From assembly GCF_018977255.1 (NCBI RefSeq), contig NW_024704743.1, forward strand, positions 24,678,001 through 24,742,000: a stretch of 64,000 nt of DNA, in the 5' to 3' direction. Under the pieces are notes generated by a model. That model was not told the DNA's origin and made no database searches. It was given only the letters and a program-made list of their open reading frames with translations. The DNA is from Callorhinchus milii (Eukaryota). Positions 1-64,000 of the stretch are shown in pieces. A program made the position numbers and the translations under genes. Within the stretch, counting starts at the first letter, position 1. The number at the start of each line of letters is the position of its first letter.

Positions 1-306
1 CTTATCACGTCTTTGAGACATCTCAAAGTGCTTCACAGAATATATGTAAAGTGAATTGACTGTCTATTTTGTGGCTACAACACAGCAGCCAATTGCGCAC
101 AGCAGCGTCCGACAAAACTGGATCCACTCAAATCGTGGATTGAGTGACCACATTATTAATATTTAAACTTTTTTTTTAAGAGTATTATTACCCCCAGAAA
201 AGCGATCCGCCAATCGATAAACAACCGGGTTCCTATTTACTGCTAAGTGAACAGCACTGGTCTCGCTTGTGAGACTAGTGCTCTGACCACTAAGCTACAG
301 GACTCC
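1..306 (-). mobile_element. tRNA-headed Deu-type SINE (tail cut by window edge)
   Basis: Reverse complement of the head GGAGTCCTGTAGCT and core GCTGTGCGCAATTGGCTGC seen in the 61272 copy. Confidence 0.85.
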
Positions 307-406
307 ATTGCAGAAAGCAGAGTACTTGGAATGGCATAATTTTTTTTATTTGAAAGCCTTTTTATTTTGTAAAAGATATTGGGCGAAAAGTGCATTATGA
401 TGTGAT

Positions 407-755
407 AACAACAACAACTTGCATTTATATAGTGGCCTTCAGGCTAGGTAGCACTTGACAGTTGTGAAGTCTGATCCCAAGCCAGGGGGAGAGGGAGGGG
501 GTATTTGACCATAAGCACGATCAAAAGGGAAGGTCTTTAGATGGGAGTTGAAAGTGGGGAGGGAGGGGGCAAGGTAGAGGGATTGAGGGAAGAGAGTTCC
601 AGAGGGTGGGGGCAGAGAGACTGAAGGCCCACCTGGAGCAGGTAAAGCAGGGGACATCAAGCAGGCCAGACCCTGCTGAGCGGAGGGGGCAGACAGGTTG
701 ATAGGGGTTTAGGCGGTCACAGAGGTGCGGAGGAGCAAGGCCGTTGTTTGAACTC
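407..755 (-). mobile_element. L2-type LINE 3' fragment
   Basis: (TTG)n tail; translates to ..[18 protein letters not shown], same as other L2 copies. Confidence 0.8.
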
Positions 756-1475
756 ACATTGTGTAGATCTCAGCATTTCAGTATTGGCTGAAGGAACACT
801 GACAAATTTAAAACCATTTGAATGAAATTGTGATGTGAGGAAGGGGGGGGAAACAGAATATACCTGTGGCTAGTCAACAACTGGCATATCTCCGGAAGAA
901 GAATGTCCTATTGATGTGATATCAATGTGATATGTATGAATGTGATAATTGTCACATCAGGTACCATATTTTCACCCCTTTCTTTCATTGTTGATTTTCA
1001 GTCTTATGTTGAATAACCATTCTGAATTCCCCAGCCCCCACCCCACGCATAGAGACAGAGACGGACTGAGAGAGAGACTTCAACACGAAGGTTGTCAGCC
1101 TGCGGGGGGGGGGGGGGGGGGGGAGGGGGGGGAGATAGGGAGTGTGAGAGGGGCTGAAGGAGTCCTCTCCCTTGCAACAAAGAGCTCTCCTCTTTGCTGG
1201 CTTCATTTGCGAAAACTTGAAGAATGACAGCCAGAACTAGCCTGCTTGTTGATTATAATACTGTGATAATCTTTAATACAGCAAGTTTCATATTGGGAGA
1301 CCATCTCAAAGCATTTCACATAACTTACAGTAATGTGTAGTGAACGTAAAGCAGTTGAGCTGGAGCAGCAGATTCTGGCAGAGTACTATTCTCCAGAATT
1401 AGATAAGATACCTTTATTTTCTCTGGTATCATTTCCCATTAAATGGATTGGAATTAAATAGAATGGATCGGGTCT

Positions 1476-1621
1476 TCACCTCCCCTCTCGACTCTCTACC
1501 CCCTCCTCGCTCCCACCCTTCCCTCCCCTCACCCTGACCATTTCCCCCCTGCTCGGGTCCCGACCCAACTGTCCAGTGCCTTGGGACGTCCTCCCGATGT
1601 GAAAGGCGTTGTTGTTGTTGG
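1476..1621 (+). mobile_element. Young L2 3' tail fragment
   Basis: Near-identical to 50015-50180; ends GTGAAAGGCG(TTG)n. Confidence 0.85.
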
Positions 1622-4029
1622 AAGGAGGAGAGAATAGGCACTTCCTATCGGAAGTGCTTCCCTCAGGCTACTTATTCTTTTTGATTAGAGATCAGCTATG
1701 TTTGAATTGATTCTGAAGAATATCCTTCAATACAGACAGGTTATCCCATTTTAGAAGAAGGAAGTTCACTTCTCCTTAATAGTTAAATATTATTCATAAA
1801 AACATTAGTTTCTTGCCAATCTATTAATAACACTAGTTTTGATAAATTTTTGCTGGCTTCAAATGGACAGAGCCTTAACCACATATATCATGATGCTTGT
1901 CTGTTAGGGTATTATTTTGAGAAACTGCCTACACTTCCAGGTTTCACTGGTGAGCCAGACATGCTGTTCAGTTATTAACAAGGATTTAGATTAATGGCTT
2001 TGCTAGAGAGGTCCAAAAAGATTACACTTTTTAATCCCAGTTCAAAGCAATGTGGAGGAGGAAGTACAGTATAAGTCAGGTTTGTTATTCCAAACCTGTT
2101 ATTGTTATAGACTCCTTGAAGCCTAAAATAACTAAAACAAAACCTTTCTACACTGGCACTAATAAATGCATATTAACAGGGTAAATATCTCTGTAGTTTG
2201 TCCAATAACAACAATTGTCATTTACATACCACCTTTCACGCCAGCTATGATTCATGTAGCTGACCGGGACTCCGAGCTGGAGAGAGTCTGGGTGGGGGAG
2301 CTGAGGAATCTTTTTCTGAATGATATTTAGGACTATTAAGGAGAAGTAAATGCTTCCCCCTTCAGCACCCTTTCCTCCAGGAGCACATTTGTCCAGGTAA
2401 CAAAGGTGAGATATGGCTACTGCATTTAAATCAGTCTCAGTGAAACTTGGAAGCATGGACACTTTCTCAAAATAATTCCCTGACAGACTAATTGATCATC
2501 ACTGGATAAGGAGGGAGCATTCTTACAGCTTTCCAAAAACAGCTTGGATAATAATGTTCAATTATTAGCCCATAATTCTATGTTGAGTAAATCCTTTTTA
2601 TTTCTTCTGGGAGATGCCCTACTTTTGTCATCCATCTACAGTTCATTTGCTTCTCATTATTTTCTCTGCTGACTTTGCATTTCTTTCTTTTCGGTTTAAT
2701 TTCTGTTCTAGTTCTAATTTTCGGGTTTCCAAACAGTTAACCTGGCCATAATCCATGTATCATCTCAATTAATTTTGACAAGTGTAAGGCAGAAGCCAAG
2801 GATTGGGGACTCTAGAGTGTGCTTTGTGGTACTGCTGGAGTCTAACCAGCTAAAACCACACAGCTTTACATTGATAGCACTATCTGGCAAGTTTTCCCTC
2901 TGCTTGTTCATACCACAATATCATTAAGAAATAGATCCTCGTAGTTGTGAAATATAGTAGCACAAAGATGATGAACATATTTACTGAAATAGATAATCCT
3001 TGCATTTGTAGTGCCTTATCAAGTTATCAAATTCAGGGCACCTAATAAAGCTTTTACTGTGAGGTGAAGTGGCTGTAGTTGTAGGCCAAATAAAATTTTA
3101 GAAATATCTTATGTTTGTCAACATTTGTGTTCTTGTGCTCACTTGTTATTTTGGTTCTGTTAGCAGCTCTACTGCCTCTGGGTCAGAAGATTATCGTTTC
3201 CAGTGAATACCAGTGCCTGATGTCATAAACTAGATCAAGATGAGCTTCAAATGTTGTAATCAAACCAGTCCTCTGTGGTGGCCTCGGTAGTCTGGTTCCT
3301 GAGCCATTTGGGTCTGTATTAAGCCAGGGCGCTGCTGATAACAGACCCAGCCAGCCTGGCTCGTCAGCAGGATCAGGGATAGGGATTCTGTGGAAATCCA
3401 TCGCGATGCTTACGAGCATCCAAATGAAACAGAGTTCCCTGCCTCTCACCTAAACGTGGTAATTCCATTGTATTGGAATTTTTGTAAAGAGCTTTGAGAT
3501 GTTATCCTATGTGTTAGGCATCTCGAGGTGCTCTTATATTGAAAGGCCTGTTAACTCTGTCAGATTTATTTCCTGCCTATCTAGAGTACAAAGCAGCCAG
3601 AGGAAGTATAACTTTATGTTTTGTGTTGCTGCATTGTGTTCCAGTCAGATGTGTGATAATTCCTGCTAACATTTAATTTGAGGGTTTAGCTCATTTGCTG
3701 GTGGTATAATAGGAATAAGTGGACAGAACGTTGCAGAGTGAATGCTACATGTTTTGACTGGTAGAAAACTTATGATGAATCTTTAGTCCAAAAATAAAGT
3801 TGTTGATTTTTATGATAGAATACTGATGGAGGCATGCCTCCATTAAATGTAATTGGGAAATACCAACACTGAGAGAAAGGTTCAAAGCAAAACAGAGAGA
3901 AAGAATAAATGTTCATATTTGTGAATCCATTAATTTCCTCTAAATCCCTTTCACAGATCATAATCAGATCAGTACATAGTTGGTACAAGTGCAACCTTAG
4001 AAGTAAGATATTATTACAGGTATTCACAA

Positions 4030-4600
4030 TTGTTACACGTAATTTTTGCCGCGTTTCGCCCACAAAATACAGTCAATCCACTTTACTGTATATCCTATGA
4101 AGCGCTTTGAGACGTGTTGAAGAGGTGATAAGGCGCTATATCAAATGCAAGGATTATTATATTATTATTATTCTATAGCATGCTTGAGATCCCATAATTA
4201 ACATAAAACATGCATTTCTAATGCATATTTTAATTGTTTTGGTCACATAAACAAGTTATGAATTTTAGTTAACATGTTGCAAATATTTACTGTGGTTTTC
4301 TTTGGTGGTTAAGGTAATTAGATTACACAGAGGATAGCTAGAAGATGTCTTTGATAATAATAATCCTTGAATTTGATATAGTGCCTTATCACATCTTCGA
4401 AACATCTTAAAGTTCTTCACAGAATATATTGTAAAGTGAATTCATATTTTGTGGGCTGCAGTTAATTGTACACAGCAATGTCCCACAAATAGTTGTGGAT
4501 TGAGTGACCAAATTATTTATTTTGAAGGATTATTACCCTTAGAAAAGCAATCTACCAATCGACTAACAGCTATTTACTGCTAGGTAAACAGATTAGGATC
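4030..4600. mobile_element. Two truncated SINE copies in opposite orientation (about 4030-4172 +, 4355-4595 -)
   Basis: Deu core and GCGCTATATCAAATGCAAGGATTATT tail. Confidence 0.75.
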
Positions 4601-4719
4601 AAACATGCTTGTGGAAAACAATCTGCCAAGAAGTGGTGCATTTTTCTTGCTCGCTTCAGTGGAAACATCCAGGAATGTGTGCTTACCTTACCATGAATTT
4701 GAATGTTAATACGTTGCTT

Positions 4720-4744
4720 CTAAATATTTTCTGCAATCTCCACT
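4720..4744 (-). CDS. COL6A6: Tentative final coding exon (QVEIAENI*)
   Basis: TTTCAG acceptor after a 93-nt intron; in-phase TAG at 4722-4720; no homology support. Confidence 0.35.
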
Positions 4745-7700
4745 CTGAAATGAACACATAGTATGTTATTCACTGAAAATGATGCTTACAGTCATATCAT
4801 GTTTGTAAATGTGGTATTGGATGTCTACAGAACATACTGCTTGAAACTGGGAGTCATTTTTCGTTTTCCAATTCTATCTTCAGATTTTATTCGTTGGCGG
4901 CATTTCCTCACTAGAGCTGCAGGTGGATACTTGTTGATTCCAGCTGTAAAATAAGTAAAATATTATACTTTAGAGACACAGCACTATACCTTTACCAAAA
5001 AGAAATGATCAAAGTCAGATTATTTCATTCAGAGAAGTTCAACTTAAGAATGAATCTAGAAATGCCTGTAATCCTGCAAAAACAATTTACAACTCAAATT
5101 GAGGAACTTTAAACAAACAGACAATATGTTTTTATACAAAAAACATGATAAGCAATCAACATTCAAAGTTAACCCATTTCAATATTAATGAACTATCGAT
5201 CCTTCATCAATGACATTGACATGGAATGTGATTTCAAATCTGTTTTCATTGATAGAATTTATTCAGGGTATTAAGGGATATGGGGAGAAAGCGGGAAATT
5301 TGAATTGAAAAGATTAGTTGAGGTACAGATCAGCCATGGTCTAATGAGATGGCAGAAAGACTCGAAGGGCTGAACAGCCTCCTCCTGTTCCTATGTTCTT
5401 ATGTACTGATCAAATTGAAAAATAATCAGGATTCCAGAAGGTTCATCTTAAAATAATTTCTTCAGAATTATTTAAACTACAAAAGTGCTTTGCCAGTCAT
5501 CCCCGACAATCTTCTGACTCATCACTTAATTCTCCCATTCATTGATTGCTACTGCCTCAACTTCCATGGTATCATCCTCTTGATTATTGTGGCATCTTAT
5601 GGAGTAAGGCACCTCTGAATTTTTCTTTTCAAGATTTGATACAGCTCCTAGCTTAGATTAATCAATAACTTGAATACTCTCCCCTCTATTCATATATCTA
5701 GATCATTTATATATAAAACAACAACTTTTGTGGTTTTCCAAACTTAATCAGCATAAGGAACAGTATAAGGAATACCTGCAAATGGTACTAACTGCATTTC
5801 CAGGTTAGTTGGCAAAACACTTGACAGGAAATTGACTCATATATTCTAACATCAGAAGATAATAAACATTGGGTGTTGGGGCAGGGAGCAGGCAGCATTT
5901 AAATTAGAATTAATCATTATTGTCCGAACTGATGTGTGTAATGTCTATTGATAGTTTCACCTACAGATATGTTGCACTTACTTGACAGGTTATTCAGGAA
6001 AGCCAGTACAAACTTCTGTGCATATCCCAGTTCAGCCTCCAGGGCTCTGTCCAGGCGAAGTAAATGTTTTTCAAGAGGAAAACTAGCAAAATTCTTCAGG
6101 ATCGTGCTATTAGTTCCCCTCCCAAGGGCTAATGCAAACATTACAAACCCTTTACATTTGGCTTCCCATGAAACTTGCATTAACTTTTTCTTGTCCAAAA
6201 TATTTGTTTCCCCTGAAAAGATTGTAAAAATAACCTTGTACTGTTTCTGATCTGGAGCATTTAAGAAAAAGTTGTTCAAGCTCCACTCAATGGTATTGGC
6301 AATGCTAGAGGAGCCGTCCACCTTAAACAATGCGTCTTGGACGTGTCTCTTCTTTATGGATTTTGTGGGATAATCTAGAATCGCCAAATCCAGGTTAAAC
6401 GGATCATTCCCAAATCTTGGTGCGTAACCTGGTGTGTGTTGTACCAGAGCCACCCTGGGATGAGGCATAGAGTCCTTTGACTCTGAGGTACTTAGAAACG
6501 TGTCAAACATTGAACTCAGGAAATGCTGAACTGTCCTCGATTCTGCAGCATTCAGTCTTTCTAAGTCATCAACAACAAAAGCCATGTCCAGGCTTAATGG
6601 TACAGTAAGCGATCGAGGGGCTGATGAACACGAGGCATCTGGGTTACACTCATCTGTGAAAGAAGATTACATTTCTGATGTTAAAATCACATTCCTTTTA
6701 GTTTNAAAAAAATATTGCTTGCTTGGGTTACTGCCTTTACCAGTTGGGTTAAGATTTCATGCACACATTCTTGATATCACTATTGGTTTTATGCAATACA
6801 TAAGTGTTAAAGTTTAGAAATAAACCTTTTTAAAAAACTGCACGGGAAATAAATATTTGGTACGTTTCAATCATACCATAGCAGAGTCTGCATAACCGGA
6901 TATTTTGCAGCATTTCTCTGGAGGATTGCATCTGCCTGGGTAGGACAAACACTGCAGATTCCTCCCCACCTTGAGCCTTGATAAAATGAATGGGAAGAAA
7001 AATGCAAATTTAGAAACAAAGTCCTCATTTGGAAATATATATTATTTTTGGCATATGTTTACCAAGTACGTGAACCATCCAGACAGGTTTTATAATGAAA
7101 TACCATATTTAATAACAACAACAACTCTCCGAACACGTCTGCAACCTAGGCATCAGGTTTGTTAGATTATAGAAGTTGTAGTATAATAATAATGAACACT
7201 GAACAAATGTAGAATGGAGAAAGTACTGACAGTCATGGGATAGAACACATCTGGTTTTCTCTGTTTTTGAGAAAAGAACAAGACAGCCTTGGAAAAGGGC
7301 AAGGGGTCACCTCCTATCAGTAAGTAACAATAAGCCCACAAAGATAACGGTCTAAGTTACCGGTCGACACAGGATCTCGATATAGCAATAAGTCGCTACA
7401 TTCTGACAGGGCCTGCCAAGCGACAGAAGGCAACCCTCAAGAATAGCAACTAACGGGCAAGTTGCTTAAACTAGAGGACCTTGGTACCATCCTGGGATAC
7501 TGATAAGAAATAACCAGTCACTTAAAAGCAATGCACTAATGATCCCACACAACAAAATAATGAGCACCAGATACATCCCTAAACCAATCCATCTTCTATC
7601 TTAGACTGGACAAAGGGAAGACCTTATGGAGACTCAAGTCAGGCTGGCCCAAGCCAGATGGTTAATTAACCTGAGTACGTAACTGTATCAGAAGTGGGCC

Positions 7701-10700
7701 CCTTACCCTTATCTGACTTTTAAGACCAGACAGTGGGGAATGAAAAAAAACCAACAGGCACTGATCATGCGCGCACGTGACACTGGACAATGTAGTGTAT
7801 ACCTTGATTGGCTACAATGGTGTATAAAGGTTACAGTGTAATAGGGTTAAAGTTAGTTAACTCCAGAGCAAGTCTGCTGGGACTTCTTGACTTGAAAAGG
7901 AAGGACAAAGAAGAAGGTGAAAGCGTGGAGCAGAGAAGACCGAAAGCTGGAAACAAACTGCTAATGTAAAGACTTGTTTGCAGAAAAGACAAAGTGCTGA
8001 ATCAACAAAGTCCTGAATCAATGAAGTCCAGTAGTATTGCTCTGCTCTGAATAGCTAGTTTTAGTTGTGTAGGCTTTTTTATTGTGTGGTTTCCTATTTT
8101 ATACCTTTTATACCTTTTTACCCCATATGTGAACTCATAATTGCTATGTAATAAAGCATTACTGGATTTAGACAATAAACTTGATGTATTCAACCAATAT
8201 GGTATATTGAGATTGAACCTTATTCATTTAATCTGGTAACCGGTTGCAAACGGAGACCTGATTTCCTAACAGGTTCGACCCCCAATTATCCTTTCTCACC
8301 CACAGCCGGTCCCTCACCAGCACCGTTTTCTTCCACCTCTGAAGCATCGCCCGTCTCTGCCAATACCTCTCCCCAAAAGCCGCTGAAACCCTGGTCCATG
8401 CCTTTTTCACCTCTCGGCTGGACTATTCAAATGCCCTCCTCACTGGTCTCCCCTCCACTACCATCAATAAAATCCAGGTCATACAAAACTCTGCCGCCCG
8501 CATTCTTACCTGCACCAAACTCCGCTCCCTGATTACCCCAGTCCTTGCCAGACTGCACTGGCTGCCTGTGCCAGAGGACTGACTTCAAGATCCTCACTCT
8601 TATCTTCAAATCCCTCCACTTCTCTGCACCTCCCTACATCTCTGACCTCCTCTCTCCTCACAACAGTGCCCATTGCCTTCACTCCACCGGGTCTGGCTTC
8701 CGCCTTGTCCCCTGAATCCTCCGCTCCACCATCGGCGGCCGTGCCTTCAGCCACTATGCCCCGACGCTCTGGAACTGCCTTCCTCACTCCCTTCGCCTCG
8801 CTCCCTCTCTTCCTATTTTCAGGTCTTGGCTGAAGACCTTTCTTTTCGACCACGTCTTTGGTCACCTTCCTCCCCCTCCCCCTGGCTCGGCCCCGGGATC
8901 CGTTACTGTGAAGCGCTCTGAGATGCCGTCCGGTGTGGAGGGCGCTATATAAATCCAAGGTGTTGTTGTTGATATTTAATACCACAAAGTACAGTCAATT
9001 CACTTTACAGTATATTCTGTGAAGGGCTTTGAGATGTCTCAAAAATGTGATTAGGCGCAATATCAATTGCAGGGATTATTATTGTTATTATATTGTGCTA
9101 CCCGACTGTGGGCATCACCCAGCTCTCTATCCAATTTAATTTGGTTTGCCCTGGATCTTGTTTTTAGTTACATAAAAAAATGTTTTTACACAAAGGATTG
9201 TGACAATGTGGATTACACCATTTTAGAAAGACTAAATGTAGAATTCATTTGAGATATTTAAAAAAAAGTAAGAGAAATTGACATGTGGGAAATAAGGTTA
9301 CTAAGAGACATGAAGAGAAGGTTATTCAGATTACAAAGAGATATGGAGAGAGGGGAAATAAAGTTACTAAGAGATAGAGAGAGGGTTGCCAAAGGTACAG
9401 AAAAACAAACAACAAATCACTTTTATTCATGTTGGAAGGATGTCCCAAGCCGCTGGATAGTGAAGAGTTTACACCCGAACTGAGGGTTATAATCAAGAGT
9501 GTTGGAGGTAGGGGCTGGGAGGATGGTCGAAAGCATGGTCAAAGAGGAAAGTCTTGAGATGGATCTTGTAATAATAATAATCCTTGCATTTGATATAGCG
9601 CTTTTCACGTCTTCTCGACTTCTCAAAGCGCTTCACAGAATAGACTGTAAAGTGAATTGACCGTATATTTGTGGGTGAAATGCGGCAGCCAACTGCGCAC
9701 AGCAGTGTCCCTCCCTTGCCTTGTAGAAGGCAAGGAAGGGAGCAACAAGGAGGGATTCTGAGATTGAGCTCCAGAGGGTTGGGACAGAAAAGCTAAAGGC
9801 CTGACCACCATTGGTGGAAATTAGATTTAAAAATCTGCCCTGATCCAATGTACAGCACAACGGACACAACAGGTCACTTCTTTGGAGGTTGTTTCACTGC
9901 ATTACCAATTGAATTGGTAATGCAGTGAAACAATTGGTATCAGAATTATAACAAATGAGGGCAAATTATTTCACTTACCTTAAAAGCACGTTGTATTTTT
10001 GGGACCGCATTGAAAGAAATAACAACTGGAATGATATTGGAAGCTTGTAATGTCATGGCAGCTGTGGAGATCGCTGTGGTGTCTGGGGAATCACCATTAG
10101 TGATAAACACTGCTATTTTCCTCACAAGTACACCATTACGAACACGCTTAAAAGTGTTTCTTGCCACAAACATCATCACAGTGTTAATCTTCCGACTGCT
10201 GGTAGATTGTTCATGTTCTAGTTGCTCTATTTTGTCCAGAAGCAGTTTCTTTTTCTTAAAGTCTGAAAATCTAATAGAAGTCTGTACTGTGGTGTTGGAT
10301 GTAACAACAGACACGCGGGCACCAGTTGGACAATTGCTTTCAGCGATGTTAACGTCCTGCAGAAGAGTCAAAACTACTCTCTTCATTCTTAGAAACTCGG
10401 CTTGTGTGACATCTGCAGACACGTCTAGAGCAAACACCAGCTCAGTGGGATATGCAGGACATCCTCTTCCTGCTGATACAACACACACACACACAAGGTA
10501 TTAATATTGACGGAAGACATTTATATAAAAGGTCAATTAACAAGTATTGTTAGTCATTGGATATAAAATTCAATATTACTTACTTTTTGAACAACAAGCT
10601 GCAAGTCAAGAAAATGAGAATTAACAATTGCAGTTACAATGATTGGAATACTTAATTCATTTGCCTTCAAAACCTGTGTTCATATCTCTAGGTATAGAAT

Positions 10701-13700
10701 AAGTGTGCATCCTCCTTGATCACCACTCATCATCCACCTCCCTGGGCCTGCACTCTCCTGGCTCCAATCCTAACTGACCCATCCCTCCACTTGTCTCCTC
10801 GAATGGGTTCTCTTCCTGTTCTCACACAGTCCTCTGTGGACTCTATAGGACTCTATCCTCAGCCCCCTCCTCTTCCACATCTACATGCTCCCTCTTGGTA
10901 ACATAATTTGCAGACACAGGTTTAATTTCCATGTCTGCAGATGACACTCAAATCTACTTTTCAACTTCCACTCTTAGTTCCAGGTCGACTGATGTTCTGT
11001 CCACTTGTCTGTCAGACATCAATGCCTGAGTGAGCTAAAACATCCTGCAACTAAATATGGACAGGATGCAATCATTGGCTACCGCCAACATCTCCCCTTT
11101 TCCGGGTCTGACCTCCTCAATCTCTGTCCCAAACGCTAAGAACCATTGCATCCACTTTGATCCTCAGTAACCATTTCTCCCTCACATACTGTCTCTAATT
11201 AAGATTGTTTTCTTCATCACTGTTTTTACATGCAGATCCGGGCTGCCTCCAAAAATAGGCTTTCCTGTCAGACAAACCAGTCAGGCAAAAATGGTATTAT
11301 AGTGGGCCTTGATAAATTGATCCAATAAGCAATCATGCGCAATCGTTTAGTCTGAAACACCTTTTCAAATTATTTGCCTGTCATTTTGAACACCCGCTTG
11401 GCATAAACAGGCCAAAAATATTCTTTATTGATGCCAAAGACAGCATTTTAATGCTGCTTCACAGGATATTTTTTGGTTAAACCTGTTATCTTATTTTTGG
11501 CTGCACAGTAATGCGGCTGCAAATTGAGCTGAAGGGATGTAAATATTATTAATTAAAATCCCCCTATTTCTTAACAGATTTGTTGTGATTATCTTCAGCT
11601 GGACTCTGTTATGAAATGTCACATTTTAAACTCAATCGAGTCTAGATACCTTTGCTAATTTGTAGTTTTTGGTGGCATTAAGTCACTAAAGTTTTCAAAT
11701 CTCTCCCAAGAAACCTTACAGCAGGATTTTTGAATTTACGACTTTGTTTGCAAAGGTATACTTACGACAGTTTTTTCGCACAAATGAAATGAGTTCACAC
11801 GTCTAATAAAAATTAAAGAAAGCAAGGTAAGACAGAAGCATCAGATAGTGTACAAATATTATTGACAGCTACGTTCTACTTATGTATAATAAGTTACTCA
11901 CTGGCAGATATCTCTTGCCTGGTAGCCCTTTGGGGCCCTGGAATGAAGAGAAAATAAAGTTATTTTTCCATGAACAGGAGAAAGAAGAAGATAGATAGAA
12001 GGGAGGGTATTAAGAGAATGCACAAATGGGATTAAAAGATCTGCCATGATCTAATAAACTGATGGGACAGTCTCAATGGGTTGTCCTATTCCTATAGTTA
12101 CTACCGTGCCATCCTGTTATTCCACACTTCCTTATAATAATAGTAACATCAACAACAACACTTGGTTGAGATGTCTCAAAGCGCTTCACAGAATATTCTG
12201 TAAAGTGAATTGACTATATGCAATAGTATATGTATCACAGCAGCCAATCGCACACAGCAGTGTTAATACATAATATAACTTATATATTATAGCGGCAAAT
12301 TCAGTTATAATGCAGTTGCACTGTGGATCCTATTCACTGTGCATGCAGCTTTCACACCAAAAAGGCAGACTTCTGGGTTATTAGATCACCGCCAAAGTCA
12401 CTTCCTGCTTTGTTCTGCATACGCAAAGCAAGAAGTGATGTTGAAAGTGTCCTGATGATCCATAGGTCAGTCATTTGGCTTCCCACACTAAAAATGACCC
12501 CCTTAAGGGTTATCAAGTGACCAATACCATCACTTTCTGCAGTAACCTGTTACCTGGAAGTCAGCCATTGTTTCTTTTAGCATGGGAATTAGTTGGCACA
12601 GGGAGGAAGCCAGCCTGCACATGAGCAGTGAAACCAGCCATTGTGGCTTGATATACTGGGTTGGGGATTTTATGGATCCCAACCACCACTATACAATGAT
12701 TCTAAATGGCTTCCACTGTTTTCTTCACCTCTCCTGTTGCCACTCTATGCAGGAAGCATCTTCCACTGGCTCTGCTTCTGATTTTCCGCCTTAACCTGGA
12801 GGTGGAAAGCGGCAGTGGGGTGTGGGTTGGGTAAGCACAATTGCACATAAAATGTGCAGTTTGAAAGTGTTCTCTGCTTTAGAACAAGAGAAATGACATG
12901 AAAAATAATGCATGAGCCAGCGATTAGTAGGACCTGTTCCAATACATTTACTTTCATTTTCCGGACAGTTGATAAGTGTCCCGTATAACTGCATATCTTA
13001 CCCTTGGTCCTTCATATCCTACTGATCCATCTACACCAGGATCACCGGAATGGCCAGAATTACCCTATAATGACAAAAGTATTGGATTATTTCATTTTAA
13101 CATTCAACTACCATCCTAAATAATCAGTGAATGATTGGGGTGAAAATGTGGAATGTGACAATTGTCCTCAGGCTCTACGTCTGGAGATGTTACAGCAATA
13201 GCTGTCTTGGAAGACCCTTCCAATTCCCAGAATATTTTTAAATTATTTATTTTCGCCCCCAAATCAATCATTGCAGCTGCTCAGACAACATTTTTGGACC
13301 CTGTATTTCACTGCTAGTTCCCAGGTTACCAACTCAACTTTTACAATTCATAATTATCGCAACACATACCACATTTTTAAGTCTATGTATTACTACAGTT
13401 GCTTGTTACTGCGCGCCTAATTCAATTGGCCGTTCATTCTTTGATGTTCCATTGCAGCCACATGTTACTTAAAAATTTACAGAGTGAAAAGTGGAAAAAA
13501 TGATTCACTACCCTGTGCTCCTAATTTCTCTGCTCTGATGTCTCTCCTTATCAAAGAGATTGGCCTTTGTGTACACCTAAAACAGTAAACCGACTGAATT
13601 CAATGGCTCCACACTCACCTCCAGAACCGAAAGTAAGGTGTCTCAGTCCACTTCAATGTATTAACTGATTTAATGATTATCTTACCCTTTGCCCTCTTGT

Positions 13701-16700
13701 TCCCTTGGACCCCAGATCTCCATTTCTACCACTTTCTCCATCTTCTCCCTGAAAACACAACAACCAAAAGTATATTGTAGAGGTACATTATTTTGAACTC
13801 ACAATGTAACGCGGAAGGCAAATTATTTATCTTTCTAAGTGTTACAATACCTGAAGACCAATGTCGCCAGAGCTGCCTTGCTCTCCCTAAAGAATTGAAA
13901 CACAAAAATGTTTTTATAATATAACAATATATAATCCTTGCATTTGATATAGCAATCACGTCGCTTCACACAATACATTGAACCCGGGTCCTCTCGTTTG
14001 CGAGGTAAGCACACTAACCACTACTCTACGGGACTCAACTTTAACTCAAATATCAAAGATGAATGAAATTTGTTGCTGGTGTTAAGTTAGGGGACACTTC
14101 TGGGAATTGTATCCCCACTATTTGGACTTTATGGCAATGATACAACAACACGCAAAGTAGCATCCTGGAGCGCTTGACAGTGTTGGAGTCTGACGCCAAG
14201 CCAGGGGAGAGGGAGTGGGGAGATGACTGTAAGCACATCAAAAAGGAAGGTCTTTAGGTGGGATTTGAAGGTGGGGAGGGAGGGGTCAAGGCAGAGCAAT
14301 TGAGGGAGAGAGTTCCAGATATTTAGGGTTTAGTGGGTGAAGGCACAGCCACTGATGGTGGTGCAGAGGGGACGTGGGACAAACAGGAGGCCAGTGTCAG
14401 CCGAGCAGAGGCAGCGGGTGGTGGAGTGGGGGTTAACCAGGTCAGATACATAGGGAGGTGTGAGGGCATGAAGGGATTTGAAATCGAGTGGAGGATCTTG
14501 AAATTGGTCCGTTTGGTCATTGGGAGCCACGGAAGCCTGGCAAGTTTTTGGATTCATTCAATTTTGTATGTGGAGCTGGGAAACCAGCGAGGAGGGCATA
14601 TCGGAATAGTCCAGCTATTTAGGCTGCGTTGTTTGTGGGGTACAGGCTGAGGTGGGCAATGTGATGGATGATAAGCAATCTCACATCAAATATTAGGCAG
14701 ATACAGACTTGGCTTTTTCTGCCTCAGTTGCTTAATATTCTTGAAACAATCCTTAGAAATTTTATATTTGGCTCCATTTTAATAATAACTATTTCCCAAA
14801 ATAACAAATCAAAACCTAAAAGCTGTTTTGAACCACAGGATGCTTGTTTGTTCATTGTAATCTGATTTAAGGTTCCTGGAAAGCTATCACTCAAGGATTT
14901 TGCTTTGTTTCGTCAAAGTATCCATTTTGTCAAATATTGGAGTATCTCCTCTGATGCGCTTCTTCTACTTCGCTAGAAATTGTAAAGAGGAATATTAGCA
15001 ACCATGGGGTGTAATTCAGAATGTTTTTGATGTGCTTTGTTGCGCTAACTGAAGAAAACATACAATTTTCACCTTATAAACGGATTAAATGGGCAAAATG
15101 CTACCTACAACAACAGCAACTTGCACCTATATAGCGCCCTCCAAACGGGGTAACGTCTCAGAGCGCTTAACAGTGGCGGAGCCTGCCTCCAAGCCAGGGG
15201 GAGGGGTGAGGTGGGATGTGGCCATAAACATGGTCGAAGAGGAAAGTTTTCAGGCAGGACTTGAAAGAAGGGAGAGAGGGGATAAGGCGGAGGGATTGAG
15301 GAAGAGTGTTCCAGAGCTTTAGGGCATTGTGGCTGAAAGCGCGACCTCCAATGTTGGGGCAGAGGGTGTGAAGGACGAGTAGGAGGCCAGTTCCAGTCGA
15401 GCGGAGGCGCTGGGTGGTGGATTGGGGAGTGAGGAGGTCAGAAAGGTTGGGAGGTGCCAGGGAGTGAATAGATTTGAACACGAGTGTGAGGATCTTGAAG
15501 TCGATCTGTTTGGTGATAGGGAGCCAGTGGAGCCTGGCTAGAACTGGTGAGATATGGGTACGGAGTTTGGTCCGGGTCAGGATGCGGGTGGAAGAGTTTT
15601 GAATGAGCTGGATCTTGTGAATGGGGGAGCTGGGGAGCCCGGGAAGGAGTGTGTTTGAGTAATCCAGGCGGGAGATGACAAACGTATGCACAAAGGTTTC
15701 GGCTGTATTTGGGGTAAGGTACGGTTGGAGGCGGGCAATGTGGCGGAGGTGGAGGAAGGCGGTCCTGGTCAGGGACTGGATGTGGGGGAGGAAGGACAGC
15801 TGGGGGTTGAACCAGACGCCTAGGTTGCACGCTGGTTCAGTGATTCTGAGGAGTCTATCTACATTTTGTAAGAGAGGGCAAATAGTAGTAATAGAAATAG
15901 TAGCATTAAAAATATTGTATTTTGCACTGTATTTTCTTTTCCTGTTATAGACCACAACAACTTCAACAACTTGCACTTACATAGCACCCTCTACTCAGGA
16001 TAGTGTCTTAGAGCACTTAATGAACAAACAATTAATTTAAATAGACTCCATTGGAAAAGCATTCCATTTCATCTGCTGGCACATTTTGCAATGTTCATTG
16101 ATTTTAGCTGAGCCACAGCATTTGGCTTTTTTGTTATCTTCCTGTGCATTTGAATACTGGACAAAGCTTTGGGTCACTGCAAGTTTGTTCCTAATTTGAC
16201 TTCCATTTTTAGTCCCGATCACAGAGAGTGGTGTTTCTAGCGCTGAGACAGAGAATGAACCCTTGATTCCAAGAAATTGAAATTAGCATTCATACTTGGC
16301 ACTCTCGATTTTGTTTGGTTACTTTTAAAGATATTGATGGTTTCCACTCGTGTCAGAGACCTGTCTGGTCAAAAAAAATATACAACTTCATGGGATACTG
16401 TCTTCATTTAGGTTCATCTAGGCCAGTTTTCCATGAAGCAGTACTGGAACGCCATCATCAGAAAAAGGATGTACGTCCAAAACCGATCAATATTTATTGA
16501 CTGAAATTGTAATTTCTTTTACAGACTCAATGTGATGATTATATCAAATCTGTTCTCAAACATTGATAGTAATACCAATGGTACTTTGCTTAGGGCAGAG
16601 AGGAGATAGCTTTATTCTACATCTCACTGTGCTCTAATAACTTAGGAACAAGAGTAGGCCATTCAAGCCCTCAAGCCTGTTCTGCAATTCTATTAGATCA

Positions 16701-19700
16701 AGGTTCTACCCAGTCATGGGAGGGCTTATATAGGTAGTTAATGTGGGAAACGGTTCCATTGCTTAACAGGAATATGCTATTGATGAGCACAACATTGACA
16801 ACCTCGACCCCCCCCCCCCCCCCCCACCCCAACACCACCCAAAAAAAGATTCTACATTCACAAACAAATACAATAAACTAGTAAAATGGTTTGTTACCTT
16901 TTTTCCTTTCGATCCTGGAAGGCCATAACCAGCCCTGCCTTCAAAGCCCTGTGTGAGAAATAACAGTGTATTTAGTAACATATAAAATATTTTGGTGTGG
17001 ATCAACTGCAATGTTTTAGCTCAGCACAAATTTAGCAATTTGAGGACTGAAATAGCAATAGATACCAATAACAGGTTCTCAACAGAATCACAGTAAATTT
17101 GTAATCATTTGTAATAATTCCTTAAATTCAGTTTTGTCAGATACGGCTTATGCGAGTTTTACTTTACATGTAGTTTGATAGTAAATAACAATTATCCCCA
17201 TACTCATTCAACTCAAATTGACTTATCATTTTCATATGGTTCTTTTAGACGTCTCAAAGCGCTTCACAGAATACACTGTAAATGACTGAACATTTGTGGC
17301 AGAAACGCAGTAGCCAAATGCGCACAGCAGTGTCCCACAAACAGTCATGGATTGAAATGACCAATTTATTATTTTTTTCTTGAGAGATTATTATCAGAAG
17401 TGTGGAGTAAGGAAACTCAATTCCATTGCCTGAAATCTTGGACTGTCTCCAAACCCACCCACTCTCCCTGGCAGAACAGCCACCTCCACTCCCTTAAATC
17501 CCAAATCTGTAGTCGAGTGTGGAGTAAGGAAACTTGCGCAAGATTTCCCTCTGCCAGAATCGAACCCAGGTTTCTCACCTGTGCGGGAGTGCTCTAACCA
17601 CTGAGCTACTGGACTTTTGCACAGTGGCACAACATTCACAACTCTCCAGTCCCTTGGAATACTTCCCATCTTTAAGCAATTCAGAAGTATGTCATCCACT
17701 TCAATGTTTCACTCTAACTTTGTGGTCTGGTTGCTTTTGCTTCGACTGTCTGGAATTAGGTTTTCTGCCTATCCATTTACATTCAGAAAAATAGTATTCT
17801 CTCTCAAAATGTTACGTTTGCCTCTAAACAAGTCAGAAATTACAAATGAAATATTGTGTGTCCCCTGGTAATGCTGTCCCCCTTATCGAAGCCTGCACAC
17901 CTGCCTACACTTTCCACCCCCTACCCCCTGCCCCAACTAACATGGAGGTGGGGTAACTCTCTTTTCCCAAAACTAGGGTCTACTCGCCCATTCCACTGGC
18001 TCCTTCACATCCTTTGAGTACCTCACGCTATATCATCCCTCCTTTCTCTCCTTCAAAATCCTCCTAGTCTACCAACGCCCCCCCACCCAACTACCTCCAC
18101 CAACCAACCAGCTGGCTCGCTCCTCTTAGACATCTTTTCTCTCCTCTCATCCCTCGGCCACAGCACTGATTTCGACCTTTACCTCAAATCCTCTTCTCCT
18201 CCCTAAAGCTCATCCCCCAAATAAACTCCCAACCCATAACCGTGGCCACCCCTCGACCTCATCACAACTCATGGCCTTGACATCTCAGATCTATCCATCA
18301 TGGACAAGGCCAGCTCTGCCCATTTCCTCATCTCCCTCTCCTCTTATATCCCCCTCCCCTCCTCCAAGCCTTCCATTATCTTTTTTCCTCCCTTGGAAAA
18401 AGTTTTTCCCCACCTACAAGTCCCTCACAACTGTTCTTCCTCTGGCCTTCTTCCTGCAGTGATCCTGATGCAGCTGTCAAGTTGCTAAACAATTATATCT
18501 TCTGAACCTTCAATTCCATTGCCTGAAATCTTGGACTGTCTCCAAACCCACCCACTCTCCCTGGCAGAACAGCCACCTCCACTCCCTTAAATCCCAAATC
18601 TGTACAGTCGAGCACAGATGGCACAAAACCGGCCTCACAGTTCACCGACAGCTGTGGTTCGAACATTGTCATACCCAACGTCTCTCACTCTCACAAGCCC
18701 AGAGTGGTTTTTATTCCTAGGCCATTCTGGATGCCCCAAATAATCCCAAAGTGCTGTTTTCCACCATTCAACAACAACAAATTACATTTGTATAGAGCAA
18801 AGAATTCCTAAACAACTTTGTCTTTATCACTCTCGATCCCTCGAACCTTACAAACCATTTCTGGCTTGCATTTCCTTGCTCACCATTAATCCACGAGGTC
18901 CAGTGGTCCTCTCTCACCCTTGTTGCCAGGTTCTCCAAACTGACCCTGTGAAACAATTTTACTTAGAATAAGAATAAATTGGCAATGGACACATTGTGGA
19001 AAAGACAGTGTCAATAACCTGTAAAATGTTTAGACTAAAAGCATTAACCAGGATGAACCTATAGTGTGCTCAGTTGAGAAAAACTTCCACATTCCACAGT
19101 TGAGACTTGTCATAAAAATAATAATTTTTCGCGTCACAAATATATGAGAGGCATCAACAGTGGTGCAGTCTGCAAATTAAGTCATTTCAAAAATATATTC
19201 CTTCTTATAATGGGTTAAACAAATAGCAGAAGATAACACTTACATTTGGTCCTTTTCCTCCATCGTTGCCTTTGCTCCCTTTGCGACCTGGAGCCCCAAG
19301 TCTACCCTGTCAAATGAATGACATTAAAAATCTCATTAACACTTCATGGCGCAACATTTTGTGGAGTCTCAGCACTGTGCCTGCTTGAAATGGATAGTTT
19401 TTTTTAAAAAAATTAGCCTCGGGAGCCTTCAACCTTCTTGGCCAGTTATTAGCAAAAACATAATTCTAATACTAAAAATCTACAGTTAAAAAGCTATTTT
19501 GGGGGCTAGAATGCAGAAAGCAAAATCAATTGTACAGTAAACAAAAACAATATTTCAGTTCTTAAAAGGTTAAAGTGAGGACTCGGTATCGGGAAGTGCT
19601 AGACATGTTCAGTCTCAAATATCTTGGATGTGCAGGAAATGAGCAAAGAATATGATCCCCAGTATTAGAGAAAAGAGCTATGAACAATGAATAGACAAGC

Positions 19701-22700
19701 TAGAGCTCTTCACTCTGAGAGAAGACAACTCAGAGAGGATCTCATAGATGTGCATAACATTTTAGACGAGATTTAAAAAGTCAACCCAGAACGATATTTT
19801 AGGATGTACCAAGCAGTAGAAGATGACATAGATTTAGGGTTAAATGGCAATATCAGGACAGATACCAAGATGTTTTTCTTTACACAGGTGCAATTAATGA
19901 CTGGAACAGATTTCTAGGAAGGCTGATTGCGGCCAGGACACTGCATTCATTTAAAAAAAACAGCTTGATGTTATGATGGAAAGCTGGCTGTTCTGGAGGG
20001 ATAAGATAAGATGGGGTGAAGATCCTTCTTCATCCAGACTAATCTTGGGATCTTGTGAACATGCTGTAAGGGAGCAAGGAGTCTAAATGGCTCCAGGTCT
20101 TCACATCGCATAAGATCAACCGGCTTGGGACCAACATCGAAAAGTACTGCATTATCTACAAGTTGTTGACTGCATCTGGGTCATCAACATAAAACACATC
20201 ATGTAAACAAAACCTTTTGGGGGAGGGGGGAAGCAAATTTACTGCTAAAAGCTGCCCTAGCATGTTCAATGTTTCTATTCTCTCACTAAACTATTCTCAG
20301 CAAGTGTAGAAATCAATAATTTGCTTAAGATCATCTTTCAAAGAGGGTGAATAATCTCTAAGGGCATGAGGCACTCACACTGAGTGGATCTATGCCTAAC
20401 ATTGTAATATATCAAATGAATGTACGTGAGGATTTTTATTAATAATAATAATAATCCTTGCATTTGATTTAGCGCTTTTCACGTTGGGAGGACGTCCATG
20501 TGGATTCAGGAAATTAGCCAAATGCTTTATTTTCCAAAGATACTACTGACACATAGGACAAGGGTAATGCAGTTAATATAAGTATTTGTATTTTACTAAG
20601 GCTATTAATGGCTACGGTTTGGGCAATGGTATATATAACAAACAAACAGAAACCAGAGCGCCACAATAAATGGGAACTTTTCAGATTGGAGGGAGGTTAT
20701 GAGAGAGAGAAATTCATGGGTTGGATTTAGAGAACTTACTACTTTCAATAAAATACAAGCATAATCTCCCAGTTTCTGGATGACGCTGAAATAAGATGTA
20801 CAGCAAATAATAATGAAGGAAGCAATCAGATTTTAGATTTAGACTTCTGAATGCTCTCATCTGCTGTTTAATGGGGACAAGTGCAAGATAATTAACTGTG
20901 GGATAAAGAAAACAAAAGCAAGATATTCCAACTATATCTGGCAAGTTTTATTAAATAGATAATGGGTTAATTTTTCTATCCATATATTTCCTGTGAAACA
21001 GAATGAAATCTATAGGAAATAAGGATATTTCTGCAATTTTCAAACCAAAGCAAATACATCATGTTTGATGTGCGACTGAACAAAATATTTCAGACAATTG
21101 TAAACATGTGTTCTTATACTGTATCCTACCAATTCTTTCTTCTATTTTTCAAAAGACATGTCTCAAATGTGCTTCTATGAGTGCATTTATGATCATCAAG
21201 CTGTTTGTTACATGCAGCCAGAGATGTGACCTCAGCAACCTGTACCAATAATGCCTCAAGCTGTTAATTATCTTCTAGGCAAGAAATATCTCCAGGCATC
21301 TAAACGTTTTCTTCACAACCTGTAACTTCTTGTCCTGATGCCCTCGTGTACCTCAAAATATTCTTCTGGATTTATTTAATCCCATTAGGCATTTTATATA
21401 CAATAGTACTCTGTTGTAACAAAATAGTTAGCATCCCACCTTGTAACGGGATGTGGTTTCTGGTCAGTGCATTCATAACTTGCATTTATATAACAGTCTT
21501 CCCATAGGGTAACATCTCACAGCACTTTACAAGGAAGGAGTTGGACTTTGAGCAGGGGAAAGGGAGAAGGGGAGAGGGCCTAGGTATGTTCAAAGAGGTA
21601 GGATCTGAAGCAGGATTTGAAGACTGAAAGATAAAGGGTGAGACAAAGTGGTAGAGGGGGTAAATTCCAGAGGGATTTAGACATGCTTGAAAGCGAGAAG
21701 TATCAAAGAATATGAGCAAGGGGCAGGACAGTGCAATTAAACTGTGTGGCTCACTTGGACAAAAACACCAGTGCAGAATTAATGGGCTGAGTGGCTAGTT
21801 TCTGTGCTGTCACGTACAACAGGCATGATCCAGCAACCAAGTGGTTTATCAAGATTTAAATGCACTACAAACCTGCACACCTCTGGGTCCTTGTTCTCCT
21901 TTAGGGCCTTGCTGTCCAGGGAGTCCCTCTGTGTTCTATAACAGAACAAACATGTTTCACAAATTGCTTGTAAATTTGAAAAAGTTGTTCGTTAAATGTA
22001 CTAATTTCCACTGCAAAAATTTGAGAGCATGTATTATCCACAGATCTAAAGATGTTTATCTCAATACGTTAATTAGGTAAATTGGTTCCCATTTACAAGT
22101 CCCTCAATTTAAATTTAGTGTCAGAGTCATGTGTTTCTAAACTACAATGACAATTTGTATTTGTATAGCACCTTTCACGCAGGATAGTGCCTCAGAGGGT
22201 TTAACAATGGTGGACGCCGATACTGAGTCTGGGAGAGGGAAGGTGGCAACATTAGACACAGTCCAAGAGAAAGGTCTTCAGGTGTGAATCTAAGGGGGTC
22301 AACAAGGGGAAAGGCAGAAGGATTGGGGGAGAGAGTTCCATAGTTTGGGAGCGTAGTGGTTGAATGCATGGTTGATGGGTGGAGCGGAATGGACAAGGAA
22401 GAATGCAGGAGGTTGGAACCGCTGTCATCACACCCCTCCTCAAAAAAATCACCCTCAATCACACTAATCTCTCACACTACCACCCCATTTCCAACCTACG
22501 CTTCCTTGTTAAAGTCCTGGAACACATTGTTGCAGGTCAACTTCGGACACACCTCTTCCTCCACTGCCTCCTCGAACCCCTGCAATCTGGTTTTTGCTCT
22601 GCCTACAGCACAGAGACAGCGCTTGTCAAAGTCACAAACGACATCCTCACTCTTTGTGACCAGAGATCCCTCTGCCTACTCGTCCTCCTGGATCTCTCTG

Positions 22701-25700
22701 CCGCATTCGACACAGTGGACCACGCCATCCTTCTCCACCACCTCTCCTCCCTCATCCACCTTAGTGGGACCGCGCTCGCATGGCTCGAGTCCTACTTAAC
22801 CAACCGCCTCCACTTCATCTCGGCAAATGGTCTCTCGTCCCGCTCCCACTCAGTCGCCTGTGGGGTACCCCAGGGCTCCATCCTTGGTCCCCTTCTTTTC
22901 TTCATCTATATGCTCCCTCTTGGTGATGTCATCTGCACACACGGTGCAAACCTTCACATGTATGCGGATGACACACAAATCTACTTTGCCTCCTACAGTA
23001 CCAACTTCAGGTCCACCAATGTTGTATCAGCTTGTCTGGTGGATGTCAAGGCCTGGATGAGTGTAAACTTGCTGCAGCTGAATGTAGACAAGATAGAAGT
23101 CATACTCTTTGGCACCCATCAATGGTTTCACTCCTGCAGGTCTGAACTCCTCAACCTCCCTGGGCTCTCCCTCAGACTCACCAAACCAGCACGCAATCTA
23201 GGCGCCCAGTTCGAACCCCAACTATCCTTCCTCCCCCACATCCATTCCCTGACCAGGACCGCCTTCCTCCACCTCCACTACATTGCTCACCTCCGAACGT
23301 ACCTTACTCCAAATGCAGCCAAAACCCTCGTGCATGAGTTTGTCACCTCCTGCCTGGATTATTCAAACACACTCCTCACTAGTCTACCCAGCTCCACCAT
23401 TCAAAAAAATTCAGCTCATTCAGAACTCTGCTGCCTGTATACTGACCTGTCCAAATTCCGTACCCACGTCTCACCAGTTCTAGCCAGGCTCCACATCACC
23501 AAATGGATTGACTTGCAGATCCTCACACTTGTGTTCAAATCCCTTCACTCTCTGGCACCTCCCTACCTCTCCGACCTCCTCACTCCCAAATCCACCACCC
23601 AGCGCCTCCACTTGACTGGCACCGGCCTCCTGCTCGTCCCTTGCATCCTCCGTCCCACCATCGGAGGTCACGGTTTCAGCCACTACGCCCTGAAACTCTG
23701 GAATACTCTCCCTCAATCCCTCTGCCTTACCTCCTCTCTCCCCTTTTTCAAGTTCCACCTGAAAACCTTCCTTTTCGACCATACTCATGGTCCCCCCACA
23801 CCCCCCCACCCTGTTCGGAGTCAGGCTCCGCTACTATTTAAGAGCTCGGAGATGCTACCCTGCATTGAGGGCACTATGTAAGCGCAAGGATGTTGTTGTG
23901 AATATATTTGGGATATCCTCCCAACATGAAAGGTTCCGTATAAATGTAAATTGTGTCAAGAGTGTCCAAACCAGATGGAAGGTTCCATCTATGCATGGAA
24001 ATTTCTCTGTGTCTGGAATGAAATGTGCACTCTTGTTGTATTGGCGCATGGTGGCAACCAAGGCTCTTGGAACCCCAGATTGTGCGTTGGGGTACTGCTG
24101 AAGTCTACGCAGTTAAAACCGCATAGCTTACCATTGTCTGGGTAGCTTCCTGTTGCTTGTCCAGCTAGGCCCACCCTACCCATTCAGGATAGAGTGGTGA
24201 TAGCTAGACAAATTTCACCCCAAACCTTAGTGTTATTTTTTACTTGGAGATAAAGTTGTCCTCCTGAGAAATATTTTGTGACTGTTTTACAGAACAGCAG
24301 AGTGTGCCCAAATCAGTTTGGAAAATGCGGGTTCACAGGCATTTATAGGTACTGTTTATTGCTGGTTCCTACCGCTGGGCCTTGAGGTCCTGGATCTCCT
24401 TTACGGCCTCTTTCACCAGGCTGGCCATTCTCTCCCTGAGAACAAGACACTAATGTCATTTTATAACTCAAACAGGATACACTTTATCACAATACTGAAA
24501 AAATGATTTGGTTGGCAGCATGGTTGGAATGTGGAATTTGCAGCCACGGCCATAGTTGAGGCAGAGTCCATGAATTATTTTAAAAGGGAAATAGACACAC
24601 TTGAGAATGAGAAATATTAAAGGATATGAAGAGCAAACATTTAGGCTGGGTGGCTCAGGTGGACAAAAAACAGTGCCATTTTGATGGACTGAATGGCCTC
24701 TTTCTCTGCTATAACGTACTGCTTGGTAATAATAGTAACAACACTTCTGCTTGATAGAAAAGTAAAATTTGCAGTATTTCTTAACATAGGCCCGCTTTTA
24801 ATTGGCACAGACTAAGAATGTGCTAAGCAAGAGCTGAAAAATGATTGTTTAACTAATTACTGTTGGCAACGACAACAAATTATATTTGTGAAACGCCTTT
24901 CACGTTGGGAGGACATCCAATTCCGAATAAAATCAGGAGACACTGGACATTAAAGAATAAATGGACAAAAGAGGGACAGGCATATTGCATAAACAAGAAA
25001 AAGATAAGAAGCAGTTTCAAAGAAAACAAATGTTTGGCTCTAAGAGGGCCAGTTGATCAAGATTAAAAGGACAGCTACGCATGCTGTTCAGAAATGAAGG
25101 TTGTAAAAGTTACGAGCAAAATTGAGGTACAAAAAGAAGTAGATATGCAAAACATACACTCAGCCTGCAGAGTTGTCTCAAGGTGGGACAGTGGTGATTG
25201 GAGCAATGAAAGAAAATAAAGCACATGGATAGATGAGGAAATATAGAAATTTGGAAGAAGGAGCAGAGAGAAACAGAAGAGGGGCAGAGAAAAGACAAAG
25301 AAAGAGCAATAAGAGGAAATGAAACACTGACAACATAGAATTAAAAACAAAAGCAAGGCAAAGTAAAGGACTATGAAGAGAGAAACGCAAACAATGTTAA
25401 AAATATTAGAGTGCAACATAAACACAGCAAAACATTTACATAGCACCTTTTCACGTCGGAAGGACGTCTCAAAGCACTCAACACTGCTGGCTGGACATCT
25501 GAGCTGGGGGTGGGAGCCGAGGGAGATTGGGTGGGGTCGAATGGGGAAAAGGTTACCAAAAGCGCTGTCCAAGTGTTAGGTCTTGATGTGCCTTGAAAGA
25601 GCAGAAGGAAGGATGGAAGGAAGGAGCGAGTTTGAGGGCCTCCAAGAAAGGAGCTTCAAAGATCCGGGGCAAAATAGCAATGGTGGGGCAGATGTAGCTG

Positions 25701-28700
25701 GGGGGATATGAAGCAAGCTGGAATTTGCTGTGGTTGTGTGGACAGACGTGAGCGGAGTCAGTGAGGGGCTAAGATAACGGAGGGTCTGGGGTACATGAGG
25801 AGCAGGAACAGTGAGAGAACGCAGCGCAGGAGCCTTTTTCGAGGCCGGCGGGCGATCGGTGAGTGAAGTCAGGTACGGGAGACTGGGTAACGGCTGGGCT
25901 AGGCCCAGAGGAGCTATTGTCAAATCTCCCGACTAAACCAACGGTGAAGTTCCTGGGGTTAAGGAGGTGCTAAGTAGAGTAACCGACAAAGGAAAGCCGA
26001 TAAATTACTTATTTACACTCGAATATTTAACAGTATAATAAATTAACAATAACAAATTACATTTGTAAAGCGCCTTTCATGTCAGGAGGACGTTCCAAGG
26101 CACTGGACAGTCAGGGATTTGGACCCAAGCAGGGTGTTAGGATCAGGAGTGTGGAGGGCAGGCAGGGTAGGGATAGGAGGGTGGCCATATGCAGTCGGTG
26201 AGGAGTGTCTTGAGATCGGTCTTGAAACAGACAAGGGAGGGAGCAAGGCGAAGGAACTAAGGGTTGAATGGGAAACATGGAGCAGGTTGGAGCCCCTTAA
26301 AGGGCTACTAAACAACTAAACTAAAATAATAAATAAAAAGCAAGGGCATAAATCCTAACCAGTAGCGTTAAGTAAATAAAAGTCAATAAATAAAAATAGA
26401 AAATAAATAAGTGCTGTAAAAAAAAATTAAATAAAGAATAGAAAATGGCAGCACAGGGACTGTGTCAAGACTGCAGAATGTGGGGAAATTGTGGGCAGTG
26501 AGACTGTCCCAGATGATCACATCTATGGGAATTGTCTTGAGTCACTCTGGCTCAGAGTCTTTGAGTTGCACTGCAGGTTAGAGACACTCCCACTCCTGAA
26601 GAGTATCCAAACCAAGATGAGATTTCCATGAATCCCACCTACACATGGAAATCCCAGAGATGGATTGTTGGAATGGAATTCACACTCTCTCCCGGAGAGA
26701 TGCATCCTGCTTACCTAATTCCAGAAACTATTAGACGCAGAACCAACAACATAGGAAAGAACAGGAAAGGGGTCCTGCTAAGGGAGTATCAGAAGCTAAC
26801 AGCTAAATTAAATAACAGGACATTGAGATTGGTAATCTCTGGGTTACTACCTGAGCCACATGCAAATTGGCAGAGGGATAAACAGATCAGAAACATAAAT
26901 GAGCAGTTGAAAGAGTGGTGTGGGATGGAGGAGTTCCATTTTCTGGCACCCAGGTAATAGTACTGGGACAAGAAGCAGCTGTACTGCTGGGATGGGTTAC
27001 ACCTGAACTGGGCTGGGACCAAAGTCCTAGTGGAAAGGATAAATGGAACTGTAGAAAAGGCTTTAAACCAGTAAAAGATGGGGTTGGGTGCAGGGTAGAA
27101 ATAACAGTAAACTAAAGATAAGGATGGATAAAAGCAAAGGTCAGAGCACAAAAAGTGATAAAGAAAACATACATACTCCGAGAAGAAAAAGGGTTACAGG
27201 AAATAAAAAGTATGACATGCCAAAAAGTGTGAGAAAAACACCGTCAGGGCATATAGGCAGGGGGAGGACAGTTACCCAAGTAAGTGTTCTGTATACAAAT
27301 GTACGTAGCATAAGAAATAAGATAACTTAGAAGTACACATTTAGCTTAAAGGTTATGATGTAGTAGCTATTACAGAGACCTGGCTACAAGTTGGGCATGA
27401 TTGGGAACTAAATATTTCAGGCTATAAAATCTCTGGAAAGGACATGGAAATTGGGAAAGGAGGAGGTGTAGCAATATTGACAAAATTACAGCAGTAGAAA
27501 GAAAGGATTTCAGTGAGGGGGATCAGGCTGTGGAAACACTATGGGTAGAATTAAGGAACAGCAAAGGAGGCAAGACTGGTGGGAGACAGGGTCTGTGGAG
27601 ATCAGGGAAGCATGCAGCAAAAGCAATGTGGTTATAATGGGTTATAAATGGGTTTAATTTTCACAGACTGGGAACAGCTTAAGTAGGAAAGATAACCAAT
27701 TTATGGAATGTATTCAGGACAGATTTCTGGAACAATACATTTTAGCATCGACAAGGGAACATGCCATACTAGATTTGGTGATGAGTAACAAACCAAAATT
27801 ACTTAATAATCTGACTATAAGGGAACATCTTACAAATAGTGACAATTTAACATAAGGTTTGAGAGGGAGAAAGGAGAGTCGCAAACCACGATTTTAAATT
27901 TAAGTAAAGCAAACTTCGAAGGGAGGAGAAATCAATTAACTATGGTAAACTGGGCTGAACTGTTAATGGGTAAACCCACAGACATACAGTGGGAAGTACT
28001 CAAGCAGATTTGGTACAATACAAAACCAGTACATACCCCTAAAACACAAAAGCTCCACTTGGGATAGTTCAACACTTGGGATGGTCGACAAATGAGGGAA
28101 GAGACAGCAAACTTGAAAGCAAAGGCTTACACTAATGCAAGAAAATGAAAATCCAATGGACTGGGAGACTTATAAAAAGCACCAAAGAGATACAATGAAA
28201 ATAATAAGAGGTGCAAAAAGGGAATGAGAAAAAGAACTTGCAAGGGATATCAAGGGCAACAGTAAAAGTTTTATCAATATATTAAGAGAAAGAGAGTGGT
28301 AAAGGGGAATGTGGGCCCATTAAAAACAGATGTAGGTGAGACTAATAGACGATCAGGAAACGGTACGCTTTTTGAATGAATACTTTGTTTCCGTTTTCAC
28401 AGTAAAGGAAGAGGACAGAATACCAGCGGTACAAGGGAACCTAAAAATAAGCCAAAGAGAAGTACTAAATGGATTAAGTATAAATTTTAAAAATGGAGAA
28501 AATAATGGGACTAAAGATAGACAAATCTTCAGGACCTGATGGATTTTGTCTCGGGGTATTAAAAGAAATAGGGGAGGAAATTACAGATGCATTAATCATA
28601 ATTTTCTAAAGCTCTCCACATTCAGGAATTGTGCCCTTGGATTGCAAAATTAAACGGTAAAGTGACTGAGCTCTGGGACAAGGATGAGCTAATTAAAAAT

Positions 28701-31700
28701 AGTCAGCATGGATTTGTGAAGGGTAGGTCATGTCTGACAAATCTAATTGAATTTTTTGAGGAGGTCACTATCGTAGTGGATAAAAGGGTGTCTATGGATG
28801 TCGTCTACAAGGACTTTCAGAAGGCATTTGATAAGGTTCAGCACAAGAAGTTATTAGCAAAAATGAAAGTGCATGGAATTGGAGCTAACCTTACAATGTG
28901 CTTGGAAATTGGTTGGGAGGCAGGAAACAGAGAGTAGGGATAAAAGGAATATACACTGATTGACAGGACATGGCAAGTGGTGTTCCCCAAGGGTCTTTAC
29001 TGGGGCCTTTATATATGACTTAGATGAAGAAATAGAGAGGTTTATATCAAAATTTGTAGCTGACAGAAAGTTAGGAGGAACTTTTTAAGTTGTGTAGATG
29101 GGAGCAGGAAGTTACAAAGGGACTTGCACAGATTAAGTGAGTGGGCAAAACTTGGCAGATAGAATTCAATGTGGGTTAGTTCAAGGTCATCCACTATGAA
29201 TCCAAAAATAACAAAACAGAATATTTTCTAAATGGTGAGAAACTAAGAATTGTGGAGGAGCAAAGGGATTTGGGTGTCCACGTACACAAATCACTAAAAA
29301 TAAGCTCACGGGTACAAAACATTATTAAAAAGGCTAATGGGTTGTTGGCCTTTATCTCAAGAGGGCTGGAATATAAAGGAGAGAAAATGATGCTTCAAAT
29401 TTTATAGAGCCTCGAGTCCTACCCCGTCTGGAGCACTGCGTTCAGTTTGGGCACCGCACCTCAGGAAGGTTATATTGGCTTTGGAGGGGGTGCAGCGCAG
29501 ATTCAACAGAATAATACTACGGTTTAAAGGGTTAAATTATGAGGACAAGTTGCATAAACTTGGTCTCTATTCCCTTGAGTTTAAATGGTTGAGAGGTGAT
29601 CTGATTGACATTTTTAAACTAATAAAAGGATTCGATGGGGTAGATACAGATAAACTATTTGCTCTAGTGGGGAATCCAGAAGGGGGTATAATCTTAAAAT
29701 TAGAGCTAGGCCATTTATGAGTGAAATCAGGAGGCAGTTTTTTACCTAAAAGATAGTGGAAATCTGGAACTCTCTGCCCAAAAGGCTGTGGATGATGATC
29801 CAGTCACATTTTCCAGACTGAGGTGGAGAGATATTTGTTGGTTCAGCATAACAAGGGATATGGGACAAGGGCAGGTTGCCCCATATCTCTCCCCGCCCCC
29901 CCTTGAATCAACTGTGCGGATCACGATCTGGCAGCAGGAACGACCGGTCTCCCAGTGGTGGGGGATGGCTCACTATCTGGCAGCAGCCAGAGCCTGCAGG
30001 TGGGAGGATGTGGTTGGTAAGAAGATAAGCTTGCCATCCCCTCAGCTTGGAAGGGACTTCCTGACACACTGCAGCAACTGGCAACAGTACTTCCACTCCT
30101 CATGTGTTGGGATGCTGTAATGTGAGGATGGTTTGCTAGGCAGGAAGGGAGCAGGCAGCCCGATGTTGAAAATGGTTGGTATTGGGTCGGATTAAATCAT
30201 CCCCCGGGCCAGATGCGTATCTTGTTCCCTCTTGAAGACCAATATGGATTTTCCCTCATCTACCGCTCTCGGCAACAACATCAACAACATTATATTTGTA
30301 TAGCTCCTCTCACATCGGGAGGACATCCCAGGGCATAATATGTATTCAAACAACAACAATAATATCTTGCATTTATGTAGCCCCCTTCACATGGTGTAGC
30401 ATCTCAGAGCATTTAACTGTAGCAGAGGTTGACGTGATCAGTTGTGGAAGCTTCGGACTGTTGAAACAGAGTAGCTTAGTGCATGACAGAAGGGTAGTGA
30501 AGCCTGTAAATGGAGTTCATCCAACAACTGACTACTGAATTTAGATTTGCATTAGAAAATGCTCAACTTTTTTTTAATCACTATTCACTACAGACCAAAG
30601 ATGTACAATGCCAAATAGCAGTGCGTTCTGGCCATAAAACATAACATTTTGTGGGGTATTGCTGTACCCAAGTTGGCTGCCTTGTTTTCCCACAAAATAC
30701 AGTGGCTACACTGTACAGTAAATGCTGTGAAGCACCTTGACAGCTTCTCGATGTGAAAAGTGCTATATCAAATGCAAGCATTACAATTAAAAGTAACGTA
30801 ACATTCACCTTTGGACCTTGCAATCCTCTGTGGCCTTGTGGACCCTGTACAAAGTGAACAGATTAAAGGAATTATTTGTCCTGTGTTGGATACGAGGGAA
30901 ATCTTTGTGGATTATAGATTATCAATTTGAATAATTATCAAACGTTTCCCAACAATGTTTTCCAGCATGGCATACAGATATTTCAGAAAATTATCATTGC
31001 GATACTGAACAATCATTTTTGAATATGGATTTGGTTGACCTGATTGGATTTTAAAATTAAGAACATTAGAAAATATCGTAAACTGCAGAAATTAGTTGTA
31101 TTATACAGTATCTGATTAAATGTTACAGTGATTCTTACAATGTTTCCAAAACTTCCAGTTTCTCCTTGAATGCCTTCTTTTCCTGGATTACCCTGCAAAA
31201 GAAAATTTCTGTATTATCTTTGGTACCTTCTGTTTAGTTTACTGAAAGATGCAAACAAACTTATTAGTACAGGCTATATATTTTATCTATCATACTGATC
31301 AGATGATATCTCATTAATTTACAGTAAATAATACTTCAAATTGGCTTCCAACTCTAACCATATATACTTTTATTGTACCATATTTTGATATAAAGATGCC
31401 ATGACAATTGCAACTTAGATCCATGCTCAAATTCATAGCTGTCACTAAGACCTACAAAGTATGGAGATATGTGTGATGGAGTAATACTGAATCATATGAG
31501 CACAGGGGATTTTAGGAAGATCAAGAAAAAAGCACAATTATTCTTTTTTGGTTGATCTCAAGCCCCAATCCCATCTCCTCATGATAAGCCCTCTTTCTTT
31601 ATAAACAGTCTGGTTAGCCGGCCACCTCTGAATCTCTCAGCCTGGACTCCCTGCGACTATAACACTGTCCCCTCTCCCCACGATGACCGATGCAAGCGGA

Positions 31701-34700
31701 CTGACCATGCCTCGCTGACCTCCAACCCCCCACCGTTTTCTCTTAGTCTCGACATATGCATTTTGGCTGTCGCCACCAACCCGAGCTGCTTCCCCATAAT
31801 GCTCCCACCTCTGTCCTCTAGCCTCCATTACTCTCGCTCGGTCCTCCTCTCCCACCACCCTCCCCGACTCCTATCCCTGCTCGACCATCCCACAGCCTCC
31901 CTCTGCTCCAGCCTACGAATCCTCCATCAGCAGCCACTCTGACTGCCCTATCCCCCATTCTCACCGCAAGGCCCATTGGTCCTGGCCAACCTCTCCTTCC
32001 TCATCCACATCTCTACCCTCCCTGTCAGTCCTCCCCATCCCCCACATCACCCCCCACATTCCACCACCAATCGTCTCCTCCGCATCAGTCTACATAATGT
32101 CCGCTCCCACTCCAACAAAACACTCATCATTCCAGACTTCGTCGATGAAAACATCAGCATTCTCGCCCTCACTAAAACCTGGATCACTCCAGACGACACC
32201 TTCCTCCTGACAGAGGCCACACCACCCAGCTACAACTTCCATCACCCCTCGACCTAACCGCCATGGTGGCAGGGTGGCTCTCATCTCGGCCTATCCCCTT
32301 ACTCCTCTGGAACCTTCCCCTCCTTTGAGCACCTTATCCTTTATCACCCCGCCAACCTTTCCCTCAAAATTCTCCTGATCTATCGCCCCATCCCCCTCCC
32401 GGAGCCCTCCCCCACCTTCATCCCTGACATCTTCACCCTCCTATCTTCCCTCTCCCTCTGTTCCGAACGCCTCCTCATCCTAGGTGACTTCAACCTTCAC
32501 TTCACCCCCTCCTTCTCTTCCTCTGCTGACTCCTCCTCCCTTATCTCCTCCCTCAACCTCTCCTTCCACATCCACTCCTCCACCCATGTCTGCGGTCACC
32601 CCCTCGACCTGGTGATCACTTGGGGCCTCACCATCTCGGACCTCACCATCATCGAAAAACCGATCCCGCACCATCACTTCATCTCCCTTAACTCCTCAAT
32701 CCCTCTCCCCATTGCCATCCAGCCCACCTCCATCTCCTACCACCCCTGGAAAAAAATCTCCCTCTTGGCTGCCTTGGAGTCATCTGAACTCCTCCCCCCC
32801 TGGGCTTTCTCCCACAATGACCTATCCTCCTCGGTCACTCTTCTCCACAGCTCCCTCTTCACCACTCTCAATTCTTTTGCTCCCCTCTCTTCCCAAATTG
32901 TCTCCTATTCATGTAAGTCACCATGGTACACCAGCCACCTCCGCTTCCTTAATGCACAGCTGCGTGCCGCACCTCTCTTAAATCAAACTTAATGGTCCAT
33001 CGGCAGATCCGGCAGGACCTTATCAAATCTTACTGCTCTGTCCTTGCCTCCACTAAATCAGCGTTCTACTCCAAGACAATCTTGGAGGCTAAGGACAACC
33101 CCAGGCTCCTCTTCTTCATCACCAACCAGCTCCTCCGCCCACCCTCACACACCTCGCCCATCCTCACCTCCAATGCAACCGTGAGGCAATGCTGGACTTC
33201 CTTGAATCCCAAATCAAGGGGATCCGCTCAGCTGCCTCTGCCCTTCCATCTCCTATACCCTCCCCATCTGCCCCTCCCACCCTGGCCCCTACCCATTCCT
33301 CCCTCCACACCTTTGAACCTGTCTGCCACTACTCTTTCATCACCACTGTAACCAGAATGAAACCGACCACCTGCTTCCTCGACCTTATCCCTACCCCTCT
33401 TCTTACCTCCCAGCTCCAGCTCCACCTCCTTGCCCCTCATCTCACAGACATCATAAACCTCTCCCTGTCCACAACTATTCCCATCCCATTAAAAATAGCC
33501 ATCATCACTCCTATCCTTAAAAAATCCTCCTTGGACCCATCTCTACTCTCAAACTACCGCCCCATCTCCAACCTCATTTTCCTTTGCAAGTTACTGGAAC
33601 TCCACAAACGGTTTCTCCTCTAGCCCCCACACCGTCTTGTGTGACATTCCCCAGGGCTCTGTCCTTGGTCCCCTCCTCTTAAATATCTATATTGACATCT
33701 GACTGTTCAGTGCTTTGGGACATCCTCCCGACATGAAAGGAGCTCTATAAATGTAATTTTGTTGTTGTTGTTGCTGTATATGCTCCCTCTTGACATAGGG
33801 GCAACTTCCACATGTATGCGAATGACACCCAACTGTACCTCTCTGCCTCCACCCTTGACTCCAGGATCACTGCTGTCCTGACAGACTATCTGTTAGACAT
33901 CAAGTCCTAGATGAGAGTTAATTTTCTTCAGTTGAACGTCAACAAGACCGAGGCTCTCCTGTTTGGTTCCCCTCAGCAACTCCACACCTCAGGCACTGAC
34001 AGCATCACCATACATGGATGCACACTCCACCTTACTAAGCCAGTCCAGAACATTGGCATATTGTTTGACTCTCAACTATTCTTTCTACCCCACATCTGTG
34101 CCATGACCCGCTCTGCCTTCTCCCAAATCTGCAACATCAACCGGCTCCGCCACTTTCTCATACCATAGGCTGCCAAAATTCTCATACATGCTTTCATTAC
34201 ATCGAGCTTTGACTATGCAAACTGCTTGCTTGTCAGCCTCTCCAACCTCCCTCCATAGGTTGCAGATCATCCAAAACTTTGCAAACCGTGCCCTCTTCCG
34301 CACCATGGTCCTTGACCCTTTCACCCGCATCCTCGCCTGACTCTACTGGCTTCCCATCAGACAGAGGATACAGTTCAAGATCCCGGTCCTCACCTTCAAA
34401 GCCCTCCATAGTCTTGCTCCACCTACCTCTGCGACCTCCTAACCTCCTACCATCCTGCTCGCTCCCTCTGCTTAGTGTGCTCCAGCCTGCTTCACGTCCC
34501 TCACCTCGCTCATCCCACTAGGCTCCCACTCTGCTCCCACCCTCTGGAACTCCGTCCCGCAGTCCCTCCACCTCGCCCCTTCCTTGACTCCTTCAAGACC
34601 CATCTCAAGATCTTCCTCTTCGACTGTGCTTTCAATCTCCCTCTTCGCCCCCTGCCCTCCACCCTCCCTGATCCTGATCCCCAGCTCGGGTCTGAAACTC

Positions 34701-37700
34701 TGACTGTCCAGCGCCTTGGGATGTCCTCCCGACGTGAAAGGCACTATACAAATGTAATTTTGCTGTTGTTGTTGTGTTGTAAACTACAGTTGAAACTAAT
34801 AGCACTGTTTTCCCAATCGCACAATTTACAGAGAGCAACACGTTGCTACACAAATACATTTGAGCATAAAGTTTGTGATAAATACATACCTGTGGACCTG
34901 GGACTCCTTCCACACCCTTAGGGCCTGTGACATTATTACTGCTGCCAAATATTCCCTTAAAGAGAAAATATGATGTTTTAAAAATTTGTAATGATATACA
35001 GTGAGTGATCCAATTAAATTGACAATTGGCATTGATTCTCAAAATAATCCTTTGATCAAAAACTGGATTTCATTTCAGATAGTTGTCTTAGAATCTCACA
35101 AGTATAGAACCTTTTATCTATTCTGTAGACTCTCTGCTCAGTTTCAAACAAGACATGTTTGCATATATTGGATAGCATCAGACATAGGATGATCTTAATG
35201 CATACCTTCTACAGTCAAGGGCAGACTGCCACATACATCTGTGATATTACAAAGTATTTGAAGCATACAAAGAGTAATAAGAATGTGGAATACAGTGTTC
35301 CATAAAGACACAGCTGAGAAATTAGTTGAGGGATTTAATAAGAGTAATTCTTGCACTTGGTGTAGCACCTCATCATACCATCGCAACGTCTCATAGCCCT
35401 TCATAGGATTTAACTGTGTAATGTAGTGAATGCAGCAGCCCATGTGTGCTTAATGTCCCACAGCTTTGAAGTAAATGGCCAATTTTATTTGGAGGATCGT
35501 TGGCCAGAACATCGGAAAATCTCCCTTCTTTGTTTGTTTCCCACAACCCTTTCTCATTGCTCCCTCCCTTCCTTCAACGCACGTCTCAAGACCCTCATCT
35601 TTGACCACGCCTTCGACCACCCTCCTACCACTACCATCCCTACCCTCCACCCCTCCTGATGCCAATCCCCTGCTCGGGTCCAAATCCCGACGTGAAGGGT
35701 ACCATACAAATGTAATTTGTTGTCTTTAAATAGTGCCATGGAATCTTTGACATTCACCTAAACAGGCAGACGGGTATTGGTTTAAGGCTGTGGTGGCTTG
35801 GCAGGTAAAGCAAGTGAGATCTCGCAGGGAGCACTGAGAGACCAGTGGAGAAGCGGAGCAGATTGAGATCAGCGGGTCTACTGCGAGCATGGGAAAGCAG
35901 GCTTGGCGTGAGATCAGCGGAAACGGTGAGCGAGCTGGGCTGGGTATAACTGTCGACTATAGACATTGCGCACGCGTGAAGTATCTGTTGCTATGGGAAC
36001 CAGGTAGTTTGGTTAGGTAAACTCATAAATTGCCTCATCTGTCAAAAAGTTCACCAGCCACCACTGGTTTAAGGACTCGCTCACAAGGCGTCACCTCCAA
36101 CAATCTAAGCCACCCCCCCACACTTCCCCCAAGCACTGCACTCGAATGTCAGCATAGACTGCGTTTGAAAGAGAGTACATCCATAATACTTTCGGATAAA
36201 AAGAAAATGTGGGATTAAAAGAGTTGTGGCAATGTGAGCAATACATACCAGAGACTATAGCAGAGCAGGCTCTATGGGGCACGTGGCTTTATCTGGTTTC
36301 TAATTTCCCATTTCCCAGTGATCACCCATTTAAGTATTTCCTTCATCCACAGACAGATAAGTGTGCTTTACTTACAGGGTCACCACGCAAGCCAAGTTCA
36401 CCGCGTTCTCCATGATCTCCCTTCGGCCCTTTCTTTCCCTATAATTTACCAATAAAAAGTATTATTTCCTCGAAAAATCTGTGACAGTATTTCTACAGTT
36501 GGTGTCAAACTCTAATGAACACTGTGGCTATGGTAAATAATTTCACTGTTTGATTTTACAATAATTGTTGCCAATAATAACAATAATAATCCTTAGATTT
36601 GATATAGCGCCTCATAACATTGTTGAGACTTCTCAAAACGCTTCGCAGAATATACCTTAAAATGGATTAATTGTGTTTTGTGGGCGAAACATGGCAGCCA
36701 TTTGCGTACAGCAGGGTCCCACAAATAATCATTGTTTGAGTTATCAAATTATTGTAATTTTATTTAAGGAATTATTATCCTCCCGGAAAGCGATCTGCCA
36801 ATTGACTAACAACTGAGTTCCTACTTACTGCTAGGTAAACAGAGGCGTGTGGCGTAAGGAAACTTGCCTAACATTTCACCCTGTCCGGGTATCGCCAATT
36901 AAGCAGAGTGGACTTCAAGCAGAGCGATGAGAGTTGGTCTGCTGAGAGTTAGGGCTGAAGAGACTTTAAGACTACAATTTGTCAGAGTAATGGAGTGATG
37001 TGGGAGATTCTGGCCTCTTTGAGTGCCAGGGACAACTGTACATATTATTAAGTATGTTAAATTGAGTGCTCTCAAGTTGCTGAGCTTGAGGAGCAACCAA
37101 TTTAACACACTTAAGATACATGCAGTTGTCCCCAGCACTCGAAGAGGACAGAATCTCCCACATCACTCCATTACTCAGACAAATTGTAGTCCTAACGTCT
37201 ATAATTTAAATGTGTTAAATTGGCTGCTCCTCAAGCTGAGCTCCTCAAGCTGGGAACATTCATGACATACTGTGGACATTTGTGACATACTGGGGACATT
37301 CATGACATACTGGGGACATTTGTGACATACTGGGGACATTTGTGACATACTGGGGACATTTGTGACATACTGGGGACATTTGTGACATTCGTGATGTTGA
37401 GGGGGTTCCTGGATCACACAGTCCACCCCAAAGGCAAGCAGACACAGTGAAGAAGGGAAGTGGGTAACCGTTCACGGAGGTCAGAAGGGTGGAGACAGTG
37501 CAGAGATCCACTGGAGATATTGTCCTGACAAACAGGTATCAGGCATCACATACCTGTGACAAGGACAACACCTCAACAAAACAGAACCATGAGCAATAGC
37601 ATGCCACCTTGCAGCAAGTGTCTGCTGTGGGTAAGGAAGTGAAGGACAGGAATTCAGTAATGATAGGAGCATTTCTGATGCTGAAACCCTGAGTTCTGAA

Positions 37701-40700
37701 TGGTCTTTTGCTTTCCCACCATAAGGGATATAACTGTGCAGGGACAGAATATTTTGGAGAGGGAGGAACAGCCATTTGGCAAGCTATACGGTTTTAGCTG
37801 GTTAGACTTTAACCCATATTGTGGAGTCCCCAAATCTTGGCTCTTGCCAACCTGCGCCTAATACTTTCCAAAATAAGATAAGCGAGATGCATCACTCCAG
37901 GGATAGAGTGTGCATTCTATTCAAACAATCTATCTCTGGAATCTCGGAGTGTAGGTGGGATTCATGGAAATCTCAGTTTGGTTTGGATACTCTTAAACAT
38001 GGTGATAGGTTTCTGCATGTGTCAGACACCCGGCTGACCAAAAAAAAAGGACATTGAGACAAATTCTGAAGCGGGAATGAGCTGTACGGAGTGGATGGTC
38101 TACACCTAAACAAAGTTAGCACCAATGTCCTAGCTGGCAAAATAACCAGGGCTACAGCAGAGCATTTAAACTAATATGGGAGGGAGGAACATGAAGTGAT
38201 ATGGAGGGGAGTGGGACATGCAGAAAACCTCGACTCATGTGCAGTATAACCACCTGCTGGACTGGTTGGGCTGAATGGCCTGCTTTTGTCCTGTACATTC
38301 TTTGTAAATATTTGTAAGTAAAAAAACTTCTAATTGAACAATGAACTCAAAACAATAGGATGAATGGCTGACAGACAAGCATTGAATATCCGATTGGTAT
38401 TAGACAGCAATCATCCTTTCTCTAATTTCATATATCACTTGTAGGCTGAGGCACTTCAGAATTTGTGTGTTTCACTCAGTGAAATATCTATAGTAAAATT
38501 GCAATTGCCAGTGTAACAAGCTATAGTCGAACCCAATTAGCATGGTGGTTAGGTCTATAAAATCCGACCCTGTCTTCTTATAGTGTACATTACAGTGACC
38601 ACTGGTCAGCGTTTCCATGGCGTCAAGTCTCTGACAATATCAGCAAACTGAACGACACACAAGAAGCTAACAAACACTCTCTTTTGAGTGTTTCCAGCAT
38701 TTGCTGAGAATCCACTGATGCCAGAAGTTTTCTGTGTTTGCGTGCTCTATGCAGAGAGCTGGCCAGTTAGTGCTGGAAACATACTGCACTACAAGCATAC
38801 TTGGGTTTGTGGTGCACCCACATTGTATACGGATACGATTGTACACTATTGCACTTAAAAAATATTCTAAACTGAACTGTTTACATTCCGGAATATAATT
38901 CATTTCATGATTAATCACTGCTAAAGTTAACTTCAGACACAGTTTACATTTGCCTAGAAAAAAATACATAGTCACTACATTTTACAGTAAATTATTACTC
39001 AGTCTTGTGGGTTCAAAACCCACATCAGGACTTTGAACTCACAGTCTAGCCTGACACTCCAATATGGGGGTGGGTGTGACAATCTTTGCATTTGATACTG
39101 TACTTATAAATTTGATATAAAATATATTTATAAAAATGTGATATAGTTGAGAATGGCTCAAAGCACTTTGCTTGTGCATTTGTAGGACTATTTGACACGT
39201 TAGGCAAAACAATTGTGGAAAGTTGTAGTGAATGCATATTTATTGGGCTCATAATGTGATTTGTATAAATTGATAATAAAAGCTTTACCCTATCTCCATC
39301 GATTCCTTTTTCACCAGGCATTCCAACAATCCCAACTGTTCCCTGAAACAGAACAATATTGTATCAATATTTGAAACGCATTTGAAAATAGCGTTTTTGA
39401 AAAAAATCATAAATGTTTACCTCCTCTCCATTTATTCCATCAATAGCTTGCTCCCCTTCAGAACCCTGTTAGAATAAAAATGATAGGGTACTCATTAAAA
39501 TTACAAATATCAAACTGAGCAAAATATTGGAAGGATATTGGATATTAAGTATAAATAATGTTTGCTTACCATCTCTCCTGGATAGCCATTTCTCCCCTGA
39601 AACAAATTAGTTTGATTGTTAAATTGCAATAATAAATGTAGGAATATTTAAATTATTGATGCATACGAATTTACATGGAACACAGTCTTGCCTTGAAACC
39701 TCTGGGACCTTGACATCCCATATTTCCTCGATTTCCAGTAAGACCGGGTGGGCCTCTCTCACCCTGGAAAACAAATTGAGATTAATTTAATTGATATTCT
39801 TGAAGTTGCATTAGTATCTGGTGAAACATCGACTTAAGATTCAGTGTTTATAATATAGGCAGACTTTTATTCTCTAAGAGAAAGTTATAAGGATACAGAG
39901 GTTATGGTAATCTGCACTATTATATGTGTCTATGATGGCTATTTTGGCTTCTCAGGGCCATGACTGACCGGATGGTCAGAGTTTTGAAATGCTGATGGAA
40001 CAAGCCATCTTTCTGCAGGCACACACAGTGTATTTCTGCACCTCAAATGTGTCCTTGATTGAGAATCAAAGAACATTACTATGGTAGAGCCCTGCTGGCA
40101 CACAGTAGTTATGTGTCCATAAAATCACAATCAACACTATCAAGTGATGCGATAGCAGTCAACATTTCTGCATTCACTGTATGTGCGCACAGAAAGATGG
40201 CTGGCTCCATCTACATTTCAAAACATTGACCAACTCGCCACAACCAGGTCAGTCAGAGTTCAATTGGTGATTTTTTTTGTTATTTGGCAAGAACCTCTAT
40301 AAGCTTCATTCCTGTCTCAGTGTATCCTTTTAACTTTAAGTTAAAAATTGTAAGATCATATAGAAACCACAAATTTCAGTCACCTAAGCTAACCATCACC
40401 TCGTATACGTCTACAAGTCCATCAATTTTTTTTAAAGTAACCAAACTTACACTTTCACCTCCCGGTCCTTCATTGCCAGGTAATCCCTTAACTTCTGAAG
40501 ATCCCTAGGAAATAAGAATGTATTTAATGAAAATGTGACACAATTTTTTTTTATTATTTAGAGCACATCAGCATGCACCAAAACCTGCAATGTTAGTTTT
40601 GTAGACTTGTATTTTAAGACGCTCCCTGAAAACCAAGCAAACATGTTAACTTAAATGTTCTTTATTCAGCATCAATTTTACCCTGCAATATCACCCTGTA

Positions 40701-43700
40701 CGACAACTATTTTTTTTACTGTCGCCTGATGCCTCTACTAGCTTGGCAGTTATTGCTGGCAAACTATTTAATCATAAAGCACAACACCAGGTCCTTGATC
40801 CTATGCTCCCTTCCAGACAACGCCTCTGCATAGATAACAGGAGAGGGAACGCTGATTAAGTTTCCCAGGGGGTCTTGAGACCAGTTGTGTCCGAACTGCT
40901 AACCCCAAATGAGATCCGTAAACTCAGCAAAGTCTGGGATTCAAACATCACAAGATTGATTTGCTCATCATCTCATCTGATCTCAACCTTCCAGAATTCC
41001 CGGCCTACCGTCCTGCTGTCACAGTATCAAGTTGCCTTAAATGAGCCAGTGTCCTCTTCTTAACTACACTTCCTAGCAACATATGCCATTCTTTAATTAC
41101 CCTTTGAGTAAAGAACATTCCTGGCATCTGTCCTGAAATGGCCCTTTGCAACTCTAAACCTGTGTTGTTTTGTTCTACTGTACTAGTACATGCTATGTTC
41201 TAGTCTGTTTGGCTCAGCATAGCACTGCAACACTGCATTTTATTAAGATAGCAGAAGTACTTAATCTAAACACTAAAATGTTACCAGATTGGTTTTCAGT
41301 TTAAGACGCTATATTTAAGAAATTGGATATTGTACCGAGGTTTAGTTAGCATGAATACCTTACCTTTGGCCCTGGAGATCCGTGATCACCACGTCTACCT
41401 GGTTCTCCAGTGCATGTGCAAAAGAGATTACAACATTCCCTTCCCGCAATTACATTCTGAAATGAAATGGCAGCTTTAAAACCTTGTGTTAATATTGTAG
41501 GTTCTACGAATATGCATTCAAAACAAACACACTGGATGAATTCATGGAAGGATGAACGAGTGTAATGTTTTTTTTCCCCAAAACAACATGAATTCACATC
41601 ATAAAACTAATTATTAAGATTTACTCTCAAGACTCATCATCTTTCATTAATCTTTCATTGAATCTTTCAGCTTGAGTCAAGATGAAAACCAACAAGAAAC
41701 TGAGACATTGATATTTTTACTGGTGAGATCACATTGACCAAAAATTTAATCAGAAGGAGATAATATTTGTCAATGATTTGGCCCCAAGGCTGGTAATAAT
41801 TGTTGACTGCTATTGACCACATTGACAATTATGACCAATGATAACTTAAGATGGGTTTCTTCCACCCCTTCCCCAAAATCAAACACTTCATAAAGAGTAT
41901 ATATTTCAATGGAGGTCCAGGGTTTGACTTTCTACTTGCTGATTCTAGCGTAGGATGGGAAAAAGTTGGGAAAATGGGACTGACAGGATTGCTCTTTAAA
42001 AGAGTCAGCACAGACGTGATGGGCTAAATGGCCTTCTTTTGTGCTGTAACATTCTATTATTCTATGATAGAAATTAGCAGAATTTCATACAATCCTCTCT
42101 TGCTTTTCTCTGGATCACTTACTATTTGGTTCAGCAAAGAACTTTCAATATCCTGCATTCCAATTGATAGCTGATTTTTGTATTCAAATCCTCTTCCAAA
42201 CTCAATGAGGGAAATATTGTCGACATCCACTGCATTCTCCAGAGCCACAGTGATAAGTGCATGGACTCCTGTTTACAGAGGGAACATTCATTCATACACC
42301 ATGAATAATTACATAGAACTGTTATCGAATCGCTTCCACCATCCTTTCAGACAATGCATTCCAAATCCGAACAACTCGCTAATGTGAAAACATTTCTCCT
42401 CACCTCCCCTCTGTTTCTTTTAACAACTATTTTAAATCGGTGTCCTCAGGTTACTGACTCACTCGCTAGTGGAAATAGTTTCTCCTTGTTCACCTTATCA
42501 AATCCCCTCAGAATTTTGAAAACTTCTATCAAGTGTTCTCTTAACCTTCTCTGCTTCAAGGAGAATAATCCTAGCCTTTCTAGCTTCTCCTCATAACTGA
42601 AATCCCTCATTCTTGGTACCATCCTGGTAAATCTCCTTTGCATCCTCTCCAACTCCTTGACATCCTTCCTAAAGTGTGGTGCCCAGAACTGAACACAGTA
42701 CTCTAGCTGAGGCCTAACCAGTGTTTTATAAAGGTTCATCACAATTTCCTCACTTTTGAATTCTAAGCCCCTGTTTATGAAGCCTGGTATCCCGTATGCT
42801 TTTTTAATACCTGCACTCTCTCCAAAGTTATAAGATTCCTTCATGTAGTGTGGCGACCAGAGCTGCACATAGATTTCAAAATAATAATAATCCTTAATAA
42901 TAATAATCCTTTCATTTGTTATAGCATCTTATTACAGCAGAAGACATCTCAAAATGCTTCACAGGCATTACTGTGAAATGGAGTGCCTCTGTATTTGTAG
43001 GCAAATGTGGCAACACAATTGCATACAGCAATGTCCCACTAACAGCCATGAAACAAATAACCAAATTTATTTTGTGGGATTGTTGGCCAGGATACTGGAG
43101 ATACTCCATTTTCTTTTGGAAAACTGCCATAGGATCTTTAACACTCTACACTTTAACGGCCAGACAGGACCTCGGTTTAACACTTCATCTGAAGGAAGGC
43201 ACCTCTGACATTGCATTCTCACCTGTGAGTCAGAACATTGTGGGATCAAGCCCCATGTCGGGACTTGGAATCACATAGGTTGGACCACCCTGGCTTAGGC
43301 TATTGATTACTGAGGCCTGGACGCTCTATTTGAGAAACTTCCACGGGCTGCATAAGCAATACTTTTGTTTCCCTTCCAGAAACTTAACATAATATTGACA
43401 CCGCCTTTTTCATGTCAGAAAAATGTTTCAAAACACCTTGATACTGCCGGCAGGGAACCCAACCTGGATGAGAGCTAAGTGAGGTGGGGTAGGTAGGGGA
43501 AAAGATGACTGAAAGGGTGGTCATTGAATTATGTCTTGACGTACCTTGGAAGACAGGAAGGAGTGAGGCAGAGGGACTCTGAGAATGGAGCTCCAGAGAG
43601 TGGGTGGCAAAATGGCAATGGTGGGGAAGATGGAGTGTGGGGCAAACATGAAGCAAGCCAGTGTTTGTTGGGCAAAGTTAACAGCCGGGGTTGGAGATCG

Positions 43701-46700
43701 CAGAGGTAGGTTGGGGAGATGGCGATGAATACTGTAGAGAAGTTTCTCAATGGGGAAGAGGAAGTGATGGTAAGGAGACATGCTTGCCTTCCCCTCAGCT
43801 CAGGAGGGGCTTCCTGATAGACTATAGCAATGGGCGGCATTATTTCCACACCCCACGCTGTGTCCTCCCAACTGACGGCTCCTGCCACTTCCATGAAAGG
43901 ATGGTTTACCAGGGAGCGAGGAAGCAGTCGGCCCGAAGTTGGAAATGGTTCTCGGGCCGATTAAATCATCTCCACCAGTTGGATCATCCTGGTCTACGCT
44001 GACTCTCCAATGCAGTGCTGGGGATGGGGGTTTACATTGGACTGTTTCTGGGAAATTGCTGTGCACAATTGACTGCCGCATTTCGCCCACAAAATACAAT
44101 CAATCCACTTTATAGTATATCCTTTGAATCCTTTGAAAATATAACAACAAGTGAGGGGGCAATATTTAAAATTAAAACAGAAAAACGTCAATCCAAAGCC
44201 AGCTAAAAAAAAAGTTTCAGCCAGAACCATTTACCAATAACTGTGGGGATTTGAATTGAATGAAGCTGGAGAGAACATTAGCTTGGTGCCATCTTTTTCA
44301 ATGTAAGATCAACAATGTGTTACAGTTTTAATGGAACATTCCTGCATACAATACAAATTTACATTTGTTTAGCGCCTTTCACATTGGAAGACATCACAAG
44401 GCACTTGACAATCCTGGCTTGGCACCCAAGCTGGGGATGGGACCTGAAGGGGGAGGGAGCGGAAAAGATGACTGGAAGCACAGTGAGAGAGGAAGGCCTT
44501 GAAATTGACCTTGAAAGAGGTGAGGGAGGGAAAACAATTCAAAGAGATTCCGGGATAGAGTTCGAGAGAATGGGGTTAGTTAGGCTGAAAGCCCAAGCAC
44601 CAACGATGGTAATGGTAGGGAGGGGGACATCAAGCAGACAGGTATTCACTTGAGGACCTCAGCAGCATTTCTGTTTTTAATATATATATATGTATAAAAA
44701 AGGCTGCTATTTTATTTGCTTCATGAATAATAACTTGTGAGGTATAAGAGGGCAGGCAGCCAGTGACCACAGATATAGAAGGAGTCACAGCCTTAAGGAG
44801 AAGAGGTTAGAAACCTGGAGAGGAAAAATAAATAAATTATACTTGCCTCCTTTTCTGAGTATTCTTGATGTTTTCTCGAGTCTCTCTAAGTTGTCATCTA
44901 AACCATCTGTAAACATCAGCACCACCTACAACAACAACTTGGGACTTAAACAGAGCTTTTCATGCAGAATAATAACATCTTCAAAATGCTGGACAGAATT
45001 TATCAGAATTACAAGCTTATTGTTTAATTGGAATAGGACCTTGTGTGTTTGTTGACATATTTATTTCATGCAGACTAAAGAGCAATTTTCCAGGGTCTGA
45101 TTGTCAGCCCGTGTTAATATGAGCTTGATGGTTTGCACATACAAAAATAATACATCCCATGAAATTGGCTGCGAAAAAGTGAAGTCTGGTGCAGATCAAA
45201 TTTGTCGTGACCAAGACAGATCATTTGATGGATAAGCCAGATAATCGGAAAACTTGAGATAATAACGTTAAAAGTGCCCTCATCCTATAAGTTTGTTAAA
45301 GAGAGTACGCATCTGTTGAAAACAAAAAAGGAGAAATTGTTACCTGTATCTTTCCAGCTGATTCAATGAATTTATTGGAAAATGATGCCAAATAGCCTTC
45401 ATTTAAATCAATTCTGCTCGTTGTTCGGATACCCTTCAGGTCATCTACATCTTTCCTATTGTATTCTTTCAATTCTGTTTCAAAGATAGCCTCACCAGTA
45501 TCACTTTGTATATGAAAGCCCACTCTGATTTTTAGGCTGGGATTAGAGGCACAGTTGATTTTATCCACAGACCCAATTCTCTGTAAAATATTCTCTAGTT
45601 TTGCTTGTAGGCCATGCTGACCAGTAAATATTTCTTCTCCTATTGGATGTGTGAGATCAAATCCTACAGCAATATTCATGGAGCAATCTGAAAGGCAAAA
45701 CAAAAGCTTTGTTGAAAAATTGATAATTTGTCAAGACTGTTTATTTAATGTTTTCCCGACCAACACATATATGAAACAAATGTTTACTTCAATGGAGAAT
45801 GTGTGGGACACGAGTATAAATTGAGATAATTTCACCTAATGAGCAGTGGGTGAAATCATCTTATTTTTATACTGATTCAAACTTCCCAAAAGATCCCTTT
45901 GACATGTCCACGGTATTCTTTAACGATGTTAAAGATCCCATGAGAAGGGCAAAAGGAGTTTCTCATGGTGAACTGGCCCAACAATCTTCTAGATAAGTTG
46001 GTCACAGTCTTCAACCCTCTAAAAAAAACTTTGCAGCTTACAATTGTCAACACTGGCAAGTTTCTTGCTATTTCCAGCTGGGAGCACCAAACTCACTTGG
46101 GCTTTAATTTGTAGGGTTAACTGGAGCTGAATGGGAAGAATTCCTGCCCACAATGATCAATCTACCAATGAGCCAGGCTGACTGGTTCATCATCAACAGC
46201 GCCCTGGAGTACTTGATTATCTCAATTATCTTGGAACTACTTTGAGAAGTCTCAACACGAGAGAGGTTATATCAAAGGCAATGATTTGGCATTATTATTT
46301 ATCATCGACAGGAATAGCCCTGTCCAGTAGATTCTTCTGCATTGCCTATCACACAAAAGAAAACTCTTCCCCAAAATACATTGTAGAGGCAGAATCAACA
46401 GTGACGTTTGTCCCCGAGCCAGACTAATAATGTGGGAGTAGAGATATTAAGGGATAGAGTGAAAGGTTGGGGAAATGGATCAAAATTTGGCCGAGGTCTG
46501 TAAATATCTAATGAAAGGCTTAATGGGCCGAATAACCTCTTGCTTTCTTATATTCCTATACGTGGCATTTTTTCACCTATAATAGGTGTTCAACCTAATG
46601 CCTCATGAGGCCCTCATGATGAAACTGGAAGTTGTGGGAGTACATGGCCAAATCTTTTATCCGGAATGTGTACTCCAGCTCCAAGATCTGTGTAAGGGTC

Positions 46701-49700
46701 GACGGTGGACTCATGAACCAATCTCTCTGGAAAGTAGGATAAGGCAAGGCTCCCCATTGTCAACCACTCGATGGTTCTTCAACATTGTGTTGGATAACAT
46801 CGAGGGGGAAGGACTAGGTGTATCTGTTCCAGGCCTCTCTAACAGGATTGTGCAATTTCTGTTCGCAGATGATATTGTGCTGCTGGTGGACTCACCTGGG
46901 ACCTTCTGCGCTGGACTTAAAGAGCCAACTGGTAGGACATGATGGTGGATGCCCCCAAGTGTATAAACATGGTTCTGCACGACCCAAGAGAAGACATCGA
47001 GGGAATTGATTGGAATATATAAGGGACATTTGTCCCAATTGTTGACTCTTATCGGTACCTCGGGGTCATGGTGGACACCAACTCCAGCCTGGACACTGTC
47101 CTGAAGGACAGTGCTGAGAAGGGATGAAGGGCACTCTGGTCATACTAGTTTCTCTTCAAGGACAGCAAGCTCCCAATGCAGATCAAGCTTGTGAGATTCA
47201 AGCCCTGTGTGCAAATAATCCTCTTTTATGGATCCTAGCTCCTGGGGATGCAGCGGAGAGGCTTCCTTCGGCCCATTTGCAAAGTCCAGGATCAAGCAGT
47301 GATGTGGATTGTTGGCAAACATGGGAAGTGGCTAGACTGAGGGAGGACACTGGCCTGCAATGATCTATCACTAAGCACCCTGGAGGCGGATCCTACTTTG
47401 CAGAGGAGTCACTGGGGGTGGCAAGTCCTCCGCCTGAGCTCTTCTTCACCCTGCAAGCCAAAACTCTAAAGGATAGGGTGTTCCTACCTGGACAACTGGT
47501 GGGAAAGCTTGCCAGACAGTGCTGTCAATGGAAAGCTATGCAGCTTTAGCTGGCTAGACTCCAACAGTACCCCAATGCAAACACTGGGGTCGTGCTCTTG
47601 GCTCTTGCTAACCTACCCTAAAACTTACCGGAATTAGGTAAGCGGGATGCATCCCTCCAGGGAGAGAGTGCGCATTCCATTCCAACAATCTGTCTCTGGG
47701 ATTTCCATGTATAGGGGAGGTGCATGGAATTCTCAGTTTGGTTTGGATACTCTTAAGCATGGTGCTGGATTTCCGCATATGTCAGATACTCAGTTAACCC
47801 CCCAAAGTAGTAAGTTTCTATACAAATGTGAATTGCATTGTGTAATATTTCTAGCAGTATGATTAATTGCCACTTGCCTTTTGAGGAGCAAGCACAGATA
47901 CTACGGGTAACTCTTCTTTTAATGTTATTTAAGTCAGCAAAATTCTTGATACTATATTTTCTGTTTGCATCTCCAGCAATTTGTATCAGTTCACTATCAA
48001 CTGCTTCTCCAACTCCAATGGCAAAAACGTTAACCTGTTGTCGCCTCAAACCATTTGCTGGGGCAACGACACTGTCTTGTGATTGTCCATCTGTGATCAC
48101 AAGAAGGTACTGGGGTACTCCTTCGTTCTTTCGACATCCTTCAGTTGGTTCAAAGAAATCATTCACACTTGTCAGGGCCCTTCCAGTGTTAGTTCCTCCT
48201 CCCAGCTGATTCATTTTGTCAATACCGTCGTAAAGTTTACTTTGGTCTTTCAGGTAAATTTCTGGGTGTAGGTCCACACTGTACTGGCCCAATGCAAACT
48301 GGACTTTTCCTTCACCAGTGTCAAACATTGTTATCACGTTTTTCAAGAATTCCTTTATAAGTTGGAAGTCATCTGTTTGAACACTTCCCGAACCGTCGAT
48401 TAGAAAAACAATGTCTGCTTTTTCAACCTCACAGTCTGGAAAATAAAAGCATAAACCATAATACTTGCAGTAAAACAATATTCTATGTAGAATGTTTTTA
48501 AATGTATAAATGCATTGTTTTGTTGTAGTCATAAAGCTAGCAGTAAACACTGTGAAACACTTTGAGACATCTCAACAATGTGAGTATCTAGATCAAATGC
48601 AAGGAATATTATTATAATACTTTTAAACATTAATGTCCTCTTGAATGTGACCTATTACAGGTATGAGCTTTGATTTGAAATGGTTTGATTTTTTTTCCAA
48701 TAGGACTGTGAAAGCTGATCCAAGATGTACATCTCAAATCACTTAGATGTGCATCACATCCAGACAACAGTACCGCAATGTATCCCACAGCATCTGAACA
48801 TTGCAGTATTTTGTTCAGAAGCACACAGCCGCATCTTTGCTATCTCAAAGATTTGCCCATTTTTATTTTTAAACTCCAGGACATTCACACAAATTTTACA
48901 CAAACCATCTGCTCCCCAGTTGGCTGCAACTAGCAGTTTTAAAGGATAAAACACAACAAATGATGACTGATGGGTCTATTATGCTTTGATTGCTATTCAC
49001 TGCAAATATTGTGCCAAATCAACAAGAACAACAACAACAACAACAAGATTCCATTTATAAAGCGCCTTTCACGTCAGGAGGACGTCCCAAGGCGCTGCAC
49101 AGTTGGGTCATGACCCGAGCAGGGGGAAATGGTCAGGGTGAGGGGAGGGAAGGGAGGGAGCGAGGAGGGGAAGAGAGTCGAGAGGGGAGCTGAAGGCACG
49201 GTCAAAGAGAAAGGTTTTGAGACCGGCCTTGAAGGAGGAAAGGGAGAAGCAAGGCGAAGGCACTGGGGGATGGAGTTCCAGAGCCTGGGGGCTGAGAGGC
49301 TGAAGGCCCGACCACCGATGGTAGGGCGGTTGGGGCGGGGGACGTGGAGCAGACCGGAGCCAGAGGAACGGAGGGTACGGGCAGGTAGGTAGGGGGATAG
49401 TAGGTTGGAGAGGTAGGAGGGAGCAAGGCCGTGAATGGCCTTGTAGGTGAAGAAAGACAGTATAAATTGGTTTTGAGACAAGTCAATTTCTAATTGGAGA
49501 CCATTTGCTAAAATCACATTCAGGGGATTGTTTTATCAATATATCACTTTGCAACATTGTGGTACAACACAAAAGTGCACATTTAATGACAGTTTGTTGA
49601 TGCTTAAAAATGGTCCCTTAATTTGTAATGCTATTCAAAAGCCTGTCATATACCTATTAGAGGGGTTCTGTGCAAGGGACCAGTGACACAGATGAAAAAA

Positions 49701-52700
49701 CCTAATGGATTGCAGCCAGATTCAGAACAGGTAGATCTTGTCTGACCAAGCTCAAAGGTATGTTTGAGGAGGTGACATCTCAAATTGACTCTGGAAAGCC
49801 ACAGGACACATTGTGCCTAGACTTCAAAAGTACAATTCGCAAAGTATCACACAAAAGACTCCTTCTCTGACTGTTGTTACTGCATATCAAGACAAGGATA
49901 TTAGATATAAACTGCCTGAAGGGAATGAAGTAGAGAGTAATCATCAAGGGAGCTAGGGCAAAAATGGGGTAATATATCATGCAGGGTGCCTCGAGGGTGT
50001 GTACTGGGACTCGCTAGCTCCCCTCTCGACTCTCTACCCCTCTCCTCGCTCCCTCCCTCCCTTCCCTCCCCTCACCCTGACCATTTCCCCCCTGCTCGGG
50101 TCCCGACCCAACTGTCCAGCGCCTTGGGACGTCCTCCCGACGTGAAAGGTGCTCTATAAATGAAATATTGTTGTTGTTGTGTATACATTATTGTTCCTCA
50201 CAATCAGTCTCTGACTAAAACTGCTCTACTTTACCTTCATCACATTGCGCATCTACACACATGAAATGCTGCTGAAACCCTCACTGATGCCTTTCTTAAC
50301 TCCCAACTAGACTTTTCAAATACATTGCTCTGAACCTGAACTCCAGGTAATGGCTCCTTATTTCCACCATTCATAATCTCCACCTGATCCAAAACTCAAC
50401 TGCCCAAATCCTCACCCGTACCAAACTTTGCATGTCTATCACCCCAGGCTTCACCAGGCTGCACTGGCTCCCTCTCTCCCAGTGGATCAACTTCAAAGTC
50501 TTCAGCCTTACCAATGAATTGCACATGCCCTAGCACTGCCCTACCTCTCTTATCTTCTCCTGTTCTACTGCTTCCTAATTCTGCTCATCAAACTCAAACC
50601 TGCTGTGTGTACATTCGCCTTGCGCTCCACCTTCCCCCCATCCCACCATTGGTGGCCTAGCCTTTAACTCCTACAACAATTTACACTTATATAGTGCCTT
50701 TCAAGTCAGGAGAATGTTTCAAAGTGCTTCATGCCTGACTGGATACCCTTGCTGGATGGGGGAAGCTGAAAAAGATGGGGGTGAGAAATATGACTGAAAG
50801 TACAGTCGAGGAGATGGGTCTCGAGACAAGCTTTAACAATGGCGAGAGATGAGACAAGGCTGAATGGTTGAAAGTTCAACAACTAATGGTGAGGAAGATC
50901 GGGCAAAGGACATGAAACAGGCCGGTGTTCATTGAGTGGAAGGAGCGTCCGTGTTGGTAGGGTTACAGGAGGTAGCAGAGTGATTTGAAATCAGCCCTAC
51001 TATTAAAAATGCAAAATCTATAATGTATTACTTATGTGAAATTACTGCAACCCTTTACTGAAGATTATTCTTCAATCTCAATGGTATAGAAGAATGCAGT
51101 GATGTATGCTGGTAACTATTAGTGCAATGGTCAGAACTTCCAGCCCTAATGTTCTGCCTCCAGTGGGGGTGAGGGCGGAGTGGGGTGGGAGTTGGGGGAG
51201 AGAAAAGGTTTTGCATCATTGTGGTACAACACAAATGGTACATATTCGATGACACTTTTTGTCCAATTGTTAATTATAAAATGATTTCATCAATGAGATG
51301 ATCAAGTTGCATTGTTCATCTCATGTTTATTGATGCAATTTGTTACAATGCTCTGAACTCAACTCCATTGTTTGCTCAGAGTCACATATGGCATTCCCTA
51401 TAAATATGATGGTAGAGGCTATTTTTAGTTCCCATTTCATATTTATATACAATTGTCAACATATTGGCTAAATCAAATAACTTACCAAGGTTACTTGCAT
51501 CGCAAATCAACTGAGAAATGTTTGGGGTTAAATATCTCAGGTTATCATAACGTGGAACATAAAAGTATTTATCCGATCCGGCAATTAGGTTGAGCTCTTT
51601 TAAATCAGCACCAGCAACACCGATAGCATAGATACTAACACCGTGGTCTCGGATGGATTGAGCTGTAGTTTCTAGAACAGCATTATCTGCAGCCTTTTCA
51701 TGAGTGATAAGTATAAGAATCTGTGGCACTTTGCCTGAATTTCGACCATTATATTCTGGAGCTAGAAGTTTTTTGGCATGATTGAGAGCCTTGCTCGTGT
51801 AAGTTTGTCCTTTCGTCAAATTTCCTATTGCGTTGATTTCATTTTGGACTTCAGCTTTGCTCTTCAGTTCATTCAGGTGGAAAATGGTGTGAGGATTGGT
51901 GTCATACAGTACGGCTCCAAACCGAACATTGCTCATGCCAACATCAGAACTATTCACCAATGCCACCATAAATGTTTTCACGAATTGAAACTGTTCCTTG
52001 TTTATATTAAATGATCCATCTATTACGAATATAATGTCTGCGATTTCTGCCCTTCCACAATCTGTAAATAAAAGCACAAATATCATACAAGTTGAAAGGA
52101 AAAAGACAGACATGTCATCCCTCTCCTCCCAATCCTGTTTCAAAGCATTGCCAGTGTTGAAATTATACTTTCTGCAGTCGGAAGCCTAACTATTTTTATA
52201 ATGTGTGTTTTCTCTCGCTTTCTCTTCATCTCTGTTCCATCAGATTCCATTAAAATACAGAAACCTCACCTTGTTCCATGTAGATGTGACTTGATCCCAC
52301 ACATTTGTAAATTATGTCCTATAAGTAAGCACCTAAACCGTAATATATCTCCCGGTCTCAGCCATAAGAATATTGTTGTACAATTCACTTTCATTAAGAA
52401 TGTTGGCATATTCTTACACTCTTAGCTATCAACAACAACTTGGATTTATCTAGCATCCTTCATGCAGGTAGCATCTCTAGCTGGTAGTTTTCCTCATTTC
52501 TTTCTAAGTACTGCAATGAAACAGCTTCCAGATCAACACTGAAATTAAAATAATTAAAAATTCTGGCTAATCTTAAATTTTAAGATTGGCTAAGGCTAAG
52601 AGAAATTTTAAACCTTTGAAACAAATGGTGATGATTAATCTTCCCACAGTTATAGTTTCCCCTTCTTCTCTATAAGCAACTATGTGGAATCCTATAACTC

Positions 52701-55700
52701 AGTGGTTAGAGCACTCGCCTCGCAAGCGAGTTTGATTTCTGGGTTTGATTTCTGGCAGGGCGAAACCTTGCGTAAGTTTCCTTACTCCACACCCCTGATA
52801 ATAATCACTCAAGAAGAAAAAAAAAATTGGTCATTTCAATCCACTACTGTTTGTGGGACACGCTGTGCGCAATTGGCTGCCGCATTTCGCCCACAAAGAT
52901 ACAGTCAATTCACTTTACAGTATATTCTGTGAAGCACTTTGAGACGTCTATATCAGATGCAAGGGTTATTATTTTGCATCACCAATAGCCAAACTGGCGC
53001 TATTTTTGTACATTAGCTATTAATGACAAGAGGGCCATCTTGGCTCAGTTGCCAGCACTCTCTCTTCTGAGTTACAATGTTTGGGGTTTAAACCCAGAAA
53101 TATGACGACTGATCAACTGGCATGTTTCATTTTCGGTTGGACTGAAATTAAATGTGCCAGTTGATTGGTCTGTGTTACACATTCTAGGATGTATATATTT
53201 TTTGGGTCGCATTTTTAAAAATCCAACACGATCTCTGCTCCAGAATATTTTTGCTCTTAGACTGTTGAGCTTTCCCCATAGACCCGAAAATGGACCTAAC
53301 ACCCCCAACTGTACAGAGAAAACCTGTAGACGTGGCAGGTGTGAAAATGATGGTTGGAAAGTCAGGGGGCAGAGCTTCCACCTACTGGCTGATTAGTGAT
53401 TATATAACGTTTCATCTGAATCTTTTACTGGTGTTCGCAGTTTCACACACTGCAAGGTGTAGCATTAGTTAACACTGGTATTACTTTACACCAACACTAA
53501 TTAAAGAATACCACAAACTTTATTCCAGTCTTTTCCTTTTTGTTTTAAGCAACATGATGCAGACTGCTCTGATAGCAAACAGGTGGAGAGAGGAATGTGC
53601 TGCCACAGCCAGCCATTTAGCATTAAACTTAAAACAATCGCAATTCATAATGACCTCCATGATATTATACAGCGATAATTATTGCATCCAAAGTATTATG
53701 AACCACTTGTAATTTTCTTACCCATTTCAATAAATTATCACGAGAATTATTATCTATAACAGATGTACAAGCCAGATAATTATCTTTAATTCTTAAAACA
53801 ATTTTTTCCTACCTTTGTGTGAATCGCAAATCTTGCTTAAAATGTCTGTTTTCACTTGTTCCAGAGCATCATATTCTTCAATGAAATGCACTTGATCATC
53901 AGATCCTGCGATCTCACGAAGCTGCTCCCAAGGAGATTCGGCGACACCAATGGCAAAAGTAATGATTCCTTTATCTCTTAAAGCTGTAGCAGGTGCAACA
54001 ACCGAATCCGATGAATATCCATCTGTAACCACTATGAGGTACTGTGGAACACTTAGTCGACCTCCTTTTGATCCATCAAAGTAATCTGCAGTAAATGTCA
54101 GGGCACGACCGATTTCGGTTCCCCCTTTCAAATGGTCCATTGTATTTATGCCTTGTATTAAGTCAGGTTGTGTAGAATACTCATTAAGCTTGAAGACCAG
54201 TGTAGGTTGACTTGCAAACTTTATTACACCAATTTGAACTTTATCTAATCCAATGTTGGTCTTATTCACAAAAGAGATCATGAAATGTTTTATTTTTGGA
54301 AAATCTTCATCTTTTATACTTCCTGATTCATCAATTAGGAAAATGATGTCAGCCTTGTCCAGTTTACTGCAGGCTAAAAGAAAGGAAAAGTATACATTAT
54401 AATAAAGGCACCACATTATTGCACGATGAGCCCGGATCGCCACACTTTCAAATAGCATTCTCCTGCTTTTTCTCAGTGGAATAATAGAAGGAATGGAAAA
54501 TGAACTGAACAAAAGACTGAATAGAGATAGTAGGTGAGAGAATTAGTGCACTAATGCAATTTTTATAATGCACAAACTGTGCAAATGTGCAAATCTCACT
54601 GCCTACCACAGGCTACCGAAACCCTCATACATGCCTTCATTACACTGAGGCTCGAATATGCAAACTCATTGCTTGTTGGCCTCCCCAACTCCTCCCTCTA
54701 CAGGCTGCAGATGATCCAGAATGCTCCTTGACCCTACCACCCCCGCCCTTGCCCAACTCCACTGGCTTCCTATCACACAGAGGATTCAGTTCAAGATCCT
54801 GGTCCTCACCTTCAAAGCCCTCCACGGTCTTGCTCGCCCCTACCTCTCTGACCTCCTAACCCTCCACCAACCTCTTCGCTCCCTCCGTTCTGCGGGCTCC
54901 AGCCTGCTTCGCGTCCCCTGCCTATTGGTGGGTGGGACCCGCCACTCTGCCCCCACCATCTGGAACTCAATTCCGCAGTCCCTCCGCCTTGTCCCCTCCC
55001 TTGCCACCTTCAAGACTTACCCGAAGACCCTCCTCTTCGACCGTGCTTTCGATCTCCCTGCTTGCCTCCGCTGCCCTCCACCCTCCCCCACCCTGAGCCC
55101 CAGCTTGGGTCCATAACTCTGTCTGTCCAGCACCTTGGGACGTCCTCCCGACGTGAAAGCTGCTATACAAATGTAATTTGGTTGTTGTTGTTGCCTGCAA
55201 GTAGTGCTCTGGATGATGCAAAAATTAAGGAATGGAGTGTATGCGTGTGCATGAAAACATATGCAAGGTACATTGCTTAATGAGGTCTTGAATGTTTGAC
55301 AAAATAGGCCATGTTTTTGATTATTGAAGGGCGAATGGTGATACAGGCCAACAGACTGATGGAATTTCACATAGATGACTTTACCTCTCAATTTTCTAAC
55401 CTATCACTTCTTTAATGAAGGTAAGTGGTGGGGTAAAGTTCCACAGTCACCAGCTGGCATTGCGTGCTTCACCCGTGTATCCAGGATTGGCCATTGGTAT
55501 ACTCAGGTGAGTTCTAATTATATTTGCCATTGTGTTATACTAACGCTGATCCTAAGTGCAATATAGGGGTCAGGTTCCTCCACGTGATTTTTAAGCCAAT
55601 AGTTATGTCCTGATTTCCTGCACACGCCCCAGATTCTTCTCAAATATATAACTTTCTTTTCCCCCCGAGCTTCCTGCTTCTCTTCTGAGAAGATGGGAAA

Positions 55701-58700
55701 TTGAGTGGGTAGAAGATCACCTCCAGTTTTCAGCCATGGCAGGTTCTGTGCTTGAAGTACCATCACTGTCGCTTTGTCATTGTAATAATTGCGGACCAAT
55801 GCTAAATATTGTGTGGAGGATTACATTGAATGGTTCTCTTGGCTCTACAGCTAAAGTTTCTCAGCAAGAATTGGCATGAAGCCAAAAGACTCTTTGATGC
55901 ACCCCTTATGAATAGCTGGTGATAATGATTAAAACTTTAGGCGAATCTTCAAGCAGTGAGCAAAGCAATCTCATAATTAAGCACTATTGAAGTTATAAAC
56001 TGCGAGTAAAATAATGAAAATGGGTAGAACTACAAAAACAGTCAAAGCAAATGAAAAATTATTTTTACACCATTTTTAAAAAAAAATAAAACAAAGTACA
56101 CCTCATCCACAGTCAGTCCTGCCCTGCTGAGGAATGGACTCAGGTTATTATTAATGTCTGCAGTGGCCCACGCACTCATATTTCCTTGGGGAAAGGGCAA
56201 GGAGTGGGGTGGGAGTGGGGGCGGGAAGTCTCCTGGGGGCTGAGGTGGCTCCAATGTAATATGCTTGGCAACAAAATGTTGAAATCAAGTCAATCCTCTG
56301 TGGTGGTCTCAGTAGTCTGGTTTCTGAGACCTGTGGGTCCAAAGTACAGTTGGAGATAGACTAACAAGCCTGGCTCATTGGCAGGACGTGGATTGTGGAT
56401 TGGTAGACTAACCAGTGAGAGCAGAAAATTCTTCCCACTCTACTTTTGTTATCTCTATGCTATTGGGTAGAATGGTTCTATATGGACAGGTAGTGGGAAG
56501 CTTGGCAGACAATCCTCTCGATGGCAGATTTAGCTGTTTGAAATCCGGGGGTCCCAGAGTGTGTGTTGGGTACTGATGGACTTCAAACATCTAAATCTGC
56601 CATTGAGAGCATTGTCAAGACTGGCTCTCAAGACTCTGCACCTAATGCTCTCCAGGATTAGGTAAGCAGGGTGGGTCCCTATGAGGGAGAAAGTGTGCAT
56701 TACATACCAAACAAAGGGAAATACCCAAGTGCATTTAATAATAATAATCCTTGCATTTGATATAGTGCCTAGTCACATCTTCGAGACATTTCAAAGCACT
56801 TCACAGAATATACTGTAAAGTGAATTGACTGTATATTTTGTGAGTAAAACGCAGCAGCCAATTGCTTACAGCAGTGTCCCACAAACAATCGTGGATTGAA
56901 GTGACCAATATGTAATTTTTAAAATTATTATTTTGTTCAAGGAATTATTACCCCTGGACAAGCAATCCACTAATCGACTAACAAACGGGTTCCTACTTAC
57001 TGCTAGGTAAATAGAGGCATGTGGAGTAAGAAAACTTGCCCAACATGTCGCCCTGCCGGGAATCAAACCCAGGTCGCTTGTTTGCAAGGCGAGCACTCGA
57101 ACCACTGAGCTACAGGACTCCACATCAACAACAACAACACGATTCCATTTATAGAGCGCCTTTCACATCGGGAGGACGTCCCAAGGCGCTGTACAGTTGG
57201 GTCAGGACCCGAGCATCGGGGGGAAATGGTCAGGGTGAGGGGAGGGAAGGGAGGGAGCGAGGAGGGGATAGAGAGTTGAGAGGGGAGCTGAAGGCACGGT
57301 CAAAGAGAAAGGTCTTGAGACCGGCCTTGAAGGAGGAAAGGGAGGAGGCGGCGAAGGCACTGGGGGATAGAGCTCCAGAGCCTCGAGGCTGAGAGGCTGA
57401 AGGCCCGGCCACCGATTGTAGGGCGGTTGGGGCGGGGGATGTGGAGCAGACCGGAGCCAGAGGAACGGAGGGTACGGGCAGGTAAGTAGGGGGATAGTAG
57501 GTCAGAGAGGTAGGAGGGAGCAAGGCCGTGGATGGCCTTGTAGGTGAGGATGAGGATCTTGAATTTGATCCTCTGGGGGATAGGGAGCCAGATGTTTTTG
57601 GCATACATATGTGAAATCCTCAGTTAGGTTTGGATACTCGTAAGTATGATGATTCAATTTCTGCATATGACAAGACACGCGGTTGACCAAATAAAATTCA
57701 AGAAAGTTGATCGCTTTGAGTTAATATTATCATCTAACCTTCTTTGGAACAGATGTCCTGCACGATCTGGGGTTTCAAATCTTTCAGGATATCAAAATTA
57801 GTTATGTTGAATACTCTTTCGGGAGCATCTCCAATCTCGTTTAGTTGAGTGATGTTTATATTACCCACACCTACAGCGTACATAACAATTCCTTCTTTTC
57901 TTAATTCTTCAGCAGGATACTTTACATTATCATGTGCCTCTCCATCTGTAACAATGATCAGGAAGCGTCGTACTCTACTGTTGCGACTTTTTTCTGCTTC
58001 ACTGAAGAGATTTTTCATGTACTTCAGTGCTCTTCCTGTATAAGTATCTCCCCCAGCTTGTGTAATTTGACCAATTGCCGACTCCACCTTTGTGACACTG
58101 GTATATTCAGTGGCGGTAAATGCTGTTCGTGGTGCATTGCATACATGGCAACGCTAGTCCGGACCTTTTTTGGTCCAATATGGAATGTCTTCACTATGTC
58201 ATTCATGAATGTTTTGATGTAAATGAAGTCAGCAGGTTGTATACTGGATGATTCATCAATCAGGAAAAAGATGTCGGCTTCTTCAGTCTCTGCACAGCCT
58301 GAAGAGAAAAAGTGACATGGCTTCAATCACTGAAATCAACCATCTGCATACCATCTTATCTCACATTGCAACAAGCTCTTTCTTTAAAATCCATTATTTC
58401 TGACAGAGGGTAAAAATAAAAAAGTTCAAATAAACAAATAAAAGAAATTTATCTGGGCATCATGGAGCCCAAGGTTGAATTCAGGCTATCTGGCTTAATA
58501 AGTGGAAAAAAATAAGCCAAGTCTCTGCTTCTGATCACAATATAGGGATCCTTCCAGTAAAGTGCTAGTGTAGACATAAAAGAATAGGATCAGGTTTTCC
58601 TGTAGTGCCTACGTGTTGGAAATAACTGAGCCGATAGGATGGGGGAGGTGACTGTAAGCACGTAAGTAAGAAGAGGAAGATCTTCAGGCATGAGTTGAAG

Positions 58701-61700
58701 ATGGGGAAGGAGGGTAGCAAGCCGGAGGGATTGAGGGAGAGTGTTCCAAAGCTTCAGGGCGTAGCAGCTGAAAGCATGACCACTGATGGTGAGATGGAAG
58801 GCACAAGGGACAAGCAGGAGGCCGGAGCCAGTCAGTAGAGGCAAAGGGCGGTGGGTTGGGGAGTAAGCAGGTTGGAGAGGTAGGGAGGTTTCAGGGCATG
58901 AAGGTATTTTGAAGACTAGTGCGAGGAGCTTGAAATCGATCCGTTCGGTAATAGTGAACCAGTGAAGCCTGGCAAGAACTGGTGATGGGGGTACGGAGTT
59001 TAGTGTGAGCGAATATGTGGGTGGCGGAGTTTTTGATTAACTGGATCTTGTGCATTATGGAGCTGGGGAGACCAGTGAGGAAGGCATTTGAGTAGAAAAA
59101 CAGGAGGGGAGGGACTTCCAAATTTACATTTATATAGAGTCCTTCAAGGACATCCCAAGGCTCTTTAAATACAGTATTTATAGTTATTTGTTGTAATAGA
59201 GTCATGATTACATTGTTTTAGTACATTTAATAGCTTTATTACTAACGTATTCAGATAGTCACTATAATGTCACTAAAAATGAGATGAAAATGTGTTTTTT
59301 AAGAAAAGAAATTTGATCAGCCAGGGAAGATTGGAATTTTTAAGTGTAAAACATTTAAATTTCTTTCTCAGATATCTTTTATTTATTTCAATTTGTTTAT
59401 TTACTTATTCCTTTTAATTGCGTCAGTGTATTTTGTCTCAGTTATCATCCAGGCATGTCACCGGACGTCAGATTAGGTTAGGTACACAATTCAGTGTTAA
59501 CACTCCAGTATAATGATAATAATAATCCTTGCATTTGATATAGCACCTTATCACATCATCGAGAATATACTGTTGTAAAGTGGATTCACTGTGTATTCTG
59601 TGGGCAAAACGTGGTAGCCAGTTGCCCACAACAATGTCCCACATTATCATGGAATAAGTGACCAATTTTATTTGGGGGATTGTTAGCCAGGACACCTGGA
59701 GAAATTCCCTTCACTTTTCAAATAGTGCCATGGGATCTTTAATGTCTACCTGAACAGGTCGATGGAGCCTCAGTTAATCTCTCATCCGAAGGACAGATGA
59801 GAATAACTAGCATCACAATTCAGAAATCTATTCATAAACCTGTTAAAAAGTTACTTGGAGGAGCGCAGATGGTTTAAATTGTGAAATCAGAGCTGAGATT
59901 ATAATTAATGTCACTCCATTAATGAAGAGATTTACATTTCATTCGCTTCCCCCTCCTTCCAATCTCCTCCATCACCTCCCCCAACCCACCCCCCCCCCCC
60001 CCCCCCCCCGCCACTAGCGCCATAAAATTCACTTTACACAATCTCACAAGTAATATTTGGACAGAAATCTTGTCCATGTCAGGACTGGGACCTGTTAACC
60101 ACAAAGGAAGCAAGTTGCGTTCTAGGTTTCAATCTTCCCGGACTCTACAATCTTTTATTGCTCATACCACACAGGACATTAAAGTTAAACCATTTTTAAG
60201 TTCACTTGTTTACTGTTAATGTTACTAAACAGGTAACTATGCCAATCATTGTTATGCTTTCATTAAACTAGCGTAATTTCGTTAAACAATCGAGTACAAG
60301 GAATAAATTATAACTGTTAAGTCTGAGAGTCTGCAAATTTTCTTATAAACCATTCAGTCAAAGAAATGTAGATGTCATTAAATATACAAACCGCACCTTC
60401 TTTAAGCTTTGCACTTTGTTGAGGTATAATGGAAATCCTTTTGATGATTTCATAGCAAAGTTTCTTCTGGAATTCCTCCTTAATTTTGTCTAACAATTCA
60501 AACTGTCTACGCGGGAGACAAATCTGCGTAATGGATGAGAGGCAATATTGTTCAGTTCAGTTTGACTGGCATTCTTGATCCCTAAAGCGAACACAACAAC
60601 ACCCTTATCTCTAAGTTCAATCGCTGGTTTGGTTACATCATCGTCCGACGTTCCGTCAGTGATCACAATTGCAATCTGAGGGATTCCTTGATTTGCTCGA
60701 CTGACTGAGCTTTTTGTAAAGTAATTGTCTTTCATATAGTGTATGGCTTTCCCTATGGCAGTGTTTCCTTTCCTGAAAGGGAATGTTTTTACCTGTTTAA
60801 GGATGTCATTCTTGTTTTGATTTGACCGAAAAGTGATCTCTTGTGATTCGCCATCGTTGTAATGGATTAAACCAATCCTCACCTTTTGTGCACCCACATT
60901 CAGGTTACGAATAATATTAGAGAGAAAATTACGGACAAGTTCAAAATGTGTTTCTCCGATGCTCGTGGATCCGACTACTAGGAAAACAATATCAGCAATC
61001 GGTGCATCTTGCACACTGTAAAACACACAAGCCAAATACAAATTTATGAGCTGCAGTAGAAATATTTTCCAGAATAATACTAAAACAGACTTTAAAAGGA
61101 GAAATAACACCAAAATAGTAGGAATAAAAAATGCAGCAAGTGATATAATAATTGTCTCCAGTGCTAATTATCAGATTGCGACATTCCATGTCTAAAGATG
61201 TTTCCATTCACAAATACTACAAGGATCATCTCCCCTGAGTTCATTCATGTTTCTCCCAAAAGCCACTTACTGGAGTCCTGTAGCTCAGTGGTAAGAGCAC
61301 TCGCTTTGCAAGTGAGAGACCTGAGTTCAATTCCAGGCAGGTCAGGGCGAAACCTTGGGCAAGTTTCCTTACTCCACACAGAGACTAATAATAATCCCTC
61401 CAAAACCAAAAACAATAATAAATTGGTCATTTTCAATCTACGACTGTTTGTGGGACATTGCTGTGCGCAATTGGCTGCCGCGTTCGCCCACAAATATACA
61501 GTCAATTCACTTTACAGTGTGTTTTGTGAAGCGCTTTGGGACGTCCGCCTGACGTGAAAAGCGCTATATCAGATGCAAGGATTATTATTATTATTATTAT
61601 TATATTACTGCAGCTTTACAGCCACGTGGACACTCTAATCCTGCCAACCATGCAGATCCTAGATATTTGTCTGTTCAGAGAATACCAGCTTTGAAAAGAA

Positions 61701-63943
61701 ATTATTGACTGGTCAGCTCCAAGCACAGAATGTCGCATGATATGATAATTATCACATCTTCCTTCCTCATGTAGTTGGTGTCAGGCACTATTTGTCTTCT
61801 CGGTTTCTGCTCTGCACGATGATGAATTTAGCACAGTTATGTGAATATATAATGAGAACGCAATATAGAACAAACCAACATAACGAAAAGTCTATTCCTG
61901 CTGCATGCCCATACAAAACTGCAGAAAATATTAGAATCTCTAAATTTCTCAGAGTGCTCAAGGTTACCCTATTTCACTAAATACGAGCAAATCAGGATCA
62001 AGACTTCCTTAGAGAATAGATAATCCAAATTACTTCAGGAACGCAAACATTTACTTACCACCAGATCACGGACCAAGCAGATAAGATTATAATTACAATT
62101 AAAATTACGATCATGGAAGATCCCTGCACTAGGAGCCTCCTATGCCTTATTTTTCCAAATTTGTATTTTCGTAAAGGTTAAATCCAGTCACACGGGGTCA
62201 ATTAGTATGTTCAGCCATTTGCTATGGATATTCATATTAAATGAACAAGTAACATGAAGCATCACTTCACATCACAAGATCACAATACTGGTCTGGATGA
62301 AAAAGGCCGTTGTCCATCCAAACCACCCTCCCTTATTACTGCATCAAGCGCATATGTTTTTTTTAAAAAAAACATGTCTAGTGTCCTGGTCTCTATCACC
62401 TTTTCTGGTAACCTGTGCTAGTTGTTGATTATCTTCTGCATAAAGAAACATTTCCTCGTGTCTGTCCTGAAATTGCCCTTTACAACTCTAAACCTATGTC
62501 CTCTTGTTCTTCTTCCCGATTATTGATCTGGGTTTACTTTTTCAATCCTATTTAAAAGTTGTACACCTCTATGTGGTCCTCTCTGACTTGCTTTCTCTCA
62601 AGACTGAAGAACCCTAACTTATCTAATGTTGTTCATAGCTCATTCGACTAATACTTGGGATCATCCTTGTTAAATATGACTAATCAGTTCACAATACACT
62701 CTAAGGATATCTATTCAAGCTCCTTATTTGGAGTTAGAACCAATGTTCCAAAGATCTGTAATAGGAACCCTGATAAATTATATACAATTGGTTTCCTATC
62801 CTTTTGTCACTATGTCAGAAGAAGCTTGATATTGTTGCTGTTGAATGGTTCGCCTACATTGCACCTCTTGGACTATTGTTAGTTTGTGTAAACACGTTAT
62901 GATTAAACACTGCTGGAGTGTAATAACGATATTAATAATAATAATAATCCTTGCATTTGATATAGCGCTTTTCATGTCGGGAGGACGTCCCAAAGCGCTT
63001 CACAGAATATACTGTAAAGTGAATTGACTGTATATTTGTGGGCGAACGCGGCAGCCAATTGCGCACAGCAATGTCCCACAAACAGTCGTGGATTGAAAAT
63101 GACCAAGTTATTATTGTTTTTGGTTTTTGGAGGGATTATTATTAGGCTCTGTGTGGAGTAAGGAAACTTGCCCAAGGTTTCACCCTGCCTGGAATTGAAC
63201 TCAGGTCTCTCACTTGCAAAGCGAGTGCTCTAACCACTGAGCTACAGGACTACAGTAATCAGCAACAGTGTAAAAATAACATTGTAAGAAATAACATTAA
63301 TAATAATTCTGATTTGGCAGAAAGAAAACATCATTACCTGCTGGTGGTTCCTTTGAATCTCCTTGTTTAGTTATATTTTTTATTGTAGAAACCACATCTT
63401 GTGATGGCTGATACACAATGTTAAAGTCAATAGTTTTGAATATAGATGGTGGGTATGAAAAGTGCCGAGTTATGAACAACTGATCTAAATCTGATTTCCC
63501 AACACCTATGGAAATAATTTTCACACCAACTTTGTTCAAAGATTCAAAAGGTGTTTTCACATCATCTTCTGATGGTGTGGCAGAAATGACCACTGCAATC
63601 TGAGGAACACCTTCATCCTTTCGACTTCCAGCAGATGGTATAAAGTAGTTTGAGCGAAGGTAATCAATAGCATGTCCTGTTTTTAGTCCTGCTCCACCTC
63701 TATAGGTAAACTTCTTCCTTACGTAATTCAGCACCTGGCCCTTTGTGACAAATTGATTCAAGAAGAACTCATTGTGCACGTCCCTGTTATACTGAGCAAG
63801 TCCGATTCTGTATTTATCCGCTCCAATATTCAGCTGGCTAATAGTTTGTGTAAGAAAAAGCTGTATCTGTTGAAACCCTATTTTTCCTATGTTCTGAGAT
63901 CCTTCGACCAGAAATACAACATCAGCAAAAAGCTCAGAAGGAC
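4720..63943 (-). CDS. COL6A6: Collagen alpha-6(VI)-like long chain gene (COL6A6/A4/A5 clade), multi-exon, 5' end outside window, frame disrupted as written
   Basis: 7 N-terminal VWA domains, 336-aa Gly-X-Y helix with Cys50, 2 C-terminal VWA domains and a GINKYPP motif after C2; exons join with consistent phase. Exact orthology among A4/A5/A6 needs a phylogeny. Confidence 0.8.
4838..4943 (-). CDS. COL6A6: Exon: post-C2 tail
   Basis: [22 protein letters not shown]...; probable donor CA|GTATGT (3' boundary less sure). Confidence 0.8.
5982..6653 (-). CDS. COL6A6: Exon: VWA domain C2
   Basis: CACAG|AT..TCAA|GTAAG, 672 nt; DECNPD...LDMAFVVD...[10 protein letters not shown]. Confidence 0.93.
6877..6976 (-). 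CDS. COL6A6: Exon: VWA domain C1 part 2
   Basis: TCAAG|GCT..TATG|GTATG, 100 nt, phase 0-1; [13 protein letters not shown]...LCRLCY. Confidence 0.85.
7096..8226 (+). mobile_element. Probable solo LTR
   Basis: TGAAATA...TTATTCA termini, flanks TATAA/TTTAA, CACGTG 7774, ATTGG 7807, TATAAA 7823, AATAAA 8150 and 8174. Confidence 0.5.
8263..8971 (+). mobile_element. L2-type LINE 3' fragment
   Basis: [10 protein letters not shown] / RLHWLP / LWN..P motifs, (TTG)n tail. Confidence 0.9.
9889..9933. repeat. Perfect palindrome, 22-bp arms, 1-nt loop
   Basis: TTGTTTCACTGCATTACCAATT-G-AATTGGTAATGCAGTGAAACAA. Confidence 0.95.
9979..10472 (-). CDS. COL6A6: Exon: VWA domain C1 part 1
   Basis: 494 nt, tandem acceptor CAGCAG (10472 or 10469), donor [21 protein letters not shown]...[10 protein letters not shown]...[11 protein letters not shown]. 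Confidence 0.94.
10584..10598 (-). CDS. COL6A6: 15-nt micro-exon (P-C-C-S-K)
   Basis: TTGCAG|CTTGTTGTTCAAAAA|GTAAGT, phase 1-1, supplies the PCC motif of collagen VI long chains. Confidence 0.82.
10710..11220 (+). mobile_element. Degenerate L2 RT fragment
   Basis: Decayed match to the YADDTQIY region of 22900-23290. Confidence 0.7.
11766..11802 (-). CDS. COL6A6: Post-helix Cys linker exon, 37 nt
   Basis: AG/GT bounded; [12 protein letters not shown], phase 0-1. Confidence 0.9.
11902..11937 (-). CDS. COL6A6: Last triple-helix exon, 36 nt
   Basis: AG/GT bounded; [12 protein letters not shown]. Confidence 0.9.
13002..13064 (-). CDS. COL6A6: Triple-helix exon, 63 nt
   Basis: AG/GT bounded; [21 protein letters not shown]. 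Confidence 0.92.
13686..13748 (-). CDS. COL6A6: Triple-helix exon, 63 nt
   Basis: AG/GT bounded; [21 protein letters not shown]. Confidence 0.92.
13851..13886 (-). CDS. COL6A6: Triple-helix exon, 36 nt
   Basis: AG/GT bounded; [12 protein letters not shown]. Confidence 0.9.
14160..14665 (-). mobile_element. L2-type LINE 3' fragment
   Basis: Homologous to 15108-15840 and 8263-8971. Confidence 0.8.
15108..15840 (-). mobile_element. L2-type LINE 3' fragment
   Basis: ORF 15167..15976: [28 protein letters not shown]; tail present. Confidence 0.92.
16898..16948 (-). CDS. COL6A6: Triple-helix exon, 51 nt (collagen VI-type interruption)
   Basis: AG/GT bounded; [17 protein letters not shown]. Confidence 0.92.
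17246..17614 (-). mobile_element. SINE copy carrying a ~98-bp insertion
   Basis: SINE head and Deu core interrupted at 17418-17515. Confidence 0.85.
17900..18780 (+). mobile_element. Degenerate L2 endonuclease-region fragment
   Basis: Decayed match to 32270-33130. Confidence 0.7.
18884..18945 (-). CDS. COL6A6: Triple-helix exon, 62 nt as written (63 needed; 1-nt deletion)
   Basis: [14 protein letters not shown] then TGPRGLM in a shifted frame; donor ATG|GTGAG. Confidence 0.88.
19244..19306 (-). CDS. COL6A6: Triple-helix exon, 63 nt
   Basis: AG/GT bounded; [21 protein letters not shown]. Confidence 0.92.
19570..20060 (+). mobile_element. Old CR1-type LINE 3' fragment
   Basis: Decayed similarity to the LGLFSLE.RRLRGDLI / FFTQ..WN region. 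Confidence 0.65.
21873..21935 (-). CDS. COL6A6: Triple-helix exon, 63 nt (first Gly replaced by Asn)
   Basis: [37 protein letters not shown]. Confidence 0.85.
22145..22412 (-). mobile_element. L2 3' fragment
   Basis: HLKTFLLD motif and L2 tail on the minus strand. Confidence 0.8.
22421..23899 (+). mobile_element. L2-type LINE, 5'-truncated, reverse transcriptase domain
   Basis: ORF 22379..23881: [41 protein letters not shown]; (TTG)n tail. Confidence 0.95.
24373..24435 (-). CDS. COL6A6: Triple-helix exon, 63 nt
   Basis: AG/GT bounded; [21 protein letters not shown]. Confidence 0.92.
25760..29870 (+). mobile_element. Near-full-length degenerate CR1-type LINE with nested insertions
   Basis: CpG-rich 5' region; ORF1 esterase remnants (VISGLLP, DGLHLN); ORF2 remnants [47 protein letters not shown]; many stops. 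Confidence 0.92.
30809..30844 (-). CDS. COL6A6: Triple-helix exon, 36 nt
   Basis: AG/GT bounded; [12 protein letters not shown]. Confidence 0.92.
31139..31192 (-). CDS. COL6A6: Triple-helix exon, 54 nt
   Basis: AG/GT bounded; [18 protein letters not shown]. Confidence 0.92.
31610..34775 (+). mobile_element. Long degenerate L2-type LINE (endonuclease + RT) with internal deletion
   Basis: [47 protein letters not shown]; (TTG)n tail; nested L2 tail at about 33690-33775. Confidence 0.92.
34890..34955 (-). CDS. COL6A6: Triple-helix exon, 66 nt (collagen VI-type interruption)
   Basis: AG/GT bounded; [22 protein letters not shown]. Confidence 0.9.
36376..36438 (-). CDS. COL6A6: Triple-helix exon, 63 nt
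   Basis: AG/GT bounded; [21 protein letters not shown]. Confidence 0.92.
36576..36890 (-). mobile_element. SINE copy
   Basis: Tail, Deu core and partial head match the 56736 copy. Confidence 0.8.
36961..37200. repeat. Imperfect ~240-bp palindrome
   Basis: 36961-37076 is the reverse complement of 37085-37200 with scattered mismatches. Confidence 0.92.
37251..37388. repeat. Minisatellite, 20-bp unit GGGGACATTTGTGACATACT, about 7 copies
   Basis: Direct tandem repetition visible. Confidence 0.95.
37400..38310 (+). mobile_element. Degenerate CR1 ORF1 remnant with a nested fragment of the third non-LTR family (about 37775-38048)
   Basis: DGLHLN..LA..I.RA..LN* at 38092-38174; nested part matches 47530-47800. 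Confidence 0.65.
39289..39342 (-). CDS. COL6A6: Triple-helix exon, 54 nt
   Basis: AG/GT bounded; [18 protein letters not shown]. Confidence 0.92.
39421..39465 (-). CDS. COL6A6: Triple-helix exon, 45 nt
   Basis: AG/GT bounded; [15 protein letters not shown]. Confidence 0.9.
39570..39596 (-). CDS. COL6A6: Triple-helix exon, 27 nt
   Basis: AG/GT bounded; GRNGYPGEM. Confidence 0.9.
39692..39763 (-). CDS. COL6A6: Triple-helix exon, 72 nt, contains helix Cys (GC donor)
   Basis: [24 protein letters not shown], donor AAG|GCAAG. Confidence 0.9.
39961..40255. mobile_element. Fold-back / MITE-like element with ~70-bp imperfect terminal inverted repeats
   Basis: TGACTGACC..GTTTTGAAATG..GATGGA..AGCCATCTTTCTG..CACA.ACAGTG mirrored at 40175-40255. 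Confidence 0.7.
40451..40504 (-). CDS. COL6A6: Triple-helix exon, 54 nt
   Basis: AG/GT bounded; [18 protein letters not shown]. Confidence 0.88.
41364..41456 (-). CDS. COL6A6: Exon: Cys-rich linker and start of triple helix
   Basis: 93 nt; [31 protein letters not shown]. Confidence 0.93.
42123..42268 (-). CDS. COL6A6: Exon: VWA domain N1 part 3
   Basis: AACAG|GA..ATA|GTAAG, 146 nt; [11 protein letters not shown]...IEFGRGFEY. Confidence 0.92.
42320..42830 (-). mobile_element. CR1-type LINE 3' fragment
   Basis: ORF 42446..42868: [32 protein letters not shown]. Confidence 0.92.
43400..44030 (-). mobile_element. Old L2 fragment
   Basis: Homologous to 29870-30220 and L2 3' ends. Confidence 0.7.
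44847..44925 (-). CDS. COL6A6: Exon: VWA domain N1 part 2 (GC donor)
   Basis: TGTAG|GTG..GGAG|GCAAGT, 79 nt; [26 protein letters not shown]. Confidence 0.88.
45344..45687 (-). CDS. COL6A6: Exon: VWA domain N1 part 1
   Basis: TTCAG|AT..ACAG|GTAAC, 344 nt, phase 1-0; [11 protein letters not shown]. Confidence 0.9.
46570..47800 (+). mobile_element. Degenerate non-LTR retrotransposon of a third family
   Basis: [30 protein letters not shown], then YRYLGV near 47050; unlike the local L2 and CR1 RTs. Confidence 0.8.
47878..48435 (-). CDS. COL6A6: Exon: VWA domain N2 (GC donor)
   Basis: TCCAG|AC..AAAG|GCAAGT, 558 nt; [13 protein letters not shown]...[12 protein letters not shown]. Confidence 0.92.
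49019..49455 (-). mobile_element. Young L2 3' fragment
   Basis: [26 protein letters not shown]; near-identical to 57125-57592; CpGs intact. Confidence 0.93.
50015..50180 (+). mobile_element. Young L2 3' tail fragment
   Basis: Reverse complement of 49019-49190. Confidence 0.9.
51486..52061 (-). CDS. COL6A6: Exon: VWA domain N3
   Basis: TACAG|AT..CTTG|GTAAG, 576 nt; [10 protein letters not shown]. Confidence 0.94.
52685..52972 (+). mobile_element. SINE copy
   Basis: tRNA-like head, Deu core, L2-like tail. Confidence 0.88.
53813..54373 (-). CDS. COL6A6: Exon: VWA domain N4
   Basis: TTTAG|CC..AAAG|GTAGG, 561 nt; [12 protein letters not shown]...[11 protein letters not shown]. Confidence 0.94.
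54595..55193 (+). mobile_element. L2 3' fragment
   Basis: [26 protein letters not shown]; (TTG)n tail. Confidence 0.9.
56736..57121 (-). mobile_element. Full-length SINE copy
   Basis: tRNA-like head to (TTA)n tail. Confidence 0.9.
57125..57592 (-). mobile_element. Young L2 3' fragment
   Basis: [32 protein letters not shown]; tail abuts the SINE head. Confidence 0.93.
57739..58298 (-). CDS. COL6A6: Exon: VWA domain N5 (one 1-nt deletion as written)
   Basis: TTCAG|GC..GAAG|GTTAG, 560 nt (561 needed); split over ORFs 58024..58326 and 57734..58087. Confidence 0.9.
58600..59100 (-). mobile_element. L2 3' fragment
   Basis: [29 protein letters not shown]. Confidence 0.85.
60397..61015 (-). CDS. 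COL6A6: Exon: VWA domain N6 (two 1-nt deletions as written)
   Basis: TACAG|TG..GAAG|GTGCG, 619 nt (621 needed for phase 1-1); IADIVFLV...[12 protein letters not shown]. Confidence 0.88.
61272..61602 (+). mobile_element. Full-length tRNA-derived Deu-type SINE with L2-like tail
   Basis: A box TAGCTCAGTGG 61281, TGC anticodon-like loop, B box GAGTTCAATTCC 61324, core TGTGGGACATTGCTGTGCGCAATTGGCTGCCGCGTT, (TTA)n tail. Confidence 0.93.
62280..62680 (-). mobile_element. Old CR1 3' fragment
   Basis: Minus-strand similarity to the CR1 LG.FSLE.. and 3' UTR region. Confidence 0.65.
62933..63251 (-). mobile_element. Full-length SINE copy
   Basis: Near-exact reverse complement of 61272-61602. Confidence 0.93.
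63338..63943 (-). CDS. COL6A6: Exon: VWA domain N7
   Basis: ACAG|GT..GCAG|GTAAT, 606 nt, phase 1-1; [16 protein letters not shown]...[11 protein letters not shown]. Confidence 0.93.
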
Positions 63944-64000
63944 CTGTCAATTTTAAATAATAAGAGTTAATTTTTAATTCTTAAGCTTTTAAATAGTCAG

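Follow-up and report, generated by a model that had tools for sequence, protein, structure and literature searches.

Does the broken reading frame of a collagen VI long-chain gene in the reference genome of the elephant shark, Callorhinchus milii, reflect loss of the gene, or errors in the assembly? The gene lies on the minus strand of the window (the 64,000-nucleotide stretch of contig NW_024704743.1 analyzed here), and a preliminary description, made from the letters alone, had offered both pseudogenization and assembly error as readings of four single-base deletions in it. We are highly confident that this is an ordinary long-chain gene, intact and spliced in other data. Other sequences from the species carry the missing bases, so that the four gaps are almost certainly absent from its gene and are likely assembly errors, probably at places where differing alleles were merged. 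Of the two initial readings, assembly error is borne out by the extra base in sequencing runs at three sites and by the read-through of a protein model at the fourth, and the pseudogene reading is not.

Exon Layout and Reading Frame

The window contains 35 coding exons of the gene (Table 1), with the 5′ end beyond position 64000; each of the 34 introns ends in AG and begins with GT (31) or GC (3). The encoded chain comprises, in order, the VWA domains N7 to N1, the triple helix, C1, C2, and a short tail. The tandem N-terminal VWA array numbers seven domains in the window and is collinear with that of a paralog (P0102) and with the 2,280-aa shark chains, while C1 and C2 are recognized as two Pfam VWA stretches in the protein model P0101, and their exons are intact. 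The helix is 336 residues long (335–336 residues being the length given for collagen VI long chains; PMC10049728) and aligns without gaps to those of relatives; two family-wide interruptions and a single Cys are present in all 14 rows aligned (14 of 16 proteins were used, the other two being left out as their helix ends were not recognized by the pattern). From what is known of the family, this chain would take the place of alpha3 in the alpha1/alpha2/long-chain trimers that make up beaded microfibrils, and its assembly with alpha1 and alpha2 and entry into microfibrils are predicted by analogy (PMC4777857).

The minus strand of the window does contain all the frame breaks reported in the preliminary description, in exons of 619, 560, and 62 nt (61015-60397, 58298-57739, and 18945-18884), each with AG/GT ends. 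The single N was also correctly located, at 6705, a position within an intron. The 35 exons, joined unrepaired, meet a first stop at codon 214, and filling the gaps in order shifts it to codons 377, 500, and 1621. Among all 16 combinations tried, the frame is open to its end only when one base is supplied at each of the four sites, giving 2,186 codons with one stop; the rest of this frame is stop-free.

Table 1. Features of the collagen VI long-chain gene, in window positions (P, protein model; X, public run).
Feature	Position	Strand	Remarks
Collagen VI long-chain gene, Callorhinchus milii	4720..63943	-	Exact matches to P0001, P0002, P0101, P0014; exon list; open frame
N7 VWA exon, 606 nt	63338..63943	-	Intact
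N6 VWA exon, 619 nt in window	60397..61015	-	Needs two more bases for whole codons
N5 VWA exon, 560 nt in window	57739..58298	-	One base short
N4, N3, N2, and most of N1 exons	44847..54373	-	Intact
N4-to-N1 exon ends	54373-53813, 52061-51486, 48435-47878, 45687-45344, 44925-44847	-	
Triple-helix exons, 27-93 nt each	11902..41456	-	
Helix exon, 62 nt in window	18884..18945	-	
C1 and C2 VWA exons	5982..10469	-	Intact: 10469-9979, 6976-6877, 6653-5982
Last coding exon	4692..4744	-	Stop codon at 4722-4720
Single N in intron	6705		Between T run and A run; uninformative on coding frame
Gap 1	61007..61011	-	X1, X2: one more base, Lys codon; older protein models: Gln
Gap 2, variable site	60502..60503	-	X1 and older models Lys; X2, X5, X10 Arg
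Gap 3, variable site	58136..58137	-	X1 and older models Thr; X2, X5 Asp
Gap 4	near 18901-18903	-	P0101 reads through with Leu-Gly; basis, one protein model

The Missing Bases in Other Data From the Species

The C. milii protein models compared with the window are P0002 (XP_007887976.1), P0101 (XP_007887977.1), and P0001 (A0A4W3GBD9), which are the older models, together with P0021 (A0A4W3GBL4) and P0014 (XP_042188233.1), also from RefSeq/UniRef. Each represents part of the chain only, and they are identical to the window except at the four sites, at one Ser/Asn change, and in model-specific exon choices. None of the three older models contains an X; P0001 and P0002 continue across the three 5′ sites, and P0101 across the helix site. 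P0014 starts past gap 3 and extends to gap 4, where it is cut exactly at the window's break, and 942 of 942 residues are identical to the window.

Contigs from public runs were compared over positions 51300-61250, a stretch that holds the three 5′ gaps and lies outside the helix exon. The extra base was found at 60502/3 in four of four runs (X1, X2, X5, X10), at 58136/7 in all three runs with listed pieces covering the site (X1, X2, X5), and at 61007 in both intron-covering runs (X1, X2); the runs carrying these bases come from three studies, and, as a check on strand handling, contigs on both strands agree. Among the contigs listed at the three 5′ sites, which keep one allele per place and drop rare alleles, none has the short form of the window; a true null allele in the one animal behind the window could thus escape this comparison of contigs. 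In X5, contig 24 is a single spliced piece across four 5′ exons (N4 and N3 included) with the extra bases present, and its alignment ends at 61008, so that it gives no match to the short form at gap 1. Contig 15 of X10 joins two of these four exons, the listed pieces of this run covering neither gap 1 nor gap 3. Since no run is recorded as RNA, X5 and X10 count as transcript data solely by virtue of contigs that skip the introns, and the spliced in-frame contigs cover the four 5′ exons only. Reads or transcripts with the extra base, which the preliminary description had named as the observation that would refute pseudogenization, are in this way present at the three 5′ sites, in the form of contigs, and a fixed pseudogene is refuted for those sites.

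The residues that had been guessed for the four sites fared less well: Lys at the first agrees with X1 and X2 (Gln in the older models), but the supposed Ser near 60500-60502 is Lys or Arg, the Asn near 58137-58138 is Thr or Asp, and the Thr near 18904-18906 is Leu in the older protein model. The missing bases conceal real protein variants (Lys/Arg, Thr/Asp, and Gln/Lys), and the truncated current model XP_042188233.1, at 947 aa, falls short of the chain, which has at least 2,186 residues.

How the Gaps May Have Arisen

At gaps 2 and 3, two alleles occur among the runs, and the window retains only the letters that both share: at gap 2 it is without the middle base of either allele, and at gap 3 it has only the letters common to the Thr and Asp codons, with no shortened run. 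This pattern fits the merged-haplotype artifact of PMC5632298, which describes assembler-introduced indels in merged regions at nucleotides differing between haplotypes. The sequenced animal would have been heterozygous at the gap sites, and a consensus step merging its two alleles may have dropped the disputed base. The missing base, whose presence in independent data is a mark of this artifact, was found at all four sites (at the helix site, in a protein model). Among the single-base gaps in 51300-61250, two of four fall directly on variable sites, one is tied to variation via the Gln/Lys protein difference, and one is not; the chance of at least two of four gaps lying within one base of the ∼20 variable sites in 7,915 covered bases is ∼3e-4, a rough figure that assumes random placement. 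As evidence against the dropping of alleles, the window agrees with all or some of the covering runs at 18 other substitution sites, and most variable sites were therefore not dropped. Gaps in 51300-61250 are commoner in exons (three of four) than in introns, but not significantly so (P ∼ 0.08).

If long reads had simply shortened runs, with no part played by heterozygosity, the main verdict would be the same and only the cause would differ; we regard this as possible, if rather unlikely. For each of gaps 1, 2, and 4, one more base in a run of 2–3 nt would close the gap, the intronic gap at 53222 (CC in the window versus CCC, with one allele only, in X1 and X2) looks like a plain run error, and short indels from CLR consensus are described as the commonest assembly error (10.1101/2020.05.22.110833). 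However, neither allele makes gap 3 a run, the long runs of these exons have kept their length (there are no other exon gaps in 51300-61250), and the placement of two of the four gaps at sites of disagreement among runs, with a third at the Gln/Lys difference, is far above chance. The earlier proposal that every gap is a shortened run of 2–3 nt accordingly holds at three sites and fails at 58136-58137, a site at which no run is made longer by either of the observed alleles. Within the artifact reading, run shortening accounts for roughly a quarter of the weight.

With the gaps read as assembly errors, probably at merged alleles, no gene has been lost and the biological import is small. For this reference, single-base gaps can fall on variable sites, outside homopolymers, and clustered in one gene, and pseudogene calls in this genome that are founded on frameshifts only therefore need a read check.

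Constraint, Relatives, and Known Systems

Helix Gly losses and incomplete MIDAS motifs had initially been cited in favor of real relaxation. Both are present in the window (3 of 110 helix Gly substituted; 3 of 6 MIDAS motifs kept, with only the first half, DxSxS, scored), but both states lie inside the range of shark relatives, in a comparison for which the helix of P0163 was extracted only in part. Seven of the eight variable exon sites alter the protein (51300-61250, public runs), with P = 0.035 against a half-and-half expectation and 0.34 against a neutral one. The N4-N2 branch length is 0.51 for the chain versus 0.22 for its duplicate, and protein branch lengths are about twofold above those of the C. 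milii duplicates, yet within the elasmobranch range. At the 3′ end, the stop (4722-4720) lies in an AG..GT stretch, 53 nt long, whose counterpart in the alignment with relatives is the linker preceding their Kunitz domain, and P0101 and P0021 end at the same stop. This C-terminal domain is kept in 22 of 24 elasmobranch chains, whereas the elephant-shark chain stops before it; P0101 has no Pfam Kunitz match, and a Kunitz profile search of the window, up to its left end, was empty. The gene might be pictured as alive and as a fast-changing, holocephalan-specific chain from which a nonsense change removed the Kunitz domain, and which perhaps doubled its N-terminal VWA block independently (as some sharks did) and carries amino-acid-changing VWA alleles at intron-like density, the false frameshifts then marking relaxed or balancing selection; we offer this tentatively, and consider it doubtful.

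The apparently loose constraint (the amino-acid-changing sites and the long N4-N2 branch) would also suit a real loss-of-function allele that segregates and was caught by the assembly, the gene being intact in most animals and a decaying null haplotype in some, and contigs prove presence, not absence. This is very improbable: the age implied by four deletions would bring stops, insertions, and broken splice sites too, of which there are none in the 35 exons; deletions would not be expected on sites that vary among intact alleles; and elsewhere in the exons the window has ordinary alleles that also occur in X2, X5, or X10. We give equally little credence to the two alleles being near-identical copies of the gene that the assembly collapsed into one, with the gaps as differences between copies. 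Family duplicates occur often in cartilaginous fish and contig depth gives no copy number, but each run has one contig per site, the variants are distributed among runs like ordinary polymorphism (introns included), and the known upstream duplicate block is just 48–70% identical in protein, too distant to collapse.

On C1-C2, the elasmobranch long chains (e.g., Heptranchias P0188, Scyliorhinus P0216/P0223, and Hemiscyllium P0205, ∼2,280 aa; forms of 1,324 aa and 3,430 aa also occur in this clade) are the sister group of the elephant-shark chain (100/100). They share with it the seven N-terminal VWA domains, the 336-residue helix, the two C-terminal VWA domains, and similar Gly/MIDAS decay, although identity across N7-N1 is only 43–49%. 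As to whether the chain is the one-to-one ortholog of COL6A4, COL6A5, or COL6A6, the 32 cartilaginous-fish rows all fall into a single group (99/93), separate from the bony-vertebrate rows, in a midpoint-rooted 57-row tree that has one long-branch row and in which mammalian rows labeled alpha4 or alpha6 are absent; a first tree used 48 of 56 proteins (six left out for a short match and two for a spurious match). A literature search on elephant-shark collagen VI gave no paper naming the species among the matches listed, which is not proof that none is in print.

The preferred reading, assembly error at merged alleles, resembles the case in PMC5632298 in that indels at haplotype-differing nucleotides break genes that are intact; that case concerns an early FALCON version and a hummingbird, with data not shown, and the window is likened to it by its gap pattern. 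The precedent first named for this locus was human COL6A4, likewise a long collagen VI chain, whose loss is tolerated in humans and goes back to an inversion on chromosome 3 (PMC4777857, PMC10049728). A fixed pseudogene of that kind has a negligible probability here: only the window itself and P0014, which mirrors it, together with the three Gly substitutions and the incomplete MIDAS motifs, speak for it, and against it stand the extra base in every run bridging a tested site, spliced contigs included, the read-through of the gaps by the older models, and Gly and MIDAS states inside the range of relatives. A unitary pseudogene would have fixed disabling lesions and no in-frame spliced transcript, whereas runs of three studies and the older models have the long form, and the spliced contigs of X5 and X10 carry the extra bases in the four 5′ exons. 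Human COL6A4 is not a valid parallel for this locus; the elephant-shark gene has no fixed lesion and yields spliced in-frame contigs.

Reading frame of the gene and its missing bases

A protein search with one VWA exon matched proteins named Callorhinchus milii at 100% identity, identifying a collagen VI long-chain gene on the minus strand of the window. The chain is already annotated. When C. milii proteins were walked along the window, 35 coding exons were located from 63943 to 4720 (minus strand), encoding seven N-terminal VWA domains (N7 to N1), a triple helix followed by two VWA domains at the C-terminal side (C1 and C2), and a short tail. GC donors occur in three of the 34 introns (47877, 44846, and 39691, minus strand), exceeding the roughly 1% usual in vertebrates, and one intronic LINE fragment has a stop-free stretch of 501 residues, recognized from translation as reverse-transcriptase type.

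The preliminary description placed four single-base frame breaks in exons of 619, 560, and 62 nt; the analysis locates them at 61007 and 60502/3 (N6), 58136/7 (N5), and ∼18901-18903 (helix). These exons have the lengths described, with AG/GT ends, and the breaks are borne out: joined unmodified, the exons run into a first stop at codon 214, and among the 16 combinations of sites receiving an unknown base, only filling all four keeps the frame open throughout, giving 2,186 codons with a single stop. The three 5′ sites are bridged in frame by two C. milii models of this gene, P0001 (UniRef A0A4W3GBD9) and P0002 (XP_007887976.1), and the helix site by a third, P0101 (XP_007887977.1); none contains X residues, and judging by the accession series all three probably derive from an earlier assembly. 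The model P0014 (XP_042188233.1, on a 125.6-Mb contig) mirrors the window, starting after the third break and ending a few residues past the fourth.

Part of 57700-61100 is present in 12 of the 24 public sequencing runs listed. Four of these runs, from three studies (X1, X2, X5, and X10) and all in the form of contigs, were aligned over 51300-61250. One extra base occurs at 60502/3 in all four runs, at 58136/7 in each of the three whose listed pieces span the site, and at 61007 in both intron-covering runs; alignment of a spliced X5 contig ends at 61008, seven bases before the exon end, which suggests that it too departs from the window's form. X5 contig 24 is a single 3,461-nt piece across four exons with introns absent, and X10 contig 15 joins two of these; in-frame spliced RNA therefore exists for this four-exon 5′ part of the gene.

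Both a pseudogene and an assembly error had been proposed. The former is rejected, given the extra base in all bridging runs, the older models that read through, and the spliced contigs; the latter gains from the missing base being present in runs at the three 5′ sites, with read-through by models at all four. This is almost certainly no real pseudogene, but an annotated long chain broken by assembly error.

Features of the gene and its introns (window positions)
Feature	Position	Strand	Remark
Amino-acid-changing sites	51575, 51877, 54287, 58136/7, 60502/3, 60566, 61007		52027 silent
LINE retrotransposon fragment, intronic	31943-34918	+	recognized from translation
LINE retrotransposon fragment, intronic	22376-23878	+	recognized from translation
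LINE retrotransposon fragment, intronic	15170-15976	-	recognized from translation
LINE retrotransposon fragment, intronic	8270-8990		recognized from translation
Micro-exon, 15 nt	10598-10584		Cys-Cys pair, just 5′ of C1
Single N, intronic	6705		T run one side, A run other
53-nt AG..GT stretch with in-frame stop	4744-4692	-	aligns with linker before Kunitz of relatives

How the bases may have been lost

At 60502/3, X1 and the older models have Lys, vs. Arg in X2, X5, and X10; at 58136/7, X1 and the older models have Thr, vs. Asp in X2 and X5; at 61007, the runs have Lys, vs. Gln in the older models. Opposite-strand contigs agree at 60502 and 61007, so mishandled strands in the alignment do not explain the differences between runs. 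At 60502/3 and 58136/7, the window retains exactly the letters common to both alleles. The assembler may have merged two differing haplotypes and dropped from the consensus the base disputed between alleles, and the bases were probably lost in this way. A passage of PMC5632298 mentions assembler-introduced indels in merged haplotypes, at nucleotides differing between them (data not shown there).

Over the 7,915 bases under the main X1 and X2 contigs, single-base gaps number four: three in exons, plus that at 53222, where just one allele was observed. A 4-base gap lies at 52419, and substitutions fall at 18 sites once five of the 23 rows, located in repeat piles, are set aside; in unique sequence of this span, no row has an extra base in the window relative to the runs. 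The chance of at least two of the four gaps lying no more than 1 nt from a variable site is, roughly, 3e-4. However, most variable sites are retained in the window, which counts against haplotype merging. Plain errors in short runs, the account first favored, are an unlikely source, and this account fails at 58136/7, where neither allele lengthens a run. At intronic 52419 and 53222, X1 and X2 are longer than the window by 4 bases and 1 base; these are likely further assembly gaps or alleles. The N at 6705 could be an unresolved variable base.

Constraint on the chain and its two ends

Helix Gly losses and incomplete MIDAS (VWA metal-site) motifs, previously read as relaxation, are indeed present, but are not a special sign of it, since relatives show like values. 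Helix Gly is changed in three of 110 conserved columns, vs. 0-4 in 13 relatives and 0-3 in a second set of 20 (five with three); the helix Cys and both family-wide interruptions are retained. The DxSxS half of MIDAS is complete in three of the six domains N7-N2, compared with two or three of six in five similarly built shark chains and five of six in the C. milii paralog; for the alpha3 chain, a passage of PMC3220584 gives one complete MIDAS among N9-N1. The C1-C2 branch is 0.38 vs. 0.18 for the paralog (elasmobranch range ∼0.16-0.49), and the N4-N2 branch 0.51 vs. 0.22 for its duplicate. In small numbers from collapsed contigs, seven of eight variable exon sites (four VWA exons, 51486-61015) change the protein, and variable-site density is similar in exons (0.26-0.30%) and introns (0.21%). 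Some loosening of constraint is possible.

At the 3′ end, the stop at 4722-4720 (minus strand) terminates both P0101 and another model of this gene, P0021. A Kunitz domain occurs in 22 of 24 elasmobranch sister-clade proteins (20 by Kunitz pattern, two more by Pfam), and a Kunitz profile search of the window gave no match. Sequence comparison makes loss by a lineage-specific nonsense change likely; a Kunitz exon beyond the window is possible.

At the 5′ end, P0001 (residues 1-198) and P0002 (residues 1-629) join to the gene an upstream duplicate VWA block (48-70% identical), beyond 64000. The window's N4-N2 and this block are sisters (99/97), and the 3,430-aa chains of sharks carry a VWA block doubled independently, so the join may be real. 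The X5 contig extends only ∼206 nt past the N7 exon (by subtraction), too short to settle it.

Place in the collagen VI family

In a midpoint-rooted C1-C2 tree (57 rows, without mammalian alpha4 or alpha6 rows), the sister group of the chain comprises 23 elasmobranch rows (100/100), including 1,324-, 2,280-, and 3,430-aa forms. A second cartilaginous-fish group is headed by the 2,781-aa C. milii paralog, and all 32 rows from cartilaginous fish together separate from bony-vertebrate rows (99/93). The ∼1,324-aa form, found in sharks and rays (P0022, P0024, P0032, P0035, and P0037), has N7 and N1 as its sole domains from the signal peptide to the helix. Judged from sequence, the C. milii chain resembles alpha4/alpha5/alpha6 by build, and no one-to-one orthologue name is assignable; zebrafish long chains are likewise placed by C1-C2 trees in a section of PMC6934817. 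Human COL6A4 was lost by inversion, according to passages of PMC4777857 and PMC10049728, an event different from the C. milii frame breaks.
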